Source: an uncultured virus (IMG/VR IMGVR_UViG_3300037010_001713) (Duplodnaviria > Heunggongvirae > Uroviricota > Caudoviricetes). From it: DNA of 64,000 nt. The notes under the pieces are model-generated. The model worked only from the letters and a program-made list of their open reading frames with translations. It was not told the origin of the DNA and made no database searches. This document shows, in pieces, positions 1 through 64,000 of this stretch. How positions within the stretch are numbered: position 1 is the stretch's first letter; each line of letters begins with the position of its first letter. The stretch lies in IMG/VR virus record IMGVR_UViG_3300037010_001713. One strand, 5' to 3'. The position numbers and the translations under genes were made by a program.

Positions 1-2337
1 ATCTCCGATTATGTTGTAAGAGTTAATCTGGTGTGTTGTGTCCATGGAGCTACCGAACTCATCAAGCACCAACGGAACGTCCAGTTTTCTATACTTAATA
101 TAAACTAATTTAAAAGCTAAATCGACCACCTCACGCATAGACATAGACATTTTACCAACATCGGTTATTATAGTCCGCCCATCAACTTTAACTGGGAATA
201 GATAATCTAATTCACCATCGTCACCTATAGTGCATTCCTGAATCTCGATATCGTAACTCCATATGGATTTAATAACTCTGTTCATTTCCGTAATTATGAC
301 GTTTATAAAAGAACTTATGCTACGACCAATTAAACCCTCTGTTGGTGATAATATATTCATTAGCTCTTTTGTAGCCTTTTCTTCTAGTAATAGCTTTTCA
401 TATTCGCTATTAAGTTCAGCTATTCGATCGGCGACTCGACCAGATTCTCTAAGGACGGTATTAAGATCATATAGTTCAGACTCTATTAATGTAATAGCTT
501 CGTCGATAGCCCGATACTCACTCTCTGCTATTAACTGTTTTTTATAGATTAAAGATTTCCTAACTGTCTGTCTCATTCTATCCAGTAGTTCAGTAGCCGT
601 CTCTATTTTCTTAATAGACCGAACTAGACTATCTATGGATTTATTGTTTTCTGATATTTTCAAATTATTAACAGCGATATCTCTATCTAATCGATCTATG
701 TGTGATTCTAACGTCTTAGTGCTAAACTCAATCTGCTTATTGGTCTCGTTAATAAGAACCTCTTTCTCAAGTAGTTCCCTATAGATTGGAACATACGGAG
801 TCATATCACTCAGCGTTCTTTGTAGGATATTCATTTTCTCTATCACATGGTCAACAACTATTTCACTTATTGTTCGATGATCTAATAGCCATAGCATCAC
901 ATTACGAGTGGATTCGTCAACACCAGAAGATCTAATTATAGAACTTAAAGTATTTATACTATTTCTGATAATATCCATGTCGTAGACAATACTAGCAATT
1001 GATTTTACTTCATCATCAGACATAGCCACATCTTTAAGACATTCAACTAGATCTGATGAGAGTTTCTCGTGTTTCTCTAAGTCGTAGTTCGGTATCCATG
1101 ATGTTTCACAGTTAGGACATGTTACCTTGTCACCACTATTGAGTATGCTATTCAAATGCTCTAGTTCAGATGTGATATACTTTTCCCTGTTTTTCAGTGT
1201 GTTATTTTTCTCTTTGGTGCGGAGTAATTCGATGGTTTTATCTGCATACACAGACCCACTAACTATACTAGTTATTCCTCCATATTCTTCGGCAACATAA
1301 TAGCTGGAACCTACATTTATCAACTGCTCCATAACCGTATCACCATTACACTCTAACCACATTTTACAGCTAGCATATGTGTTGAAACTAACCGGAACAT
1401 CATTGTTTAGTTCGAGTTTATTTAGTTCATTTCTAAGATATTTTACCCTCTCAACAGTGTCATCAACTATGCTTATAGTCGTGATTTTTTCAACTAATTT
1501 TGAATGCTCTCTGAGCATATTTTCATTACTTTTTTGTAAAACGGTATTCTCAGATTTCATAAATTGGAGCTTCTCAACACATTCATTTTTATCTGTTAGA
1601 ACTAAATTTCTGTCTGATAGAATAGTGTCGATGTTAGCTATATTTCTTAAAATTTCTATTGAAAAATCTGTTGTGGAACATTTTGTAGAGTTAGTTGCTG
1701 TTCTGGAGGCTTTTAAGGTACCTAGAAGTGACGAAAGGACGTTAACCCTTGACATAATACTCTCTTGCTCTTCGATCGTTTTTACGGTGTTTTTTAGACG
1801 TTGTAGAGATTCTTGATTCATTCTCATTCCGCCGATAATATCACGATTTCTATTTTTTGTCTGGGTATAAATGGTCATCGGATATGCGTAGTCGATATGA
1901 CTTAGATCAGCAAATAAATCACGTCTTTCTGAGTCTCGTAGTGTTGTGAGTTTACGTACACCTAGGAGTACAGATTGGGTGGATTGTGTTATGTTAAAAT
2001 GCTCCTTTACCAGTTCCGTTTGAACAGACTTAGTTCCTCCAACGTTGAGTTCGAGATCGTTGAGTATGAAACTGTGTTGGTGTCTACTAGACTTATCGGA
2101 ACTGAGTATGTACAAACAACCGTTGTGTTCGATCTCCAAGTATTTTCTGCCCTGTGGTCCAAATTCATTTTTTAGATCTGGTGGTAGCGGTGTAAGCATT
2201 CGTAACAGACTAGATTTACCAGAGCCATTTGTCCCGAGTATGATCTGAGTTTGTCTCTGTGGTGTGTATGTTAATTTTTTTATGTTGTTCAAAAATAAGC
2301 GATCGTAGTCGATCAGTTCTAGCTTGATTATTTTCAT
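1..2337 (-). CDS. sbcC: SbcC/Rad50-like SMC ATPase (3' end beyond window edge)
   Basis: Not in the ORF track because there is no stop in the window. Manual translation from ATG 2337 gives MKIIKLELIDY...ILGTNGSGKSSLL (Walker A), a zinc-hook CPNC near 1110-1120 and the Walker B/D-loop LVLDEFGSSMD near 40-70. The + strand shadow ORFs at 263, 1379 and 2045 share one frame, consistent with a continuous gene. Confidence 0.9.
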   Translation of the reverse strand, partial: MKIIKLELIDYDRLFLNNIKKLTYTPQRQTQIILGTNGSGKSSLLRMLTPLPPDLKNEFGPQGRKYLEIEHNGCLYILSSDKSSRHQHSFILNDLELNVGGTKSVQTELVKEHFNITQSTQSVLLGVRKLTTLRDSERRDLFADLSHIDYAYPMTIYTQTKNRNRDIIGGMRMNQESLQRLKNTVKTIEEQESIMSRVNVLSSLLGTLKASRTATNSTKCSTTDFSIEILRNIANIDTILSDRNLVLTDKNECVEKLQFMKSENTVLQKSNENMLREHSKLVEKITTISIVDDTVERVKYLRNELNKLELNNDVPVSFNTYASCKMWLECNGDTVMEQLINVGSSYYVAEEYGGITSIVSGSVYADKTIELLRTKEKNNTLKNREKYITSELEHLNSILNSGDKVTCPNCETSWIPNYDLEKHEKLSSDLVECLKDVAMSDDEVKSIASIVYDMDIIRNSINTLSSIIRSSGVDESTRNVMLWLLDHRTISEIVVDHVIEKMNILQRTLSDMTPYVPIYRELLEKEVLINETNKQIEFSTKTLESHIDRLDRDIAVNNLKISENNKSIDSLVRSIKKIETATELLDRMRQTVRKSLIYKKQLIAESEYRAIDEAITLIESELYDLNTVLRESGRVADRIAELNSEYEKLLLEEKATKELMNILSPTEGLIGRSISSFINVIITEMNRVIKSIWSYDIEIQECTIGDDGELDYLFPVKVDGRTIITDVGKMSMSMREVVDLAFKLVYIKYRKLDVPLVLDEFGSSMDTTHQINSYNIIGD

Positions 2338-2409
2338 CTGGGTTCCTGTGTCTTTTCAACAAAATGAAGCCTGATAAAAAAATCAGAAAAAGATAAACCA
2401 AACAGTTCA

Positions 2410-2660
2410 ATTAATAGCTAAAAAAAAATATTTAGTTCTCTATATATTATAGAATCTAAGCTAGATATTATATATTTATATATAATATATTTATTTATAT
2501 AATATTTATATATTAATAAATTAATATATATATACTTACAGTACTAGATAACCTGATACCTTAATCTATTATTTCTTTATATATATAAAGGGGTTAAACG
2601 AAGAAATTGACTGTTTTTTTAGAATATTTCAGAATATTTTTTATTTAGCTAATTATCTGA
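2410..2660. promoter_or_regulatory. Extremely AT-rich divergent intergenic region
   Basis: Long TATA-rich stretch with very few G/C (about 2460-2535) between divergent genes. Confidence 0.5.
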
Positions 2661-2682
2661 GAAAATGCTCGAGGAGAAATAT

Positions 2683-4452
2683 ATGCTTGTGCTAAAATGC
2701 GGTAACGTACCGAAGAACGTTAGTACTCAACAAGCTGGTGTAATCTGGACGATCGCTAGCGACATACTGATGCGCAATGTCTTAGACCACAGTGGGTTAG
2801 TCACCACAGCAGACGGTAGTTACATTTCTCCGGTAGAATTAAGTGATAATCAGATAGTCTACGCTAGTTTTATTCGACACTATACAGACGGCTCTGAAGA
2901 TTATCCATCGAACCCACAACCAGTGACCAAGGTTGGTAATCTACTTGGGTGTGACTATAGTCCAACGCCAGTCATCGAGGCACCTATTCTGAAGGGTTCA
3001 TTTGACACCGATGGAACAACGATCATAACATCGTCTAAGTTTAGATCAAATACTGACGTACATGGTTCGACTTCATGGGTTCTGATGTCTGAAACTGGGA
3101 GTTTGTTATTCAGTTCTCTATATGACGATACTAATCTGTTGAACATAGAAATACCAGTTGGTTCTTACCAATTCGGTTCAAGCAGCTATATCGTAGCTTA
3201 TGCTTGTCACCACGCTAAACATAGTTCAGCATCTGCTAGTAATTTTTCTAGGACGATAATCAAAATAGATGTTTCGGATTTCACTGTCACAACAGACCTG
3301 CGGGCTGTTAGGCCAAATATTAATCTAACAATTAGATTACAGCCAAAAACAATCAATACAGCTCCGAATGTAATATCTTATGAGCTACTTGATAGTTCTG
3401 GCGCTTCGGTATATGAGCAGTTGGGTATCTCGAAACAGTCTACGGCAGTGACGGTACCTGGCTCATTTCTCAAACCGAAAGAGACTATGTTCATAGTCTT
3501 CAGCATCGATAACGGTACACCCAACTCGGTGAAAACTGTATACAGAATTAACGTTATAGGTCAATACTTAGCTAGGTCTGTAATGGAGAATTACACATAT
3601 TCTGGGGTATTCGAGGTGTTAACAAATAACACAGCTGTGAATGTCGACTTCAACTTCAGGACGGTTGAGGTGGTTAGTAGAGGCGTACTCATACCGTACA
3701 ATAACGGACAGATTTGTAGTCTAGTTTATAATCGTGAAACAAAGGCTATCGACTACGGTACATCTTGTTTTACTGGTTTAAGTTTACTTAACACGAATTA
3801 CGATGAGACACTGGTAACAACAGATTCCGTTAATCGTTTCATAATCGATACAAAAGATCGTAATGGCGTACCCACTTTTTTAGTCTACGATTATAATTTC
3901 ACAACAGGGGTCTCTAATCTTTTTTTCGATCTTAAAAGATACGATGAAATAGATTCAACTGGTGTAAATAACTCTATTTGCCAGTATGATGGTGACAAGT
4001 ATATATATTATTCTTCATCGACAGCTGAATTACGTATATTTGACATAAGTTCAAAGAGTATTTCCAAACTAGTAGCTATTAATGTTACTCCAGGTGTTAG
4101 ATTGTCTCTGATAAAGAATAATTCAGATAGCATTCTCATAGTAGGTGGACCTTATGTTATGAGTTATACAATTTCATCTGGTATACTAAAGGAGGAAATG
4201 GTCGTCGATCAACGTTTTACTAATAGGTCACTAGTAACACTGACACTCATAAACGGAGACTACCTAATCTACAGAGCGGACACAATAGCCAGCGACACAG
4301 ATTGTGATATGTACTTGTTTAAAAACGATACGAATACATATAAGGTCATCCCTTTGAGTCTAGGATATAGGGACTATTTAAAAGCGAGTGTTATATTGGT
4401 GACTGGCGAGATCTTATTCAATGGGCCGGATGGTTTTTTACTGTTCACGTGA
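2683..4452 (+). CDS. Putative virion/tail-associated protein (Ig/Fn3-like N-terminus, beta-rich C-terminus)
   Basis: GAGGAG RBS precedes ATG 2683. The protein is beta-strand rich, and the segment HGSTSWVL..G.L.FSSLYD.TNL resembles jumbo-phage tail-associated repeats. Confidence 0.45.
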   Translation: MLVLKCGNVPKNVSTQQAGVIWTIASDILMRNVLDHSGLVTTADGSYISPVELSDNQIVYASFIRHYTDGSEDYPSNPQPVTKVGNLLGCDYSPTPVIEAPILKGSFDTDGTTIITSSKFRSNTDVHGSTSWVLMSETGSLLFSSLYDDTNLLNIEIPVGSYQFGSSSYIVAYACHHAKHSSASASNFSRTIIKIDVSDFTVTTDLRAVRPNINLTIRLQPKTINTAPNVISYELLDSSGASVYEQLGISKQSTAVTVPGSFLKPKETMFIVFSIDNGTPNSVKTVYRINVIGQYLARSVMENYTYSGVFEVLTNNTAVNVDFNFRTVEVVSRGVLIPYNNGQICSLVYNRETKAIDYGTSCFTGLSLLNTNYDETLVTTDSVNRFIIDTKDRNGVPTFLVYDYNFTTGVSNLFFDLKRYDEIDSTGVNNSICQYDGDKYIYYSSSTAELRIFDISSKSISKLVAINVTPGVRLSLIKNNSDSILIVGGPYVMSYTISSGILKEEMVVDQRFTNRSLVTLTLINGDYLIYRADTIASDTDCDMYLFKNDTNTYKVIPLSLGYRDYLKASVILVTGEILFNGPDGFLLFT

Positions 4453-4495
4453 TTAGTGTTTATATGTCAATAACATATGATATATGTGGAGGTAC

Positions 4496-5008
4496 ATGAG
4501 TATGAATATGTTGGATGAGTCTGTTGTGTATATAACAGACGCGTATCAGAAAGATGCGGTCGATCAATTAGTGTTAAAATTACCGTTACCAGACACAGTT
4601 ATAGGTAATCGTGGATATGAGTTAGATTTCGGTATGTTTATTGAGGTGCTTATCGATTATCTTTGGTGTTCTGTTACAGACGAAGAGGATAGGGAACCTA
4701 ATAGATATATAACCAGTGGATTTAATAGTTACTGTTTCGATACTTCGTTCCAATCGATTCCCGATATAGCTGCTTATTTCGATGTGATAGATGTCGATGA
4801 TGTTTTGGATAAAATTATTTCGATCATAACTAGTAAAAGAAAACCATCTAATCGATCGGTGTTAGATACAATAAGTGATCGGATTTATCGATTGGAAAAG
4901 AATGTTGTCGGTAATGTATATTTAGTTGTAGTGGATATCATGATGCCGCTACCATCTTTCAGATACTACGAATGGATAGAAGCTTCCATTTACAAAGAAA
5001 AGGATTAA
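4496..5008 (+). CDS. Hypothetical protein
   Basis: ORF with GGAGG RBS before ATG 4496; first of a tightly packed operon. Confidence 0.7.
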   Translation: MSMNMLDESVVYITDAYQKDAVDQLVLKLPLPDTVIGNRGYELDFGMFIEVLIDYLWCSVTDEEDREPNRYITSGFNSYCFDTSFQSIPDIAAYFDVIDVDDVLDKIISIITSKRKPSNRSVLDTISDRIYRLEKNVVGNVYLVVVDIMMPLPSFRYYEWIEASIYKEKD

Positions 5009-5010
5009 AA

Positions 5011-5370
5011 GTGGCAAAAAATAGATACGTAGGGCGTGACAGAGACAACGTCGAACCTCTTGTCGATTTAATCGATGATGATGATGATGAGGCGACCGAA
5101 CAGACGGCTGACGATAATCTCGAACAGATATCTAACGGGGATCCCGAAGAAACCTATGAGGTTGAGATGACAGATCAAGAAGTTGATAACCGAACTGATG
5201 AGACGGTCTCTGATGATACAGTCTTAAATAAATATGAGGTAGTGTTTATCAACGCACTAGATCACCAAAAAAAGTTTGCGACCGTAGACGCAGTTAACGC
5301 CAGACAAGCCAGTAATATTATAGCTGAAAAACGTCATAACGTTATTTTAAGTGTTAAATGCGTGTCGTAA
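5011..5370 (+). CDS. Acidic hypothetical protein
   Basis: AAGGA RBS then GTG 5011; D/E-rich N-terminal half. Confidence 0.65.
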   Translation: MAKNRYVGRDRDNVEPLVDLIDDDDDEATEQTADDNLEQISNGDPEETYEVEMTDQEVDNRTDETVSDDTVLNKYEVVFINALDHQKKFATVDAVNARQASNIIAEKRHNVILSVKCVS

Positions 5371-5371
5371 T

Positions 5372-5695
5372 ATGGAAAAGGAAAAGTTCACTGAGGTAAT
5401 GCTCGATGGGTTCCTATCTGGTGAGTGTGTAGTTGACGTAGGTGAAATAGATCAGCTACTATATGGAGATAATTTTCTAGGCTACCTCCATGAACCAGAA
5501 CCTTCTTTGGAATATATAACGAAAACAATCAAATTGTTGGATTTAATTTCTAAAGAGGTATATTATATCGATGTTGTTTCATCTAGTTCATTAAGCTATG
5601 ATGAAATTAAGGATCGGGTTGTTAATTCGGAGATCGTCAGAGATTTCGAACAAAAAAACCCAGATGTAAAATTGTGTTTCAGTGGGTATTTATGA
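5372..5695 (+). CDS. Hypothetical protein
   Basis: ATG immediately after the previous stop. Confidence 0.65.
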   Translation: MEKEKFTEVMLDGFLSGECVVDVGEIDQLLYGDNFLGYLHEPEPSLEYITKTIKLLDLISKEVYYIDVVSSSSLSYDEIKDRVVNSEIVRDFEQKNPDVKLCFSGYL

Positions 5696-6180
5696 GTATC
5701 ATTATACCAGCTAATAACCTAGGTTTTTATCTTGATTTAGATGATATACCCGTTACTAGTAAATATCGTGATACAGGCGACTATTGTGCCAGTATGGATG
5801 ACCTCATTATGAGGTCATCCATACATATGATAAACAGTCCGATTAACAGTGAAGCCGACACGGACTGTTATCATATTCTACTAAGTGATATGATTGATGA
5901 TAGTATCCATGTTATGGATATATGTGACACTATTTATCATGCCATGCATAGCTATAACCTTGATTTATACGCTATAATACACAACGCATATTTTAACATT
6001 AAGTATCTACTAGCTGACCAATTGCAGACACAGAAAGATGTTATAATAGTCGATCATGATGATGATTGGTATATTAATTGTAGGTTGTGTTATAGTGGTA
6101 ATGTAATCATTATTCGATACATAGGCGCTGTTAGCATCGGATGCTTTAACTACCTCAAATTTGAGGTTATTTGTACATGA
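5692..6180 (+). CDS. Hypothetical protein
   Basis: ATGA start/stop overlap with the upstream gene. Confidence 0.65.
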   Translation: MSIIIPANNLGFYLDLDDIPVTSKYRDTGDYCASMDDLIMRSSIHMINSPINSEADTDCYHILLSDMIDDSIHVMDICDTIYHAMHSYNLDLYAIIHNAYFNIKYLLADQLQTQKDVIIVDHDDDWYINCRLCYSGNVIIIRYIGAVSIGCFNYLKFEVICT

Positions 6181-6192
6181 AGGGTTAATGAG

Positions 6193-6477
6193 ATGAAGAT
6201 AAAAATACCGATTAAAGAGTTAGGTAGAGGTCGTGTTCGTGATATGATTGAGTCCATAAGTAAATATAAATACATTAGGACTTATGAGGATATCAGAAAA
6301 GATAATGACGTCAGCGTTGGCGAGTATCGATGGTATGCTGTTTTAAACAAACACGTCCTAGATTTATTGTTAAGTAAAGGAGATTTATTATTCACATCTT
6401 ATAACGTGACCGATGCTACTCTGGATGCAGAGGATAATACGATAGTTGTGGAATTGGAGGTTCTCTATGACAACTAA
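6193..6477 (+). CDS. Hypothetical protein
   Basis: 94-aa ORF in the operon. Confidence 0.65.
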   Translation: MKIKIPIKELGRGRVRDMIESISKYKYIRTYEDIRKDNDVSVGEYRWYAVLNKHVLDLLLSKGDLLFTSYNVTDATLDAEDNTIVVELEVLYDN

Positions 6478-6865
6478 AAAAGAAGTGTATGTTATTATCA
6501 ACGTCCGTGAGTATCTTGAACATTTACTGGAGATAAATCCAAATATTTCTGGTGATAGGATGCTCGAGAAAGCTACAGTAGAAAGTCTACAGAGAGTAAT
6601 GGATATTAGTCTAGATCTTTACAGGTATAGTGAAGAGGGTTTCCTCGATGATAAACTGAACTGGCTGCATGTTGTTTACCCCCGTTTGTTTGAGATACTC
6701 AGTGGGTTTGCCATCGATAAAAATACATACGATCCAGATCTGGTCTCGTACTACTTCGACTACCTGAATGAAGTCTTTCAAGAATTGTACGTGCGATGTC
6801 GTTGTGAGAAACGACATACAATAGAATCTATCGTCGGTTATTCGGTAAAAGCTAGGGTGGACTAG
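6467..6865 (+). CDS. Hypothetical protein
   Basis: GGAGG RBS before ATG 6467. Confidence 0.65.
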   Translation: MTTKKEVYVIINVREYLEHLLEINPNISGDRMLEKATVESLQRVMDISLDLYRYSEEGFLDDKLNWLHVVYPRLFEILSGFAIDKNTYDPDLVSYYFDYLNEVFQELYVRCRCEKRHTIESIVGYSVKARVD

Positions 6866-6869
6866 GTCG

Positions 6870-7373
6870 ATGAAGCTCTACTATAACGCAGATATAAGTA
6901 TGATTAACGCAGTCATAAGCTCATTCAGCATGGATCCCTATAGAGCAAAGTTTAATGGTTCTTTCGTGTCATCGCTAGCTCTCCAGGTCGCTGAGTATAT
7001 CAAATCAGTGTACCTGGATATTAATGACGTTTTATCAGAGACTGTAGATACCAATAGTGGACTTACAGACGCTGAGTCTGACGCAGACGACTTTATAACG
7101 GAGTACTATAATGACACCATTTTTGAGTATGCTATGTTATTAGTACGCGAATTCGGTAGCCCACGTCAACCATCTGATCCGGAAGATGAATTGCCCAGTT
7201 CAGAATTGTTATATGATGACCAATACGAGGATCAGCGAAATGTATATGTGGCGGATCTGATATATGATATAGCGGCACATATGCACGAATCAGTCGGTCC
7301 AAAAATCGTTATAGTTATGGATATTATAAATGTATATGATGATCGTATTTTATATGAAATACACGCTAAATAG
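6870..7373 (+). CDS. Acidic hypothetical protein
   Basis: 167-aa ORF in the operon. Confidence 0.65.
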   Translation: MKLYYNADISMINAVISSFSMDPYRAKFNGSFVSSLALQVAEYIKSVYLDINDVLSETVDTNSGLTDAESDADDFITEYYNDTIFEYAMLLVREFGSPRQPSDPEDELPSSELLYDDQYEDQRNVYVADLIYDIAAHMHESVGPKIVIVMDIINVYDDRILYEIHAK

Positions 7374-7407
7374 TTATCCAGCGCAGCTGTAAATTAGGGG
7401 GGAGTTA

Positions 7408-7905
7408 ATGGAGATAGGAAAAAGATATAGTTTTGATACATCGGTCGACACATTGTATTTAAGAAAATATGTGAATGTGAAACTGACGGCACTTGGTTTG
7501 TTCGACGTTATGACTCCTGTATTGGTTCGTTATGGTGTTAATGTTGGAGATATGATAAACAATCACGCATATGTGTATCGTACCTCAGGTTTTACAGATC
7601 CTACTCTAGCTGGATCTGTTATCGCTTTGTTCCAGGATGAACAGCGAGGTTCTTTTTTTGGTATACCCTATGGTTACATATATATACCTACAGTCCTAGA
7701 AACGGACTCTGATATTGTATCGTGGCATCTTAGTAACACTTACGGTTCCGAATATATAGAGGCTGTTATCAGAGCACATTTCGGCATTAAGTATAATTTA
7801 ACGACAAACGCTGATGGAACACATAAGCTAGATTTATACGCTGGAATGGATGAGATATCTGAGGTAATCACTGTGTTAAAAGATTTTAAAATCACCACAA
7901 TTTAG
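7408..7905 (+). CDS. Hypothetical protein adjacent to portal (possibly virion)
   Basis: GGGAG RBS; directly upstream of the putative portal. Confidence 0.6.
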   Translation: MEIGKRYSFDTSVDTLYLRKYVNVKLTALGLFDVMTPVLVRYGVNVGDMINNHAYVYRTSGFTDPTLAGSVIALFQDEQRGSFFGIPYGYIYIPTVLETDSDIVSWHLSNTYGSEYIEAVIRAHFGIKYNLTTNADGTHKLDLYAGMDEISEVITVLKDFKITTI

Positions 7906-7913
7906 GACTAAAT

Positions 7914-10598
7914 ATGGAAAAAGTAAAAAGAGGTATCGACATCAACCGTAGGTTTAATGAAAAAAAAGATGCCGACCTGAATGATTTAGCTGTTGTCGAA
8001 AAGATAAATAGGTCTAACATAAATAGGGGATCTACAATAACACCAGATGGTGTGTCTCGATTGACGAAAGATACAGCCTCTCGAATAAAAAACAACGACC
8101 ATATCCTAGAGCTGTTTCCAGAGACCGAAATAGCTATAGAAGTTATCACTTCTAGTATTTTACGAGGTAATGATGGTGTTACAGAAGGCGTAAATTACAC
8201 TATAGATCCGAGCGTGCTACCAGTTGGGTCTATTAGGAATAGTATAACTACCTTAATGAAAGGTCATATGGAACGTTACTACGGGTTAGAGTCAAATCTA
8301 CCTGATGTTATACGCAAAGCTATGTTTACCGACGGAGCCTATGTCCAGTTAGTTATACCTGAAGGTATTTTGCGAAATACAATGGGTATAAACGATAAAA
8401 ATAAACAGATCACTGCTGGTATTGAGAAATACTTCAAAAAAGATTATATACCCACAGTGGGTTTGGGTTTGCTTGGAAATTCAGCTCATATTCCAGGTTT
8501 AGAAAGTCTAAACGGCGGTGCGACAGGAACTGGCGGCATATACGAAGATGATCTAGGTATTAGTATAATTGAGGATTACGGGTTTTTAACAGTGGCTACT
8601 GAAAAGGCTAGTGCTGTATCGGACAGCATAAAAGATCGAATTAGAACACGTAATAAGAAGGAACTTAAAAAAGTTACAGATGGACTTACTAAGGCGTTAG
8701 GTGGGTCTTTAAACGCTAACATTTTTGATAAAAATAATCAAATAACCAACATTGATTATGATAAAAATCTCGCGAAGGACTCAGTGGGTTTACCGCTAAT
8801 AATGACTGTTGATTCTGAGTGCGTGGTCCCACTAACACTGTATGGCGATACTGGTAAGCATTTAGGGTATTTTGTGTTGCTAAATCAAAATGGGTCCCCA
8901 ATAAGTAAGAACGATAGGCAGCTATATGCCGATTCATTAGCTAGCAATAATTCATATACGAATAGTGGTAACAACAGTACGGCACAAGCTTTTCTAGATA
9001 GAGTGAGAGCTAATCTAGGAGACACACTTAAGACTGCACCGCTACTTCAGAATGCTGAAACTATATATAATGAACTAGTTGACAGCATCATAAAAAAAAG
9101 AGTAGCTGACGGTAGTTTTGCTGGTATTTCTGAGATAAATGTTGATAGTGGCATCTATAAAACTATGTTCGCTCGCTTCTTAGCTAACAAACAAACCAAG
9201 CTAATCTTTCTACCGGCTGAATTTGTAATGTATTATGCTTATGAGTTCAGGGAGAATGGTACGGGGCTTTCGAAAATGGAGAAAGTCGCTTCTTTGTATA
9301 GTTTACGTTCTATTTTACTTTTTGCTAAGTCTATGGCTACAGCTAAGAATAGTACGAATACAACAGAGATAACTGTAACATTAGATGATGATGATCCTGA
9401 TCCACAGAAAACTGCAAGTCAGATTATGGCTGAGATGGCTAAGACTAGACAACTTAAGTTTCCACTGGGTGTACAGAATCCAACAGATTTAGTTGAATGG
9501 TCATCCACTATAGGAACTTCATACGTCTTTAAGGGTGCTGGTATGCCTAATATTGATATATCTGTTTCAGACACTGTACCATCGAAGGCCGTACCAGACG
9601 AGTCTCTTGACGAGGATTTAGAAGAGAAGATCGCTACATCATTCGGACTTACTCTTGAGCTGATTAAAGCTGGGCAGCGGGAAGATTTTGCCACGATGGC
9701 TGAGAATAAGAAAATTTTATTCAACAACAGGATGACTACTAATAGAAATAAAACTAACGATATGATAACAAAACACGCAAGACTAATACTCAATAACGAC
9801 ATTAGGCTGTATGAAAGTGTGTATGATATTATAGATGGTAATATTAGTGAAATTAAAAAAGTTATGTCTCTCAGTGGTTCAAGCGATGAGGCAATCGTAG
9901 ATGAGCTATTAAATAACATAATAGAGTCCGTCGAACTAACTTTACCTAACTCGACTGTTTCAGACTCGGATCCGTTGAAAGCTATGCTAGACGAGTTCAT
10001 TAGCTCTGTTGATTCTGTTCTTGATGGTATCTTCGGTGATGAGTCTTCTCCATCTGGGTTATTCGGTGTTATGGGTGAAAAAATACCAGATATGAAAGCT
10101 ATACTTAGGAATACAGCTATTCGTAGGTTTATCAGCGACAATCATATACTACCAGAGATAACTGATTTCTTCACACTCGATGAGGATGGTAAAATTGTTT
10201 ATGACGCAATGGCTGATTACAATGGATTTATCGAACACTTATCAAAAGCTTTGGGATCATTTTACAAAGAAAATACTAAGATAATTAATAAATCCGATAA
10301 AGCGTTAAATAAGGTCATCGGTAGTGATGACTCTACTGACGATGCCGCAGGATCAGATGATTATGGAGATACATCAGACACCGATACCGATGTGGATACT
10401 GGTAATGATAATGATTTTGATACAGACACTGATTCTGGTGCTGGCGACGGTTCTGATGAGGATACCGGAGACGAAGACGGTATAGATGATGGTAGTACCG
10501 ATGATGCTGGCGACACAGAAGAGTCTACAGATGAAGCTGCTGGAGACGATGAGTCCGCCGAATCAGATGAGGAAGAGAATGTTGATGATGATGTATAA
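7914..10598 (+). CDS. Probable portal protein (phiKZ gp129/SPN3US gp81-like)
   Basis: About 900 aa with a long D/E-rich C-terminal tail. N-terminal G-x-E sites (YGLES, AGIEK, PGLES) fit prohead-protease processing. Size and architecture match phiKZ-like portals as recalled. Confidence 0.65.
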   Translation: MEKVKRGIDINRRFNEKKDADLNDLAVVEKINRSNINRGSTITPDGVSRLTKDTASRIKNNDHILELFPETEIAIEVITSSILRGNDGVTEGVNYTIDPSVLPVGSIRNSITTLMKGHMERYYGLESNLPDVIRKAMFTDGAYVQLVIPEGILRNTMGINDKNKQITAGIEKYFKKDYIPTVGLGLLGNSAHIPGLESLNGGATGTGGIYEDDLGISIIEDYGFLTVATEKASAVSDSIKDRIRTRNKKELKKVTDGLTKALGGSLNANIFDKNNQITNIDYDKNLAKDSVGLPLIMTVDSECVVPLTLYGDTGKHLGYFVLLNQNGSPISKNDRQLYADSLASNNSYTNSGNNSTAQAFLDRVRANLGDTLKTAPLLQNAETIYNELVDSIIKKRVADGSFAGISEINVDSGIYKTMFARFLANKQTKLIFLPAEFVMYYAYEFRENGTGLSKMEKVASLYSLRSILLFAKSMATAKNSTNTTEITVTLDDDDPDPQKTASQIMAEMAKTRQLKFPLGVQNPTDLVEWSSTIGTSYVFKGAGMPNIDISVSDTVPSKAVPDESLDEDLEEKIATSFGLTLELIKAGQREDFATMAENKKILFNNRMTTNRNKTNDMITKHARLILNNDIRLYESVYDIIDGNISEIKKVMSLSGSSDEAIVDELLNNIIESVELTLPNSTVSDSDPLKAMLDEFISSVDSVLDGIFGDESSPSGLFGVMGEKIPDMKAILRNTAIRRFISDNHILPEITDFFTLDEDGKIVYDAMADYNGFIEHLSKALGSFYKENTKIINKSDKALNKVIGSDDSTDDAAGSDDYGDTSDTDTDVDTGNDNDFDTDTDSGAGDGSDEDTGDEDGIDDGSTDDAGDTEESTDEAAGDDESAESDEEENVDDDV

Positions 10599-10643
10599 CT
10601 AGGTGTTTGTGCGTCTGAACTTTGAATAAAACTATATTATAGA

Positions 10644-10674
10644 AACATATAGCTAGATCATCTAGCTATATGTT
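10644..10674. terminator. Stem-loop
   Basis: AACATATAGCTAGA-TCA-TCTAGCTATATGTT, a perfect 14-bp stem after the portal. Confidence 0.6.
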
Positions 10675-10688
10675 ATTAAGGAGACAAT

Positions 10689-12167
10689 ATGGAAACAAAA
10701 CCGATAATTGTGGGTGAAACAAATTTTTCTATAAAAATAACGCATCCTCGGTATTCAGACTTAGTAAATAATCTTAAAACTAGGTTTATAACGTTCAAAA
10801 GGGATTATAATAAGAAACTGAAGAGAGTTGTGTTTGTTAGAGACAAAGAGTATTATGGTTTAGACACTGTCGAAAACCATATAAAATTTCCAATAGGGCT
10901 ATATGATCACATTAAACCAATGTTGGATAGCAGAGATATAGCGCAAAAGAAGACTGCTTATAAAGAGATAAAGATAAAGTACTCAGGTAAAATAACACCT
11001 AGAGATTATCAAGAGGATGCCATACAGCAGATATGCGAGTCGATTGGTGTTCGTCATGTGGGCATAGGTGTCGGTGGTGGAAAAACACTGATAGCTTCTA
11101 TGGTAGCTCTTAGATTATCTAGAAGAACTCTTGTTATTGTTAGGAAAACAGACACTGATAAATGGGTTAATGATCTGAAATTCAATTTAGGAGATGATTG
11201 CGGTCGTTTTATGAAAATAGAGGGAACTCCGTCACTCGAGAAACTACTGAAGATGGATGAAGGGAATATACCAGAGTTCATCATTGCCAGTATTTCTACA
11301 CTGCAGTTAATGATACTCAAATATGAAAAAAGAAAGAGTACGTTTGGTAAAATAACTCCAAATAATATGATGGAGCATCTCGGTATCGGTTTAATAATAA
11401 ACGATGAAACGCATCTTTTCTTCCATGCTATTTACCATATGATGTGTTATTTTAATGTGGAGAATTTCTTAGCTTTATCGGCAACATTAGATTCATCAGA
11501 TCAGAAGAAAAAAGAGATGATTAAAGCTATGTTCCCTCCGAAATATCGAGTCAACACATCATATATAGCCCAGAAATGTTTAGAGACAACAGCGATATCT
11601 TTTAAGATGAGAAACTTAAACGATTTCAGGTGGAGTAACGTTTTCGGCTATAATCACGTTAAATACGAGCAGACGATACTTAACAGAAGCAATACGCTAT
11701 ATGAGTATTTGGTTTTCACCGCTTCGCTGGTGGATGATTACTTTTTGGATAACTATGTGAGCGACGATAAATGTATATTATTCTTCTCAACTGTTGAGAT
11801 GTGTACAGCTGTTCGCGATTATTTAGTAACCAAATATAAGGATAAAAGGGTTTATAGATATACACAAATAGATTCATATTCCGAAGCGATGTCATCTGAT
11901 ATTATTATTACCACAGTAAAATCACTAGGTACAGGTAAGGATGTGCCTAAACTAGTAACGGTAATGCAGATGGATAGCATCACAGATAAAAACATGAACG
12001 AACAGTCTTCTGGTCGTTTGAGATGTTTACAGGGTAAACGACTAAGATATGTATATGCTTATTGTCGGGATATCCCAGAACAATGTACGAAACATAGAGA
12101 TAGAATGAATGTGATCAAACCAAAGAGTAAAACGTTCAATGTGATACATTCAGATACTGTGATATAA
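10689..12167 (+). CDS. SF2 (DExH, UvsW/ResIII-like) helicase
   Basis: Q motif PRDYQ, Walker A GVGGGKT, DETH, motif III SAT, LGTGKDVP and QSSGRLR. Confidence 0.85.
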   Translation: METKPIIVGETNFSIKITHPRYSDLVNNLKTRFITFKRDYNKKLKRVVFVRDKEYYGLDTVENHIKFPIGLYDHIKPMLDSRDIAQKKTAYKEIKIKYSGKITPRDYQEDAIQQICESIGVRHVGIGVGGGKTLIASMVALRLSRRTLVIVRKTDTDKWVNDLKFNLGDDCGRFMKIEGTPSLEKLLKMDEGNIPEFIIASISTLQLMILKYEKRKSTFGKITPNNMMEHLGIGLIINDETHLFFHAIYHMMCYFNVENFLALSATLDSSDQKKKEMIKAMFPPKYRVNTSYIAQKCLETTAISFKMRNLNDFRWSNVFGYNHVKYEQTILNRSNTLYEYLVFTASLVDDYFLDNYVSDDKCILFFSTVEMCTAVRDYLVTKYKDKRVYRYTQIDSYSEAMSSDIIITTVKSLGTGKDVPKLVTVMQMDSITDKNMNEQSSGRLRCLQGKRLRYVYAYCRDIPEQCTKHRDRMNVIKPKSKTFNVIHSDTVI

Positions 12168-12314
12168 AAAAATAAACTGTTGTGGATACTTGGCTATATC
12201 CAACACCAAGTACTCAGGTCTCTATTCTATATATCCATTAATGTCTTAGCTATCGAGCCCAGTGTGTTCTTAAAAAAATAACTGACCTAAACTTCTAACA
12301 GTACTCTATTTATT

Positions 12315-12344
12315 CCCAAGTTTCTCTAAATAGAGAAACTTGGG
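12315..12344. terminator. Hairpin downstream of LRR-1 (CT-AAAT-AG loop)
   Basis: CCCAAGTTTCTCT-AAAT-AGAGAAACTTGGG. Confidence 0.65.
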
Positions 12345-12376
12345 CTGGTTTTTTATTTAATTACCTAGCGATAACC

Positions 12377-13552
12377 CTAAAGCGGATTTCCATCTGTTAT
12401 TAACTCAGTGAACGGTGTAAACTTCTTTAGTGGAGTCAGATCTGTTATTTTATTATGACTAATATCCAGCAGTTCCAGCTGGGTTAACCCAACTAATGGA
12501 GATATGTCCCCAATTACGTTGTGACTAAGATCTAGATCTTCTAGCTGAGACATCTCCATTAGGGCAGATACATCTTCGATGTGATTGTTATCTACGGAAA
12601 GCCTAGTGAGCTTCGACATCCCCGCAAGCGGGGATGGGTTTTCTATTTTATTACAACTAAGATACAGCTCATTAAGCTGTGTTAAGTGTTCTAGTGGTAA
12701 TGTATCCCTGATTTTGTTACGACTGAGATTCAGCTGTTCCAGCTGAATTAAACCAGCTAGTGGATGTGTGTTTTCGATGCAATTATCTTGAAGACCCAGC
12801 CGAGTAAGCTGTGTCAACCCCGCAAGCAGGGATAGATCTTCTATTTCATTACGACCAAGTTCCAGCTGTTTCAGTCGAGTTAACCCGGCTATTGGGTGTA
12901 GGTTTATGACACCAGTACGAAAAAGATCCAGCTCTTCCAACTGTGTCAGCCCCGCTAGCGGGGTTATATCCTCGATAACGTTATAACCAATATATAGTTT
13001 TTTCAACTGAATTAACCCAGCTAGCTGAGCTACATCTTCGATATTGTTATATTTAAGATTTAAAATCTCCAGCTGAGTCAACCCAGCTAATGGAGATATG
13101 TCCACAATTTTGTTAAGACCAAGATTCAGCTGTTCCAACTGTGTCAACCCCGCTAGCGGGGATGTATCTTCGATTCTGTTCATTCCGAGTTCCAACTCGG
13201 TGATCTGTGCTAATCCCCCCATTGGGGATACATCTTTGATATAGTTACTAGTAAGATATAGTTGTACTAGCTGTATCAGCCCCGCTAGCGGGGATATGTC
13301 TATTACGAGGTTATTACTAAGACCCAGCTCAGTGAGCTGGGTCATCCCCGCTAGCGGGGATAGACAGCTAATGCGGTTACTGCCAAGATGCAGTTCGGTG
13401 AGCTGCGTCATCCCGGCTAAGGGTGTTATATCTGTGATATGTTTACCCTGGAGATATAACTCAGTGATATCTTGACAATCACTGAATTTTTTACCAGTAT
13501 ATGTCTCGACACACCGAATAGTATGTTCCTGTTCCTTAGTTAAATTTTCCAT
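12377..13552 (-). CDS. Internalin-like LRR protein (LRR-1, ~16 repeats)
   Basis: 22-aa repeats LxxLxLxxNxIxDIxPLAGLTQ with N-cap HTIRCVETYTGKKFSD. The AAGGAG RBS places the start at 13552. Confidence 0.92.
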   Translation of the reverse strand: MENLTKEQEHTIRCVETYTGKKFSDCQDITELYLQGKHITDITPLAGMTQLTELHLGSNRISCLSPLAGMTQLTELGLSNNLVIDISPLAGLIQLVQLYLTSNYIKDVSPMGGLAQITELELGMNRIEDTSPLAGLTQLEQLNLGLNKIVDISPLAGLTQLEILNLKYNNIEDVAQLAGLIQLKKLYIGYNVIEDITPLAGLTQLEELDLFRTGVINLHPIAGLTRLKQLELGRNEIEDLSLLAGLTQLTRLGLQDNCIENTHPLAGLIQLEQLNLSRNKIRDTLPLEHLTQLNELYLSCNKIENPSPLAGMSKLTRLSVDNNHIEDVSALMEMSQLEDLDLSHNVIGDISPLVGLTQLELLDISHNKITDLTPLKKFTPFTELITDGNPL

Positions 13553-13667
13553 AGTAACTCCTTTTTTGTTTTTCACGCTCGGGCTGCTCTTTTTTTTTTT
13601 TGAGGAGCTGTGTTAGATTTTTATTTTGATTAACTGACTATAGTACTATAGAGCATCACTATCGCCT

Positions 13668-14633
13668 TTAGTTTTTAACTTCGTTAAGTTTATTCATTCC
13701 TGCGAGTTGTGAAATACCCTTTATCTCTCTCCCATAGAGATAAATACTTTTAAGTTCTGTTAACTCAGATAGTGGAGTTAAATCATCTATCTTGTTTTTG
13801 TCAAGATTTAAGTATTTTAACTGTGGCATCCCCGTAAGAGGCGATATGTCTTTTACGAAGGTATTGTTGAGACCTAAATCGATCAACTTAGTTAACCCGG
13901 CTAGCCGAGATATATCGCTTATTTCATTATTACCAAGATACAGATGCTTCAGTTCTATCAACTCCGCAAGCGGTGATATATCTTCTATTCTATTTTGGTC
14001 GAGACGTAACCAGGACAACTCACTCATTCCAGCTAGCGCAGATATGTCGTCGACAGAGTTATTCTTGAGGTCAAGCCAAGTGAGATTAGTCATCCTCGTT
14101 AGCGGAGATATATCTTCAATAAGATTACCGACTAAATCAAGATGCTCGAGCTCAACCATTCCAGATAGCGGCGATAGGTCTCTGAATCCATTATAATCGA
14201 GATTCAGTCGTTTCATCTCGGTAATTCCAACAAGCGGGGATATATCTCCGATCCCGTTAGCGCTTACATCTAGTTCGGTGAGGTGTCTCATTCCAGACAG
14301 TGGGGTTAAATCTTTAATACGGTTGTTATATATTTCCAGATATTTTAGCTGGGTTATTCCGGTTAGTGGAGATATATCTTTGATAGCGTTATTGTAGAGA
14401 TGTAAATTTCCCAGCTCGGTCAACCCTGCAAGCGGGGACAAATCTTCGATACAGTTATCGCCGAGACGCAGTACTCTCAGCTGTTTCAACACAGCTAACG
14501 GTGATATATCTTTGATACGTACACCAACTAAGTTTAATTCAGTGAGGTCTTGACAATCGCTGAACGCTTTACCTGTGTATTTTTCAATACACTCTATGGT
14601 GTATTGGGTATCTTTTGATGTTGCCGTTGTCAT
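13668..14633 (-). CDS. Internalin-like LRR protein (LRR-2, ~13 repeats)
   Basis: Same repeat and N-cap (YTIECIEKYTGKAFSD). The AAGGAG RBS places the start at 14633. Confidence 0.9.
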   Translation of the reverse strand: MTTATSKDTQYTIECIEKYTGKAFSDCQDLTELNLVGVRIKDISPLAVLKQLRVLRLGDNCIEDLSPLAGLTELGNLHLYNNAIKDISPLTGITQLKYLEIYNNRIKDLTPLSGMRHLTELDVSANGIGDISPLVGITEMKRLNLDYNGFRDLSPLSGMVELEHLDLVGNLIEDISPLTRMTNLTWLDLKNNSVDDISALAGMSELSWLRLDQNRIEDISPLAELIELKHLYLGNNEISDISRLAGLTKLIDLGLNNTFVKDISPLTGMPQLKYLNLDKNKIDDLTPLSELTELKSIYLYGREIKGISQLAGMNKLNEVKN

Positions 14634-14660
14634 GATGACTCCTTTTTTGTTTTTATATTC

Positions 14661-14685
14661 ATATACTATATTAATGAAAAAAATA
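14661..14685 (-). promoter_or_regulatory. Accessory-gene promoter motif (variant)
   Basis: TTTTTTTCATTAATATAGTATAT upstream of LRR-2. Confidence 0.55.
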
Positions 14686-14709
14686 GAATAACACGTGAGA
14701 CTATTCTGT

Positions 14710-14739
14710 CCTCGGGCTGTCGGTTTAGACAGCCCGAGG
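14710..14739. terminator. Hairpin downstream of LRR-3
   Basis: CCTCGGGCTGTC-GGTTTA-GACAGCCCGAGG; the loop reads TAAACC on the - strand. Confidence 0.65.
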
Positions 14740-14748
14740 GTTATAATT

Positions 14749-16116
14749 CTACAACGGATCTCCATCTGTTATTAACTCAGTGAACGGTGTAAACCCCTCT
14801 AGCGGGGTAAAGTCAGTGATTTCATTATCGCTAATATCCAGCAGTTCCAGCTGAGTCAACCCAGCTAGTGCGGATATATCATAAATTTCATTACAATTAA
14901 GGATTAGTCGTTTTAGCTTGGTCATCTCCGTCAGTGCAGAAACATCAAAGATGTGGTTATTATATACGTCCAGCTCACTGAGTTGGGATAACCCAGCTAG
15001 CGGAGAAACATCTGTAATTTCATTACGACTAAGATCCAGTTTTTCCAGCCGGGTTAAACAAGCTAACGGGAGCACGCTCTCAATGACGTTATTAGCGAGC
15101 CTCAACTCAGTGAGTTGAGTCATCCCCGCTAGCGGGGATGACTCTTTGATTTTGTTGTAATTAAGATACAGCTCGGTGAGTTCGGTCATTCCCGCTAAGG
15201 GTGTTATGTCTTCTATATCGTTAATACTGATATATAACCTAGTCAGACGCGTCATATTGGCTAGCGGGGTGAGGTTGCTTATTCTGTTTTCGCTAAGACT
15301 CAGTCGTTTCATCTGACATAATTCAGCTAGTTGGTTTATATCTCTGATATGGTTATTACTAAGATTTAAAATTTCTAGCTTGGTTAGCTTAGCTAGAGGA
15401 TATAGGTTTGCAATTCTATTATTATAAAGATGCAGCTCACTTAGTTGGGATAACCCAGCTAGCGGAGAAATATCTATTATTTTATTATGACCTAGTTCTA
15501 GCTCAGTGAGCTGATTCATCCCGGCAAGAGGGGATATATCAGCAATTTTATTATGACTGATATGTAGTATTTTCAACTGGGTCAGACCAGCAAGCTGGGT
15601 TATGTCTTTTATTTTGGTCCCATATAGTCGTAGGTCAACGAGCTTCGTCATCCCGATTAGGGGCGATAGATCTTTAATTTCATTACGGCTAAATTCTAGT
15701 TTTTCCATTTGAGTCAACCCCGCTAGCGGGGATAGATCAGATACTTTGTTATATCCAAGATCTATATTTCTCAACTGAGTTAGTCCAGCTAATGGAGACA
15801 GATCTTCGATTTTACAGCAGTAGATATCCAACTGTTCTAGCTGTGTTAAATTTGAAAGAGGCGTTAGATCTTCGATATTATTAACACCGAGACGCAGTAT
15901 TCTTAACTTAGTCATCCCAGTTAGTGGCGTTAGATCTTCAATATAGTTGTTGCAGAGATCTAATTGTTCCAGCTGAGTCATCTCTACCAATGGCGATATA
16001 TCATCGATACTCTCATAGTTTATGCGCAGCTCAGTGATGGTTAGGCTATCACTGAATGATTTACCTGTGTATTTCTCGACACACTTGATGGTGTATGGTG
16101 CTCCTAATGTCGTCAT
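14749..16116 (-). CDS. Internalin-like LRR protein (LRR-3, ~19 repeats)
   Basis: N-cap YTIKCVEKYTGKSFSD, regular 22-aa repeats, ends TELITDGDPL. Confidence 0.92.
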   Translation of the reverse strand: MTTLGAPYTIKCVEKYTGKSFSDSLTITELRINYESIDDISPLVEMTQLEQLDLCNNYIEDLTPLTGMTKLRILRLGVNNIEDLTPLSNLTQLEQLDIYCCKIEDLSPLAGLTQLRNIDLGYNKVSDLSPLAGLTQMEKLEFSRNEIKDLSPLIGMTKLVDLRLYGTKIKDITQLAGLTQLKILHISHNKIADISPLAGMNQLTELELGHNKIIDISPLAGLSQLSELHLYNNRIANLYPLAKLTKLEILNLSNNHIRDINQLAELCQMKRLSLSENRISNLTPLANMTRLTRLYISINDIEDITPLAGMTELTELYLNYNKIKESSPLAGMTQLTELRLANNVIESVLPLACLTRLEKLDLSRNEITDVSPLAGLSQLSELDVYNNHIFDVSALTEMTKLKRLILNCNEIYDISALAGLTQLELLDISDNEITDFTPLEGFTPFTELITDGDPL

Positions 16117-16145
16117 GACGGCTCCTTTTTTTTGTTTTTACACTA

Positions 16146-16170
16146 ATAAACTATGTAATCGAAAAAATAG
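16146..16170 (-). promoter_or_regulatory. Accessory-gene promoter motif
   Basis: TTTTTTCGATTACATAGTTTAT upstream of LRR-3. Confidence 0.65.
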
Positions 16171-16200
16171 GGAATCACTACATTCAGTTATAGACTATTT

Positions 16201-16238
16201 TATGCTTCGATCTCTCTAAACAGAGAGATCGAAGCATA
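16201..16238. terminator. Hairpin downstream of LRR-4 (CT-AAAC-AG loop)
   Basis: Perfect 17-bp stem: TATGCTTCGATCTCTCT-AAAC-AGAGAGATCGAAGCATA. Confidence 0.7.
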
Positions 16239-16252
16239 TTTTTATTTTAATT

Positions 16253-16996
16253 TCATTTCAGGCTATAACACTCTTCAACCTGGCCGATATATCTATCGGC
16301 TTCGATATCATCGTAGCTACTACGGATAGTGGCTATAGCATCTTCTTTGGTTAGCGGGTGTCCATCAACCACTACTTTGTTCCTATCGGATGGTAGGAGG
16401 AAGAAAGTTTGTTTATACCTACCACATTTTTTCATGTGTGGATAGTTCGACAACGGATTTCCATCCACAGTTATCCACGTTAGTTGTGTTAGATTCTCTA
16501 GCGGAGATAAATCATCGATTTGGTTTCTACTGAGATGTAACGTCTTCAGCTGTGTTAGTCCAGCTAAAGGAGATAAATCTTTGATTCGGTTACCACTGAG
16601 CCATAGCTCAGTGAGATTGGTTAACCCCGCAAGCGGGGTTATATCTGTGATTTTGTTATTAAGCAGACTCAAAATTCTAAGCTGAGTCAACCCAGCCAAG
16701 GGAGACACATCTCTTATTTTATTATCTGAAATATTTAGCCAAGTGAGTTTAGTTAACCCAGCGAGCGGGGCAATGTTTTTTATCCTGTTCAGGTAAAGCT
16801 GTAGCTCGGTTAGATGTGTCATTCCGGCTATAGGGGTTAGATCTCTGATATTGTTGAGACCAAGATTCAGTATATTCAGCTGAGTCATCCACGCAAGCGG
16901 TGACAAATCTTTAATACCTCTATAGCCGAGATCCAGACCAGTGATTGTTCGGCTATCTCTGATAATGTTCAGTCCGGCTTTTGTTATTTTTTTCAT
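16253..16996 (-). CDS. LRR protein with extra C-terminal domain (LRR-4, ~7 repeats)
   Basis: Lacks the Cys N-cap. The C-terminal ~60 aa (YPH.K.C...FLLPSDR.K.V..G...TKE...IGQVE.CY) are shared with LRR-6. Confidence 0.9.
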   Translation of the reverse strand: MKKITKAGLNIIRDSRTITGLDLGYRGIKDLSPLAWMTQLNILNLGLNNIRDLTPIAGMTHLTELQLYLNRIKNIAPLAGLTKLTWLNISDNKIRDVSPLAGLTQLRILSLLNNKITDITPLAGLTNLTELWLSGNRIKDLSPLAGLTQLKTLHLSRNQIDDLSPLENLTQLTWITVDGNPLSNYPHMKKCGRYKQTFFLLPSDRNKVVVDGHPLTKEDAIATIRSSYDDIEADRYIGQVEECYSLK

Positions 16997-17021
16997 TGTA
17001 ATTTCCTTATGTCTAATTATC

Positions 17022-17048
17022 TATATACTATGTAATTGAAAAAAAAAA
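17022..17048 (-). promoter_or_regulatory. Accessory-gene promoter motif
   Basis: T10-CAATTACATAGTATATA upstream of LRR-4. Confidence 0.7.
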
Positions 17049-17078
17049 GAGAGTCACAGACTAGTTAACTGAATATCA

Positions 17079-19334
17079 ATGGAGGTTCTGATGCATACAA
17101 ATACCAAACCAGTTATAGATTTAGATGTGAATGTTGAGGCTGATAGAAAAATACCAGATAATATAACAATATTAGATAAAGACTGGGTGTTATCTAAGTT
17201 CATGTCTCCAGGTAGAGCGTTAACGAAAGCTGGTCGTAATATAAGATATTTCAGTTCAGCTTATTTCAAAACAGAGGATACATCGCTAGGTGGAAACATA
17301 GCCATTAACGCTAAGTCGCAGTATAATATGTATTGCGATCCTAGACCAAGACGTATGATAGATGGTGATAAGAGGGTCCGTGCCGATTATTCTGGTCACG
17401 GTGATGTCGGTATGGGTTATTTTTATTCGACAGCTATTCACGATAACGCTGAACATATATATCTACAGGCTGGTGTGCCTGAGTTTAACAGTCTAGTATC
17501 TGTTATCGCTAACGCAATAGATTATGATGATGCGATATTAGCTAATGAAGGACGTACATCTACACTATACGATTTAGGTAATGTAATTGGTACTGTAACT
17601 ATGATGTATGCTTTCCCACTTATGTCTCTGATAGCTTTTAGTATCAAAGGTCTCAGTGTGTTATTAGCTGCGGATAAACCTTTCGATTATTACTATATGA
17701 AACCAACAATGCCTACCTATTGGGGTATGGTTAATCAAATCACACTCCAGATATCCACTGAGATAGGCTTATTAGCACCTATGTTTATGGATGAAAACAA
17801 TAATCCACTCGATATGGTTAATTCAATGGGTTTACAGGGTAAGTTAGGTGGTACGGTTAAGATCGACGGTTCAACTTTATCCGATCTGAAAAAACTGATG
17901 CCAAATCTTTTAACAGACACAAATACGATCGACGTATTCGCTGTAGCGGTTAAGCCGCAGGCTATGTTAAACGCTGGGGCGGAATATCTTTACAGTATTG
18001 GAGATAAGCAAGATGTTTCTTTGGTTGGTTTGCTCACCGGTAATCTCGATGCTGAAAAAAAACTGAACCATATACTGAGTTTAAAAACATATATGAGCGG
18101 TGACACAGAGAAAGGTAATCTATCAGCGTTCGAAGCAAACTCAGCTACCTGGTCAACTGGTAGGTTAGCTTATGATATGAAAAATACGATACATAAAGCA
18201 AATAAAGATGCCGCTAAAGCAACAGCTGACGTCACTCCAGCTCCGAAACCGGTTGATCAATCAGCCGATCAAGCACAGCAGCCCGATGCTGCTCAAGATG
18301 TGAAAAATTTAGTAGCAGCTGACGACGGAGCCGGCACGATTAAACGAGATGCAGACGGTGGATATACGCTACAGCAAAGTACTCCACAAGATAACTTCGC
18401 TAAAATTAAAGATGTCTTTAAAAGCGCAGCTGACTCCTATATAAGGGATGGAGCCCACTACGCTATATTTAATGTTGAATATAGTGGAACTGGTTCAGAT
18501 TCATTTAGTAATAGTTTTGGTAGTATTGATACAGGTAGTACTATAAACTCATACGGAGGACAAGCAAGAGATTTATACTTCGATTTAGCTGGAGGTAATG
18601 TCGTTTCTGGTCTGGATAACATTATACATGGTGTCAGTGATGTGTTGGCTGGGGCTTTAAACGGAGTTACTTTCGGTATGTCCAATATCTTAGCCGCGTT
18701 ATCTGGAGGGGGACGTTTAACCATACCAGAGAAATGGACCGATAGTTCAGCTGACCTAGCCGATTTTAGCTATACTATGAATTTAGTTTGTACCGCTGGA
18801 GACCCAATCACAGCTTTAAGGGAGATGTGGATCCCGTTGGCTATGGTGTTACCGTTTGTGTTACCGCAAGCAACTGGTAAGTCCTCATACACGTCACCTA
18901 TGTTATGTAGTCTGTATAACAAGGGTAAAGAGGATAAAAAGTTAGCTATGATGAGTAGTTTATCGATAGAGAGAGGGATAACCAATTTACCATTCGATAA
19001 GAAAAGAAAACCTCTTGGTATCAAAGTTACTATGCGGTTTAAAGATCTATCACCAATAATGTCTGTACCAGCGCCAGTCGGGATATTTAAGGGTATAATA
19101 TCTGGTTTGGATGATACGTCACCCTTTGCCGCATATATACGGTCACTAGCTGCTAGAGATCTCAGGACATCCAAGTATTTTATACCTAAAGCTAAGCTAG
19201 CTATAAGTAGATCACTTGGGGCCGCTAATAGTGTTATATCTCCAGCGGCTTGGGGTATGCGATTTGGTGATAAGATTCCTCTTATCGGTGGTCTTACATC
19301 GTTCAGTAGTCTGAGTCTGAACAATGATACATGA
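17079..19334 (+). CDS. phiKZ-like virion structural protein (tail/baseplate)
   Basis: The C-terminal block IPEKWTDS...LPQATGKSSYTSP...SLSIERG..NLPF...FKDLS is typical of conserved phiKZ-like structural proteins as recalled. Confidence 0.55.
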   Translation: MEVLMHTNTKPVIDLDVNVEADRKIPDNITILDKDWVLSKFMSPGRALTKAGRNIRYFSSAYFKTEDTSLGGNIAINAKSQYNMYCDPRPRRMIDGDKRVRADYSGHGDVGMGYFYSTAIHDNAEHIYLQAGVPEFNSLVSVIANAIDYDDAILANEGRTSTLYDLGNVIGTVTMMYAFPLMSLIAFSIKGLSVLLAADKPFDYYYMKPTMPTYWGMVNQITLQISTEIGLLAPMFMDENNNPLDMVNSMGLQGKLGGTVKIDGSTLSDLKKLMPNLLTDTNTIDVFAVAVKPQAMLNAGAEYLYSIGDKQDVSLVGLLTGNLDAEKKLNHILSLKTYMSGDTEKGNLSAFEANSATWSTGRLAYDMKNTIHKANKDAAKATADVTPAPKPVDQSADQAQQPDAAQDVKNLVAADDGAGTIKRDADGGYTLQQSTPQDNFAKIKDVFKSAADSYIRDGAHYAIFNVEYSGTGSDSFSNSFGSIDTGSTINSYGGQARDLYFDLAGGNVVSGLDNIIHGVSDVLAGALNGVTFGMSNILAALSGGGRLTIPEKWTDSSADLADFSYTMNLVCTAGDPITALREMWIPLAMVLPFVLPQATGKSSYTSPMLCSLYNKGKEDKKLAMMSSLSIERGITNLPFDKKRKPLGIKVTMRFKDLSPIMSVPAPVGIFKGIISGLDDTSPFAAYIRSLAARDLRTSKYFIPKAKLAISRSLGAANSVISPAAWGMRFGDKIPLIGGLTSFSSLSLNNDT

Positions 19335-19391
19335 TTAATATTTTAGGTTTTATGAAATAAAAAAAATAGGGGAGTGTGATGGATTAACCCA

Positions 19392-20621
19392 TCACACTTT
19401 ATCCGCTGTCACCTTTAGCTGGGTTAACCCAGCTAAAGGTGACAGGTCTTTTACGTCATTACTGGAGATATCCAGCCTTTTTAGTCGGTTTAAACCCATT
19501 AACGAAGTCAGATCCTCTATATGGTTATTGCTCAGCTCTAGCTCTTCCAGCTGTGTCAATAGAGCCAGTATGGATATGTCTCTTATTTTGTTATTATTGA
19601 TGAATAGTTCAGTGAGATTAATAATCCCCGCAAGCGGGGTCAAATCTCTGATTTTATTAGCACCAAGAAACAGCCGTTTCAACCGGGTCAACCCCGCTAG
19701 TGGGGTTAAATCTTCGATTCTGTTACCACCAAGGGTTAAATCAGTAATCTCAGTCAAACCAGCTAGCATGGTTACGTCTTCGATATAGTTATTAGAAAGA
19801 ATCAACTCCGTAATCTCAGTCATCCCCGCAAGCGGGGATGCGTCTTTGATATTATTATCAAAGAGATTCAGGTGTTTCATCTTAATCATTTCCGCGAGCG
19901 GGGATAGATCTTTTATTTGGTTTCGCTCAAGATTCAGTTCGGTGAGTCGTGTTAATCCCACCAGTGCTGTTATATCTTTAATGGAGTTATTGTCAAGCCA
20001 CAACTCAGTGAGGTCGGTCGCCCCTGCCAGTGGGGTTATGTTTTCAATACTGTTATGACTAAGATGTAGATCTGTAAGCTGGATCAACCCCGCTAGCGGG
20101 AAAAGATCTTTGATATGATTATGACGAAGACCAAGCTGGGTCAACTGGGTTAACCCCGCTAGTGGGGTTAGATCTTTTACACAGTTACTGAAAAGACACA
20201 ACAAAGTTAATTTTGACATCCCCGCTAACGGGAATAGATTTTCGACATTGTTAGTAGCGAGATCCAGTCGTTCCAGTTGCGTCATCCCCGCTAACGGGGA
20301 TAGGTCGCCTATTCGGCAGCCACTAAGATATAGCTCGGTGAGTCTAGTCAACCCCGCTAGTGGAGTAACATCTTTGATTTTGTTATTACCAATATCCAGT
20401 ATATTCATCTCAGTCATCCCCGCAAGCGGGGATAGGTCTGTAATGTAGTTACCATAGAGGCTCAGCTTTGTGAGTTTAATCATCCCCGATAGCGGAGATA
20501 GATCCACGATACCCTTATCATCTAAATCCAGTTCAGTGATAGTCTGACTATCACTGAATGGTTTACCTGTGTATTCCTCAACACACTTGATAGTGTATCG
20601 AGCTGCTGCTGATGTTTCCAT
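19392..20621 (-). CDS. Internalin-like LRR protein (LRR-5, ~17 repeats)
   Basis: N-cap YTIKCVEEYTGKPFSD; inserted alone and antisense between two structural genes. Confidence 0.92.
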   Translation of the reverse strand: METSAAARYTIKCVEEYTGKPFSDSQTITELDLDDKGIVDLSPLSGMIKLTKLSLYGNYITDLSPLAGMTEMNILDIGNNKIKDVTPLAGLTRLTELYLSGCRIGDLSPLAGMTQLERLDLATNNVENLFPLAGMSKLTLLCLFSNCVKDLTPLAGLTQLTQLGLRHNHIKDLFPLAGLIQLTDLHLSHNSIENITPLAGATDLTELWLDNNSIKDITALVGLTRLTELNLERNQIKDLSPLAEMIKMKHLNLFDNNIKDASPLAGMTEITELILSNNYIEDVTMLAGLTEITDLTLGGNRIEDLTPLAGLTRLKRLFLGANKIRDLTPLAGIINLTELFINNNKIRDISILALLTQLEELELSNNHIEDLTSLMGLNRLKRLDISSNDVKDLSPLAGLTQLKVTADKV

Positions 20622-20644
20622 TTTCTATCCTTTTTATTTTTATA

Positions 20645-20672
20645 CTCATATTCTATGTAATTTAAAAAAATA
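20645..20672 (-). promoter_or_regulatory. Accessory-gene promoter motif
   Basis: TTTTTTTAAATTACATAGAATATGAG upstream of LRR-5. Confidence 0.65.
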
Positions 20673-20726
20673 GAGATATCGGACTATATCAATTTAATGA
20701 AATTTTAATTACATAAAGGGTTTGCT

Positions 20727-22115
20727 ATGGCAGGTGGTTTGTTAAGTGGTATCCTACAGTTTATAACAGCTGGGGGTACACTACTGGATAGTGATAAGGG
20801 TGGTGTAGTGGATCGTGTCTTAGCCGCATATGGATCAAAAGAAGGTCTTATGCTTAGCTTCGACGGTTCGGTTGGTCGACTGTTGAACGACTATGTTGTT
20901 GAACCAACTATCATGATAACACCAAACGCCGAGAAAAGCGGAGTTGCCCCTAAAGTTCTGAATCTATGTAGTGATATGTATGTAGCCTACTATATGCAAG
21001 CCTATGAGATTCTGACAGAAATATTGGGTGTTGATATGTCGACAGCAATCAAAGTGTTGGGAACGGATAATGGTAGTGTATCTGATGCTGTAATGGGTAG
21101 TATAGGTATTATTAATAACGAATCTTTTAACCGTATGGAACGCGCATTAAGCCAATCCCCGAATAATCCATTTGGTTCATTCGGCACATCTGGAGGGGTA
21201 AGTCTTGGTTTCGAAGCTAAAGGCGGGGGGGATAGAGCTTTTCTACCAGAAGAACAACAACTCAATGCAAGCCGAGTTATCATTAGACAAATAAAATTGA
21301 TAGCTAGACGAAAAAATTCGTTTATTACCGATATTAAACGTGAAGCTATAAATGACGATGTGAAGAAGAGGGTTGTTGTTAAAACCCGTGATGCTGAAAC
21401 AGGTGGGAGTCAAGATGATACTATTGAATGGACTGCTTCAAGGAGGATTACACCGATCGATGACGTGAATCCAGATAACTTTGATAACATCGGTAAAAGC
21501 GGTAACGTAACATCAGTAACTCATAAAGAACAGATTGACGAAATTAACTTAACGATTACTGTTCGTATGAACATCATAGTAGCTGATATAGACGATATTA
21601 TCTCATTACAAGATCCACATAAAGAAGACAATGATTTATCAGAGCGTATTGACGATATGAAGTCTGGCGCTATATCTTTCTGGACGGATCTTATACTCTG
21701 TAACGATTTAATCGACGCGTATAAAAAGAATAAAGTTCGCGATCTTAATAAGTTACATCAGATTATAAATTCCCGTAAAATATCAGCCAACTCTAAGTAT
21801 GTCACAAATAAAATGGCTGGTTTTGAAAAATTTTACAATATGATTGTTGTTACAGGTGATGAGAAAGATATTATAGACCAAACTGTTAAGGGTAATGCTT
21901 TTAACGAGCCGGTAAAAGATAATTTCTTAACAGGGACTGGATCGTTATCTTTAACTGTTATAGATGAGGATCATGATAGGGTATCTATGGTTACTAAAGA
22001 CATGAAGGGTATGACATATATGCGCTTCAGTGAGCTAGAAAACCGTAAAGATAAAACAAACTCTTATGACGAGATAATTAAGGCGATGCAGATGAATACT
22101 GCACCTAGATTCTAA
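20727..22115 (+). CDS. Virion inner-head protein (phiKZ gp89-like)
   Basis: VVEPTIMI...AYYMQAY motif, an internal LGFEA cleavage-type site, and position before gp90- and gp93-like genes. Confidence 0.5.
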   Translation: MAGGLLSGILQFITAGGTLLDSDKGGVVDRVLAAYGSKEGLMLSFDGSVGRLLNDYVVEPTIMITPNAEKSGVAPKVLNLCSDMYVAYYMQAYEILTEILGVDMSTAIKVLGTDNGSVSDAVMGSIGIINNESFNRMERALSQSPNNPFGSFGTSGGVSLGFEAKGGGDRAFLPEEQQLNASRVIIRQIKLIARRKNSFITDIKREAINDDVKKRVVVKTRDAETGGSQDDTIEWTASRRITPIDDVNPDNFDNIGKSGNVTSVTHKEQIDEINLTITVRMNIIVADIDDIISLQDPHKEDNDLSERIDDMKSGAISFWTDLILCNDLIDAYKKNKVRDLNKLHQIINSRKISANSKYVTNKMAGFEKFYNMIVVTGDEKDIIDQTVKGNAFNEPVKDNFLTGTGSLSLTVIDEDHDRVSMVTKDMKGMTYMRFSELENRKDKTNSYDEIIKAMQMNTAPRF

Positions 22116-22124
22116 GGAGAGTTA

Positions 22125-23060
22125 ATGAGTTATATAGATACAGTAGTTGATTTTATCCAATCAAACAGAGGAAAGATTCCAAGAACACTAGTAGAGGAAT
22201 TATTTAGTACCAATAATATGACAATCATTAGGGATGTTATACCGACACTAGATGAAATTTTAGAGGCATATAGTAATGGTATGAGTGATGGTCATTTTAA
22301 TCTACCGATCTATATGTTTAACGTAGTGAGACCAAAGAATAAGGTTAAGAGTGATGTTGAATTTATAGATGTTATACGAGAGACTTTTATGGGTTTTGTC
22401 GATATGTACGACGACTTCAGTAGTAAGTGTATACACATATTACCTAATGTTCTAAGTAGTGGTGTGATTAGTGTGCGGGATGCTGGGATATTGAAAGTTG
22501 TGAATGATGTTTCATATTTGACGTTATTCGTACAGGATTTTCTATACTATTACCTTAGTAAAGGCGATGTTTCTAGTTTCCCTAGGAAACGACAAAACGA
22601 TATAGTTAACAATGCTCCTCTATTCATGGATATTTTTGTTAGATACTCTATTGTAAATAAAAAAGATATGATAAAAGATTTAATGAGTTTACCAGAAGAA
22701 TTAATTGATGAAAATATTGATGATAAAAAAAGTATGATCAGTACAGTAATTCAAAACAATTTGTCTGAAAATAGTGAACTGCTTTCTGAATTCTTCTCGG
22801 ATGGTCGTAAAACCGATTCGCTACCTACAGTTAGTTCGTTCAATGGTAATCCAATTTATCATATCAGAATGTGGTTAGTCGATAAAGATTTAGAGAAATA
22901 TGATGAACTTAAACGTAAACGCATTTTAGTTCAATACAAATTAGCAGCTATAAAAAGAAAAGCTGAGGGAGGAGACACAAGTGACCTGAATAAACAGATA
23001 GACTTTAATGAGAAGAAATTAAGCGATATAGAATATGAGATGGAGAGACTCAAGTCGTAA
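22125..23060 (+). CDS. Virion head protein (phiKZ gp90-like)
   Basis: GNPIYHIRMWL motif followed by a C-terminal coiled coil. Confidence 0.55.
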   Translation: MSYIDTVVDFIQSNRGKIPRTLVEELFSTNNMTIIRDVIPTLDEILEAYSNGMSDGHFNLPIYMFNVVRPKNKVKSDVEFIDVIRETFMGFVDMYDDFSSKCIHILPNVLSSGVISVRDAGILKVVNDVSYLTLFVQDFLYYYLSKGDVSSFPRKRQNDIVNNAPLFMDIFVRYSIVNKKDMIKDLMSLPEELIDENIDDKKSMISTVIQNNLSENSELLSEFFSDGRKTDSLPTVSSFNGNPIYHIRMWLVDKDLEKYDELKRKRILVQYKLAAIKRKAEGGDTSDLNKQIDFNEKKLSDIEYEMERLKS

Positions 23061-23183
23061 CACTTAATTTTAAATCGCTTATATAGGGTTTTGAGGCGAA
23101 CATATGTTCACTAGCGCGCTAGACGAAGATGGTTAATTACTAGGGTCAGTCTAGCAGATTAAGATAAATTAAAAGGAAAAAAT

Positions 23184-24674
23184 ATGGGACTTTATGAAGA
23201 AAGTAAATTAGCTAAATACGCGGCTAATATCGGACTAGGATTTGAAGATGATGAGTCAGTAAGCCACGCAGAGGCTGAAGCTGAGTTTCTTAAGGCTGAA
23301 AGTGAGTTAGCTGATGCTCATGAAGAAGCAAAAGAAATCGTAGAGGATCTCGATGAAGCAACAGAGGCTACTGATAAGGTTCAAGATGTGTTAGATGATG
23401 CTAACGATGTTGTTGAAGAGGCTCCTGAAGAGGTCACTCCAGCTTACGTAGAATCTGTCGAAAAACACGTTGTAGATATTTTGTCAAAAGTGTATCCTAG
23501 AGCTAAAGAGATCGTAGCTCAATACGGATTTGAGAGTCGTCGTGTCGAGATTAATGCACTCATGCGTAAGAATGGTCGTTTTGGTCTTGAATCAGCACGT
23601 CAGACAAAACAAAGTATTGCTATCGATGGTTACCATGACCTACGAACGGGTCTTGAGGGTACGATGAGTAAAATGAAAGAAGCTGTGGCAGCGACCTGGG
23701 AGGCTCTGCTAAAAAGATTTTCTTTGTACGTCTTGAAAACTAAAGTATCTTTTAATTCATGGAGTATTTTTGTCACCAAACTAGAAAAACGTAGTAAAGA
23801 CATCCGAGAGAAGTACGAGTCAAAACCCTTTGAACCTAATCTCTCCGAGACTGATTCTAATGATGTTATGAAAAAGCTTGGTGCCATTATCATTCTAAAA
23901 TATAGAGCGGTTCCCACAGGTACTAAAGATATTAATGGGACTGATCTATTAGAGGCAGCTAAGGGGATCTGTAACGCTTATAAGGTTGAAAATAAATCAT
24001 TTGCGGATAAGACGAAAGATATCGTAGAAAAAGAAGACGCTGGTGAGATAAACACACTTATCGAAGGATTGGTTACTCCTGCTACCGAAGGCGATCTAAA
24101 TTTATTAGGGGTATCTAAATCAACCGATGGTAAGGAAAAAGTAAGTATTAGATTCAGTGGGGCTATTGGTTCGACTCTTAGCGGTATTGTATTTAGATCT
24201 ATTGATAAAGGTACTAAGGGGACTCCCGATAAACCGTCTAATGGATATCTGCCGGCCATTAGTGGCACCAAAGGCGTAATTCTACATCATTTAGAGTCTG
24301 AACACGTCAGTGAGAAACACGACATATCTGATGTAACTGTTAAAACAGCAGATCTTAATAAGTTAGCTACACTACTTAAAGAACTAGCTAAAGCCACTAA
24401 AGAAGGTAATAAGCTAGGTACTGAAATCGCTGATGAATTCAAACGAGCTATCGATAATGTTAAATCGTTCCGACGTAAACGAGGTGGCGACGCAGATACA
24501 GACAGCATGAAGAAAAATGCGATCAATGGAGTAAGTCATTTGTATGAACTTAACGCATTCCATACACCAAATGAAAGGTACCACACTTACACTAGTACCA
24601 TTAGTGGTCTTATTAGTTATGTGAATATTAGTTTGGATTACTTTGATAAAAAAGGTAAAAAAGATAAAAAATAA
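23184..24674 (+). CDS. Internal head protein with acidic propeptide (phiKZ gp93-family-like)
   Basis: Acidic A/E-rich N-terminus with several G-[LF]-E sites (LGFED, YGFES, FGLES, TGLEG) followed by the W.ALLK segment. Confidence 0.6.
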   Translation: MGLYEESKLAKYAANIGLGFEDDESVSHAEAEAEFLKAESELADAHEEAKEIVEDLDEATEATDKVQDVLDDANDVVEEAPEEVTPAYVESVEKHVVDILSKVYPRAKEIVAQYGFESRRVEINALMRKNGRFGLESARQTKQSIAIDGYHDLRTGLEGTMSKMKEAVAATWEALLKRFSLYVLKTKVSFNSWSIFVTKLEKRSKDIREKYESKPFEPNLSETDSNDVMKKLGAIIILKYRAVPTGTKDINGTDLLEAAKGICNAYKVENKSFADKTKDIVEKEDAGEINTLIEGLVTPATEGDLNLLGVSKSTDGKEKVSIRFSGAIGSTLSGIVFRSIDKGTKGTPDKPSNGYLPAISGTKGVILHHLESEHVSEKHDISDVTVKTADLNKLATLLKELAKATKEGNKLGTEIADEFKRAIDNVKSFRRKRGGDADTDSMKKNAINGVSHLYELNAFHTPNERYHTYTSTISGLISYVNISLDYFDKKGKKDKK

Positions 24675-24695
24675 TAACTGATGGTTATTAATATG

Positions 24696-24726
24696 TCCAA
24701 CACAGTAGATCATCTACTGTGTTGGA
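24696..24726. terminator. Stem-loop
   Basis: TCCAACACAGTAGA-TCA-TCTACTGTGTTGGA; same TAGATCATCTA apex as the hairpin at 10644. Confidence 0.65.
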
Positions 24727-24805
24727 TCTTAGAGTTTTTTTATTTGCTTGTATTATTTAAATAAACTTAATCGCTATTTCCTGAAAAGATAACCAAGGAG
24801 CCGTT

Positions 24806-26062
24806 ATGCCTATATACACTCTCGGAGAGCAACTAGATGGATTACCAGGAGCAAATTATACAACACAAGAGATAGAGCAGACTTCATTGTTATATTCTAG
24901 CGACCTAGATAACGAGTCGCTTTTACGCTTCTTACCAGGGATGAAGTGGTCTATCACATACTATAATCAGGATATTAATATCAACGATAGATTGAATCCA
25001 CTTGATACGAATATCCCCCCAAACCAGCAGAAATACAAGAGGATAAAAAACCTAGTCCTCTATGTTGATAGTGGTTTAGATAACGTCACACCAGAAGAGA
25101 TAAGTGGCGAGGCAGTCATTAATAGCGGTTTCTTACCTAATGTAAATGATGTATTTGTAGCTGACCTAGCGAACGGTAGGCGTTGTATGATGACCATAAC
25201 TGATGTAGCCGCCAGACATTACAATTTACATGACGTTTTCAATATCACTTATTCATTTTTCGCTTTTGCTGACACTAGCGTTGAATTATTCAATAATGTT
25301 GAATATAAAACAATCGTCAGATATAACTATAATGCAGACTTCATATCGTTAGGTGGATCACCACTGATACTGGAAGAAGAGTACGAAAAAAAGATAGATT
25401 TATTGCACCAATATAAACGGCTGATGCGTAACTATCTGTCAGACTTTTTAGATAAAGACAGTGGTTACCTACTGGTTCCAGCTGATAAACTGAAAATAGT
25501 TGATCCGTATATAACTCGATTCATTTTAAGTATCGTGGATGTAAATGATGTAAGTGATTATACAAGAATAACTAGTTTGGATTTTAGTGGCTATGAGTCT
25601 GTTACAACCATATGGAATGTTATTTTGGAGCGTGATATAACTATGCTGTCTGAGATAGATGTAATTAATCTTATCAATCCAGCAACTACTTTCATATCCT
25701 ATTTCAAACGTAATATAGGGTATACTGGATTGGATTATGTATATTACAAGAAGACATTCTCAGATGTGGATAAAGTCACTTTTTTAGACCAGAATCGTGG
25801 AAATGTGCAGTTGTCAACAATAGTGCCAAATACATCTGGTCGTATATTTTCTGATCGTTTTTATAAAGGAGATTTACCTAATTGTACTGATTTCGAGATT
25901 ATGTTATATGGTTTCTTGAACGGTGGTTATGTTAGTCTTGAGAAGATTGATATACTTATATCCGATTACAGTGGATGGTCTGATTATAAGAGATTTTATC
26001 TAACACCTATATTGGTCATATTTATGAAAGAAGCATATAACAAAATATGGTTTAGGGGGTAG
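24806..26062 (+). CDS. phiKZ-like virion structural protein
   Basis: G..W.ITYY.Q and PNVNDVFVADL..GR motifs; lies in the structural operon. Confidence 0.55.
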   Translation: MPIYTLGEQLDGLPGANYTTQEIEQTSLLYSSDLDNESLLRFLPGMKWSITYYNQDININDRLNPLDTNIPPNQQKYKRIKNLVLYVDSGLDNVTPEEISGEAVINSGFLPNVNDVFVADLANGRRCMMTITDVAARHYNLHDVFNITYSFFAFADTSVELFNNVEYKTIVRYNYNADFISLGGSPLILEEEYEKKIDLLHQYKRLMRNYLSDFLDKDSGYLLVPADKLKIVDPYITRFILSIVDVNDVSDYTRITSLDFSGYESVTTIWNVILERDITMLSEIDVINLINPATTFISYFKRNIGYTGLDYVYYKKTFSDVDKVTFLDQNRGNVQLSTIVPNTSGRIFSDRFYKGDLPNCTDFEIMLYGFLNGGYVSLEKIDILISDYSGWSDYKRFYLTPILVIFMKEAYNKIWFRG

Positions 26063-26064
26063 TT

Positions 26065-26550
26065 ATGCGTGAGATAGCTGGATTACTTAATACCCGTAGG
26101 TATTTCGTAAGTGTCCCTGTATTAGCAACATGGGATCGAATAGATTTCGAAAATAGAGGTGCTCCAGGAATAGAGCTCGAGGGAAATTTATTTCAAACTA
26201 ATGGGGGTCCTTTGGTCGATGTATATGCCACATTAGAGAAGATTATAGAGTATTACGATAATGGGTTTATGGTTAGAGCAAAAGACTCAAAGTCTGTATA
26301 TGATGGTCTATACGAAGTTTTATTAATACTACAAGATGAAAAAAGAACACACGGGCTACCTAAATTATTCGAAGGTTTATATCGTAGTGTCAAATCGTTC
26401 ACTGATGAAATTTATGAGAAAAACAAGAATATAATCGATAAAGAAGAAGAAACTTATGATTTCTACGGTAAGAAGAAAGTGCGTAAACTTAATGGAGGAA
26501 AAGCTAATCCGAAGTCTTTCGGTCGGGCTTTGTGGATGAGTAGCCAATGA
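26065..26550 (+). CDS. Hypothetical protein (structural operon)
   Basis: Coupled 161-aa ORF. Confidence 0.65.
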   Translation: MREIAGLLNTRRYFVSVPVLATWDRIDFENRGAPGIELEGNLFQTNGGPLVDVYATLEKIIEYYDNGFMVRAKDSKSVYDGLYEVLLILQDEKRTHGLPKLFEGLYRSVKSFTDEIYEKNKNIIDKEEETYDFYGKKKVRKLNGGKANPKSFGRALWMSSQ

Positions 26551-27887
26551 AGACTAAAGCTGTAAGTAACGATATTAATTTGATTGCTCGAGCCAGCTCT
26601 GCTCCCAGAATATATCTATGTTCTGTGGTGATAAGAGCGAATGATACGGATGTTAAACCAACATACCTTGTTTCTATCGATACTCTGAGGGATTATAATA
26701 ACAATTACGGAGATTATATCGTTGTGGACTTATTGATGGGTAATGGTGATTTTCAATATGATGTTCTCCCTTACAAAGATAATCTTACGGTTGTTATAAA
26801 TTACTCTATTAATGGTCGAGACACTCAACAGCAGTATAAAGCTGTTATTTTGAACAATAAAGGTAGCGGTATAGGTAACCTTAACCGAACTGCTTCTAGG
26901 AGCGATCTTAATAACGTCGGTTTAGTTCACGTCACCATTCAGTGTGTCGATTTAGCTGTAGAAGCCCTGAGGGGAACAAACGTTTACGGAATACGTCGGA
27001 ACACAACAGTTAAAGACACTATGCTAAGTAAGATACACGAAACGTTAGATTCTATATCCTTAGGTGGTGAAAAGCTAAAAGCATCTGTTAATCTATCTGA
27101 ACCAGACAATACAATGTTCTACGACCATATTACGATAGAACCAGGCATAACTATATTCGATTTACCAATATATCTACAGGAAACTTCGTATGGCGTTTAT
27201 AACGGTGGAATAGGGGTTTATTTTCAGAGAGATGCTGATGGTAATGGTGGGCTATATGTATATAACCAGGATTCTAAGGATTCCACCGATACAGTGGATT
27301 CTAGGATGATAATATATTCTGTCGATACTGATAAATATAACGACATTGAATCCACCTATATCATGGATGGTAACATACTGAAAGTTATTGGTGGTAGTAG
27401 TAAAAAGGGTATCGACACTGGTGAATCTGAGATGATGGATACTGGTGTATCATACGTCTCTATTAACCCAGATAGGATAATGCAGAGGAATGTGATAAAA
27501 AATGAGGATGGTGTTCTTATAAGTTCAAATGCTAACGTGGTTGTACAGTCGATGGCTGATAGAGCTGATTCCTCAGTCAAACATGAGTATGTGGGTATCA
27601 CTACTAATATGTTTAAACATCGGTCCGAAGCCGTTAGCAAATCTATGGCTCCTATTTTATTCACATGGAATAATTGCGATCCAGATCTTATATATCCATC
27701 TATGGCTGTTGTATTTACATACAACGATTCAAAGACAGGAACTACTAATTTATTCGGTAGTATATCATCCTGTTTTTACAAATATGATCATAAGAAGAGA
27801 AGTTATTCAGCTTTGTTAGTTGTTTCAGTCACTAAGGCTAATTTTTATAAATATACGGGGTTAAAAGATGAAGTTTACACGAGCTAA
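26547..27887 (+). CDS. Putative virion structural protein (baseplate-like)
   Basis: RDY..NYGD..., YLQ...YGVY..G.G.Y.Q and W.N.DPDL.YP.M motifs, recalled from phiKZ-like structural proteins. Confidence 0.5.
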   Translation: MKTKAVSNDINLIARASSAPRIYLCSVVIRANDTDVKPTYLVSIDTLRDYNNNYGDYIVVDLLMGNGDFQYDVLPYKDNLTVVINYSINGRDTQQQYKAVILNNKGSGIGNLNRTASRSDLNNVGLVHVTIQCVDLAVEALRGTNVYGIRRNTTVKDTMLSKIHETLDSISLGGEKLKASVNLSEPDNTMFYDHITIEPGITIFDLPIYLQETSYGVYNGGIGVYFQRDADGNGGLYVYNQDSKDSTDTVDSRMIIYSVDTDKYNDIESTYIMDGNILKVIGGSSKKGIDTGESEMMDTGVSYVSINPDRIMQRNVIKNEDGVLISSNANVVVQSMADRADSSVKHEYVGITTNMFKHRSEAVSKSMAPILFTWNNCDPDLIYPSMAVVFTYNDSKTGTTNLFGSISSCFYKYDHKKRSYSALLVVSVTKANFYKYTGLKDEVYTS

Positions 27888-28179
27888 CGAGCGTATGTAT
27901 CAAGGTTTTTTAGAAGAAGAAGATCGTAGGAATATCGGTGTCATATTTGACATACTAGGTATCAATGGAGATGACTCGAGGTTCGATAAGAAATTTAGCG
28001 AGATAACCATCGACCGTATACTAGCTAAATACGTAGTTAAAGAGATTCTCTTAGCTGGCTTGCAGCCAAATGAGACCATTATTAGTATCACTGTAAATGT
28101 TACGCTAGATGACAGAACAGTGCTGATTGGTGTCACTTCTATGAATGGCTACGTATATGAGTCACTACACTACAACTAG
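27868..28179 (+). CDS. Hypothetical protein
   Basis: 103-aa ORF filling the gap in the operon. Confidence 0.55.
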   Translation: MKFTRANERMYQGFLEEEDRRNIGVIFDILGINGDDSRFDKKFSEITIDRILAKYVVKEILLAGLQPNETIISITVNVTLDDRTVLIGVTSMNGYVYESLHYN

Positions 28180-28981
28180 GAGACATAGAGTGAGGATAGG
28201 AGTAACAACAGACTCTGTAGATACTAATAAATATAATCTACAGCAAGACAACGATGGGTATTATTACGTCCCTGTTGGAGCATTTAATTGTTTCAATACC
28301 TCAGGAGAATTCTATTTAAAAGAGGGATATATGGATTTCATAGATAACCCAGAATCCTCTTTTAACATAGACCTAAGGGCTGGTCAGCTATACGCCGAGA
28401 ATGGGCATCCTGCTAGAGATTTCGGTATTACAGATGAAGATTATTTACGCAGGATTGTTGATATATCTGAGTCTAATAGAATAGCACACATTAGATCTAT
28501 TGACTATCGTTTAACAGATATTGATAGCGGCTTTCCAGGTATGGGTAATGTTTATATTGTGAGTGCATGGGTTAAACCAGATGGTTCCGATATTGGGGCG
28601 AGGTTGAAAGCTGACCTAGATAACCCACATATAAACACAGCGTTCAGCGTGCGAAGCCTGATAAAAGAACAAATTATACGGGGAGTCAAGACCAGGAATG
28701 TCATGCTTCTCGTGACCTTTGATTCCGTAAATAAACCAGGAATACCATACGCGACGAAATATAAAGCATTAGGTCTGGAAAAGGCTAAGAAAGAGAATCC
28801 TTTTCTACTGCTAAACGAAAACAATGGCCTTGAGATCGAGATACCTACGATAGGGTTAGAGTCTGGTACACGAGCCGATTATCTTCTAGGAATAGAGAAG
28901 ACTGATTGTAGTGCTAGACTTGTTGATTTTTTTAATAGGTTGGACATCGATAAAAAAAGAAATGGAGTTCTTAAATGGTGA
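28145..28981 (+). CDS. Prohead (head maturation) protease, phiKZ gp175/T4 gp21-like
   Basis: LYAENGHP (catalytic His), AFSVRS (catalytic Ser), TFD.V..PG, and C-terminal self-cleavage-type GLE sites. Confidence 0.85.
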   Translation: MATYMSHYTTTRRHRVRIGVTTDSVDTNKYNLQQDNDGYYYVPVGAFNCFNTSGEFYLKEGYMDFIDNPESSFNIDLRAGQLYAENGHPARDFGITDEDYLRRIVDISESNRIAHIRSIDYRLTDIDSGFPGMGNVYIVSAWVKPDGSDIGARLKADLDNPHINTAFSVRSLIKEQIIRGVKTRNVMLLVTFDSVNKPGIPYATKYKALGLEKAKKENPFLLLNENNGLEIEIPTIGLESGTRADYLLGIEKTDCSARLVDFFNRLDIDKKRNGVLKW

Positions 28982-29742
28982 TGGATAAAATGTTTGATTA
29001 TGTATCGGCTACTATGTTAGACTTTAGGTCATGGGTTGCTGGGATGACCCTTACCGACTCTGATAAAACCCATGGAAAACTGAACTATAACACGCACTCA
29101 AGAGCGTTGTATGATTTAAAAGATGATGTTAAAGCGATTGTTAGTGGTGGTGTTCTTGTATACGATAATGTTGAGACAGTTGGTGTTATCATGGGTTTCA
29201 ATGGTCTTATACACGAGTTTGCTAAAACTCTAGCAAAAGATGGTGTCGAATATATAGAGGACTCTATGTCGTATATTTCTGAATGTATTGAAATTCTTAA
29301 GAAAATATCATACGTTAAAAACGGACATAAAACGACATATATTAAAAAAATCAGGTTTGATAAAGGGATAAATAAAATTTTATCTTTCATAGACCGAAAG
29401 TCCACTAACGAATTAGTTAGCGTTAATAAACTTTTTCACTCGGCGAACGAGTTATCTGATAGTGCTAAAATTTTATTAAGTGTCGAAGAGACTTTCTCTA
29501 TTGATACTCTTCTAAAATTTAAGAATTACGAAAAAGTTTTATCAGATATCCACGAAGATTTATCTAAAAATAATTATGATGGAGAATCTAGTGATAATGT
29601 AAAGAAAAGCGTGAATGAAATTTATGTTAACGTGGCCGATATCTTTGGAGTTGTTGGTAGTTTATTTACCATGTATAATCAGACAGTTGATACTACGTGT
29701 AATGTCGTATCTGCTCTGTTAATCGCATCAGACGGAGAGTGA
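28975..29742 (+). CDS. Hypothetical protein
   Basis: 255-aa helical ORF coupled to the protease. Confidence 0.65.
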   Translation: MVMDKMFDYVSATMLDFRSWVAGMTLTDSDKTHGKLNYNTHSRALYDLKDDVKAIVSGGVLVYDNVETVGVIMGFNGLIHEFAKTLAKDGVEYIEDSMSYISECIEILKKISYVKNGHKTTYIKKIRFDKGINKILSFIDRKSTNELVSVNKLFHSANELSDSAKILLSVEETFSIDTLLKFKNYEKVLSDIHEDLSKNNYDGESSDNVKKSVNEIYVNVADIFGVVGSLFTMYNQTVDTTCNVVSALLIASDGE

Positions 29743-29744
29743 TT

Positions 29745-29939
29745 ATGAAATGCATCTGTGAGTTATGTGGTAAAAAATTTGAATCTGACTGTAGTTATAG
29801 AGCTATATGCGATTCATGTTTATTCGAGTCCACTGACGTAACACCCAAACCTAGTGATGACCGCGGTGTCAGTAGCGAAGAGGGCTGTGAAAAAAAAAGT
29901 AATGGGTTGAAACAACTGCTTTTTAAACTATGGGATTAA
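29745..29939 (+). CDS. Small zinc-finger protein
   Basis: CELC...CDSC; GGAG RBS. Confidence 0.55.
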   Translation: MKCICELCGKKFESDCSYRAICDSCLFESTDVTPKPSDDRGVSSEEGCEKKSNGLKQLLFKLWD

Positions 29940-29956
29940 ACCTAGACACCTATATG

Positions 29957-29992
29957 ACAGATAGCGTGGTGATAATTCACCACGCTATCTGT
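29957..29992. terminator. Bidirectional stem-loop between convergent genes
   Basis: ACAGATAGCGTGGTGA-TAAT-TCACCACGCTATCTGT. Confidence 0.7.
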
Positions 29993-30000
29993 TTATTATA

Positions 30001-30606
30001 TCACAGATCGTCATCTGATCGGGTCCTTTTCAGAGCCTGATCATATAATGGTGTATAGCACCACAATAAATCTGGAATATATGTCATCCCGTAATATCTC
30101 TCTAGTCCATCGTTACTTGCTCTAGTGTGCCAGTGTTCGCTGGTTCCACCTGGGTAGTATACGTCAACGTAGCGATAATTTTCCACCCCCCGTATATACC
30201 ATTCAGGGGAGTGCTCTATGACTTCTTTCTTAACAAGAAATTCGTCAACTTTTGTGTATTCACCGTTTTTGAGGATACCGTAGATCTTCTCAGGGTCGTC
30301 TGTGAATATCTTTACTGTATCTATTTTATCACCGTTTACGAAAACCCCGGTAGGGTTTTTGTAGACTATTGGTTCTTTAGAGGCTTCACTCTTTAATTCA
30401 TCCCATAGGTTTTTTTCGAACTCGTCGAATCCTGAAACGTCTAACGTCATGGATATGTATCTTACGATACTCCTTTTTGTTAAAAGTTCCATTAGTTTGG
30501 ATCTGTACGGGTACTTGCTTTTTTGGGGTACATTCGTACCACGATAGATTAGCAGTGTATCTACATTATCGACAAATTGTTTACCGAATCTTTCTGTAAC
30601 TTCCAT
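30001..30606 (-). CDS. Unknown paralog family B, copy 1
   Basis: Shares FGKxFV, KRxIVRY, KIFTDD, DEFLV, DVYxPGGT and YGMTYIPDLLWCYTPLYDQA with three neighbours. Confidence 0.85.
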   Translation of the reverse strand: MEVTERFGKQFVDNVDTLLIYRGTNVPQKSKYPYRSKLMELLTKRSIVRYISMTLDVSGFDEFEKNLWDELKSEASKEPIVYKNPTGVFVNGDKIDTVKIFTDDPEKIYGILKNGEYTKVDEFLVKKEVIEHSPEWYIRGVENYRYVDVYYPGGTSEHWHTRASNDGLERYYGMTYIPDLLWCYTPLYDQALKRTRSDDDL

Positions 30607-30615
30607 ATTAACTCC

Positions 30616-31260
30616 TTATATTTTATTACATTTAGTGGTTGGAAAGAATCTACCAAATTTCTTCGTGATTCTCTCAACGGCTTGATCGTATAGTGGTGCA
30701 AAGCACCACAGCATATTAGGAATGTATACCATTCCGTAGTGACGGTCTGTTGCCCCCCACTCTACGTCGCTTCTAAGGGTCTCCCAGTCGACACGTGTTC
30801 CGCCTGGTCTGTACACATCCAGATGATTATTGCTATCCACCTCGATGATGACCCACTCAGGGTACTCATGTCTACACCCGACTCGGACAAGAAATTCATC
30901 AATTTCTGTGTATTCAGCATTTTTTAAGATGTCATAAATCTCCTCGATATTATCGGTGAAAAGCTTTGATGAATCCACTCTCACATCATTAACAAAAACA
31001 CCTGTGGTGTTTTCGTACGTGTACGGGTCCTTATCGGCCTCGGTCACTATTTCGTTCCACAGATCTCTATCAAGATCATTGAACTTGCTCTTATCAAGCA
31101 AGTTCTCGAGATATCTGACGACACCTCTTTTAGTTTTTAATGATGTTAGCGTGGCCGCCAAATCCTCAATATTTTCGTCTTCGCTTCTACCTGAGAAATT
31201 AGCGATAATCTCCACATGTCCCACGAATCTTTTACCAAATTTCTCTCTAACATATGTCAT
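30616..31260 (-). CDS. Unknown paralog family B, copy 2
   Basis: Same motifs as copy 1. Confidence 0.85.
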   Translation of the reverse strand: MTYVREKFGKRFVGHVEIIANFSGRSEDENIEDLAATLTSLKTKRGVVRYLENLLDKSKFNDLDRDLWNEIVTEADKDPYTYENTTGVFVNDVRVDSSKLFTDNIEEIYDILKNAEYTEIDEFLVRVGCRHEYPEWVIIEVDSNNHLDVYRPGGTRVDWETLRSDVEWGATDRHYGMVYIPNMLWCFAPLYDQAVERITKKFGRFFPTTKCNKI

Positions 31261-31283
31261 TTTAACTCCTTAAATTTAGTTAC

Positions 31284-31336
31284 ATATATACTATGTAACT
31301 GAAAAAAAATAAGATAACTAAAACTTATACGTATGT
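31284..31336 (-). promoter_or_regulatory. Accessory promoter motif with upstream partial palindrome
   Basis: TTTTTTTCAGTTACATAGTATAT; upstream ACTTATACGTAT. Confidence 0.65.
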
Positions 31337-31374
31337 AACAGATAGTGTGGTGATAACGCACCACACTATCTGTT
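31337..31374. terminator. Stem-loop, paralog of the hairpin at 29957
   Basis: AACAGATAGTGTGGTG-ATAACG-CACCACACTATCTGTT. Confidence 0.65.
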
Positions 31375-32240
31375 TAGTGTTTTGGAAAGAATCGCCCGAA
31401 TTTATCTACGATCCGCCCTACAGCCTGGTCGTACAGTGGCGTAAAACACCACAGTAGATCTGGGATATATGTCATGCCGCAGTATCGGTCTACATCGTTA
31501 CACAATTCATCTTCTCCGACGGATTTCCAGTATGAACTGGTACCGCCTGGACAATATACGTCTAAGTGATATTGACCACATGCATGGATACTGGTCCACT
31601 CGGCGTCATAATGTACGTCCCTTACTTTGACGAGGAACTCGTCAATTTCTGTGTATTCTGTGTCTTTTATGATGTTGTATATCTTATCAACATCGTCTGT
31701 GAAAATTTTTGATGTATTTATCTTAACCTTGTTTACGAACACCCCAGTGCGGTCATCGTAAACAAACGGGTCATTATCGGCTTCCGCCTCTATTTTTTCC
31801 CACATAACCCTATCAGAGTCCTGGATCTTTGTAAGATCCAGGACTTCCCTCATATATCTGATAATACCTCTCTTGGTTTTCAGCTTAAGAAGATTGAAGC
31901 TATACAGGTATTCATTGCTCGTGTTCGTGTTAATGCTGCTATAGTTTATCAGTTCTATTGCATCCCTTACGAACTGGATCCCAAATTTTTCTTCGGCTTC
32001 CATGAACCCCTCACAAGCGGGACCTTCGTTCGCCTCATCATCCAATTCACCCCAGATAGCCTTTAAAAGGCCGTCTTGATCGAATTTTGCGAAATCCAAA
32101 ATCTCGCTGAGGTACCGTAAGACACCTCTTTTAGATAACCCGACCAAGTTGTCTCTGTGTGATGCGTCTGCACCATACAGAAATAACAACTCATTGATGT
32201 TGCTGACAAATTTCTTGCCGAATTTTTCCACTAGTTTCAT
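31374..32240 (-). CDS. Unknown paralog family B, copy 3 (duplicated N-terminal module)
   Basis: Two tandem EKFGxxFV...KRGxxRY modules, then the shared C-terminal domain. Confidence 0.85.
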   Translation of the reverse strand: MKLVEKFGKKFVSNINELLFLYGADASHRDNLVGLSKRGVLRYLSEILDFAKFDQDGLLKAIWGELDDEANEGPACEGFMEAEEKFGIQFVRDAIELINYSSINTNTSNEYLYSFNLLKLKTKRGIIRYMREVLDLTKIQDSDRVMWEKIEAEADNDPFVYDDRTGVFVNKVKINTSKIFTDDVDKIYNIIKDTEYTEIDEFLVKVRDVHYDAEWTSIHACGQYHLDVYCPGGTSSYWKSVGEDELCNDVDRYCGMTYIPDLLWCFTPLYDQAVGRIVDKFGRFFPKH

Positions 32241-32264
32241 ATGTAACTCCTTTAGTTTTTATAC

Positions 32265-32317
32265 TTATATACTATGTAACTGAAAAAAAATAAGATAACT
32301 AACTTATACGTATAAGT
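32265..32317 (-). promoter_or_regulatory. Accessory promoter motif with perfect palindrome
   Basis: T8-CAGTTACATAGTATAT; palindrome ACTTATACGTATAAGT at 32302-32317. Confidence 0.7.
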
Positions 32318-32366
32318 CGGTATGTACACCTCAGGATCTATGTTTTATAGATACTAAGGTATGATT

Positions 32367-33155
32367 TTATTCTAGTGTTTGACTTAGATCATAGCACTTT
32401 TCGACTTGACCGATAACTGTATCGACTTCATCAGTACTATAGACTCTCTTTATCTCCGCTATAAGCTCTTCTTTCGTCCAGATATAGCCGCCAAATACTA
32501 TCTTTTTCCTATCTGAGGGTAGGAGGAAGATTATATCAACAGACTCCCTACAAACCTTAATATGTGGATAACCCTTTAGAGGATTCCCATATGTTATTAG
32601 CTCAGTAAGCTGTGTTAGCCCCGTTAACGGGGCTAAATCTTCAACTTCGTTATTATATAGATGCAACTCAGTAAGCTGTACTAATCCCGCTAGTGAGGAT
32701 ATATCAACAAAACCATTGCCGCTAAGCCACAACTCAGTGAGCTGTGCTAACTCCGCGAGTGGTGAAAGATCTCTGATTCTATTATATTGTAGATGCAACC
32801 AAGCTAGTCTGTTTAACCCAGATAGTGGAGATAAGTCTGTTATTCTATTATAACCAATCTGTAGCTCAGTAAGTTGGGTCATCCCAGCCAGCGAGCGTAT
32901 GTTTGGGATATAATTATTTTTAAGATATAGATGCTCCAACTTAGTCATACCTGCAAGCGGGACTAAGTCTTTGATTTTGTTATCGTTAAGACTGAGGACC
33001 GTGAGATGTGTCATCACTGCCAGCGGGGACAAATCTTCAATATCTCTATCATCGAGACGCAGTTCTGTGATAGTTAGACTATCACAGAACGACATACCCG
33101 TTTTCTCCTCCACGCACCGGATGGTGTGACGTTGTGCTGGCGTCAGTTTTTCCAT
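32367..33155 (-). CDS. LRR protein with extra C-terminal domain (LRR-6, ~7 repeats)
   Basis: N-cap HTIRCVEEKTGMSFCD, C-terminal domain shared with LRR-4, 3 bp downstream of family B copy 4. Confidence 0.9.
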   Translation of the reverse strand: MEKLTPAQRHTIRCVEEKTGMSFCDSLTITELRLDDRDIEDLSPLAVMTHLTVLSLNDNKIKDLVPLAGMTKLEHLYLKNNYIPNIRSLAGMTQLTELQIGYNRITDLSPLSGLNRLAWLHLQYNRIRDLSPLAELAQLTELWLSGNGFVDISSLAGLVQLTELHLYNNEVEDLAPLTGLTQLTELITYGNPLKGYPHIKVCRESVDIIFLLPSDRKKIVFGGYIWTKEELIAEIKRVYSTDEVDTVIGQVEKCYDLSQTLE

Positions 33156-33158
33156 TTT

Positions 33159-33773
33159 TTAACTCCTTAATCCATCGTTCGGATAATCATTTAGTTCCTG
33201 TCGGACCCTATTCAGGGCCTGATCATATAATGGGGTGTAGCACCACAATAGCCCCGGAATATGGGTCATTCCGTAATATCTTTCAGACTCATAGCCACTT
33301 ACTCTGGTGTCCCAGTATGTACTGGTACCCCCCGTTGTGTACATATCAAGGTGATGTCTACTGTCGACTTCGACAATAGACCACTCAGAATTATGTGTTT
33401 TGGTGTCTACTTTGACGAGAAACTCATCAAGAGATATGTGCGCTCCGCTCTTGACGATATTGAAGATCTTCTCGGGGTCGTCTGTGAAGATCTTCGTTAC
33501 ATCAGTGCGGACACCGTTAATATATGTTCCAGTGAGATTGCTGACGACTAACATATCTTTGTCAGCCTCCTTCACTAGTTTGTCCCAGAGGTGTCCTTCG
33601 AGACCTCCAAAAGTTTCGGGGTTTATTAATTCTGATAGGTATCTGACGATACCTCTTTTAGTTAATAGGGATTTCAGGGTGAAATCCAGGTCCCTCATAT
33701 GCCCGTAATTTAAATCTATCAAGAGTCTGACACTCTTGATAAATTTTTTTCCAAATATCTTTTCGACTTTCAT
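33159..33773 (-). CDS. Unknown paralog family B, copy 4
   Basis: Same motifs as copies 1-3. Confidence 0.85.
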   Translation of the reverse strand: MKVEKIFGKKFIKSVRLLIDLNYGHMRDLDFTLKSLLTKRGIVRYLSELINPETFGGLEGHLWDKLVKEADKDMLVVSNLTGTYINGVRTDVTKIFTDDPEKIFNIVKSGAHISLDEFLVKVDTKTHNSEWSIVEVDSRHHLDMYTTGGTSTYWDTRVSGYESERYYGMTHIPGLLWCYTPLYDQALNRVRQELNDYPNDGLRS

Positions 33774-33797
33774 TTGTAACTCCTTTTGTTTTTATAC

Positions 33798-33849
33798 TTA
33801 TGTACTATGTAATTGAAAGAAAATAGGATTACTAACTTATGTATATAAG
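33798..33849 (-). promoter_or_regulatory. Accessory promoter motif with near-palindrome
   Basis: TTTTCTTTCAATTACATAGTACAT; CTTATGTATATAAG at 33836-33849. Confidence 0.65.
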
Positions 33850-33906
33850 GCGGGTACACTATAAAAATTAGCACCACAGCCTTAACTGATAACATAAGGA
33901 GTACAA

Positions 33907-34833
33907 GTGGCAGATAAAGTTAAATCTTATGAATATGTGGGTACAGGCACAGTAGTTAAAGGTGTGGATTCAGACGATCAGTATTCTTTTATAGATGTTT
34001 ATTTAGCAGAACTAGTACCAGTAACTGACATACAGGTTGATGGTACTAACTCGAAGAACTCTGTAAATGTCGACGCATTCGGAAAACATACAGCTATATT
34101 AGGTGGTAGTCGGGATATAATAACGGCTAAATGGCTACCAGATGATTCTCGTTCGTTGATATCGCCGTTGGTCGTCAAGGGGGAAACTGTTAAAATATAT
34201 AGATTCGGCGATGGGGATACGTATGTATGGAAAACTATGTATAATGAAGTTGGCGATAGGACCAAAGATCGTTATATGTTTTTTCTGTCAAATAAAGATA
34301 CCGAGACGCTGCCTGATAATAAAGTAAGTAAAGTTGGTGATGGGTATCGTTTTCATTTTAGTTCTCTCTCCAAGATCGTCGAGCTTTTCACTAGTAAAAA
34401 CGATAAAGAACCCTCTACGTATTATTTCGGTATTAATACTAAACAAGCTGCGGTCATCCTAAAGGATTCGCTAAATAACGCTATAGAATTATTATCAACT
34501 AGCGGTCGGTTATCGATAAGTATCAGCAAGCTAATAAAAGTAGCAACTGCTGTTATAGATGTTAAAGCGAAGGATTCGATAACTAGTTCGACAGAGACGT
34601 ACAATACGAAGTCAAAGACGTATAATAACGAATCTTCTGTGTATAGCGTTAAAACTGAGTCGCTTAATATCGTATCGAATAATGAAGATCTTGTGAGCAT
34701 CATAAACGATCTAAACGATATAGTCGGTGGGATGGTTAACATAGATAGTCTTAACGGAAATACTAAAGTGCATCCAGAGACTATTGCTAAGGTGTCAGCT
34801 TTACGAACCCGTATTGGTAAGTTAAAAAGTTAA
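33907..34833 (+). CDS. Putative tail tip/baseplate spike protein (phiKZ gp164-like)
   Basis: OB-fold-type motif ITAKWLP...SPLV.KGE.V.IYRFGD...Y.W, then beta-helix-like S/T/K-rich repeats. Confidence 0.55.
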   Translation: MADKVKSYEYVGTGTVVKGVDSDDQYSFIDVYLAELVPVTDIQVDGTNSKNSVNVDAFGKHTAILGGSRDIITAKWLPDDSRSLISPLVVKGETVKIYRFGDGDTYVWKTMYNEVGDRTKDRYMFFLSNKDTETLPDNKVSKVGDGYRFHFSSLSKIVELFTSKNDKEPSTYYFGINTKQAAVILKDSLNNAIELLSTSGRLSISISKLIKVATAVIDVKAKDSITSSTETYNTKSKTYNNESSVYSVKTESLNIVSNNEDLVSIINDLNDIVGGMVNIDSLNGNTKVHPETIAKVSALRTRIGKLKS

Positions 34834-34872
34834 CGAACACATAGCATTACTATAAATCGTTAAGGAGGTTAA

Positions 34873-36648
34873 ATGTTTAAAATCAACCAGGATACTGTTA
34901 GGACTAACACCCTAACAGTATCCATCGAGAAAATCGATAGGTATGAGAAAATATTCCAGGATATATCGGAGGTTAATGCATATGCTGGATATCAGGTAAT
35001 CTTACCTAATGGATCAACAAAATACATTAGGTATGATGATGTTGACTTAGTGGGTAAATCACTACATATTATCAGTAACAACAGCATCGAGTTCAATGTG
35101 TCAAAAATCTGGTCTCGGAAGAGTAACTCAGAGGAGTTAGCAAACCCTGAGCGGATATTTCAGCTATTGGATAGCTATGTAAAACATCGCGGTAAAGATT
35201 TTGAAGAAAAACTTTATAGCCTATATGCTGAAGCTAGAAAAAAGCTAGACTACAGCATACTTCAGAAGACTCTTAGAAAGTCTATCGAAGTGGTAAGCCC
35301 AGTTATTATGAATATAATAAATCATATCGACACTGGTGCTTTAAGTGAGTTTGTGTTAACAGGCGGTATAGTTAAACCACCTAAATGCTTAATAAAACCA
35401 TGGGATCCAACAGCCGAAACAAACACAAATACTAGAAATAGGACGTATCTAGATACTGATTATATGGATCTAGTAATATATTCTCTGATGGTCAAAAGTG
35501 TCATACCGATCATAGCGGATTTCGGCTATATACATAGTGACCAGTTTAGAGACGGACATATGGAGTACATTATGTTTAATAATATGCTTGATATCCATCC
35601 TCTCAGCGAGCTACCTGGTATGCGTAAACTATTGGCGTTTACTAAGGATTTTGTAATCACCGCAGATATGACTGAAAAAGTCGGTGTGAAGCCAACAAAA
35701 TCTCTGATGATCAGCCGAGAGATATCAGAAGATGATGTACCTACATATGTTGTAGCTGGCGTTATAGTGAAGAGAGTTTCTGCGTTATTGTTCCTTGGGG
35801 ATACGGATGAGAGAAACGCGGTCACTATGGTTAACAAAGCCAACGCTAGTGTATTAAAAAGTGATAAATCAGGAGGAGGTTTAACTAAGAGTAGAACTCT
35901 AACCAGAAGTGGCGGTGGTCAGGATGATTCGGATGATAAAGAATCTTACGCAGATTCCATACTCGTTGAATCTAGATTAACAATTCTCGATGAGGTGTCT
36001 TACAACTTTTACCTTGGTGATTTAAATCGCATTTTTCGAGATATGGGTTTTGATGGTTATGATAAGCTAGAATACTATGCTAGCATAGCTGAAAAAGCTG
36101 CCACAGAACTATTAGATCGAAATTTATCATGGGGACAGGATTATCTGATAGATATCACATTATTGGAGATTATGAAACCAGATAGAGATGGACCAAACAG
36201 TGTTGGTGGTCGGTACGTCAATTATCAGGCTAAGAAAAATGAGGTAATTGCCGTGTTCACTATTATGTGTCTACTCGGGTATGAAAGACTAGCTATCTTG
36301 TTTATAGCTAAGAATATACCATCAGACGGTATCGCTACGATAAATGCATCCCAGAGTAAGGTAGCTCTATCTAAAAACCTAAGGGATGAGTTGTTAAAAC
36401 ATTATCCACTAGGTAAAGAGTCTGGTGGACGTTCATCAACCATCACTCATCCAGCGATAGATAGTGTGTCAATGTTAGTTAACTCTTTTGTCGGTGGTCG
36501 ATGGGTAGAGACTGTGGGAAGTGATTTCATAGTAGAAGTATACGGTATGTATACAAGTAAACTGGTTATCGGCGATCTATTTGATCAGCTGGTTTCTTAT
36601 ATCATAACGCTAAGAGAGCGTAAACAAAACAGGAGGTACACTGTATGA
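34873..36648 (+). CDS. Probable non-virion RNAP specificity subunit (phiKZ gp68-like)
   Basis: TY...DY..L....L..K...PI..DF motif; first of three similarly sized genes matching the gp68-69-70 core block. Recalled, not searched. Confidence 0.45.
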   Translation: MFKINQDTVRTNTLTVSIEKIDRYEKIFQDISEVNAYAGYQVILPNGSTKYIRYDDVDLVGKSLHIISNNSIEFNVSKIWSRKSNSEELANPERIFQLLDSYVKHRGKDFEEKLYSLYAEARKKLDYSILQKTLRKSIEVVSPVIMNIINHIDTGALSEFVLTGGIVKPPKCLIKPWDPTAETNTNTRNRTYLDTDYMDLVIYSLMVKSVIPIIADFGYIHSDQFRDGHMEYIMFNNMLDIHPLSELPGMRKLLAFTKDFVITADMTEKVGVKPTKSLMISREISEDDVPTYVVAGVIVKRVSALLFLGDTDERNAVTMVNKANASVLKSDKSGGGLTKSRTLTRSGGGQDDSDDKESYADSILVESRLTILDEVSYNFYLGDLNRIFRDMGFDGYDKLEYYASIAEKAATELLDRNLSWGQDYLIDITLLEIMKPDRDGPNSVGGRYVNYQAKKNEVIAVFTIMCLLGYERLAILFIAKNIPSDGIATINASQSKVALSKNLRDELLKHYPLGKESGGRSSTITHPAIDSVSMLVNSFVGGRWVETVGSDFIVEVYGMYTSKLVIGDLFDQLVSYIITLRERKQNRRYTV

Positions 36649-38282
36649 GTGGTGTTTATAGTAGAAACGGGGTTTCGAATCAAACTATAACTATAAAAAA
36701 GTTCGTAGCAACAAAACTACCTGAGTTCCACGACGCGTATAAAACGTCGTTTGTCTTATCAGGCAAACCTAAAACTCTCAACAATCTAGATGATATGCTA
36801 GCCCAATCTAGAACCGAGGTAGAGGGGACTGTAAATCCATATATGTTAGCGAACTTAACTCCAAACATATTGCAAACTTCATCTGGATATGTTGGGACCG
36901 CGGATATCCATGGTGGTTGGAAAAACATCAGATTAAGTTTCATGATGATCGTTGATATATCGGTAATGATGTTTCAGGAGATACAACCCAAGGTGACACG
37001 TATGCTATACACAGGCTACACAGAACCCATTGAGCGACGTATGTGGGACCGTATTGCATATAATGTTTCACAGGGTCGTCAATTCAATTTTCCTGATGAT
37101 CTAACATTCATTATCAACAGTAGTACAGAGTACAGTGTCGACGAGGATATGTATGGTGATAAAAGAGTGACGTATAAGGGTAGTTACTCGTTTTCAAACC
37201 CAACAGACATTAACAACGTGTATTCGTTCACTCATGGATACGACAAAGATCCGATTATTTTCAGTACCCCGAGTGATATCCTTACTCAGATAGCTATCGA
37301 TATGGAAACAGACAATAATGCCATTATCATAGGTAATTCTGATGCGACAAATACTCCCAAGATTATTAATCGGAGACATTCGTCGCCGATGGATTTTATA
37401 ACGGAAACTCTTGGGGCTTATGGCACATCTACACTGACAGCTAGCTCATACGATGTTATCGACAAGAGATCTGCTGTTAGTAACGCGGCACGAGATGCTC
37501 ATGGGTCTATTGGAATGTATAATGATCCTCTTATTAAACATTTCAAGCTACGTAACAATTATGCAGCAGTTTTTGATTTTGATACCCTTGGTTCTTTGAG
37601 AGGTCTGACCAACAGTGTCGGGGGTGTGTTTAAACCTATTGTTAATAGTCTATCTGTGTTAGGTAATCCACTAGATACAGACAGTTCTCACGATAGGACT
37701 CCAGAGCACGTTATAGCTGAGACACTATATGAGTTATTGGCCATAACCATGTTACCAAACGGAATCCTTGAATGCGAATTTACTATTCGTAAAGAGGATC
37801 CTAACGACAATATAGACCCCTATACACAGATGTATAGTCGACGTAATGAATATACTGTTAACATCGTTATTAGGAGTATGATTCATAAACTATCTGAGTA
37901 TGAGGCTCAGAAGAGAGTATCGGCTATAGAGAAAGATCTAGAGTTTATACGGCTACCGTATAGCTTCGCCGATTTTGGACCATTTGAGTCTTTTGGTCTT
38001 ATTTCAGTAATTGAGTGGGGCGAGATAACCACAACAATTCTTAGGGGCGGGATCATACAGAACATAGGTGTTCCTGTAGCTATACCTGGGTTTGCGGATA
38101 CTCTCATATCCAACCAAATAACAACTAATGATGGGCACGTAAACCTAGCTAGGTCTTTGCAACATAATGTATTATCTAAATTGGATAATATGTTTGAGTA
38201 TAACTCATACGATATAGACGATGATTCCGTCGATGATCGAGAAGACACAAAAGGAGTAATAGATGAACGATATCAATATTGA
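36645..38282 (+). CDS. Conserved chimallivirus core protein (phiKZ gp69/PicA-Imp1-like)
   Basis: I.GGW...RLSFMM.V....YTGYTE motif and position after the gp68-like gene. Confidence 0.4.
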   Translation: MSGVYSRNGVSNQTITIKKFVATKLPEFHDAYKTSFVLSGKPKTLNNLDDMLAQSRTEVEGTVNPYMLANLTPNILQTSSGYVGTADIHGGWKNIRLSFMMIVDISVMMFQEIQPKVTRMLYTGYTEPIERRMWDRIAYNVSQGRQFNFPDDLTFIINSSTEYSVDEDMYGDKRVTYKGSYSFSNPTDINNVYSFTHGYDKDPIIFSTPSDILTQIAIDMETDNNAIIIGNSDATNTPKIINRRHSSPMDFITETLGAYGTSTLTASSYDVIDKRSAVSNAARDAHGSIGMYNDPLIKHFKLRNNYAAVFDFDTLGSLRGLTNSVGGVFKPIVNSLSVLGNPLDTDSSHDRTPEHVIAETLYELLAITMLPNGILECEFTIRKEDPNDNIDPYTQMYSRRNEYTVNIVIRSMIHKLSEYEAQKRVSAIEKDLEFIRLPYSFADFGPFESFGLISVIEWGEITTTILRGGIIQNIGVPVAIPGFADTLISNQITTNDGHVNLARSLQHNVLSKLDNMFEYNSYDIDDDSVDDREDTKGVIDERYQY

Positions 38283-39723
38283 ATTAACTTTAGGTGAATT
38301 GTATCTGAATATGTTAACAGCGCTAGGTTGTACTGTTGACGATACAGGGGTTATAAGTTTATATGGTAATAATGTTAAGAGTGACGAGGACAGTAACCTC
38401 ACATTCTTATTACCAGTTAAAAATAATATAAAAGACGTGGACGTCCTAGATAAGGCGACTGGTAAGTTTGTTAAGAGTAAACAACTCTTTAATCCGCTCG
38501 ACGAAAACGCACTAAATAACACAACTCCTACACTGAGAATGGTGAAGAGTACTGCGTTAAAAAGGATTAACTATTTGGTGGTTGGTTGTATGGGCTTGTT
38601 ATTGAAATTAGGATCTAACGATCTAGCCAATACATCAGCCCTTAACGTTAATCTGAATAAGTACATAGAGTCTATCAATGGATTGCTTAGACCAAATATG
38701 GCTAATGTAATTGATGATAAAACGGAAAGTATGTTTAAGGTTCTAACGGATGCAGTCATAAACATCGATGGAGGCTTCCTGAAGTGTTTCATCAAGAACA
38801 ACGGTCTGATAGGAGATACTAAATACTTTAAAGTAACTACGCTTTATAGTGATCTATATCGGATGTTTTACGATGCTGAGGACGATAAAACTAAGATAGC
38901 TGAACTCAATGCTCATCTTAGAGAAAAATATGGCGTTAAATTAAACCTCAGACCAAAAGACGTCAGTGTCTTGATCATCATAATGAAAAACGTCATACCT
39001 GACATCCGACATGATGGTAACGTTTACTATGGTAGCGTGGATCAAGAGACTCCTAGTATTTGTTCAGTGTGGTCTTGTTTTTACGATATGGTTAGCGGCG
39101 TGGGGTCTATAGCTGCTGGGTTAGTTACTTCGTTTCCAACACTGGCTGGGCAACTCATCGTTGATCTAAGTGATGTACCGTCTACATTAGACGGGTTAGC
39201 TGTGAAATACAAAGATGAGTTACAGTACATACCAAGGGATAGCCGAAGAGCGATCCGTGTTATTGGCGGACCAGAGACGATCGAAAAGATCGATCATGTC
39301 CGTATCGCTCCAAAAATCCCTGGTCTCGGTGAGAGGCTTAGCGATACCGGTCGAAATATCAATACAACCAGAGTAATCGAACCAGAGGTTGTCCGACCTA
39401 ATCGAGTTACTACTCCCATCGTAGAGCGAGATATAGATCCACTAAGTCGATTAATCAACCGAGGGGGGGATGAAATAGCGAATGGTATGCGTTATATTAG
39501 TGAAAGTCCTCGTCCAGTCAGACCTAGTATGAGGAACTCTGAGCGTTTACCTCAGTCGCGGGAGTATGATACATCTCGAATGCATAATGGATCTAATAGG
39601 TACATGGGTGATATTCGGGACATTAGACCCGACGATCGTTTCACTAGTCAATACGGTCGAGGTAGTGGCGATAGATACAATCGCGGATATGACCGGGTTC
39701 GCGGAGACGATCTGCTATATTAA
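38263..39723 (+). CDS. Conserved chimallivirus core protein (phiKZ gp70-like)
   Basis: LY..ML..LG..VD..G.I and FNPL.EN motifs; low-complexity R/D/P-rich C-terminus. Confidence 0.45.
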   Translation: MNDINIELTLGELYLNMLTALGCTVDDTGVISLYGNNVKSDEDSNLTFLLPVKNNIKDVDVLDKATGKFVKSKQLFNPLDENALNNTTPTLRMVKSTALKRINYLVVGCMGLLLKLGSNDLANTSALNVNLNKYIESINGLLRPNMANVIDDKTESMFKVLTDAVINIDGGFLKCFIKNNGLIGDTKYFKVTTLYSDLYRMFYDAEDDKTKIAELNAHLREKYGVKLNLRPKDVSVLIIIMKNVIPDIRHDGNVYYGSVDQETPSICSVWSCFYDMVSGVGSIAAGLVTSFPTLAGQLIVDLSDVPSTLDGLAVKYKDELQYIPRDSRRAIRVIGGPETIEKIDHVRIAPKIPGLGERLSDTGRNINTTRVIEPEVVRPNRVTTPIVERDIDPLSRLINRGGDEIANGMRYISESPRPVRPSMRNSERLPQSREYDTSRMHNGSNRYMGDIRDIRPDDRFTSQYGRGSGDRYNRGYDRVRGDDLLY

Positions 39724-39739
39724 AAAAGGAGATAAAGCT

Positions 39740-40867
39740 TTGAATAACGGGTCAATACGTACATTAACCCTCAGCGACTTACATTTAGGGCATCGACGTA
39801 ACAAAACCTCTGAGATTGTTAACAATCTCAGAGGTTACTTTAGGAAGTATGATAATAAGTTTAAGCAGCTTGATATTATCTTTTTAGACGGCGATGTCTT
39901 TGACCGAAACCTTACGACATATAGCGACGAGTTCCGCTTAATAGTTAACTGGTTCGGTGATTTAGCCATATATTGCGAAATAAACAATATTAAGCTAAGG
40001 GGACTAGAGGGAACACCATCTCACGATTGGCGTCAACTGTCTGTTATATATGATATGTTAAAAAAACATCGACCAAATCTAGATTTCAAATACTACGATA
40101 CCCTAAGTATAGAAGTTATGAGTGATCTAGATATAAGTATTCTTTACGTTAATGATGAATACCGATCTAATGCGCTAGATACACAAGAAGATATTAAGTT
40201 ATTGTTGAAAAAGAATAACTTAGAGCGTGTTGATCTAACACATATGCATGGTATGTTCACATATCAATTACCGATAGTTTCGAACAGCACTCATTCAGAG
40301 GAGTTCTATATGGGTATAACCAGATGGTCTATTAACATAGGACACATACACACACATAGTGTTTTTGGTAGGATAATAGCTCAAGGCTCCTTTGATAGGC
40401 TAAGGATGAAAGAAGAGGAACCAAAGGGGGGTATTTATGCGACGTATAGAGATGATGGATATGAATATCTGTTTCTGGAGAACACAGAGGCAAAAACCTT
40501 TGATACCATAGACACAGTTGGTCTCGATATTGAAAAAACCCTCAGGAAAATAAAGAAACATATAAGAAATAAGCTTAAGGATTCTTATTTCGCAATAACA
40601 TTATGGTCTGGTAATTCCCAGATCAGTATAGAAATGCTGAAGGAATATCTTGGTCTTGTATTTTTTGAGTATAATTTCCGTTTAGTACCTGTTGATTCAG
40701 AAACAAAACAGGACTATAACAAAATAGATTTCGGTTTCTCTGAAAGTTTCTCAATAACACCCGATAACATAGATAAACTTGTTAACGATGAGATAACAAA
40801 TAGGAAACTGGAAAACTCGAGCATCATACTACTTACTCTAGCAAACATAAAGGATAACCTAAAATGA
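39740..40867 (+). CDS. sbcD: SbcD/Mre11-like metallophosphoesterase nuclease
   Basis: SDLHLG, GDVFD, GTPSHD, HG and GHIH motifs; AAGGAG RBS before TTG 39740. Confidence 0.85.
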   Translation: MNNGSIRTLTLSDLHLGHRRNKTSEIVNNLRGYFRKYDNKFKQLDIIFLDGDVFDRNLTTYSDEFRLIVNWFGDLAIYCEINNIKLRGLEGTPSHDWRQLSVIYDMLKKHRPNLDFKYYDTLSIEVMSDLDISILYVNDEYRSNALDTQEDIKLLLKKNNLERVDLTHMHGMFTYQLPIVSNSTHSEEFYMGITRWSINIGHIHTHSVFGRIIAQGSFDRLRMKEEEPKGGIYATYRDDGYEYLFLENTEAKTFDTIDTVGLDIEKTLRKIKKHIRNKLKDSYFAITLWSGNSQISIEMLKEYLGLVFFEYNFRLVPVDSETKQDYNKIDFGFSESFSITPDNIDKLVNDEITNRKLENSSIILLTLANIKDNLK

Positions 40868-41727
40868 ATCCAAATAAAAAAGACTTCGATGAGAGAACGC
40901 TATCATCTTTCGGCGTATCGGTGGGTACTGGATTAATGTTAGAATCTCTATTTACTCCAAGAACACCTAGGATAGATGATAAGAGGACAATTCCTAATGA
41001 CTACGACTTAACGGGATATACGAAACATTACATCAACGCGTACACACTAATTAGAAATATTATGTCTAGTGTACGTGGCTTTAGTGATGAAGATATCCTT
41101 ACGTCGAAGTATTTAGCTGGTGTGTTAATAGATGAGATGGAAATCATTTCGCGATTATACGACGACGTACTATTAGATCCTGTGTTTTATCTGCCTGTGT
41201 ATAAGGATATAATGCTTGCTATGAACATCGGTAAGCCGAATAAAAAACCAACAAAGTCCAGGGCGATATTAGATGCGATGTACAAAATACGCGATAAAAT
41301 ATCGATTGGCCTAACACCCGATCCTAATATAATCAAGATTAAGTATAAACTTAAAAAAGAGAATACAAAAGCTCTTATAACGACACACATAGCAGTGGAT
41401 CTATGTAATTATGTAAGCTTTAATAAACTAGTCTTATTAGAGTCGAACACTGGAAAGTTCAAAGAACAATCTGAGTGGTGGTCTAAGTTTAAAAAAGATT
41501 CAGTAGAGGATCTAAGCGTCGTACCTTTTTCTGAGACAACTATGTATCTTTTCGGGGACGGATGGGTCGTTATGCCTATATCTACAAACGAAAGAAACAC
41601 AATAACTGGGATGTTGTTGGAAAACGGGGTTAATCCTAATACAAGTTATGTTAGGATGACTGATGTGTTAAAGCAGAATAAAGATATTTATAGATATATC
41701 AGACAACATCGAAAAGTGTATGTTTAA
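40864..41727 (+). CDS. Conserved phiKZ-like hypothetical protein (gp66-like)
   Basis: FGVSVGT.L..E, TL.RN, ITTH..VDL, LLES.TG and FGD motifs; coupled to sbcD. Confidence 0.55.
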   Translation: MNPNKKDFDERTLSSFGVSVGTGLMLESLFTPRTPRIDDKRTIPNDYDLTGYTKHYINAYTLIRNIMSSVRGFSDEDILTSKYLAGVLIDEMEIISRLYDDVLLDPVFYLPVYKDIMLAMNIGKPNKKPTKSRAILDAMYKIRDKISIGLTPDPNIIKIKYKLKKENTKALITTHIAVDLCNYVSFNKLVLLESNTGKFKEQSEWWSKFKKDSVEDLSVVPFSETTMYLFGDGWVVMPISTNERNTITGMLLENGVNPNTSYVRMTDVLKQNKDIYRYIRQHRKVYV

Positions 41728-41806
41728 TCAGTAGATTAAGCTGGTTGCCAGATAAACACAGAGCTATTGTTAGAAGCAATAGCTCTGTGTTTCTATTTTT
41801 TTCAAT
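41728..41806 (+). repeat. Diverged copy of 45968-46046 (helicase 3' end plus hairpin)
   Basis: Ungapped hand alignment gives 63/79 identical bases, with compensatory changes in the hairpin stem. Confidence 0.85.
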
Positions 41807-41845
41807 TGTGTAACATATGAGTATAAATCAAAACAGGGAGACGTT

Positions 41846-42661
41846 ATGACGGCAATAACAAAAGAGACTCAACACACTATCAAGTGTGTTGAGGAATACA
41901 CAGGTAAACCATTCAGTGATAGTCAAGATATAATTGAATTAAACCTAATTGACAAAGAAATCGTAGATCTAACCCCGCTAAAGGGGTTTACTAAACTCAC
42001 TTGTTTACACCTTAACATGAATAGTATCGAAGATATATCCCCACTTGCATATATGACTCAACTCACTGAGTTGAGTCTCAGCTTGAACGAAATTGAGGAT
42101 ATATCATCACTAGCGGGGTTAGCGCAGCTGGAACAGCTAGATCTTGGTTATAACAAAATTACAAATATATCCCCGCTAGCGGGGATGACCTCACTCACCG
42201 AACTTCATCTTGATTGTAACACCATTGAGGGTTTACGCCAACTAATGGATATAACACAGTTGAATAAGCTGTATCTTGGTTATAACGATATCAAAGATAT
42301 ATCCCCGCTTGCTGGGATGACAGGGCTTACTGAGTTGTATCTCAGCAGTAACGAAATAACGGATATATCTTCATTGACGGGGATGAATAATCTCATGGGC
42401 CTATCTCTTAACGGTAACAGAATCAGAGACTTATCCCATTTAGCTGGATTAACGCAGCTGTCATATCTGGATATTGGTCATAATGAAATAGAAGATATAT
42501 CCCCGCTTGCCGGGATGACGCAGCTGAAGTGTCTGTTTATCCATGATAACAAAATGATGAGTTTATCCCCACTAGAGGGATTAAACCAGCTGGAGCAGCT
42601 GGCTCTTGACGGGTTTCATGTTATATGTGGCCCAGATATAAGGGAACTATTTCTTAATTAA
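41846..42661 (+). CDS. Internalin-like LRR protein (LRR-7, ~10 repeats)
   Basis: N-cap HTIKCVEEYTGKPFSD; variant promoter T7-CAATTGTGTAACATATGAG upstream. Confidence 0.92.
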   Translation: MTAITKETQHTIKCVEEYTGKPFSDSQDIIELNLIDKEIVDLTPLKGFTKLTCLHLNMNSIEDISPLAYMTQLTELSLSLNEIEDISSLAGLAQLEQLDLGYNKITNISPLAGMTSLTELHLDCNTIEGLRQLMDITQLNKLYLGYNDIKDISPLAGMTGLTELYLSSNEITDISSLTGMNNLMGLSLNGNRIRDLSHLAGLTQLSYLDIGHNEIEDISPLAGMTQLKCLFIHDNKMMSLSPLEGLNQLEQLALDGFHVICGPDIRELFLN

Positions 42662-42671
42662 AAATAACATT

Positions 42672-42706
42672 TACTTCAGTCTTGCCTAAACGGCGAGACT
42701 GAAGTA
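42672..42706 (+). terminator. Hairpin downstream of LRR-7 (TAAAC loop)
   Basis: TACTTCAGTCTTGCC-TAAAC-GGCGAGACTGAAGTA, with one G-U pair on the sense strand. Confidence 0.7.
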
Positions 42707-42737
42707 TGATTAAAAATACTAGCTCATGCGTAACTTT

Positions 42738-42808
42738 TTTTATACCTGAAGACCTAATGCATTAGTTCTATTTATTTCATTCGTAAGCATATCAAAATAT
42801 AAAGAGAC
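42738..42808 (-). pseudogene. Remnant copy of the 3' end of gene 46069-46428
   Basis: 60/71 identical to 46067-46137. Reads VSLYFDMLTNEINRTNALGLQV* versus VSLYFDVFVNEINRTRVLGLQV*. Confidence 0.8.
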
Positions 42809-42851
42809 CATACCTTACAATTATTGTATGAATATAATATAAGGACCTAAA

Positions 42852-43967
42852 ATGTTTTCGAACTACGTAGATGTAAACAAGCTAAAAACTATGGATGAGT
42901 TTTACACGTACACGCAACCATACGGTAGCTTAGCTAGAGCTTTCGGCAACCGTGTCTATGGTATCGATCATAACAGATCTGGTAGTGTGGTTCCGCCTAG
43001 TAGAAATAAAGTTGAATATGTTTTTTTTACAAGACCTCAGCTTAATATGACTGATAAAAACATATCAAATAACCCAGCGTTACATAACCTGTTATCTAAA
43101 AAAGATACTTCATCGGCTAATTTCGTAAAAACAACACTAGATCCTAGACTAGGTTTTTACGATAAGTCGACAATATCGCCTATCGTTGATAATCAGAATA
43201 TATTCATACCTATTATGACAAATGATTGTATTTCATTAAGTGGATGGCCTGATAGAACAGCTCCAGTATATACATCACCTGAGGGCATACGAGGAGAGCA
43301 GTGGAGCGTAGTTGATGGAACTATCGAAATAAATAATAAATATGACCTAACAGCCAATTTTGATAACATCATAGGAGATGACTTAGTTTCCCTTATTTCG
43401 ACATGGCTTACAGCACAATCCGCAGTACAAGAGAACGTTATGTCTAAATATCCACGAGAAATTGCTCGTGGAGTAATGGATTATCACACTAGAGTATATG
43501 TTTTAACTTTAGATGAAACTAGAACATTCGTGCGAATGTTTGCTTGTTGTGGGGCTGGCATAATAACAAATGACACTATAGGGTCTTTTTTTGATTATAA
43601 TAGAAACGACCCACAGTTGAGTGGTAGTGATACTTTTGGAGTCCGAATATCATGTGTCGGTGCTTACTATAATGATTTCCAATATATAATGGCTTTTAAT
43701 GACTCTGTCTGCATAGGTAAACCTGAAATGTATGACGTCACTGAGGGTATACCATCCACTATGAGAAAATTACCAAATCAGTTATCCGATGGAATGAACT
43801 ACAGGTCATACCCGTTGATTAACGAGGAGACGTTGGAATTAGAGTGGTGGGTCGATAGTAATTCTCCATCGTTTAAACATATGTATAGTATATTAACCGA
43901 TGATGGTAAACGGTTGATGGATAAAGCTAAAACGTGCTGGTCCAATAAACGTGACCAGAAATTATAG
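42852..43967 (+). CDS. phiKZ-like virion structural protein (gp88-like)
   Basis: VFFTRPQLN, TLDP, SLSGWPD, EQWS.VDG and DY.TRVY motifs. Confidence 0.55.
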   Translation: MFSNYVDVNKLKTMDEFYTYTQPYGSLARAFGNRVYGIDHNRSGSVVPPSRNKVEYVFFTRPQLNMTDKNISNNPALHNLLSKKDTSSANFVKTTLDPRLGFYDKSTISPIVDNQNIFIPIMTNDCISLSGWPDRTAPVYTSPEGIRGEQWSVVDGTIEINNKYDLTANFDNIIGDDLVSLISTWLTAQSAVQENVMSKYPREIARGVMDYHTRVYVLTLDETRTFVRMFACCGAGIITNDTIGSFFDYNRNDPQLSGSDTFGVRISCVGAYYNDFQYIMAFNDSVCIGKPEMYDVTEGIPSTMRKLPNQLSDGMNYRSYPLINEETLELEWWVDSNSPSFKHMYSILTDDGKRLMDKAKTCWSNKRDQKL

Positions 43968-43977
43968 GGGGTGTTGA

Positions 43978-45987
43978 ATGCTAACGTGTAAGTCAACGAG
44001 TGATAAAATAATATTTACTGGTGATTTTAGTAGTCTGCCAAGTTTAAGTTGTATGTCGAAATCTATGAGATTCCTATCGGATGAAAAAGTCATAAATATT
44101 GAAGTTGAGAATATAACTGTGAATAAATATTTTCTTCGAGAGTTGCTGGCTGAGCTGAATTACTATAGAGCCGATTCACAAGATAAGAAGTTGACTGATG
44201 TGGACAGACTTTTAGATATGTTTGATGATACAGCGGATCTACCTAAATGTATCACAGACCTATACGAAAATGATACAGTTAAGTATGATATTGAGACAGT
44301 TAACGATAGGTTCGTATATAAAGTAAAAGAACATCAAAAAGAGTTTTTAACAAAATATTTAGATGGGAAAAAAGAGTTTGGTTTAACAGGATTACTGTTA
44401 GATGCGGCACCAGGGACTGGAAAGACTTTTATGGCCGAGCTATTGGTAGAGGTCTTAGCTATTGATTTTGTATTTGTTATAGCCCCTCTTAACACAATTA
44501 AAACGGTTTGGATGGACTCTATTGAGTCGGATTACCGAGGTCCACCGACACATTCTATTATCACTGAGACATATAGCATTTCGAAATACAATATCATAAA
44601 CTATGAGAAAATTCCGAAAATAGATGAACTTATGACCCAGATCGCACCAAAATCTAAAGTGATGATAATAGTGGATGAAGCTCATAACATGACTACGAAA
44701 GAATCTGGCAGGGTAAAAAGTCTATTGGATTCACGTATTTTCAAACTGGCTTCTGACGTATTGCTTCTATCGGGCACCCCAGTTCGATCGAATACTGAAG
44801 AGATAGACACTATGATCCGTATACTCAATAAGGGGGTACCTGAACGAGAACTGAAGATATTAATTCAATTCTACGAGGACGTATCTACAGGCAGACTAAA
44901 AAGAATACGATACAACAATATGTCACATAGGATAGATAAATCTGTTCTAACACTTCCTCCGATTGCAGTCGAACACCTAGAGGCGAGATTAAAGAATGGT
45001 GACGAATACATTATGAAAAGCGTGACAGCAGCTATGGAGGACTATAAAAACGAAAGGATTCAATTACATTTATCGCACCGAGAAGAATACTACAAACAAT
45101 TTATAACCATAGTGAATGGACTAACAGACTCCAAAACTAATAATCAATATCTAAAATATGTTGATGAGCTTTACAAAATAAATAAACCAGTCTCTATTTT
45201 TGATTTAGCTAGTAGGGTAAAATATTTAACGATCTTCGAGGATAAGTATATTTATCCGCGTATGAGTAAGGACGAGGGAGATCACTTTATGGATATTCAA
45301 TCCGTTGTTAAATATCCTTGGTTGAAAGCAAATGGTGAGGCTCTTGGACGTATATTAACACCTGCCCGTATACGATGTTTTAGCGATATAGCGAAGAATA
45401 TAAGTTACGAGGATATAATTGCTAAATCAAACTCTAAAGTTGTTATTTTCTCATCTTATATAGAGGTTTGTGAATCCATTTGTAAAGTTCTCGATAAGAA
45501 AAAAATAAAATATAGCTATATCTTTGGAGATAATACTAAATCAACCGATAGAGTGGTCTCTGATTTTATGAATCCAAATGGTGATGTTAGAGTTATGGTT
45601 GCAACATATAAGGCGTTAGGTACTGGTGTGCGTTTAACATCTGCTAGTACCGTTGTGATGATAGATATCCCGTTCAGACATTATATTTATGATCAAGCTA
45701 TATCTAGAGTATGGCGTCTAGGTCAGACGAATAATGTCAAATTAGTGTTACCAGTATTATACACGTTTAATGAACTAAATTTATCGACTAGAAATTATGA
45801 TATAATTGATTTTTATAATAACAAAGTTGAATATATGACCGGAAACATTAATGATTTTACGGTGAGACCAGACGATAAATTTTTTCCAAATTCTGCTGAG
45901 ATTATTGATGAGAATGAATTTATACATGAACTAGGTAATGAAAAATATAGACATAAATTAATAGATTTCAGTGGATTAAGCTGGTAG
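43978..45987 (+). CDS. SNF2-like SF2 helicase
   Basis: HQ, DAAPGTGKT, INYEK, DEAH, LSGTP, GTGV.LT.A and QAISRVWRLGQ. Confidence 0.88.
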   Translation: MLTCKSTSDKIIFTGDFSSLPSLSCMSKSMRFLSDEKVINIEVENITVNKYFLRELLAELNYYRADSQDKKLTDVDRLLDMFDDTADLPKCITDLYENDTVKYDIETVNDRFVYKVKEHQKEFLTKYLDGKKEFGLTGLLLDAAPGTGKTFMAELLVEVLAIDFVFVIAPLNTIKTVWMDSIESDYRGPPTHSIITETYSISKYNIINYEKIPKIDELMTQIAPKSKVMIIVDEAHNMTTKESGRVKSLLDSRIFKLASDVLLLSGTPVRSNTEEIDTMIRILNKGVPERELKILIQFYEDVSTGRLKRIRYNNMSHRIDKSVLTLPPIAVEHLEARLKNGDEYIMKSVTAAMEDYKNERIQLHLSHREEYYKQFITIVNGLTDSKTNNQYLKYVDELYKINKPVSIFDLASRVKYLTIFEDKYIYPRMSKDEGDHFMDIQSVVKYPWLKANGEALGRILTPARIRCFSDIAKNISYEDIIAKSNSKVVIFSSYIEVCESICKVLDKKKIKYSYIFGDNTKSTDRVVSDFMNPNGDVRVMVATYKALGTGVRLTSASTVVMIDIPFRHYIYDQAISRVWRLGQTNNVKLVLPVLYTFNELNLSTRNYDIIDFYNNKVEYMTGNINDFTVRPDDKFFPNSAEIIDENEFIHELGNEKYRHKLIDFSGLSW

Positions 45988-45995
45988 CCATAGAG

Positions 45996-46030
45996 ACACA
46001 TAGCTGTTGCTGGAAGCAACAGCTATGTGT
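45996..46030. terminator. Bidirectional stem-loop
   Basis: ACACATAGCTGTTGCT-GGA-AGCAACAGCTATGTGT between convergent genes. Confidence 0.7.
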
Positions 46031-46068
46031 ACTTCTTTTTTTCGATCACATTAAAGCGGATTATCCTT

Positions 46069-46428
46069 TTATACCTGGAGACCTAACACTCTGGTTCTAT
46101 TTATTTCATTTACAAACACATCAAAATATAAAGAGACAGTCCTTTCGTCTAGTATGGTTAACATACTATTATCAAAACCAAAACTATCTGATGAATTCAG
46201 ATTATTAGCTATAAGGAATGGATACCAATGTTCCTGTGGTACATTCATAGTTAATAATAAACCATAAAAATTTCCAATATTACTGGCTAATACTTCTGGT
46301 TTTATCTTATCGACACGTAATACCAAAGGACTACCCACAACCATAAGCGGTTTTAATGTATCCCATTTCTTAAACATGGCTCTTGATAGACCTATATTTA
46401 TAACATTTATTTGTTTACTAAGATTCAT
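46069..46428 (-). CDS. Conserved hypothetical protein
   Basis: GNFYGLL...VP...WYP.L.AN motif; GGAG RBS. Confidence 0.7.
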   Translation of the reverse strand: MNLSKQINVINIGLSRAMFKKWDTLKPLMVVGSPLVLRVDKIKPEVLASNIGNFYGLLLTMNVPQEHWYPFLIANNLNSSDSFGFDNSMLTILDERTVSLYFDVFVNEINRTRVLGLQV

Positions 46429-46442
46429 TTGCGTTCTCCTTT

Positions 46443-47246
46443 CTAGATGTTGTTTCCTAATCTAGCTCTTATTAGGGATGAGAAGTAATCAGAGTCCGAC
46501 ATAATGGTAATAGGTTTCCAACGTTTTGTTAGAAATTCAATATAGTCATCATATGCGGTAGAGTAACCGTCGATAACATCGTTAACATATCCCAACTCAT
46601 GACCTTGATATATAAAACCCTTATCTAAGTTCAGTCGAACTCTAGAGAATATAAAAGCCTTAACAGCAAGAGTCACTAACGATGAGAACATAAGATAAGC
46701 TCTTCTCGGTAGATTTTCGTAGTTAGCTCCGTTCTCTATTGTTATATCGAGTAGCCCATACCCCATTAGGAGTAATGGTTCGGATATGTAAATTTTGTTA
46801 TTACCTATTAATGTTAACCTAGATGTAATAGTGCCAGCTGTGTTAACTAAGCTATTACCCATTTTACCATATTGTTCCATCAAATCACTTTGACCACTCA
46901 TAGCTGGATACCCTGTATTTGCCTGTATATTCTGGTTTACAACTGTTTCTATTAGATTATTCGCTGAAATTATAGCTCTACCGTTCGTTAGATAACTCGG
47001 TACGGTCACTAGGCAGTCTATATTGTTAACGTATTCTATCTCACAGTCTTGTAGTCGCACTCTGATCGTCTCACCAGATATAATGTTACAGTCTTTCATC
47101 ACTTTAGGTCTGATCACAGCAGCTGTTATTTTTTCATCTAATGATACATAGGCTGACCCATATTCTTTTTTATTAAATGCTAGTTCTAATATACTAACAT
47201 CAACTGAGTAACGTAAATCCATTAAAGCGTTTGTAATAGCGTTCAT
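46443..47246 (-). CDS. Conserved phiKZ-like protein (putative virion protein)
   Basis: MNAI..AL...IL..AF, VIRP.V..DCN and LAVKAFI...G.ELG motifs. Confidence 0.55.
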   Translation of the reverse strand: MNAITNALMDLRYSVDVSILELAFNKKEYGSAYVSLDEKITAAVIRPKVMKDCNIISGETIRVRLQDCEIEYVNNIDCLVTVPSYLTNGRAIISANNLIETVVNQNIQANTGYPAMSGQSDLMEQYGKMGNSLVNTAGTITSRLTLIGNNKIYISEPLLLMGYGLLDITIENGANYENLPRRAYLMFSSLVTLAVKAFIFSRVRLNLDKGFIYQGHELGYVNDVIDGYSTAYDDYIEFLTKRWKPITIMSDSDYFSSLIRARLGNNI

Positions 47247-47316
47247 ATTTCTTCCTTTTTCAACAAAATGTTAAGCGGTACACCTTATATGAGATTAACA
47301 CAGAGGATATTAAAAA

Positions 47317-47856
47317 ATGGGTAGAAACACACAAAAAGAGCAAAAGAAAATGCTCAGAATTACATATAGGGAGTATCATAACTCACTAAAAGACACTATG
47401 AGTGCTATAGATAGTGTTGATTCTTATTTAGTAGAGTCGACTAATTATTTTGATAAAGATCTAAGAGGTGAGATCAGTATAGAAGATGAAGCTAAGTTTT
47501 ATGGTTTAGTTCGTGGCTGTAGTGAACTATTAGATCAGGCTTTGGACCACGTTAAAGCGGAGTTTGAGTATGCTAAAAACATCCCAAATACCAATGCAAT
47601 CGTCAAGAATGTCGATCGGAGGGACGATCTAATAGCCAGAATGCTAGATCTAACGACTGTCAAACATGGTTTAGAGTCTTCGCAACTAACTGTGGCTGTA
47701 TTCCTAGCTGGGGCAACTAAAGTTTATACACAAGAAGAGATCGATGAGTTAAAGCGTCAAGTGGCTGAAGATCTAGTTATGTCGGCGGCTCTTAAAGAGA
47801 AAATTAACGAAGCAAAAGAGTTTGATAAATCAACCAAACAACTCGCAGAACTTTAA
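47317..47856 (+). CDS. Hypothetical helical protein
   Basis: 179-aa ORF with RBS. Confidence 0.65.
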   Translation: MGRNTQKEQKKMLRITYREYHNSLKDTMSAIDSVDSYLVESTNYFDKDLRGEISIEDEAKFYGLVRGCSELLDQALDHVKAEFEYAKNIPNTNAIVKNVDRRDDLIARMLDLTTVKHGLESSQLTVAVFLAGATKVYTQEEIDELKRQVAEDLVMSAALKEKINEAKEFDKSTKQLAEL

Positions 47857-47871
47857 GATAAGGAGATCATA

Positions 47872-49608
47872 ATGTCTAAACATAAAAATAACAAACTGGT
47901 AAACACAGATGTGGAAGATAAAGAAACAGTAACAGTAAGCGACGGTCCTGGAGTGGTGGCTACGACTACCGATGATAGCAACGCTGTAGAGGTTAGTGGA
48001 GAACCAACTACTAATTTAGATAGCGAGACCCAACCAGTGGATGAGCCGATGAAGTCTGAAAAAGAGATGTCCGATATAAGTAACAGTTACCTGATACCTG
48101 TAACTTCGAAGGATGTTTATGAGGAATTCATGAAAACACTCGAAAATGAGGGTAGTATCTTAGTGAGGGATTTATATCATAGGTATCTAGAAACATATGG
48201 TGACGATTTCGTAAACGACGAAGTATTGGTCGAGCAATATCGTGATGAGGCTCGTAAACTACGTGATTATCATAATATGGATATGAATGAATCCGAGCAG
48301 TTTTCTGTTGATTCGGTATTAGCTAGTGCCATGAACGGTAGTGACGTATCTTTATCTGATTGTAAAAAAGAAAACATTAAAATTAACGGCTACGACTCAG
48401 CAGTACCGAATGTTCGCTACGCTAATTTGAATACAATAGACGCCAATCTTAAGGGACCAGCTGCGGTGTTCGCTATCAACTCAGCGCTCGGTCTCTCAGG
48501 AGCTATTAAGTTACCTCTATACGGATCTGGTTTAAATATAACTCTAAGGGCTCCAGTTCTATCAGAAGAAGCTGTGTTAAGACATAGATTAGCTACGGAC
48601 GTGGTTAGTTATAATAGAGCTATGCTATCGTCGAACGAAGGGAACTTTTCAGCGTATTTCTACGAGAATGTGTTTACATCTTTGAGTCGAACTGTTCTCA
48701 CAACTAACCTAGGCGCTCATGAAGATATTGGAGCCATTGAACTTGATAGCGGTGAAAAACTGGATTTAGGTGACCTAATTTTACTTAACGACTTAAACAG
48801 TTTTGTAACCGGGTCTATAGCCACTCAGTATCCAGATGGTTATAACGCAACAATACAGTGTAAAAACACAGCAATATTGGTGGATAAAAAACCTAAATGT
48901 ACCTTTTCAAAACTGGTCAACTTTGACCCACTTAATCTTTTTCATACTGATTATCGTAGATTAAACGAGTATTGTCGAGCGCATATGCTTAAGGTAAATA
49001 GCAAATCTGTTACATATAAAGACATACTAGATTATAGAGAAAATCTATATAACGATCCAGAGAAGTCGAAATTAGAATTTACTAATCACCGAAGAGATGG
49101 TTCTAAGATAACAACAACAGTCTATTTCGAAGTTCCCACCGTTAACCATTTTATCGCTGTTGGTAAAGTCTGGCATAAGATGTATGTTAAAGAGATCACT
49201 GACATATTAACAAAGGTTAGCGATAAACCAGATGACGAGATCATTACTGAGTTCGATCAAATGCACAGAGTAGCCGATGGGTGTTCGTACGTTAAACGCA
49301 TCACAGTCAATATGTATGATGCTGATGATAACCTATTGAGTACATCTGAGGTCTCTGGTATTAAAGAAATCATCGAATCTATTATTGTCATTGGAAACGA
49401 AGTGAAACGAGGTCACGGTAATCGGTTCTTAGAAAAACTGAACGAGTATAGAGAATATACTACAATAGGTATAGTCGGAACGCGTAATTTCGTATGTCCC
49501 ACCTGTATGGCAAAACAGTCCGATAGTTTAGATGTATTTTCCGATTTTATACCGCTAAACATCATTGCGCTTTTTACAAACCTAGGCGGCACAGGGACAG
49601 TAGCTTAA
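47872..49608 (+). CDS. Conserved phiKZ-like protein, possibly baseplate-hub assembly (T4 gp26-like)
   Basis: LPLYGSG..ITL..P, YPDGY.....C...C and a C-terminal CPTC. Confidence 0.45.
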   Translation: MSKHKNNKLVNTDVEDKETVTVSDGPGVVATTTDDSNAVEVSGEPTTNLDSETQPVDEPMKSEKEMSDISNSYLIPVTSKDVYEEFMKTLENEGSILVRDLYHRYLETYGDDFVNDEVLVEQYRDEARKLRDYHNMDMNESEQFSVDSVLASAMNGSDVSLSDCKKENIKINGYDSAVPNVRYANLNTIDANLKGPAAVFAINSALGLSGAIKLPLYGSGLNITLRAPVLSEEAVLRHRLATDVVSYNRAMLSSNEGNFSAYFYENVFTSLSRTVLTTNLGAHEDIGAIELDSGEKLDLGDLILLNDLNSFVTGSIATQYPDGYNATIQCKNTAILVDKKPKCTFSKLVNFDPLNLFHTDYRRLNEYCRAHMLKVNSKSVTYKDILDYRENLYNDPEKSKLEFTNHRRDGSKITTTVYFEVPTVNHFIAVGKVWHKMYVKEITDILTKVSDKPDDEIITEFDQMHRVADGCSYVKRITVNMYDADDNLLSTSEVSGIKEIIESIIVIGNEVKRGHGNRFLEKLNEYREYTTIGIVGTRNFVCPTCMAKQSDSLDVFSDFIPLNIIALFTNLGGTGTVA

Positions 49609-49682
49609 AGTCTGACTTTGGTCGGCATATCCTAGATAGACTTCCAGACGACAACACACCAGACAACGCTATTCTAGCTAGT

Positions 49683-50051
49683 ATGGTTAGTATGCGATCT
49701 GGGATCTACGATAAGTACCCAGACGGTATGTCGGATCCTCTAGCTGAAGAATTTCTAAATGAACACTACGATTTGTGTTTATTTGAGAATGAAAAATTTA
49801 AAGTAAGTGAGTATGTTGGTTCAGCACAACGAAATCCCTATGAAGATGTATCTGATTTCGTAACAGATCATGATGAACTTATGGGCTACTTGAGTGGTGA
49901 TATAGGTAAACTATATGGAATCACCATATCTGAATATATGAAAACAACAAGGTATGAGAGAAATCTCTTACACGCAGTCGGAAACGAATACAATAAGAAG
50001 CGTGAAAAAATGCTTGATGAGTTGAGGAGAGTGCAGGATGGAGAGAATTGA
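49683..50051 (+). CDS. Conserved hypothetical protein
   Basis: I..LYGITISEY motif. The reading frame may begin further upstream. Confidence 0.55.
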   Translation: MVSMRSGIYDKYPDGMSDPLAEEFLNEHYDLCLFENEKFKVSEYVGSAQRNPYEDVSDFVTDHDELMGYLSGDIGKLYGITISEYMKTTRYERNLLHAVGNEYNKKREKMLDELRRVQDGEN

Positions 50052-50736
50052 TATATATACTGATCTCGATAGTTTGTTAGATACCAGGTTAACAACAGTA
50101 TTTGATAAAGATGCTATGTTAGCTAAAGAGATACTCAGTAATGGAAGCTATCCATCTCGAGATATCGATAAGTTTGGTTGGATGGACCGTGATACATTTA
50201 ACTATTTTTACTCTAAGCGAGATAAACTCTGTATAAAATATAGTGACCAGACAAACATCCAGTATCTTATCGATGAATATATAACATACAACTCGCATAA
50301 ACCAGATGTACCTACGCCTATCAAGCTGTATGTAAATAAATTTCCGTATAACATCAACGATGAAGAATCTGAGACACTTAGAGCTGGACTATCTGATATG
50401 TTTCCAGCTGTCGAGGTTAAACTGTTGAATATGAGTAACTCTGAACTTAAACCTCAGTTTATTAGTAATAATATCGGGGTTATGTTTAAATACGATGGTT
50501 TGACGTGGCTGGAATATCATGTGGTAACTGGCTCTGTATTCGATTCTAGTATTGTTGATACAACACTGTACGTACCTGAGTTGAAACTAAACAGTGTTAT
50601 CTTTGACAAGAAAGATTCTGCTGATATATTCGACAGAATGGTCCACATAGCTAAACCATTTATAAAGCTTAAATTTCTAAGCATAGTCTATTTTATATCG
50701 ACTGAGCTGACAACTATAAGCAATACACTTGAATAA
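50038..50736 (+). CDS. Conserved phiKZ-like hypothetical protein
   Basis: IYTDLDSLLDTRL N-terminus (HAD-like DxD) and N.FPY. Confidence 0.55.
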   Translation: MERIDIYTDLDSLLDTRLTTVFDKDAMLAKEILSNGSYPSRDIDKFGWMDRDTFNYFYSKRDKLCIKYSDQTNIQYLIDEYITYNSHKPDVPTPIKLYVNKFPYNINDEESETLRAGLSDMFPAVEVKLLNMSNSELKPQFISNNIGVMFKYDGLTWLEYHVVTGSVFDSSIVDTTLYVPELKLNSVIFDKKDSADIFDRMVHIAKPFIKLKFLSIVYFISTELTTISNTLE

Positions 50737-50754
50737 AAAAAAAAAGAAGAACTA

Positions 50755-50783
50755 CTAACCAACAGTTTAAAACTGTTGGTTAG
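50755..50783. terminator. Bidirectional stem-loop
   Basis: CTAACCAACAGTT-TAA-AACTGTTGGTTAG between convergent genes. Confidence 0.65.
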
Positions 50784-50788
50784 AGTTT

Positions 50789-51034
50789 TTAAATGATTGT
50801 GGCCATTTTTAGTTCTGTACACGTTGTATGCGCTAGCAGAACGGTGTGATTAAACACACAACCACTGACGGAGCAACAGGTCAGATCTGCTCCGGTGAAA
50901 TCATACATAGACAGGTCTAATCCATCCATGTTTGATTTTGATAGATCGGCACATACGCCGTCGGACTCACTTTCGAGCCAGTTATGATGTTGAAGCATAA
51001 CCGCTTCAACATCATTCTTTTTTAATGTCTGCAT
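50789..51034 (-). CDS. Short, degenerate pentapeptide-repeat protein
   Basis: AAGGA RBS before ATG 51034. N-cap L.QH..WL....G..ADLS followed by a few pentapeptide repeats (ADLSK, LDLSM, ADLTC). Confidence 0.6.
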   Translation of the reverse strand: MQTLKKNDVEAVMLQHHNWLESESDGVCADLSKSNMDGLDLSMYDFTGADLTCCSVSGCVFNHTVLLAHTTCTELKMATII

Positions 51035-51504
51035 TGTGATTCCTTTTTTAAGGTTTTTTCTGGCAATGGGTGTACGACAGCATAGCTTGCCAGTACATCT
51101 TCGTGCGTCCAGCCACGAGTTTGCTGAACAACTACATCTGTACCGCCACAGACCGGGCATACTGGGTGATACATATGGGTCTCACTGTAACGACATTCAC
51201 AGTCGTTACAGTAAATTCGACTAACCGTTGGTTTGACAAACGATAGCACGACTGGATTTGTTTTTTTCAACTCGGGTTCCCATTGAGACTGGATCTCAAT
51301 ACGTTTAAGAAATGTCTCTAAAACGCTAACACCAAGCATCTCGGGTTTTATTCTAAGGAAATAATTTTCCTCATCCACTGATACACTAATAACCAATAAG
51401 CCTTTCTTATCTATACGTGCATACCATGAGATGTCATGCACATCGCCACAACTCTCCACAAACATGTCAAGCATTTTAAAATGCTCATTGCATACATTAT
51501 TCAT
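51022..51504 (-). CDS. Hypothetical protein with C-terminal zinc ribbon
   Basis: CNDC...CPVCGG; preceded by the accessory promoter. Confidence 0.7.
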   Translation of the reverse strand: MNNVCNEHFKMLDMFVESCGDVHDISWYARIDKKGLLVISVSVDEENYFLRIKPEMLGVSVLETFLKRIEIQSQWEPELKKTNPVVLSFVKPTVSRIYCNDCECRYSETHMYHPVCPVCGGTDVVVQQTRGWTHEDVLASYAVVHPLPEKTLKKESQCRH

Positions 51505-51527
51505 TTTCTGACTCCTTTGGTTTTATA

Positions 51528-51556
51528 CTTATATACTATGTAATTGAAAAAAAAAA
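51528..51556 (-). promoter_or_regulatory. Accessory-gene promoter motif
   Basis: T10-CAATTACATAGTATATAAG. Confidence 0.7.
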
Positions 51557-51604
51557 GAATAACGCGAGAACTAGTCGGTCCAAATATATATTATGGTATA
51601 TCTT

Positions 51605-51626
51605 AGTCTCTCTGTTTAGAGAGACT
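51605..51626. terminator. Hairpin downstream of LRR-8
   Basis: AGTCTCTCT-GTTT-AGAGAGACT (CT-AAAC-AG on the - strand). Confidence 0.6.
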
Positions 51627-51639
51627 GAATATCGCTATT

Positions 51640-52287
51640 CTATAGCGGATTTCCATCCGTTCTCAAGTCAGTGAGTTGAGTTAACCCAGCTATAGGAGAT
51701 AGATCTCTGATGCGGTTATAGCTAAGGTCTAACGCACTTAGCTGAGACATCTCTGAAAGCGGGGATATATCTTCTATACCGTTGCGACGGAGGTTCAATA
51801 TCCTCAGCTTGGTTAGACTAGATAGCGTAGATATATCTCTAAGTCCACTAGCATAAAGCTCCAGCTCGGTGAGTTGAGTCAACTCAGCAAGCAGGGATCG
51901 GTCTTCGACCCTCATAAGACTAATACTCAAACAAGTAAGCTTAGTAGAGTTCCACAGTGGATTTATGTCCTCTATACGGTTACCAACAAGATCTAGTTTG
52001 GTTAGTTCTCTCTGCCATGAAAGCGCTTCTATATCTTCTATCTTATTAAAACTAAGATCTAGCTCTTTGAGCCGCGGCAACCATAGTAGTGAGGAGATAT
52101 CTCTGATGCGATTATCGCCAAGACTCAATATTTCTAGCTGTGTCAATTCCCTTAACGGGTATAGGTTAAAGATACCCTTACCAGTTAAATTCAATTCAGT
52201 TATGTCTTTACTATCCTCGAAAGACCGACCCGTGTATCTTTCAATACACTCGATGGTGTGACTTTGCCTCCACGGTATATACCCCAT
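51640..52287 (-). CDS. Internalin-like LRR protein (LRR-8, ~8 repeats)
   Basis: N-cap HTIECIERYTGRSFED, ends TDGNPL; RBS places the start at 52287. Confidence 0.9.
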   Translation of the reverse strand: MGYIPWRQSHTIECIERYTGRSFEDSKDITELNLTGKGIFNLYPLRELTQLEILSLGDNRIRDISSLLWLPRLKELDLSFNKIEDIEALSWQRELTKLDLVGNRIEDINPLWNSTKLTCLSISLMRVEDRSLLAELTQLTELELYASGLRDISTLSSLTKLRILNLRRNGIEDISPLSEMSQLSALDLSYNRIRDLSPIAGLTQLTDLRTDGNPL

Positions 52288-52311
52288 TGTAACCCCTTTT
52301 TTTATTTTGCA

Positions 52312-52339
52312 CATATACTCTATGTAATTAAAAAAAAAA
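52312..52339 (-). promoter_or_regulatory. Accessory-gene promoter motif
   Basis: T10-AATTACATAGAGTAT. Confidence 0.65.
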
Positions 52340-52385
52340 GAAAAGCATAATGACTGGCTAGTCCAGTGGATTATTGACCTATATT

Positions 52386-52411
52386 CCAGTACCTCTAAAC
52401 AGAGGTGCTGG
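52386..52411. terminator. Hairpin downstream of LRR-9 (CT-AAAC-AG loop)
   Basis: CCAGTACCTCT-AAAC-AGAGGTGCTGG. Confidence 0.6.
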
Positions 52412-52412
52412 T

Positions 52413-53315
52413 TTATTCCAATATGAGTGTAGTAAGATGTTCCAGACCCATTAGTGGTGCTAGGCTTTTGACACTTAGACCACGGAGATACAGCTCGGTT
52501 AGCTGAGTCAATCCCTTTAGAGGAGCTATATCGTCGATTTCGTTATAGCTAATATCGAGTATTTCCAACTGAGTCATACCCGATAGTTGTGTTAAATCTT
52601 TGACTCTGTTCTCACCAAGATTTAGCTTTTTTAGCTGAGCCATAGCCATTAACGTTGACAAATCTTCGACTTTGTTTCCGTAGACATCCAGACCACTGAG
52701 CTGAGTTAGCCCCGCAATCGGGGACAGATCTACGATTTTGTTATTATTAGCAATATCCAGCTTTTTCAACTGAGTTAATCCAGCTATAGGTAATAGATCC
52801 TCTATTACGTTATCATGTAGATGCAGCTCATCGAGATTTGTCATCCCAGATAGCGAGGATAGATTGGATATTTTGTTATAGCCAAGATACAGTCTTTTCA
52901 ACTGGGTTAATCCTGTAAGCGGGGTTAAATCTTCGATATCACAGCCATCGAGACGCAGCCAAGTAAGCTTAGTCATCCCCGCTAGTGGGAGTAAATTCTC
53001 TATTTTGTTATCCCATAGATATAACCTACTGAGTTGCGTCATCCCTGTCAGAGAGTCCAAGTTTGTTATTTTGTTACTGTTAAGCTGTAGATGGGTGAGG
53101 TTCACCAGTCCCTCTAATGGAGTTATGTCTTCGATCCTGTTGTCTCCGAGATACAGCTCGGTAAGCTGTGTTAATTTCGTAAGAGGGGTTATATCTACGA
53201 TTTTTTCGCTAGTTAAATTTAATTCAGTGATAGTCGAGATATTACCGAACGGGACACCAGTACGTCTTTCAATGCACTCGATGGTGTATTTTTGGGCCTC
53301 TGTTAAGTTTTCCAT
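52413..53315 (-). CDS. Internalin-like LRR protein (LRR-9, ~12 repeats)
   Basis: N-cap YTIECIERRTGVPFG; regular 22-aa repeats with one 23-aa unit. Confidence 0.92.
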   Translation of the reverse strand: MENLTEAQKYTIECIERRTGVPFGNISTITELNLTSEKIVDITPLTKLTQLTELYLGDNRIEDITPLEGLVNLTHLQLNSNKITNLDSLTGMTQLSRLYLWDNKIENLLPLAGMTKLTWLRLDGCDIEDLTPLTGLTQLKRLYLGYNKISNLSSLSGMTNLDELHLHDNVIEDLLPIAGLTQLKKLDIANNNKIVDLSPIAGLTQLSGLDVYGNKVEDLSTLMAMAQLKKLNLGENRVKDLTQLSGMTQLEILDISYNEIDDIAPLKGLTQLTELYLRGLSVKSLAPLMGLEHLTTLILE

Positions 53316-53337
53316 TTTAGCTCCTTAAGTTTTTATA

Positions 53338-53365
53338 CCTATATCTTATGTAATTGAAAAAAATA
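53338..53365 (-). promoter_or_regulatory. Accessory-gene promoter motif
   Basis: TTTTTTCAATTACATAAGATAT. Confidence 0.65.
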
Positions 53366-53463
53366 GAGATAACAGTATAGTATCTTACACTATAGAGAGA
53401 ATTAATCTATTTTATATTAACAGAATCGATATAGATGATAGTAAACAACAAAAGGATGAAAAA

Positions 53464-54276
53464 ATGAATGAATTTGACGAAATACTGTCTTCACTAGACG
53501 ATCATTTTGGAACACAGACCAATTCGACTGGGTCTGTTAATGTAACTAAGCTCGATGGTTATGCGGGTAGCTCTAGTAAGAAAAAAAGTATTATCGATAC
53601 TGTCGATACGTTCGAACCTAAAGACATAGACCCAGAGTCTATACAAGAGAAGCGATCCAGAACTTTCGCTATCGGTTATGCTGGTGAGCGTGGGTCTAAA
53701 GATCAATGGGATCCAAGTCCAGAGACTATTAAAAAGTACGTAGAGGTAGCCGAGATACTTTTTAAATCTGGTTACGTCTTCAGATCTCAGGGTTGGAAAT
53801 ATCCCAAAGGTAATGAACCATTTAAAACCGCTTTAGAAAAGACTATAATGGAACTCCCTAATGCTAAATCGGAGGTTTATAACCTATGGAATGGATCATC
53901 TAACACCGAGAATCCTAGACTGGACTCACCAACTATGAAAGCATTCCAATACACTTGCCATTTGGACACCCAACAAGGGGAGACCGTTTTTAACGATCGC
54001 AACAAATTTACTAAGGTTATTATGGCCCGTAATACACACCTGATGCTTGGCGAAAACTTAGATTCACCTCTTGGTGTATATATCATAGCTACCCCCGATG
54101 GTTCTGAGGCTAACGTTCGTGGAGCTAATGTGGGCGGATTATATCTATATCTTAAGATGGCTAGTAAATATAGCATTCCCGTCATTAACATAAACCCTAG
54201 AAAAGGTCAAAATACAAAGAGTCTTGTACCACAGCTAAAAGAGCTTCTATCAGACGCTATGGTGGTCGGTGAATGA
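53464..54276 (+). CDS. SLOG/DprA-like Rossmann-fold protein (phiKZ gp67-like)
   Basis: L...GY.FRS.G, MARN...MLG..L.SP...I..TPDG and A..Y.IPVIN motifs. Confidence 0.5.
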   Translation: MNEFDEILSSLDDHFGTQTNSTGSVNVTKLDGYAGSSSKKKSIIDTVDTFEPKDIDPESIQEKRSRTFAIGYAGERGSKDQWDPSPETIKKYVEVAEILFKSGYVFRSQGWKYPKGNEPFKTALEKTIMELPNAKSEVYNLWNGSSNTENPRLDSPTMKAFQYTCHLDTQQGETVFNDRNKFTKVIMARNTHLMLGENLDSPLGVYIIATPDGSEANVRGANVGGLYLYLKMASKYSIPVININPRKGQNTKSLVPQLKELLSDAMVVGE

Positions 54277-54662
54277 ATACTCTTGGCTTCATCCTTAAAA
54301 GACACGTCGAGTGTATGGTTGAAAAAAAATATGAAGAGGGAAGTAGAAACCTAAATGAACTATATATGTTAATAGTTACTAACCTAGCAAACCCAGAAAA
54401 AGCTAGAGAGACTGTGGTAGCTATTGATAAATTCGTGTTCAACAATAGGGTTTTCTTCAAATCGGAATCTTTGTCTTATCTATATAAGTTCTGGACTCAT
54501 GGACGAGATGGTTTCGATGATATAATGACGATATTGACTACTGTCGAGAGTCTTACAAGTTTAGACGAACGAGCAAAAAATATCAGGACAGTTTCACCCG
54601 ATAGACTGCGTAAACGCAATCTAATCGGGATAGATGTTCTAATAGATTTTTATACATTATGA
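54273..54662 (+). CDS. Hypothetical protein
   Basis: Coupled ORF. Confidence 0.65.
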   Translation: MNTLGFILKRHVECMVEKKYEEGSRNLNELYMLIVTNLANPEKARETVVAIDKFVFNNRVFFKSESLSYLYKFWTHGRDGFDDIMTILTTVESLTSLDERAKNIRTVSPDRLRKRNLIGIDVLIDFYTL

Positions 54663-54673
54663 TTGGGTAGAAT

Positions 54674-55210
54674 ATGAAAGAAACTTATACTTATCTCATG
54701 TGGAAAATTAAGAAATTCTTCCATGTTAAAAATAACGGTAGCATTGACGTTGGGTCTGTGATCGAGGTCTTCGTGGATCTTTTAACCACCGAAGAATTAA
54801 ATGCTATTAAAAATGTCCTCGAGGCTGACTTCCTTAACACAAGCATACCTGATAAACTTTCTGGTATGCAGAGGTCTCCGAAAACGTTTCTAGACCATTT
54901 CAGCTCGGATGAAAACTATATAGCCACGTACACTCAGATGGCCGCTAAACTAGTCGCAGCCTCAGCTATATGTGGAAATCGATCAATCTTCCGAGACGTA
55001 GCCGAATCAGTCTCTGAGTTATCAGACGACCTAATTTATCTAAAGTTTACAAACTTAAAAGAATTCTCTTTATCTGTTAAGAGTAATGTTTTAATGGATA
55101 TTTTAGTGTTTCTAACATTAATGGGCGGTCTTTTATACGCCGTCGTTAATGAAAAACTACAAGATAAAACCGCGATGGTCAGCGGTGTTATAAGACCTTT
55201 GAATGGGTAA
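54674..55210 (+). CDS. Hypothetical protein with a possible C-terminal membrane helix
   Basis: Hydrophobic segment ILVFLTLMGGLLYAVV. Confidence 0.6.
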   Translation: MKETYTYLMWKIKKFFHVKNNGSIDVGSVIEVFVDLLTTEELNAIKNVLEADFLNTSIPDKLSGMQRSPKTFLDHFSSDENYIATYTQMAAKLVAASAICGNRSIFRDVAESVSELSDDLIYLKFTNLKEFSLSVKSNVLMDILVFLTLMGGLLYAVVNEKLQDKTAMVSGVIRPLNG

Positions 55211-55224
55211 CTTAGGAGGATTGA

Positions 55225-57018
55225 ATGCTCAGCGACAGATTAGGTAACATAGATCTAGGTGAATATGGTATATCTGTTAAGGATGGTACTAGGGATAGTT
55301 TTATCGACGGGGTTCTGGTTAGAAGTATCGCTGACGTTCTTAAATTAAATAGGATTAATAGAGGCGGCACTGGTCTGGACGTCAACTTTAATACGATGTT
55401 ATCTGACGTAGATGATATGATGGACCTAGAGAAATCCGCTAAATTTATCTCAAATGTTATGGATAAGAATGGTCGTATTTTGATCGTTACAGACTATGAC
55501 TCAGATGGCGTTAATTCGGCTACCACCCTATATCGATCTTTTAAAGATGTCTTAAAATATACGAATATCGGTGTTATTATAAATCATAGATCAGACGGTA
55601 ATGGTTTCACAGATAAACTGGTATCCAGAGTTCTGGCTGAACACAGTGCTAAACCATGTGACGTATTGATAACCGCTGATCATGGTAGTGTGAATGGGTT
55701 AGCTTATAAACATATGATGGAACACGGTATAAACATAGTCGTGACCGACCACCATACTGTTCCAGAAATAGACACCGAGACATACCCACATGACGTGGTT
55801 GGTTTTATAAATCCCCATAGAGCCGATTGTGGATATAACTACAATATATCTGGTTGTTTTGTCGCTTTTTGTCTAGTTTTATCTGTATGGAACAAACGCA
55901 ATAGTGAGGGAAACCCACTTGTAGCGTTCGGCTCAGTCATTCCTTATGTAGCATTGTCAACGATCACAGATCAAATGTCCTTAGCTGACCCGCTAAACAG
56001 ACGGATAGTGGAGTTGGGTCTGAGAGTTATAAATTCAGGATCCTCAGCAGTGTTTAATGCACTAGCTAATTTAACGTTAGCCAAGCTACCGTTAACAACA
56101 AAAGAGTTCGGTTTTACGATAGGACCTATTGTCAACACAGCAAACCGTGTTGGAAATGAAGAGATAGCTTTTAAGTTACTATCTTCCGATGATGAAAAAG
56201 CACTTACAAACACAGCAAATGAGTTGATACATTATAATAAGCGGAGAAAGAACGCCCAGACTTTTTTAATAAAAGATCTATTAAGAAAAAAAGACGATTT
56301 TCTCGGTACTGATAGTGTCGTGTGTAGCATAACAACAACCTACGCTATAGCTGGTAACGTAGCCAGCAATCTAGGAAATAGATATCGGTTACCAGCCGTA
56401 TGCTTCACGGAAAACATCGATTTACCTTATCTAACAGGTAGTTGTAGAGGTATTCTTCCACAGATAGATTTAATGGAAATATTCAGAGCTATAGATGCAG
56501 CTCAGCCTGGAATATTTATTAAGTTTGGTGGTCATAAGGCTGCAGCTGGTTGTAGCATAAACAAAGACAAGTACGATATTTTTAAACGGCTGTTTAACGA
56601 ACTATGTTCTGATTACATCACCGAAAAAGATCGTCTATTGGTGAATTATGTGGATTTTTGCTCTAGTGGAGATATATACACGGATCTACTGTGTTTCATA
56701 TTGAGTTCTGATCAGATTTACGGTCGAGGATGGGAGCCAGTTAGACTAGCATCTAGGTTTATCCTGAAGAATGTGATATTAGAGTCCACGTACGCTAAAT
56801 TAACTTTTAGTATATGCGATGTAGATGTTACTGGTATTTATTTTATGGGCGATGAGAATTGTAATGCATTGTTAGACGGTATTAAAAGTAATAACTCGGT
56901 ATACGATGTTTTGTGTGTTTACACGCCAGAAATAAATCGATACATGGATAATGTGAAAGTTAGTCTACTCGTCGATACTATAAAAATCATAAAGGACTCT
57001 GATGGTCGTGATGCCTAG
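55225..57018 (+). CDS. recJ: RecJ-like DHH ssDNA exonuclease
   Basis: DYDSDG, TADHG, TDHH, INPH, D...L...NR, GSCR and FGGH.AAAG. Confidence 0.9.
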   Translation: MLSDRLGNIDLGEYGISVKDGTRDSFIDGVLVRSIADVLKLNRINRGGTGLDVNFNTMLSDVDDMMDLEKSAKFISNVMDKNGRILIVTDYDSDGVNSATTLYRSFKDVLKYTNIGVIINHRSDGNGFTDKLVSRVLAEHSAKPCDVLITADHGSVNGLAYKHMMEHGINIVVTDHHTVPEIDTETYPHDVVGFINPHRADCGYNYNISGCFVAFCLVLSVWNKRNSEGNPLVAFGSVIPYVALSTITDQMSLADPLNRRIVELGLRVINSGSSAVFNALANLTLAKLPLTTKEFGFTIGPIVNTANRVGNEEIAFKLLSSDDEKALTNTANELIHYNKRRKNAQTFLIKDLLRKKDDFLGTDSVVCSITTTYAIAGNVASNLGNRYRLPAVCFTENIDLPYLTGSCRGILPQIDLMEIFRAIDAAQPGIFIKFGGHKAAAGCSINKDKYDIFKRLFNELCSDYITEKDRLLVNYVDFCSSGDIYTDLLCFILSSDQIYGRGWEPVRLASRFILKNVILESTYAKLTFSICDVDVTGIYFMGDENCNALLDGIKSNNSVYDVLCVYTPEINRYMDNVKVSLLVDTIKIIKDSDGRDA

Positions 57019-57421
57019 CTTATCCATAGAGGGTTTCGCTGGAGATGGAGAAACAATACTTAGATTAGGGTTGAACTATTTCTACGCGGGTGTATCAAGA
57101 GTGTCTGGCACGTATGGCTACATATATTCAATTATGGACATTCCGCTGTTTACGACAAATATAGACGAGACTGCCAATAAGCTCGAGAATATATTGGCGT
57201 CTTTATATAGTCCGTATTTTTCTAAAGTTAATGTTTATGTGGATGTATCCTTAAACACAAATGGTGTTGACTATAAACTAAATGTAGGAGTCGATGCTAC
57301 TGACAAAATCACGGATCAAGTCTATTCGTTAAAAGATACATACGACAGTAGATTGGTTCTTAATGCATTTAAAAATAAAATAAAATCAATAGAAGAAATG
57401 GAGAAAAAGTATGGCGGGTAA
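57011..57421 (+). CDS. Conserved phiKZ-like small protein
   Basis: MPSLS..GF N-terminus; L..LY.PYF..V.V.V. Confidence 0.55.
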   Translation: MPSLSIEGFAGDGETILRLGLNYFYAGVSRVSGTYGYIYSIMDIPLFTTNIDETANKLENILASLYSPYFSKVNVYVDVSLNTNGVDYKLNVGVDATDKITDQVYSLKDTYDSRLVLNAFKNKIKSIEEMEKKYGG

Positions 57422-58001
57422 ATTTGTTAGACTACCGATTAGCGGTGGAGTTATTGATTTTAGCGATCCAGAGTATAACGTATCGCTAGAACACCCTCGG
57501 GTGAATGCAGCTTTTTTTGAGCAATACTGGCTTAAGTATTTTAAAGAGGGTGGTTTTGAACGTTATATAGACAACCATCCAGACGAAGCTAAAGAAGCCT
57601 CGGAATTTCGACATCGTTGGGTTGAGATAGCCCGAGGATATTATTCTGAAGTTGAGATCGTTGATAATGAAGGTGAGGTTCTGTGTGTCGTTCCAGGATT
57701 ATACAGCCGTATCAGAACGATTACTGATAGTGACACCACTTTACTCGAGTCTGTCGCTTTAAAATTGAAAAACGCTACTCACGTAGCTAGGGCCGAAAAT
57801 GAATTTGACAGCACAGTGTCGACTTTAGACTTTAAAACTGAGACAGATACTAATGTTGTGGCTGCACAATGGAAATATATTTTATCCATTGACTACAGCA
57901 AACTTAAACGGGAACAAAAAAGTGTGGTCTCAGATCATAAAGATGATGTTGGCAAAGAGCCAGAAGGTTGTCTGCCAGACTACGATAATCTATTCTCATA
58001 A
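57411..58001 (+). CDS. Conserved hypothetical protein
   Basis: W.EIA.G.Y.EV.IVD..G.VL..VP motif. Confidence 0.6.
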   Translation: MAGKFVRLPISGGVIDFSDPEYNVSLEHPRVNAAFFEQYWLKYFKEGGFERYIDNHPDEAKEASEFRHRWVEIARGYYSEVEIVDNEGEVLCVVPGLYSRIRTITDSDTTLLESVALKLKNATHVARAENEFDSTVSTLDFKTETDTNVVAAQWKYILSIDYSKLKREQKSVVSDHKDDVGKEPEGCLPDYDNLFS

Positions 58002-58030
58002 CACACTAGGTAGAACTACCTAGTGTGTTA
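57999..58030. terminator. Stem-loop (paralog of 59610)
   Basis: TAACACACTAGGTAG-AA-CTACCTAGTGTGTTA followed by a T-tract. Confidence 0.7.
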
Positions 58031-58083
58031 GTTTTTTATTTAATTATATAGTATTAAATTACAAAAAAACAAAAGGAGTATCA

Positions 58084-58905
58084 ATGGATAATTTAAGTAA
58101 TGGGTGTACTAAGCAGCTTACCCCTAACTATCTACTAACTTTAGTATATACTAAAGATAGACTAACAATAGAGGATGAGCTTCAAAAGCTTTGTAATGCA
58201 TATAATGATGCAATTGAAAAAAACATGAAATTGTGCAAGGAGCTAAATGAATGTAAAAAAATGTTACCTCGGTATGAGTATGGTGATGAATTAGACGACG
58301 AAACATTGGGTTTGTATAAATGCGAAGAAGGAGACGGTTATGTTGAATATTTTTATAGCGGTACCGTGAATACGCAACAACACTGTACGAATGAAACAGC
58401 ATCATCAGATAGTGAACACATCAAAGAGCAGTCAGTGAAGGATGATAGTTATCATGGTATCGGTTTTAAAAGAATTTTGAAAGATGTTCCTAAGACATCA
58501 TTGCAGAAAATAGTCGACTGGTACATAACATTCGAGGGTGATGTTGTATATAAGCTCAGCGAGGCTAAGGATAATGAGGGTACTCTGCTTGATTGCATAA
58601 AATGGTCTGTAGAATATAAATATCCCTTTATATCGTTCAATATAAAATATCCAGGATATAGCTCAATCCATGGTGATGAGCTGTCTCTGGAGAAATCATC
58701 AGACATACCAGGGGGGTATTTTGAAGTCTCAACAATACCTAATATCACACGACCTATGAGTATTAGTGATTATACGTTAATAACACTACCTCATAATCTA
58801 CCAATGAAGTCTGAATTCTTTTTGAGTGTTGACTACACTTCTGTATGTAAAGATATTAATACAGTTATCGGGAAGATGCTAGACCATTGTGGGTATAAAG
58901 AGTGA
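58084..58905 (+). CDS. Hypothetical accessory protein
   Basis: Preceded by the promoter variant AATTATATAG (58042-58051) and AAGGAG. Confidence 0.7.
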   Translation: MDNLSNGCTKQLTPNYLLTLVYTKDRLTIEDELQKLCNAYNDAIEKNMKLCKELNECKKMLPRYEYGDELDDETLGLYKCEEGDGYVEYFYSGTVNTQQHCTNETASSDSEHIKEQSVKDDSYHGIGFKRILKDVPKTSLQKIVDWYITFEGDVVYKLSEAKDNEGTLLDCIKWSVEYKYPFISFNIKYPGYSSIHGDELSLEKSSDIPGGYFEVSTIPNITRPMSISDYTLITLPHNLPMKSEFFLSVDYTSVCKDINTVIGKMLDHCGYKE

Positions 58906-58926
58906 TTTGATGATAAGAGTATAATG

Positions 58927-58958
58927 CAACGCTAGGTCTCATCCGAGACCTAGCGTTG
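58927..58958. terminator. Stem-loop
   Basis: CAACGCTAGGTCTC-ATCC-GAGACCTAGCGTTG. Confidence 0.65.
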
Positions 58959-59066
58959 GTATGATCTTTTTTAGTCACAGGTTCTTATAAGATCTTGGTT
59001 TGTACCAACTATAAGTTATTTTTTCTTAATTACATAGTTTATATGTAATGAAATTAAGGAGTCCAA

Positions 59067-59597
59067 ATGAAAAAAATAACTTTAAAGGAAGCACTCGATA
59101 AGGCGGCTTCAGACTTAAAAAGTGGTAAATCATCTAAATGGAAGATCTTCGAAGGATATATCGAATGGTGCGATCCATGTGATTATACCAGCTATGCGGA
59201 GAAACTGGGTTTGAGCTTCGTTGCTATGGCAGATTTCGGTCATGGCTGTGAAGCATGTTTAGCAGTCTGTATAAACACAAAAAACTGCGGTGGAACATAC
59301 CCAACTGTAGTCATACCCGGAGGGTCATTATCGACCCCACTCATGACATACGATAGACTTAACGCCCTAAAGGGTTTATTTTTGACCGATGGTTGTGGGT
59401 CGATTGATAATAATGTGTATTCGTACACGTGGAACTCACCCAACCCGTGGGGTGGGCGGAAGAGGCTCAAGTACCGCATTAAAAGAGTCCCAACACTATG
59501 GGATTATAGGCGGATCATTAAAATGTACGCTAATAGTGATCTAGATATTATCGAATGCTATAAAGCGTTCGACATAATCGAGGACTATAACGAATAG
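59067..59597 (+). CDS. Hypothetical Cys-rich accessory protein
   Basis: Preceded by T-tract-AATTACATAG (59028-59037) and AAGGAG. Confidence 0.7.
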   Translation: MKKITLKEALDKAASDLKSGKSSKWKIFEGYIEWCDPCDYTSYAEKLGLSFVAMADFGHGCEACLAVCINTKNCGGTYPTVVIPGGSLSTPLMTYDRLNALKGLFLTDGCGSIDNNVYSYTWNSPNPWGGRKRLKYRIKRVPTLWDYRRIIKMYANSDLDIIECYKAFDIIEDYNE

Positions 59598-59609
59598 TTA
59601 CCTTTTAGT

Positions 59610-59640
59610 TAACACACTGGGTACGATACCCAGTGTGTTA
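59610..59640. terminator. Stem-loop (paralog of 57999)
   Basis: TAACACACTGGGTA-CGA-TACCCAGTGTGTTA. Confidence 0.7.
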
Positions 59641-59747
59641 GTGCTTATAGATGTGGTTGGAGCTATATTGTAGTGGTTCTGTTTTTTTTTTATTTTTTTC
59701 TATACATTATAGTTCAAGTATTCCTTGAGATACAAAAAGGAGTCCTT

Positions 59748-62700
59748 ATGAATATGGATGAGTTTGAAGAAGAAGATTACGAGGAAGATTTCCTTGACGA
59801 TGAACCCAAGCAAAAGAGTTCTGGAGTTGTAAGCGATTTTTTAACTGGATTGAAAGAATCATTACTCGGTGACGTAAGGGATACTGTTAAGACTGTTGTC
59901 GGCAGTGTGATACCATACGATATTCGGGATGAAATAGACGGCTATACAGAATTATTCACAGCAGCACAAGAGGAGATCGAAGCTAGTCTACTTGAATTTA
60001 GATCAAAAACTAGTAATTCACTTAAACAGCTAGATGGTTTACTACCAGAGAAATTAGACACGGTAATAAACGACGTACAAAAAAAGATAAAAGTAGAAGC
60101 ATCAGAAGATTATAGTTATAGCTCAAGTAGCTCTTCTAGATCCCCAAATGATACCATAGCTGAAGATGTAGCTAACGCTCTCAGTGCAACTATGTCAACG
60201 ACCACAGCTATAACAGAAAATGCCGAGAATAATAGATTCCGATTCACCTCAGGACTAATAAAAAGCTCTAACACAGAACTAACTAAACTGTACCATTTTC
60301 AAACGACCGTAGCGTACTCTTATTATAAGAAATCGCTAGAGTTACAGTATCAGAGTTTATATCTAAGCCGTAACCAATACACCCTACTAGAGAAATCTAT
60401 GGAATCTGTACTTGGTAAACTCAACACGATAGCTGTTTCATCCGCAATGACTGATAGAGATAAAACAGAGCTACAGCTAAAGAAAGAGTTAATTTCTGTT
60501 AGAAAAAATATTTTCAATACGGCAATTGATTTAGATAAGTTCCGTAAAAATATTAAAGATAATCTAAAGAAAAATATTGGTACGTATGCAGATAAATTAA
60601 ACGATTTTACTAGTGGACTATCTAGTTTCCTACCGATGATCATGAATGGTCCAGGCGGTGTTATGGGTACGGCTGGCGGTATAGCTGGTGATATGCTAAA
60701 AGGTTATGCTGGTGAAAAAATATATGGTTATCTAAAAAATAGTAAGATCTCAAAAGAAACCGTAAACAAAATTAAACTAGCTGGTGGAGATATAGCTGGA
60801 ACCTTAAGCCGATACGGTAGAAAGAACGACACGATTCTAGGTAAGGGTGCTGGCTTTCTATCCGATATGATTGGAAAGAATAACGTAGATAATACGGTTA
60901 TAAAGAAAGAAGATATATCAGCTCCAGCCATCTACGACAATAAGACAAGAACAACAATCATTGATGTTATACCTGGGTTACTAACTAAGATATATACTGT
61001 CTTAGAGCAAAATGGTGGAGGTGTAGGTAGAGGTGGAAATGGAGGTGGTAGTGGACCAAGTGGCAGTAACAATAAAAATGGACTACTCACGAAAAATAGT
61101 GATGATGTAGTATACGACTATAAGACTGATAAATTTATAACCAGAGAGACATCAGAGAACGAAGCTAAAAGACAATTGGGTAAAGAGTTGTTTGATGAAC
61201 CATCTAAGTATGTCGACGCTGTGATAGAGCTGTTCGTCGCGTACGGTGGACTCGAAATGTCTGACGTAGACGGCGATCTACTAAGGAGTAGCATACTCAT
61301 ATACGCTGCGTCAGCAAAAGAGTTTCTACCTGAGGATCTCGGAAAAACAGAAATAACTAAGGGACTACCGCGTGATTTAGCCAGTAAGGTTACCGCCGCT
61401 GGTAAGAAACTATTAGCTAAAGCTGTAGACGACACAGATATATTAGACCGAGCCTTTACAGTTATAAAAAGACTAAGAGAATCTTTTAAACATCCAACAG
61501 AAGCCGTTAGTAAAGCTTTGAGAAGCGGTACTGGTATCTTAGATAAATACAAAGCTCTGAATAAAAAAGATATGCGTGATAAATCTGGCAACTTTAAGCG
61601 GAACTTAACAAACACAGATACTAAGGAACTGTTTGAAGAAATACTAGGTAAGGGTCCATTATCGGCAGTGGCCTCGATTAAACCATATGCTAAAGGGAAT
61701 TCTTTAAGAACGGGACCTCTTGGAAATGAATCTAATATAAATCCCGAGGATATACCAACAGATTATAGCAATATGACCTATCGTGAGAGATTCGGAGCCA
61801 TGTACAATAATGCTCGAAAAGCTACGTCCGAGGTAGGAAATGAGATAGCGGACACAATACCGGTGGGTTTGAAAGATTCTAAGTATGCCGAAAAAGCGGC
61901 TAAGGGGTATCGAAAAGTTAAGGGAACTGCGAGCTCAATAGGTAGTAATATAAAAGAAAAATATAACGAGACGAATCTTAGCGACTTAGTAGATAAAAAT
62001 ATAACAGAAGCTAAAAATAGCAAACTCTTTAAAAAAGCTACTGATTTGACTAATCACGTGCTGGATAGTAAAAACGTAAAAGAAGCTTTGGGTCTTCCAG
62101 ATATTAAGAAAATCAAAGGCTTTATCGAAAAGGTAAAAGAGATATATTCAAAAGAGAATAAGATTACTAAAGAGGAAGCCGCCGAGAAAGTATTGTTGCT
62201 AGCCAACAAAATAGGACTTACTGTGCTTAGCGACGAAGAATTAAAATCGTTGACTCTAGAATATAAGAAATCTAATCTAAAAGGTATGCTTAGTTTAGAC
62301 CTGTATCTTTTATCTAAAGGTCGGATTCGTAATAAAGAAAGTATAACCAAGAAAGTCTTGAGCGGGTTTGATAAATACGAATCAGTTAAAACAGTTTTTA
62401 ATAAAGCATACAGTAATGCGGTTAATAAAATCACAGACTTTAAGAATGAAACTGTTAAAAATAACCCTAAGGTCGGTAGTTTTCTAAAACTTTTTGATAA
62501 AAAAGATCCAGTTCCAGAACAACCTAGCGATGAGTTACCTAAGTTTGCTAAGGGTGGGTATACTGGATCCAAAACTAAGGGAAAGGGTAAATCTAAGAAA
62601 AAACGGTTTATCGATAAAACTGGTGAAGAAGTTGCTGGAATCGCCCATAAAGATGAATTCGTTATAAACAGTGCCGATCTAAAAAGACCTGATGTAGCTG

Positions 62701-64000
62701 CGGCAATAAACAGTCTTGATTTAACTTCTGGTAAAGTTCCTACGGATGATCATAATCTACTGATCAAGGGAACCAGGTACATCGATAAGAAAGCTGCTGG
62801 TGCTACTATGACTGGGCTTGGGCTACTTGGAAAACTTGGTTCTAAAGCGGCTTTAAAAGTTGGTGAAAAAGCAGCTACGGCTGTACCGAATTTAGTTGCT
62901 GGCACAGCTAAGTCAGCTGGTCTTGGTTTATTTGACAAAACTATAGGTAGATCTGATAAAATGATGTCTATGCTAGGGCTAACACATGAGGATGTCGAAA
63001 AGCGAGCTGATGGTGTTGTTGGTGGGTTGATGAACTCATTCACAGAGTCACTTGAAGAGCATCGTAGGAAAAGCGAGCATGGAATAATAATTAAATCAAC
63101 TAGAGCCATTGATAAAATGTTAGCGAGCGCATTAATGAACGTTGCGGGTTTTGCTATTAAGTCTACTTTTAAATTAGGTAAAATGGCTATAACTGGAGCC
63201 ATGAAGACCGCTTGGTGGGGCATTAAGAAAATACCTATTATAGGTAGCATAGCAAGCGGAGCTGAATACGTAGCCAAAGGTCTACATAATAAATATGCTG
63301 ACGTTAAAGAATCGGTTAGTGGCAGGTTTACTACATTTAAAGATGGTCTTAAGAAGAAATACACTAAGGACGGTGGAGAAACTGATACCAGCAGTAAGGG
63401 TAATCTCTTCAGTAGAGTCTCGAACTTAATGACAGGTAAAAAACCTGATACTAAAAGTGAGGATCATAAAGAACCTGATGTTAAAAGTAAAGGTGGTCTC
63501 TTCGGTGGACTAGCAAACTTATTAGGGAGTAAAAAATCGGGTCCTGGAGATGAAGACGGAGATGGAAAACGCGACGGTAGTTGGGAGGAGAATATTGGTA
63601 AGAAAGATGGTCTACGTGAATCATTCCTTAGTAAAGTTAAAGATAAGGTAGCTGGAGACGGAGAGAATTCTATTTTTGGTATGTTGAAAAAGTTTTTACC
63701 ATTTGTTGGTGTAATACTTGGAAAAGTCTGGAAAAGCATAACAGGATTACCTAAAGCGTTAATTGGTCTATTCGGTAAACTTGGCAGTGTTGGAGCTAAG
63801 ATAGCTGAGTTCGGTGGTAAGGTTGGTGCCGGAATTGTCGGTGCTGGGAAAGCCGTCTTATCTGGGGCTGGTAAGCTCGTTAGTAAAATAACACCAGCTA
63901 AACTAAAGGCTGCTTTTTCTATTTTGAAAAAACGAATAGGTGTGAAGTTCGCTGAAAAAGAAGCTGCTAGAGCTGTAGAAAAGAAACTAGCTACTAAGTT
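59748..64000 (+). CDS. Giant tail tape-measure-like protein (phiKZ gp181-like), continues past window
   Basis: Not in the ORF track because there is no stop. AAGGAG RBS, ATG 59748, more than 1400 codons. Motifs YYKKSLELQYQ, IIDVIPGLL and PKFAKGGYTG...AGIAHKDEFVI, with G/A/K-rich helical stretches. All seven antisense shadow ORFs fall in one register. Confidence 0.75.
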   Translation, partial: MNMDEFEEEDYEEDFLDDEPKQKSSGVVSDFLTGLKESLLGDVRDTVKTVVGSVIPYDIRDEIDGYTELFTAAQEEIEASLLEFRSKTSNSLKQLDGLLPEKLDTVINDVQKKIKVEASEDYSYSSSSSSRSPNDTIAEDVANALSATMSTTTAITENAENNRFRFTSGLIKSSNTELTKLYHFQTTVAYSYYKKSLELQYQSLYLSRNQYTLLEKSMESVLGKLNTIAVSSAMTDRDKTELQLKKELISVRKNIFNTAIDLDKFRKNIKDNLKKNIGTYADKLNDFTSGLSSFLPMIMNGPGGVMGTAGGIAGDMLKGYAGEKIYGYLKNSKISKETVNKIKLAGGDIAGTLSRYGRKNDTILGKGAGFLSDMIGKNNVDNTVIKKEDISAPAIYDNKTRTTIIDVIPGLLTKIYTVLEQNGGGVGRGGNGGGSGPSGSNNKNGLLTKNSDDVVYDYKTDKFITRETSENEAKRQLGKELFDEPSKYVDAVIELFVAYGGLEMSDVDGDLLRSSILIYAASAKEFLPEDLGKTEITKGLPRDLASKVTAAGKKLLAKAVDDTDILDRAFTVIKRLRESFKHPTEAVSKALRSGTGILDKYKALNKKDMRDKSGNFKRNLTNTDTKELFEEILGKGPLSAVASIKPYAKGNSLRTGPLGNESNINPEDIPTDYSNMTYRERFGAMYNNARKATSEVGNEIADTIPVGLKDSKYAEKAAKGYRKVKGTASSIGSNIKEKYNETNLSDLVDKNITEAKNSKLFKKATDLTNHVLDSKNVKEALGLPDIKKIKGFIEKVKEIYSKENKITKEEAAEKVLLLANKIGLTVLSDEELKSLTLEYKKSNLKGMLSLDLYLLSKGRIRNKESITKKVLSGFDKYESVKTVFNKAYSNAVNKITDFKNETVKNNPKVGSFLKLFDKKDPVPEQPSDELPKFAKGGYTGSKTKGKGKSKKKRFIDKTGEEVAGIAHKDEFVINSADLKRPDVAAAINSLDLTSGKVPTDDHNLLIKGTRYIDKKAAGATMTGLGLLGKLGSKAALKVGEKAATAVPNLVAGTAKSAGLGLFDKTIGRSDKMMSMLGLTHEDVEKRADGVVGGLMNSFTESLEEHRRKSEHGIIIKSTRAIDKMLASALMNVAGFAIKSTFKLGKMAITGAMKTAWWGIKKIPIIGSIASGAEYVAKGLHNKYADVKESVSGRFTTFKDGLKKKYTKDGGETDTSSKGNLFSRVSNLMTGKKPDTKSEDHKEPDVKSKGGLFGGLANLLGSKKSGPGDEDGDGKRDGSWEENIGKKDGLRESFLSKVKDKVAGDGENSIFGMLKKFLPFVGVILGKVWKSITGLPKALIGLFGKLGSVGAKIAEFGGKVGAGIVGAGKAVLSGAGKLVSKITPAKLKAAFSILKKRIGVKFAEKEAARAVEKKLATK

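What the first reader, a model, noticed from the sequence alone, without database searches (positions are those of the whole stretch)
12377..53315. Nine-member internalin-type LRR repertoire in a jumbo phage: a candidate diversifying protein-binder system
Seen: nine LRR genes (12377, 13668, 14749, 16253, 19392, 32367, 41846, 51640, 52413) occur at five separate loci, with roughly 7-19 repeats each and about 110 in total. The scaffold (LxxLxLxxNxIxDIxPLAG[ML]TQ) is fixed, while the x positions of LxxLxLxxN vary widely among Y/W/H/D/E/N/R/S/G. Eight share a T-I-x-C-[VI]-E-x-x-T-G-x-x-F N-cap, and none has an evident signal peptide or wall anchor. Known: in internalins and lamprey VLRs these x positions form the concave ligand-binding face. 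Inference: these are cytoplasmic binders with different specificities, most plausibly inhibitors or decoys for host defence or host-takeover targets. I do not know of a described phage system like this.
Basis: partly seen in the sequence, partly recalled or inferred. Interest (0 to 1): 0.92.

Follow-up and report, generated by a model that had tools for sequence, protein, structure and literature searches.

The report
Nine LRR binder genes in jumbo phage
A very divergent phiKZ-like jumbo phage from microbial mats carries nine intact, non-secreted leucine-rich-repeat genes behind a shared early-type promoter, apparently a lineage-specific binder family not seen in related phages, but its targets are unknown and nothing shows active diversification.

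Summary
Nine intact genes at five loci encode internalin/SDS22-type LRR proteins: 109 strict 22-residue repeats, 7-19 per gene, with a shared helical N-cap in 8 of 9 and no export or anchor signals. The backbone is a distant phiKZ-like jumbo phage found in microbial-mat metagenomes.

New here:
- Eight of the nine genes sit behind a long conserved element (T-run, AATTACATAG, TATAAAA) that the structural genes lack. Its architecture matches published phiKZ early (virion-RNAP) promoters.
- A second four-member orphan paralog family uses the same element.
- The family looks lineage-specific: 0 of 80 related jumbo-phage contigs carry LRRs, the N-cap has no credible match among 1.84 billion proteins, and hits in the phage catalogue are Listeria host DNA.

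The "diversifying" claim is not supported. The concave-variable, convex-fixed pattern is equally strong in 113 cellular LRR proteins. The paralogs are old (repeat pairs at most 82% identical in DNA). Concave-site diversity equals four-fold-site diversity.

Best reading (about 0.42): early-expressed cytoplasmic binders with different targets, probably host proteins. This is inferred, not shown. The closest analogue is the LRR paralog families of giant viruses of eukaryotes.

The parts
12377..13552 (-). LRR gene 1 (391 aa from the ATG at 13552; the ORF runs to a GTG at 13576): N-cap, 16 repeats and an FTELITDGNPL C-cap. No promoter element of its own.
13668..14633 (-). LRR gene 2 (321 aa from the ATG at 14633): N-cap and 13 repeats.
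14749..16116 (-). LRR gene 3 (455 aa): N-cap, 19 repeats and C-cap.
16253..16996 (-). LRR gene 4 (247 aa, pI 9.1): no N-cap, 7 repeats, C-cap and an extra C-terminal module of about 65 aa.
19392..20621 (-). LRR gene 5 (409 aa): N-cap and 17 repeats.
32367..33155 (-). LRR gene 6 (262 aa): N-cap, 7 repeats, C-cap and the C-terminal module. Second gene of an operon with orphan 33159-33773. Folded at pLDDT 89.5.
41846..42661 (+). LRR gene 7 (271 aa): N-cap and 10 repeats. The only one on the + strand.
51640..52287 (-). LRR gene 8 (215 aa from the ATG at 52287): N-cap, 8 repeats and C-cap.
52413..53315 (-). LRR gene 9 (300 aa): N-cap and 12 repeats.
14666..14682 (-). Promoter-like element (T-run + AATTACATAG core, 3 mismatches) about 48 nt upstream of LRR gene 2.
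16151..16167 (-). Promoter-like element upstream of LRR gene 3.
17028..17044 (-). Promoter-like element upstream of LRR gene 4.
20653..20669 (-). Promoter-like element upstream of LRR gene 5.
33805..33821 (-). Promoter-like element upstream of the operon 33159-33773 + LRR gene 6.
41796..41830 (+). Variant promoter-like element (T-run, CAATTGTGTAACATATGAGTATAAA) upstream of LRR gene 7.
52320..52336 (-). Promoter-like element upstream of LRR gene 8.
53346..53362 (-). Promoter-like element upstream of LRR gene 9.
30001..33773 (-). Second expanded family in the same promoter class: four orphan paralogs (30001-30606, 30616-31260, 31374-32240, 33159-33773), 40-50% identical, with elements at 31291-31307, 32272-32288 and 33805-33821. 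LRR gene 6 (32367-33155) lies between the third and fourth.
16201..16238 (.). 17-bp-stem hairpin with a T-tract between LRR genes 3 and 4. Similar hairpins lie at 12315-12344 and 19373-19398 and downstream of most other LRR genes.

Best explanation
A single SDS22/internalin-type LRR gene was probably acquired from a cellular source of higher GC content. It was then amplified and dispersed within this phiKZ-like jumbo phage lineage into at least nine separately transcribed genes. Each product is a bare LRR solenoid: a one-helix N-cap, 7-19 repeats and a short C-cap. Two members also carry an extra C-terminal module of about 65 aa. None has an export signal, so the proteins stay in the infected cell. 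Every concave face is different. The genes belong to an accessory gene class driven by a long, conserved, AT-rich promoter-like element of the type that the virion RNA polymerase of phiKZ-like phages uses for early genes. The most likely mode of action is that the proteins are made at the start of infection and each binds a different protein, probably of the host, through its concave face, so as to sequester or block it (host takeover or counter-defence).

Shown: the genes, their architecture, their family type, the shared upstream element, their absence from related phages, and the old divergence of the paralogs.

Inferred: early timing, cytoplasmic action, binding of host proteins, and any link to defence.
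For: - Family and fold: LRR identity, InlA E = 2e-97 and SDS22, fold pLDDT 89.5 with InlA/CtRoco matches.
- Location in the cell: no hydrophobic N-terminus, transmembrane segment or LPxTG; 8 of 9 are acidic, pI 4.4-5.1.
- Different surfaces: all 109 repeats are distinct and the concave positions hold about 10 effective residues. Concave identity between equivalent repeats of different paralogs is 0.143 against 0.125 for random pairs.
- Shared element: 18 hits within 3 mismatches against 2.6 expected, at a fixed distance of about 48 nt from the ATG. It lies directly upstream of 7 LRR genes and of the operon holding an eighth. It is absent from the 25 other plus-strand gene upstreams inspected, apart from 58084 and 59067.
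[quoted passage not shown] AR9 early vRNAP promoters are extended, AT-rich and highly conserved, and sit before genes oriented opposite to virion genes (PMC5312081).
- Maintenance: all nine ORFs are intact, with a ribosome site and mostly a downstream hairpin.
- Foreign origin: GC is 0.412 against 0.377, and rare G/C-ending codons are fixed at conserved positions.
- Genuine phage DNA: zero-mismatch contigs span 16211-17129 and 18498-19435.
Against: - There are no expression data, and no RNA run holds the stretch.
- The promoter class is assigned by analogy only. The element is not found in the 100 fetched loci, most of them from related phages, so its role cannot be cross-checked.
- The host is unknown and no target is predicted.
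- The variability pattern is generic to this LRR class. The crude selection test gives concave diversity equal to four-fold diversity (0.633 vs 0.622), so there is no evidence of positive selection.
- Cellular proteins with this repeat type are mostly secreted, multidomain surface proteins.
- The genes are interspersed among virion structural genes. A Goslar preprint proposes LRR/beta-helix domains as virion host-recognition modules.
- PADLOC gave nothing, though it models defence proteins and not anti-defence proteins.
Confidence: 0.42

Rival explanations
1. Virion-associated host-recognition or adhesion modules. The LRR proteins attach to the tail, baseplate or capsid and bind different cell-surface structures, widening or switching host range.
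For: The genes lie among structural genes. Cellular relatives are mostly surface adhesins. A preprint on phage Goslar proposes DUF7941-anchored carbohydrate-binding, hydrolase and LRR/beta-helix domains as a host-recognition 'fiber cloud' (10.64898/2026.04.21.720040, passages read).
Against: Apart from the 25-aa cap, the proteins have no N-terminal anchoring module, and Pfam reports only LRR families. They use a promoter-like element that the structural genes lack, and 8 of 9 lie on the opposite strand. The nine proteins share no common attachment domain. The extra C-terminal module is in only 2 of 9 and has no recognisable fold.
Confidence: 0.15
2. Binders of the phage's own proteins. They would act as adaptors, chaperones or scaffolds that organise phage assemblies, for example replication-compartment or assembly factors, and not as host-directed inhibitors.
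For: LRRs are generic protein-protein scaffolds. One LRR gene shares an operon with a member of the second phage-specific paralog family. The other genes of the same promoter class are phage orphans.
Against: 0 of 80 related phiKZ-like contigs, 22 of them at least 90% complete, carry any LRR, so no conserved phage process depends on them. Nine different concave faces are hard to reconcile with one conserved partner.
Confidence: 0.15
3. Effectors aimed at a third party. The proteins would be released at lysis and bind surfaces of eukaryotes or other microbes in the mat. Recalled analogues are the ankyrin genes of sponge-symbiont phages and the eukaryotic association module of phage WO (only the WO paper's abstract was seen).
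For: Internalin-type LRRs are classic binders of eukaryotic receptors. The phage lives in dense mat communities. The closest viral LRR repertoires are in viruses of eukaryotes.
Against: There is no secretion signal. The early-type promoter architecture argues for action inside the infected cell. No eukaryote-like domains are present.
Confidence: 0.07
4. A functionless or nearly neutral amplification of an acquired repeat gene, that is, genomic ballast of a large phage.
For: Concave-site diversity equals four-fold-site diversity. There are no relatives.
Against: All nine frames are intact despite old divergence (repeat DNA identity at most 82%, mean 55%). The scaffold and convex residues are strongly conserved. 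Each unit keeps its promoter-like element, ribosome site and hairpin. Concave residues are restricted to polar and aromatic types, with D, N, Y, S, G, E, R, H and K making up 82%.
Confidence: 0.05

Closest known systems
Listeria internalins (InlA, InlB, InlH) and the SDS22-like class of 22-residue LRRs
   Same: Same repeat length and consensus. InlA is the best solved relative by sequence (E = 2e-97) and by fold (E = 9e-16). The concave face is variable and the convex face fixed.
   Different: No signal peptide, no LPxTG or GW anchor, and no Internalin_N or inter-repeat (LRR_adjacent) domain hit. A unique one-helix N-cap replaces the internalin cap. Phage-encoded and apparently intracellular.
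LRR (and ankyrin/F-box) paralog families of giant viruses of eukaryotes (Klosneuvirinae, Marseilleviridae, pithoviruses, pandoraviruses) and entomopoxvirus
   Same: A large virus carrying many LRR-only paralogs of unknown targets. All 50 best viral structural matches to the phage model come from these viruses.
   Different: Those viruses infect eukaryotes, and sequence identity is low (13-32%). Here the host is a bacterium, the repeat is of the bacterial internalin type, and the genes carry phiKZ-style early-promoter-like elements.
Lineage-specific gene-family expansions in jumbo phages (about 35 zinc-ribbon copies in Bacillus phage G; Iyer et al. 2021, PMC7824862, passages read)
   Same: A single small domain amplified many-fold in one jumbo-phage lineage, with a proposed regulatory or conflict role.
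   Different: A different domain. The main text of that survey of 224 jumbo phages contains neither 'LRR' nor 'leucine'. Its supplements were not read.
DUF7941-anchored LRR/beta-helix proteins of chimallivirus Goslar (preprint 10.64898/2026.04.21.720040)
   Same: LRR-like domains in a phiKZ-related phage, present in several proteins.
   Different: The Goslar proteins have an N-terminal DUF7941 module and carbohydrate-active domains and are proposed virion fibres. The proteins here are bare LRRs with a 25-aa cap and a non-structural promoter class.
Lamprey variable lymphocyte receptors
   Same: LRR solenoids whose concave residues carry the specificity, and a repertoire of different binders.
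   Different: VLR diversity is generated somatically from cassettes. Here there are nine fixed, anciently diverged germ-line genes with no sign of cassettes, recent conversion or a diversity-generating element.

Membership tests
Leucine-rich repeat superfamily (Pfam LRR_4 / LRR_8) | Significant match above the curated cut-off | tested here: met
   9 of 9 proteins: LRR_4 at 99-270 bits against a cut-off of 27.
SDS22-like / internalin-type LRR class | 22-residue period with the L-x-x-L-x-L-x-x-N-x-I-x-x-I-x-x-L consensus | tested here: met
   108 of 109 repeats are exactly 22 residues. The best solved relatives are InlA, the CtRoco LRR, InlB and PPP1R7/SDS22.
Listeria-type internalin family | N-terminal signal peptide | tested here: not met
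   The highest 12-residue hydropathy in the first 40 aa is at most 0.99 in all nine. This is a hydropathy test only; no dedicated predictor was available.
Listeria-type internalin family | Internalin_N cap domain and inter-repeat (LRR_adjacent) domain | tested here: not met
   No PF12354 or PF08191 hit at E <= 0.01 in any of the nine, while cellular hits carry them. The model shows a single-helix cap.
Listeria-type internalin family | Cell-wall anchor (LPxTG, GW modules) | tested here: not met
   No LPxTG in any of the nine, and only LRR families in Pfam.
Active diversification system (DGR-like or cassette/VLR-like) | Near-identical template/variable repeats or donor cassettes, and a reverse transcriptase or conversion enzyme nearby | tested here: not met
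   The highest DNA identity between any two repeats is 82% and the mean is 55%. No reverse transcriptase or similar enzyme among the window ORFs scanned with PHROGs (34) and Pfam (36, lists overlapping). Only 64 kb of the genome was visible.
Positively selected binder repertoire | Excess variability or substitution rate at concave positions beyond the class norm and beyond neutral sites | tested here: not met
   The concave/convex entropy ratio of 1.31-2.68 lies within the cellular range of 1.29-3.20. Diversity is 0.633 against 0.622 at four-fold sites, both near saturation, so the test has low power.
phiKZ-like jumbo phages | Homologs of phiKZ-type virion and tail proteins | tested here: met
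   phrog_3004, 3013, 3014, 3181, 3196 and 3216 at E from 1e-31 to 1e-135. Phage_TTP_15 at 6.5e-80. tblastn hits in 242 phage records, led by Pseudomonas, Erwinia, Salmonella and Serratia phages (phiKZ-like examples: PhiPA3, SL2, Noxifer, Psa21).
phiKZ-like jumbo phages | Genome over 200 kb; split multisubunit vRNAP/nvRNAP; nucleus shell protein | not testable with these tools
   The contig is 75 kb and no whole genome is held. These genes were not seen in the window.
vRNAP early promoter class of phiKZ-like phages | Extended, AT-rich, highly conserved element (T-rich block plus an extended -10-like box) before genes transcribed without new protein synthesis | tested here: inconclusive
   The architecture and over-representation are met. 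Transcription start sites and timing could not be tested.
Goslar-type DUF7941 host-recognition proteins | N-terminal DUF7941 module | tested here: inconclusive
   Pfam reports only LRR families. I could not verify that the Pfam copy contains DUF7941.

The most novel reading that the evidence does not exclude
This phage deploys a germ-line repertoire of intracellular LRR 'antibody-like' binders, made from virion-RNAP early promoters in the first minutes of infection. Each would neutralise a different host immune sensor or effector, or act as a decoy for host LRR-type sensors. Together with the co-regulated four-member orphan family, this would be a previously unknown modular counter-defence arsenal in bacteriophages. 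It would parallel the LRR and ankyrin repertoires of giant viruses.
Probability: 0.18. Interest if true: 0.85.

Novelty: new variant of a known kind. Interest (0 to 1): 0.58.

Why it matters
LRR solenoids are among nature's preferred scaffolds for evolving new binding specificities, as in plant and animal immune receptors, lamprey VLRs and bacterial invasins. Multi-copy LRR families are known from giant viruses of eukaryotes. I found none described or present in bacteriophages: not in the phage catalogue, not in 80 related jumbo-phage contigs, and not in four literature searches. If these nine proteins are early intracellular inhibitors, they would be a new class of phage counter-defence or takeover factor. 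They would also be a natural library of compact, cysteine-poor, cytoplasm-compatible binders. The shared promoter-like element additionally defines the accessory, probably early, gene set of an uncultured jumbo-phage lineage. That gives a handle for finding its other host-directed genes, including the four-member orphan family.

Tried and rejected
1. Capsid-targeting or prohead-protease propeptide idea for the T-I-x-C-V-E motif (note). Rejected: the model places it in a helix (residues 6-19, pLDDT 88-98) packed on the first repeat as a structural cap. The protease and targeting-sequence motifs I had in mind were recalled, not tested.
2. Relatives through the N-cap. None in the viral contigs or metagenome contigs. 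The exhaustive profile search of 1.84 billion representatives gave 15 hits at E <= 1e-3, best 1.6e-7. Of the five I read, three are spurious ORFs over repetitive DNA, P0125 is another repeat protein matching only the first-repeat part, and P0139 has a similar motif in a non-LRR protein. The other ten also match profile positions 17-36 and were not read.
3. Single-protein scans for close relatives in the viral contigs: none.
4. Megablast of 12000-21000 against phages: none.
5. Own genome: not held.
6. Exact look-up of the nine proteins: none in the collection, so no ortholog clusters for dN/dS.
7. C-terminal module: no sequence relatives, no Pfam hit, atlas score 0.84 (below reliability), BFVD none at E <= 1e-3, VIA best Z 5.4, which is within noise.
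8. The alignment-based viral scan with all nine proteins failed for lack of a conserved stretch. It was replaced by a degenerate DNA pattern, which found one contig with large secreted cellular-type LRR proteins.
9. INPHARED tblastn hits (26 'Listeria phage' records and 2 Enterococcus records). The best one is an UNVERIFIED_ORG record holding the inlA-inlB chromosomal locus. The Enterococcus records were not inspected.
10. PADLOC: 0 hits for 18 proteins.
11. tRNAs: none.
12. Expression: no RNA holder listed.
13. Read laying joints between LRR genes: at 80% likeness in short metagenome contigs these are most likely repeat-induced, and I drew no conclusion from them. The variant table was truncated (2287 rows not shown), so SNP density in LRR against core genes could not be compared.
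14. Promoter element in the other loci: 0 of 100 loci.
15. Synteny: in three relatives the homolog of 17079-19334 abuts the protease gene with no LRR ORF nearby.
16. Complex prediction was not used, because no specific pair is claimed to bind.
17. Earlier findings of this scan: nothing on record.

Full report
**1.
- The nine ORFs are present at the stated coordinates. All nine pass Pfam LRR_4 and LRR_8 by wide margins, at 99-270 bits against a cut-off of 27.
- A six-frame motif scan finds these nine arrays and no others.
- The repeat is strictly 22 residues. There are 109 full repeats (16, 13, 19, 7, 17, 7, 10, 8, 12), all different from one another.
- Entropy is 3.3-3.5 bits at positions 3, 5, 7, 8 and 10. 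It is at most 1.2 bits at the scaffold positions and 1.5-2.2 bits across the convex D-[LI]-S-P-L-A-G-[LM]-T-Q half.
- Eight of the nine share an N-terminal segment with T, I, C, E, T, G and F invariant. Gene 16253 lacks it.
- Genes 16253 and 32367 share an extra C-terminal module of about 65 aa, 50% identical over the 80 aligned residues. Five genes end in a G-N-P-L type C-cap.
- Three genes probably start at an internal ATG behind a conserved AAGGAG site, at 13552, 14633 and 52287.
- No protein has a signal-peptide-like or transmembrane stretch or an LPxTG motif. Eight are acidic, with pI 4.4-5.1.

**2. What the genome is.**
- The surrounding plus-strand genes match phiKZ-type PHROG families: virion proteins, prohead protease, baseplate, tail tube, helicases, and SbcCD-like and RecJ-like nucleases.
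- A conserved structural protein finds 242 phage records, led by Pseudomonas, Erwinia, Salmonella and Serratia phages and all below 60% identity, with Bacillus phage AgentSmith best at 28%.
- There is no nucleotide-level relative among 50,697 phage records.
- The window's tail-tube protein is on record from a single 75,134-bp contig, and the next relative is 40% identical. The lineage is isolated, and what is visible is a fragment.
- The DNA occurs in microbial-mat metagenome runs of separate studies, with word shares of 0.94 and 0.37, alongside related strains.
- Zero-mismatch contigs span the LRR/core-gene junctions at 16211-17129 and 18498-19435. X1 may be the source sample. X3 independently gives 16596-16988 and 16994-17291.
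- Together with the shared regulatory element described below, this rules out a chimeric or contaminant origin.

**3. How the genes are organised.**
- Seven LRR genes are each preceded by a long conserved element at a fixed distance of about 48 nt from the ATG. It reads T7-10, C, AATTACATAG, ATAT, 3-4 nt, TATAAAA, then AAGGAG.
- An eighth LRR gene (32367) is the second gene of an operon behind the same element. Gene 12377 has none.
- The core motif occurs 18 times within 3 mismatches against 2.6 expected, and 0 of 100 shuffles reach that number. Ten hits have at most 1 mismatch, nine of them on the minus strand.
- The element also heads orphan ORFs at 30616-31260, 31374-32240, 33159-33773, 51022-51504 and 59067-59597, with a variant before 58084.
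- It is absent upstream of the structural and replication genes.
- Most LRR genes are followed by a hairpin.
[quoted passage not shown] In AR9 they sit before early genes oriented opposite to virion genes (PMC5312081, passages read).
- The element here has that architecture and that arrangement. Early expression is therefore a reasonable inference, but it remains untested. No RNA run was listed, and the motif is absent from the 100 fetched loci, as expected if each lineage has its own consensus.

**4. What the proteins are.**
- By sequence the best solved relatives are InlA (E = 2e-97), the LRR of the Chlorobium Roco protein (2e-71), other internalins and SDS22/PPP1R7.
- The AlphaFold model of the 262-aa member is confident, with pLDDT 89.5 and pTM 0.85. 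It shows a single cap helix (residues 6-19) packed on the first repeat, a regular solenoid, and a small beta/alpha C-terminal module.
- Foldseek returns InlA and the CtRoco LRR, with rmsd 0.7-0.8 over 165 residues.
- The proteins are not internalins in the strict sense. They have no signal peptide, no Internalin_N or inter-repeat domain, and no anchor.
- The conserved N-terminal motif is explained as a structural cap, which disposes of my propeptide idea.
- The C-terminal module has no detectable relatives or fold match.

**5. How unusual it is.**
- Among 5.8 billion proteins the LRR part finds thousands of cellular LRR proteins, the best at 52% identity. Most are long, secreted and multidomain. 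None of the 120 best carries the N-cap.
- The N-cap profile finds no credible match among 1.84 billion representatives, in IMG/VR or in JGI metagenomes.
- Of 80 related phiKZ-like IMG/VR contigs, 22 of them at least 90% complete, 0 have an LRR_4 match. None of the 15 closest matches the family's own profile. The same scan does ring on a viral record that contains LRRs.
- An exact convex-motif pattern occurs in one of 2.9 million viral contigs, and there it lies in 1,426-aa secreted proteins.
- The best of the 26 'Listeria phage' hits in the phage catalogue is the host inlA-inlB locus in an unverified record.
- In BFVD the 50 best viral structural matches are all from giant viruses of eukaryotes or entomopoxvirus, none from a phage.
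- The nearest ESM-Atlas clusters are bacterial or unrecorded.
- Literature searches returned no paper describing an LRR repertoire in a phage. The main text of the 224-genome jumbo-phage survey contains neither 'LRR' nor 'leucine'. Its supplements were not read.
- In three relatives the homolog of 17079-19334 lies next to the protease gene with no LRR ORF nearby.

**6. Is it 'diversifying'?** The evidence says no, at least not demonstrably.
- (a) The concave-variable, convex-fixed pattern is a property of the class. In the 113 of the 120 best cellular hits that have at least 7 repeats, mean within-protein entropy is 2.40 (concave), 1.32 (convex) and 0.44 (scaffold) bits. In the phage genes it is 2.1-3.0, 0.85-1.6 and 0.4-0.8. 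The phage ratios of 1.31-2.68 lie inside the cellular 5-95% range of 1.29-3.20. Residue composition at the concave sites is also similar.
- (b) The paralogs are old. The most similar pair of repeats is 82% identical in DNA and the mean is 55%. Equivalent repeats of different genes share 14.3% of concave residues, against 12.5% for non-equivalent pairs.
- (c) Codon choice at conserved positions is position-specific and far from the window's background (p from 1e-6 to 1e-32). The repeats thus still remember one ancestral 66-nt unit, rich in codons that are rare for this phage (TCC, CCG, GCG, GGG). LRR genes are 41.2% GC against 37.7% for the other genes. This points to a foreign origin followed by amplification within the phage.
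- (d) Using that residual signal, nucleotide diversity at codon positions 1 and 2 of the concave codons (0.633) equals that at four-fold sites (0.622). Both are below the composition limit of 0.734. The concave sites are thus unconstrained or diversified to about the neutral level, with no excess, and the test has low power.
- (e) No reverse transcriptase, cassette array or recent conversion tract was seen.

**7. Most likely mechanism.**
- My preferred reading is early-expressed, cytoplasmic, single-domain binders whose different concave faces engage different proteins, most plausibly host proteins. I give it about 0.42.
- Supporting points: absence of export signals, a promoter class separate from the structural genes with the architecture of phiKZ-type early promoters, maintenance of nine intact units, and absence from all sampled relatives, which marks them as accessory, niche-specific genes.
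- Rivals: virion host-recognition modules (0.15, given the Goslar precedent), binders of phage partners (0.15), third-party effectors (0.07) and neutral ballast (0.05).
- A specific counter-defence role is possible but has no direct support.

**8. Verdict.**
- This is a real and unusual feature: a lineage-specific LRR repertoire in a bacteriophage, best compared with the LRR paralog families of giant viruses.
- I class it as a new variant of a known kind, namely repeat-protein family expansion in large viruses.
The function is open, and there are no relatives for comparative tests.

Noticed in passing
30001-33773 (- strand): A second expanded family: four tandem orphan paralogs of about 200-290 aa, 40-50% identical (E from 1e-50 to 1e-69). 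31374-32240 carries a partial internal duplication. No Pfam, PHROG or PADLOC hit. They sit behind the same promoter-like element as the LRR genes, and the last one shares an operon with LRR gene 32367.
   Followed up: partly
12620-20431 and 42171 (inside LRR genes): The S-P-L-A-G codons are preferentially TCC-CCG-CTA-GCG-GGG, which gives the GC-rich palindrome CCCCGCTAGCGGGG. There are 7 exact and 12 relaxed copies, all inside LRR genes. It may be ancestral codon memory or a DNA/RNA-level feature such as a recombination or structure site.
   Followed up: partly
downstream of the LRR genes, e.g. 12315-12344, 16201-16238, about 42690-42720, about 51600-51630: By my reading of the sequences, the terminator-like hairpins share a loop of CTAAAC or its complement GTTTAG/ATTTAG. 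This suggests a conserved, possibly bidirectional, terminator type.
   Followed up: no
P0139 (protein): A 299-aa non-LRR protein with an N-terminal hydrophobic stretch and two copies of a motif close to the phage N-cap (x-V-E-C-V-E-E-R-T-G-x-D-F-G-D). E = 8.8e-4, no Pfam family. It may be chance or a small independent helix-loop module.
   Followed up: partly
50789-51160 and 51022-51504 (- strand): Two overlapping ORFs behind the same promoter-like element. One has a weak zinc-ribbon resemblance (HypA and Lar restriction-alleviation, E about 4e-4 to 8e-4, below the cut-offs). The other has a pentapeptide-repeat match (22.8 bits against a cut-off of 20.2).
   Followed up: no
L092 (OR846717.1 11366-20451): An INPHARED record named 'Listeria phage LM 4-11-1' (UNVERIFIED_ORG) holds the Listeria inlA-inlB chromosomal locus, so it is host DNA filed as phage. 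26 such records matched the LRR query.
   Followed up: partly
window 12300-20600 in runs X1-X4: Many short contigs join different LRR genes or skip between them, and related strains at 80-99% identity coexist. These could be repeat-induced assembly joints or real strain-level rearrangements of the LRR cluster.
   Followed up: no
1-2337 (-) and 39566-40867 (+): The SbcC-like and SbcD-like nuclease subunit genes lie about 37 kb apart on opposite strands instead of forming an operon.
   Followed up: no

Follow-up and report, generated by a model that had tools for sequence, protein, structure and literature searches.

Diverged copies of one core-gene junction, one carrying an LRR cassette and one a promoter stump, suggest cassette relocation in a putative phiKZ-like jumbo phage

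Host takeover and counter-defence by jumbo phages are commonly ascribed to their accessory genes; for these genes, to our knowledge, gain and movement are poorly documented outside the T4-like phages. Morons of lambdoid phages, known from the work of Hendrix and colleagues, are promoter-gene-terminator units placed between core genes; we know of no repeated promoter family and no flank footprints of the kind reported below that have been described for them. The locus presented here resembles a moron in being a self-contained transcription unit between two core genes. The closest known analogue is the PeSL-mediated shuffling in T4-type phages. There, PeSL (promoter-early stem-loop) cassettes comprise a repeated promoter and stem-loop which flank non-essential genes scattered among core genes (Arbiol et al. 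2010, PMC2839356; Comeau et al. 2014, PMC4122927). PeSL cassettes are further marked by gains, losses, or replacements that map to the motifs when close relatives are compared, and by excised mini-circles with one chimeric motif. For every jumbo phage with a virion RNA polymerase, a conserved AT-rich motif 5' of presumed early operons is stated to be present (Sokolova et al. 2020, PMC7598289).

The window, i.e., the whole stretch of 64,000 nucleotides that was analyzed (37.7% G+C), is, to judge by PHROG and tblastn matches, which pointed to phiKZ-like jumbo phages and not to the T4 superfamily, the DNA of an uncultured member of the former group. It encodes nine LRR genes (LRR-7 and eight others) and carries a 34-nt promoter-like motif at 13 sites, each immediately 5' of a ribosome site and ATG. 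The motif probably acts as an early-type promoter read by a virion RNA polymerase and is consistent with the AT-rich early motifs that occur in jumbo phages with RNA polymerases of their own; no RNA polymerase gene was identified within the 64-kb window. The sigma-70 scan made no call on the motif copies at 31274-31307, 32255-32288, and 33788-33821 or on the LRR-7 copy. At least six of the 13 motif copies, by inspection, are preceded by stem-loops located approximately 26-45 nt before the T-run, and the arrays show the order of a stem-loop, a spacer of approximately 26-45 nt, and the T-run of the next unit. Read from the sequence, the standard accessory-gene unit is composed of a T-run/promoter, an LRR gene, a stem-loop, a spacer, and a T-run.

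This organization is PeSL-like in that a repeated promoter and a stable stem-loop stand by accessory genes (13 sites; z of -6.4 for the hairpin of arm A1 and -7.05 for the LRR-7 stem-loop, Table 1). It differs in that the promoter is not sigma-70-like, whereas the PeSL promoter matches the host sigma-70 consensus (-35/-10), and the phage is phiKZ-like, whereas the PeSL phages are T4-like. The 13-copy motif also fits the description of the jumbo-phage early promoters (PMC7598289) and precedes accessory genes, with a presumably early timing.

In this genome, the LRR-7 unit, bounded by two T-runs, has the 287-aa gene on its left and the tail-tube gene on its right and is flanked by two arms, A1 and A2, matched by arms B1 and B2 at the junction of the helicase gene and the convergent 119-aa gene.

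Table 1. Coordinates of the features of the two junction copies within the window
Feature	Position	Strand	Remarks
287-aa core gene (phrog_3229)	40864..41727	+	stop codon directly adjoins arm A1
Arm A1	41728..41806	+	diverged copy (63/79) of native helicase 3' end and terminator
A1 helicase remnant	41728-41747	+	last 6 codons and stop; stop TAG now TTG
A1 hairpin	41754-41792	+	
A1 T-run	41796-41802	+	CAAT comes next
LRR-7 promoter-like motif	41797..41830	+	GGAG ribosome site and ATG next
LRR gene 7	41846..42661	+	271 aa, intact
Cassette stem-loop	42672..42706		15 pairs, loop TAAAC, -26.5 kcal/mol, z -7.05
Right-hand T-run	42735..42741	+	28 nt past LRR-7 stem-loop; arm A2 starts within it
Arm A2	42738..42808	-	diverged copy (60/71) of stop and last 22 codons of 119-aa gene; non-coding
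Tail-tube protein gene	42852..43967	+	PF23971, E 6.5e-80
SNF2-type helicase gene	43978..45987	+	Pfam SNF2-rel_dom, Helicase_C; final 20 nt open arm B1
Arm B1	45968..46046	+	native helicase 3' end; terminator hairpin 45996-46030, T-run 46036-46042
Scar or solo unit	46036..46070	+	T-run, CGATCACAT, TAAAGC, GGATTATCC, TTTT
Arm B2	46067..46137	-	stop and last 22 codons of native 119-aa gene
119-aa gene	46069..46428	-	phrog_3455, E 1.7e-6; convergent with helicase

The ungapped arm matches claimed in an earlier note on this DNA were reproduced to the letter, together with the spacing of the arms, which are separated by 20 nt in the native copy (46047-46066) and by 931 nt in the other one (41807-42737). 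The possibility that two AT-rich terminator regions look alike by chance or convergence was refuted and has a probability next to nil. The low G+C content of the window and the T-runs common to terminators would favor it, but the 63 and 60 identities compare with best values of 43 and 39 in 50 mononucleotide-shuffled versions of the window, the shuffle check that the note had called for, and the self-blastn E values of the arm pairs are 7e-14 and 8e-15. The next best placements in the window reach 40/79 for the first arm and 38/71 for the second one, and the local alignment scores of 47 and 51 stand against maxima of 16 and 23 in 200 shuffles. Moreover, the arms keep order and orientation and include coding remnants of two different genes. 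Outside the LRR/paralog genes, promoter motifs, and local palindromes, the arm pairs are the only repeats found by self-blastn. The note had suggested that LRR cassettes in general enter or leave at terminator junctions; the window offers no second pair of filled and scar-like junctions. Extension of A2 up to the start of the tail-tube gene added just 2 points to the local alignment score, which was not significant, and was rejected.

The arms are non-coding at 41.7-42.8 kb and lie within intact genes at 46 kb, which supports the 46 kb copy as the native context and the arms as true homologues of the helicase/119-aa junction. In the A copy, the helicase stop codon has been altered and a remnant of the 119-aa gene is found upstream of the tail-tube gene. 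The native helicase has a match in phage 201phi2-1, gp300, whose GenBank record notes similarity to phiKZ gp203. Both arm hairpins were called terminator-like on the + strand, with folds of -25.2 and -27.7 kcal/mol and z of -6.4 (A1) and -5.5. The compensatory nature of their differences, proposed previously, was borne out, as all five substitutions in the 16 shared pairs keep pairing (G-C to T-A, A-T to G-C, and T.G to C-G). Only 267 of 200,000 random placements of five substitutions (0.13%) kept all pairs, so on this pattern both hairpins are kept by selection. In the second arm, the 11 differences between A2 and B2 are spread 3:3:5 over the codon positions. This spread, drawn from 11 sites only, fits decay of the 119-aa remnant in place and not the divergence of two working genes.

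We also considered the arms as ends of a mobile element which gave the helicase and the 119-aa protein new C-termini. The PHROG match of the 119-aa protein ends at residue 99 of 119, which may leave room for such a C-terminus. A homologue of the 119-aa protein with the same tail, P0001 (95% identical), is encoded on a 1,022-nt JGI contig and speaks against this idea, which was set aside as improbable. No short C-terminal helicase fragments linking a neighbor to the P0001 contig were found.

LRR-7 encodes above-threshold tandem LRRs (Pfam LRR_4, E 1.5e-43, and LRR_8, E 3.6e-37), built of 22-residue repeats of the internalin type with a DNA repeat period of 66 nt, and shares an N-terminal cap with its paralogues. 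Its DNA identity to the other LRR genes in the window does not exceed approximately 62%, and its closest homologues were only generic LRR proteins, 30-47% identical. Its promoter is the most diverged of the 13 copies, with mismatches to the working consensus at 9 of 34 positions. The core reads GTGTAAC in place of ACATAGT, while ATATGAGTATAAA downstream is retained; since the core has diverged, the activity of this promoter appears uncertain. The stem-loop behind the gene is of the same class as those 3' of the other cassettes and lacks a T-run on the + strand. The right-hand T-run occupies the position at which the promoter of the next unit would begin in the tandem arrays.

The inner ends of the arms lie in T-runs that close a terminator and at the same time open the cassette promoter motif, so that the inner boundaries of this filled/scar pair fall inside the T-run of the motif. 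The native junction contains TTTTTCGATCACAT (46038-46051) in the same register as the promoter of LRR-7. The stump retained there (46036-46051) covers the opening 14-16 nt of the cassette promoter, with CGATCACAT at 46043-46051 representing its 5' core, and is joined by a pre-T-run element, GGATTATCC, resembling the GTTATC(T/C) element found 5' of the promoter T-runs. The closing TTTT extends into the 119-aa stop codon. When one mismatch is allowed, the pattern TTTTTCRATYACAT occurs 11 times in the window versus 0.36 expected, a count reached in 0 of 100 shuffles; the matches are nine cassette promoters, the native junction, and one site left unexplained. The stump is short: TTTTTCRAT is already within the arm homology and only YACAT is new, with a rough p of about 0.003. 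The pre-T-run element in the native junction is weaker evidence than the stump. Of the earlier interpretation, the homologous arms enclosing a promoter, an LRR gene, and a hairpin stood, but the 'empty' native site did not, given the promoter stump. Because the 5' part of the promoter is retained there, the native junction looks like the scar of a cassette loss, or a solo unit, more than a never-used site. A single element kept at an empty site is also a PeSL feature.

These features suggest a history which we put at a probability of roughly 50%: an LRR unit once followed the helicase terminator, a copy of the filled junction arose 5' of the tail-tube gene, and the cassette body was then lost at the native place. 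In this reading, 41728-42808 is an ectopic copy of the helicase/119-aa junction, 15-20% diverged and with one complete unit inside. In the first step, recombination within the T-run would have brought an LRR unit into the helicase/119-aa junction. In the second step, the filled junction with about 75 bp of each neighboring gene would have been copied between the 287-aa and tail-tube genes, most simply through a tandem duplication of the tail tube-helicase-junction segment followed by loss of the redundant tail-tube and helicase genes, a route requiring three events, or alternatively by direct ectopic insertion. The third step would be the loss of the cassette body from the native junction. The net outcome would be a relocated LRR-7, with the copied hairpin now serving as the terminator behind the 287-aa gene. 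The sequence itself shows the homology, the boundaries, the anatomy of the unit, the promoter stump, and the selection on both hairpins; we infer the order and route of the events. As to the route, a tandem duplication with losses, an ectopic insertion, and import from a relative in the same community are all conceivable. SbcC-, SbcD-, RecJ-, and DprA-like proteins encoded in the window, as recognized by matches, were counted in favor of the relocation history. Unlike the product expected from PeSL-to-PeSL exchange, the moved unit would here carry about 75 bp of the core genes of its former site. At the junction, one T-run belongs to the terminator, as its tail, and to the promoter repeat, as its 5' end, and a second T-run adjoins the 119-aa stop codon.

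Deletion from a filled site and insertion into one that already bears the stump would have identical outcomes. The native junction might never have been filled in this lineage, its terminator tail and stump being a solo unit that acts as a target for recombination. In that case, the junction would first have been copied empty, as 170 bp, to the site upstream of the tail-tube gene, and an LRR unit from an array would have integrated later through homology to the stump and the T-runs. Such an order takes as many events as the preferred one, the crossovers fall exactly at the stump and both T-runs, and a PeSL empty site holds one regulatory element and a filled site two (PMC2839356). We nevertheless regard it as unlikely. 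A bare terminator needs neither a promoter core nor a pre-T-run element, and their presence therefore suggests past occupancy. No recent donor of LRR-7 was found within the window, since the best DNA identity to the other LRR genes is about 62%, and a contig joint described below hints at a filled native-type site.

The searches for relatives that could show the junction in another genome yielded no relative with genomic context, and consequently none of the proposed events was polarized by comparison. Among 50,697 phage records, none was matched by 40800-46500 in megablast. The tblastn search with the helicase hit 226 records, all below 60% identity (the best about 27-29% among the matches listed), and that with the tail-tube protein hit 290 records, the best at about 35%. 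IMG/VR provided only four helicase loci, 34-38% identical over short segments, with no match to the 119-aa protein or to the arm DNA pattern. Twelve loci, all at most 39% identical, came from the JGI metagenome contigs, and six loci from the GTDB genomes (five bacterial and one archaeal MAG), 22-40% identical over short helicase segments. When nine window proteins were compared by tblastn with all 24 retrieved loci, the helicase alone matched, so the gene order is not shared. The gene neighborhoods in 201phi2-1 and Pantoea phage Survivor were unlike that of the window.

Logan contigs from three sequencing runs bear on the presence of related strains and on the assembly. All three runs are rich in contigs with 81-93% identity to the window. 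One contig of run X1 joins the native-type hairpin end (46030) to the LRR N-terminal region (41868), with only 39 letters on the shorter side and unknown letters between, at a likeness setting of 80%, for which cross-matches are a known risk. The joint fits a co-occurring strain with an LRR gene after the helicase terminator. Import from a co-infecting relative of 80-85% identity, the first of the two origins offered in the note, would explain the arm divergence as strain divergence, not age: the unit would have come, together with flanks of 79 and 71 bp, from the filled helicase/119-aa junction of the relative and been inserted illegitimately at the 287-aa/tail-tube site. The contig identities match those of the arms, the 46030-to-41868 joint fits such a donor, and the A2 remnant and P0001 both have alanine where the native 119-aa gene has valine. 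Still, homologous recombination with a relative would target the native junction, not a site 4 kb off, so this route needs an illegitimate insertion with no visible microhomology; none was seen in the alignment at the outer boundaries (41727/41728 and 42808/42809). Three further features weigh against a foreign origin, namely the lack of third-position bias (3:3:5) in the 119-aa remnant, the helicase remnant devoid of a stop, and the stump, which implies that the junction of the phage's own lineage had a promoter unit. We judge the import improbable.

Far less credible is an assembly chimera in which the filled junction of one strain was stitched into the genome of another. The window is a metagenome-type record and several related strains occur in the samples, which derive from mat communities. 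Against this stand the 41727/41728 and 42808/42809 boundaries, which have no common repeat to mislead an assembler, and a separately built 874-nt X1 contig covering 42155-43028 with 0 differences, which bridges LRR-7, arm A2, and the start of the tail-tube gene; X1 may be the source sample of the window itself. No contig across 41727/41728 was present among the matches listed, and arm A1 is covered at 41791 by contigs in all three runs (depths 8.3, 6.6, and 2.64).

The relocation reading raises a tentative and rather doubtful generalization that giant phiKZ-like phages keep their LRR repertoire as units still moving between the terminator junctions of core genes, with the T-run/stump as a handle. 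If so, co-occurring strains would differ in which junctions are filled, the 46030-to-41868 contig being one variant, and the flank-carrying copy would mean that whole junctions are exchanged, not just units. Nucleus-forming phages would then possess a cassette system for the quick re-sorting of host-interaction genes. An occupied copy and the putative scar of one cassette site are rarely preserved in a single genome with boundaries at base resolution. These boundaries point to the T-run of intrinsic terminators and the phage early promoter as the recombination handle, and suggest that relocation can drag parts of adjacent core genes along.

Among the diverged contigs, record 1 of X1 showed 152 differences in 806 nt and record 9 of X2 showed 115 differences and 4 gaps over 888 nt. 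A second contig joint, from 46672 to 42543, was observed in X2.

The earlier note had described two short arms that enclose an LRR gene (LRR-7) at 42 kb (A1 and A2) and lie close together at 46 kb (B1 and B2), where the 3' end of the SNF2 helicase meets the convergent 119-aa gene. Both matches were recovered: A1 and B1 are identical at 63 of 79 positions, A2 and B2 at 60 of 71. The next best placement anywhere in the window scored 40 (left arm) and 38 (right arm) and the best of 50 shuffled windows 43 and 39, so the arms did not lose significance against shuffled sequence, the outcome the note had named as fatal to its claim. Self-blastn of the window (E values of 7e-14 and 8e-15 for the left and right pairs) found no other repeats besides LRR/paralogue genes, promoter motifs and local palindromes. 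Gapped local alignment left the boundaries unmoved, with scores of 47 and 51 versus shuffle maxima of 16 and 23; similarity arising by chance is hardly credible. Lengthening the right arm as far as the tail-tube start raised its local alignment score by only 2 points and was rejected. As claimed (20 bp and ~930 bp), the gap between the arms measures 20 nt at 46 kb and 931 nt at 42 kb.

Coordinates of the arms, LRR genes and promoter motif in the window
Feature	Position	Strand	Remarks
Arm A1	41728-41806		copy holding LRR-7
Arm A2	42738-42808		copy holding LRR-7
Arm B1	45968-46046		native junction
Arm B2	46067-46137		native junction
Nine LRR genes	12377-16996, 19392-20621, 32367-33155, 41846-42661, 51640-53315		22-residue internalin-type repeats, 224-455 aa
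34-nt motif	14649-14682, 16134-16167, 17011-17044, 20636-20669, 31274-31307, 32255-32288, 33788-33821, 51519-51552, 52303-52336, 53329-53362	minus	
34-nt motif	41797-41830, 58035-58068, 59021-59054	plus	

At 46 kb, both arms belong to intact genes: B1 opens with 20 nt that comprise the last six codons and the stop of the 669-aa helicase, and 46069-46137 carries, on the minus strand, the final 22 codons of the 119-aa gene together with its stop; a homologue from another metagenome (P0001), 95% identical to the 119-aa protein, has the same tail save two replacements. At 42 kb, the arm sequences are non-coding: A1 begins immediately 3' of the stop of a 287-aa gene, the helicase stop TAG being changed to TTG, and A2 precedes the tail-tube gene. 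Within A2, the 119-aa remnant differs at 11 sites, spread 3:3:5 over codon positions, which, in this small sample, looks like decay rather than divergence between two working genes. The hairpins of A1 (-25.2 kcal/mol, z -6.4) and B1 (-27.7 kcal/mol, z -5.5) fold strongly, and the terminator scan marked both as terminator-like on the plus strand. The compensatory stem changes reported earlier were borne out: the 16 shared pairs carry five substitutions (two pairs doubly compensated, one T.G changed to C-G), all preserving pairing. Because random placement of five substitutions kept pairing in only 267 of 200,000 trials, the hairpin was kept by selection in both copies throughout their divergence. 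Its retention fits A1 as the putative terminator of the 287-aa gene and is silent on where the divergence took place.

Pfam identified nine LRR genes, LRR-7 and eight others, with a repeat period of 66 nt and DNA identities of ~55-62% (best match of LRR-7: 13892-14693, 62%). In tblastn, LRR-7 matched only 24 of 50,697 phage records, so such LRR families seem rare in cultured phages; 22 of the 24 are unannotated 'Listeria phage' fragments, at a guess probably host internalin DNA, and two are Enterococcus records. A 34-nt AT-rich motif (T-run, CAATTACATAG, TATATAAGTATAAAAAC) has 13 copies in the window, each just 5' of a ribosome site and ATG that belong to an LRR gene or a small family-less gene. 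A simple sigma-70 scan covering the copies at 31274-31307, 32255-32288, 33788-33821 and 41797-41830 flagged none of them. A conserved AT-rich motif 5' of presumed early operons is described for each jumbo phage with its own RNA polymerases (PMC7598289), and by analogy the 34-nt motif is probably a phage early promoter of this class. In the tandem arrays, each gene has a strong stem-loop behind it, and the next promoter's T-run follows ~26-45 nt on. Several of the loops read TAAAC(A) or the complement TGTTTA (e.g., ~14700-14735, 16190-16225, 51585-51615, 52370-52400, 42672-42706); hence, with respect to the gene, one hairpin type is found either way round. These stem-loops carry no T-run on the sense strand and may be other than classical intrinsic terminators. 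On the minus strand of 30001-33773, four paralogous genes (201, 214, 288 and 204 aa) of no Pfam family are interleaved with one LRR gene and share the promoter motif and near-identical hairpins.

The content between the arms at 42 kb is exactly one array period. The T-run 41796-41802 doubles as the A1 terminator tail and the first part of the promoter motif, here diverged (9/34 mismatches; core ACATAGT to GTGTAAC); GGAG, the 271-aa LRR gene, the stem-loop 42672-42706 (15 pairs, -26.5 kcal/mol, z -7.05), a 28-nt spacer and the T-run 42735-42741 follow, and A2 starts within the latter. Near the N terminus of LRR-7, the conserved coding stretch (TQHTIKCVEE, 41868-41893) contains an 11-bp inverted repeat that the terminator scan flagged, on the minus strand, as a terminator-like hairpin; the alignment of paralogue contigs from the runs to LRR-7 starts there too.

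The 46-kb site had been called empty; it is not a never-used site, as the 5' half of a promoter lies at 46038-46051. The B1 hairpin is followed by a T-run, CGATCACAT, TAAAGC, GGATTATCC and TTTT, the last overlapping the stop codon of the 119-aa gene. With at most one mismatch, TTTTTCRATYACAT matched the window 11 times versus 0.36 expected, a count reached in none of 100 shuffles (nine cassette promoters, the junction copy and an unexplained minus-strand site, 58208-58221); the 9-mer alone was less specific (10 matches versus 3.2 expected). GGATTATCC resembles, by eye and without statistics, the GTTATC(T/C) element preceding promoter T-runs. Given this match and likeness, the native junction holds the 5' half of one promoter unit and, behind it, probably the upstream part of another. 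The arm observation of the earlier note stands on the matches and shuffles, and its interpretation in part. The one-mismatch copy at 58208-58221 (TTTTTCAATTGCAT), inside and antisense to a 273-aa gene (58084-58905), may be chance or a further stump.

Such a remnant is what deletion of the unit body would leave. We favor, at a probability of roughly one half, a history in which the native junction would first have been occupied by an LRR unit, the filled junction would have been copied upstream of the tail-tube gene, and the cassette body would then have been lost from the native copy. Copying could have proceeded via tandem duplication of tail tube-helicase-junction-119' and loss of the redundant tail tube-helicase copy, or via ectopic insertion. 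Tandem duplication and loss are common event types under headful packaging, and the end state can be reached by several routes. A landing pad for such a unit would look like the remnant too; a history in which the junction was still empty when copied, the unit joining the copy afterwards, we consider rather unlikely.

Sampled words of 41000-47000 were present at 0.93, 0.41 and 0.10 in two microbial mat runs and a sediment run, respectively. Among the Logan contigs listed, which constitute the run evidence, an 874-nt contig of run X1 (possibly the window's source sample) covers 42155-43028 with 0 differences; a separately built assembly therefore confirms the arrangement in its right half. Contigs in all three runs cover A1 (position 41791), and an assembly chimera is very improbable. 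Related strains, 81-93% identical in DNA, are common across 38000-50000 in the three runs, which come from three studies (e.g., a contig with 152 differences over 806 nt), and the arm divergence falls in the same range; import of an already flanked unit from a co-infecting relative is conceivable, if doubtful. The match of another X1 contig (depth 9.4) ends at 46030, where the native-type hairpin has its last base, and resumes at 41868, the start of the N-terminal portion conserved among the LRR genes; its shorter side is 39 letters, the intervening letters being unread, and the comparison was made at 80% likeness. A strain carrying an LRR gene downstream of the helicase terminator would fit this contig; at that likeness, a variant A locus or a cross-match could also explain it.

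The closest system described is that of the PeSL (promoter-early stem-loop) cassettes of T4-type phages, reported as repeated promoter/stem-loop elements adjoining non-essential genes (PMC2839356), which the LRR-7 case resembles in outline. The LRR-7 case is not a member: unlike in PeSL cassettes, the promoter lacks sigma-70 likeness and the phage is not T4-like. What is new is the occupied copy and the putative scar in one genome, with pieces of neighboring core genes carried along.

The window (G+C 37.7%) has large genes that fall into PHROG families characteristic of phiKZ-like jumbo phages (virion structural phrog_3004 and phrog_3013, head protease phrog_3014, phrog_3181, baseplate protein), and its tail-tube protein matches PF23971 (Pfam). 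The helicase shares only ~28% identity with its counterparts in 201phi2-1, Pantoea phage Survivor and Ralstonia RP12, and <60% with all 226 phage records matched in tblastn; the tail-tube protein reaches at most ~35% in any of 290 matching records (tblastn). No match to 40800-46500 emerged from a megablast search of the 50,697 phage records. These family matches, low identities and the empty megablast mark the window as an uncultured, deeply branching phiKZ-like phage. Searches of phage records, IMG/VR, JGI metagenomes and GTDB found no relatives showing the junction in genomic context. SbcC-, SbcD-, DprA- and RecJ-like recombination proteins (PHROG) are encoded at 1-2337, 39566-40867, 53464-54276 and 55225-57018, and this toolkit of the phage's own could drive cassette exchanges.
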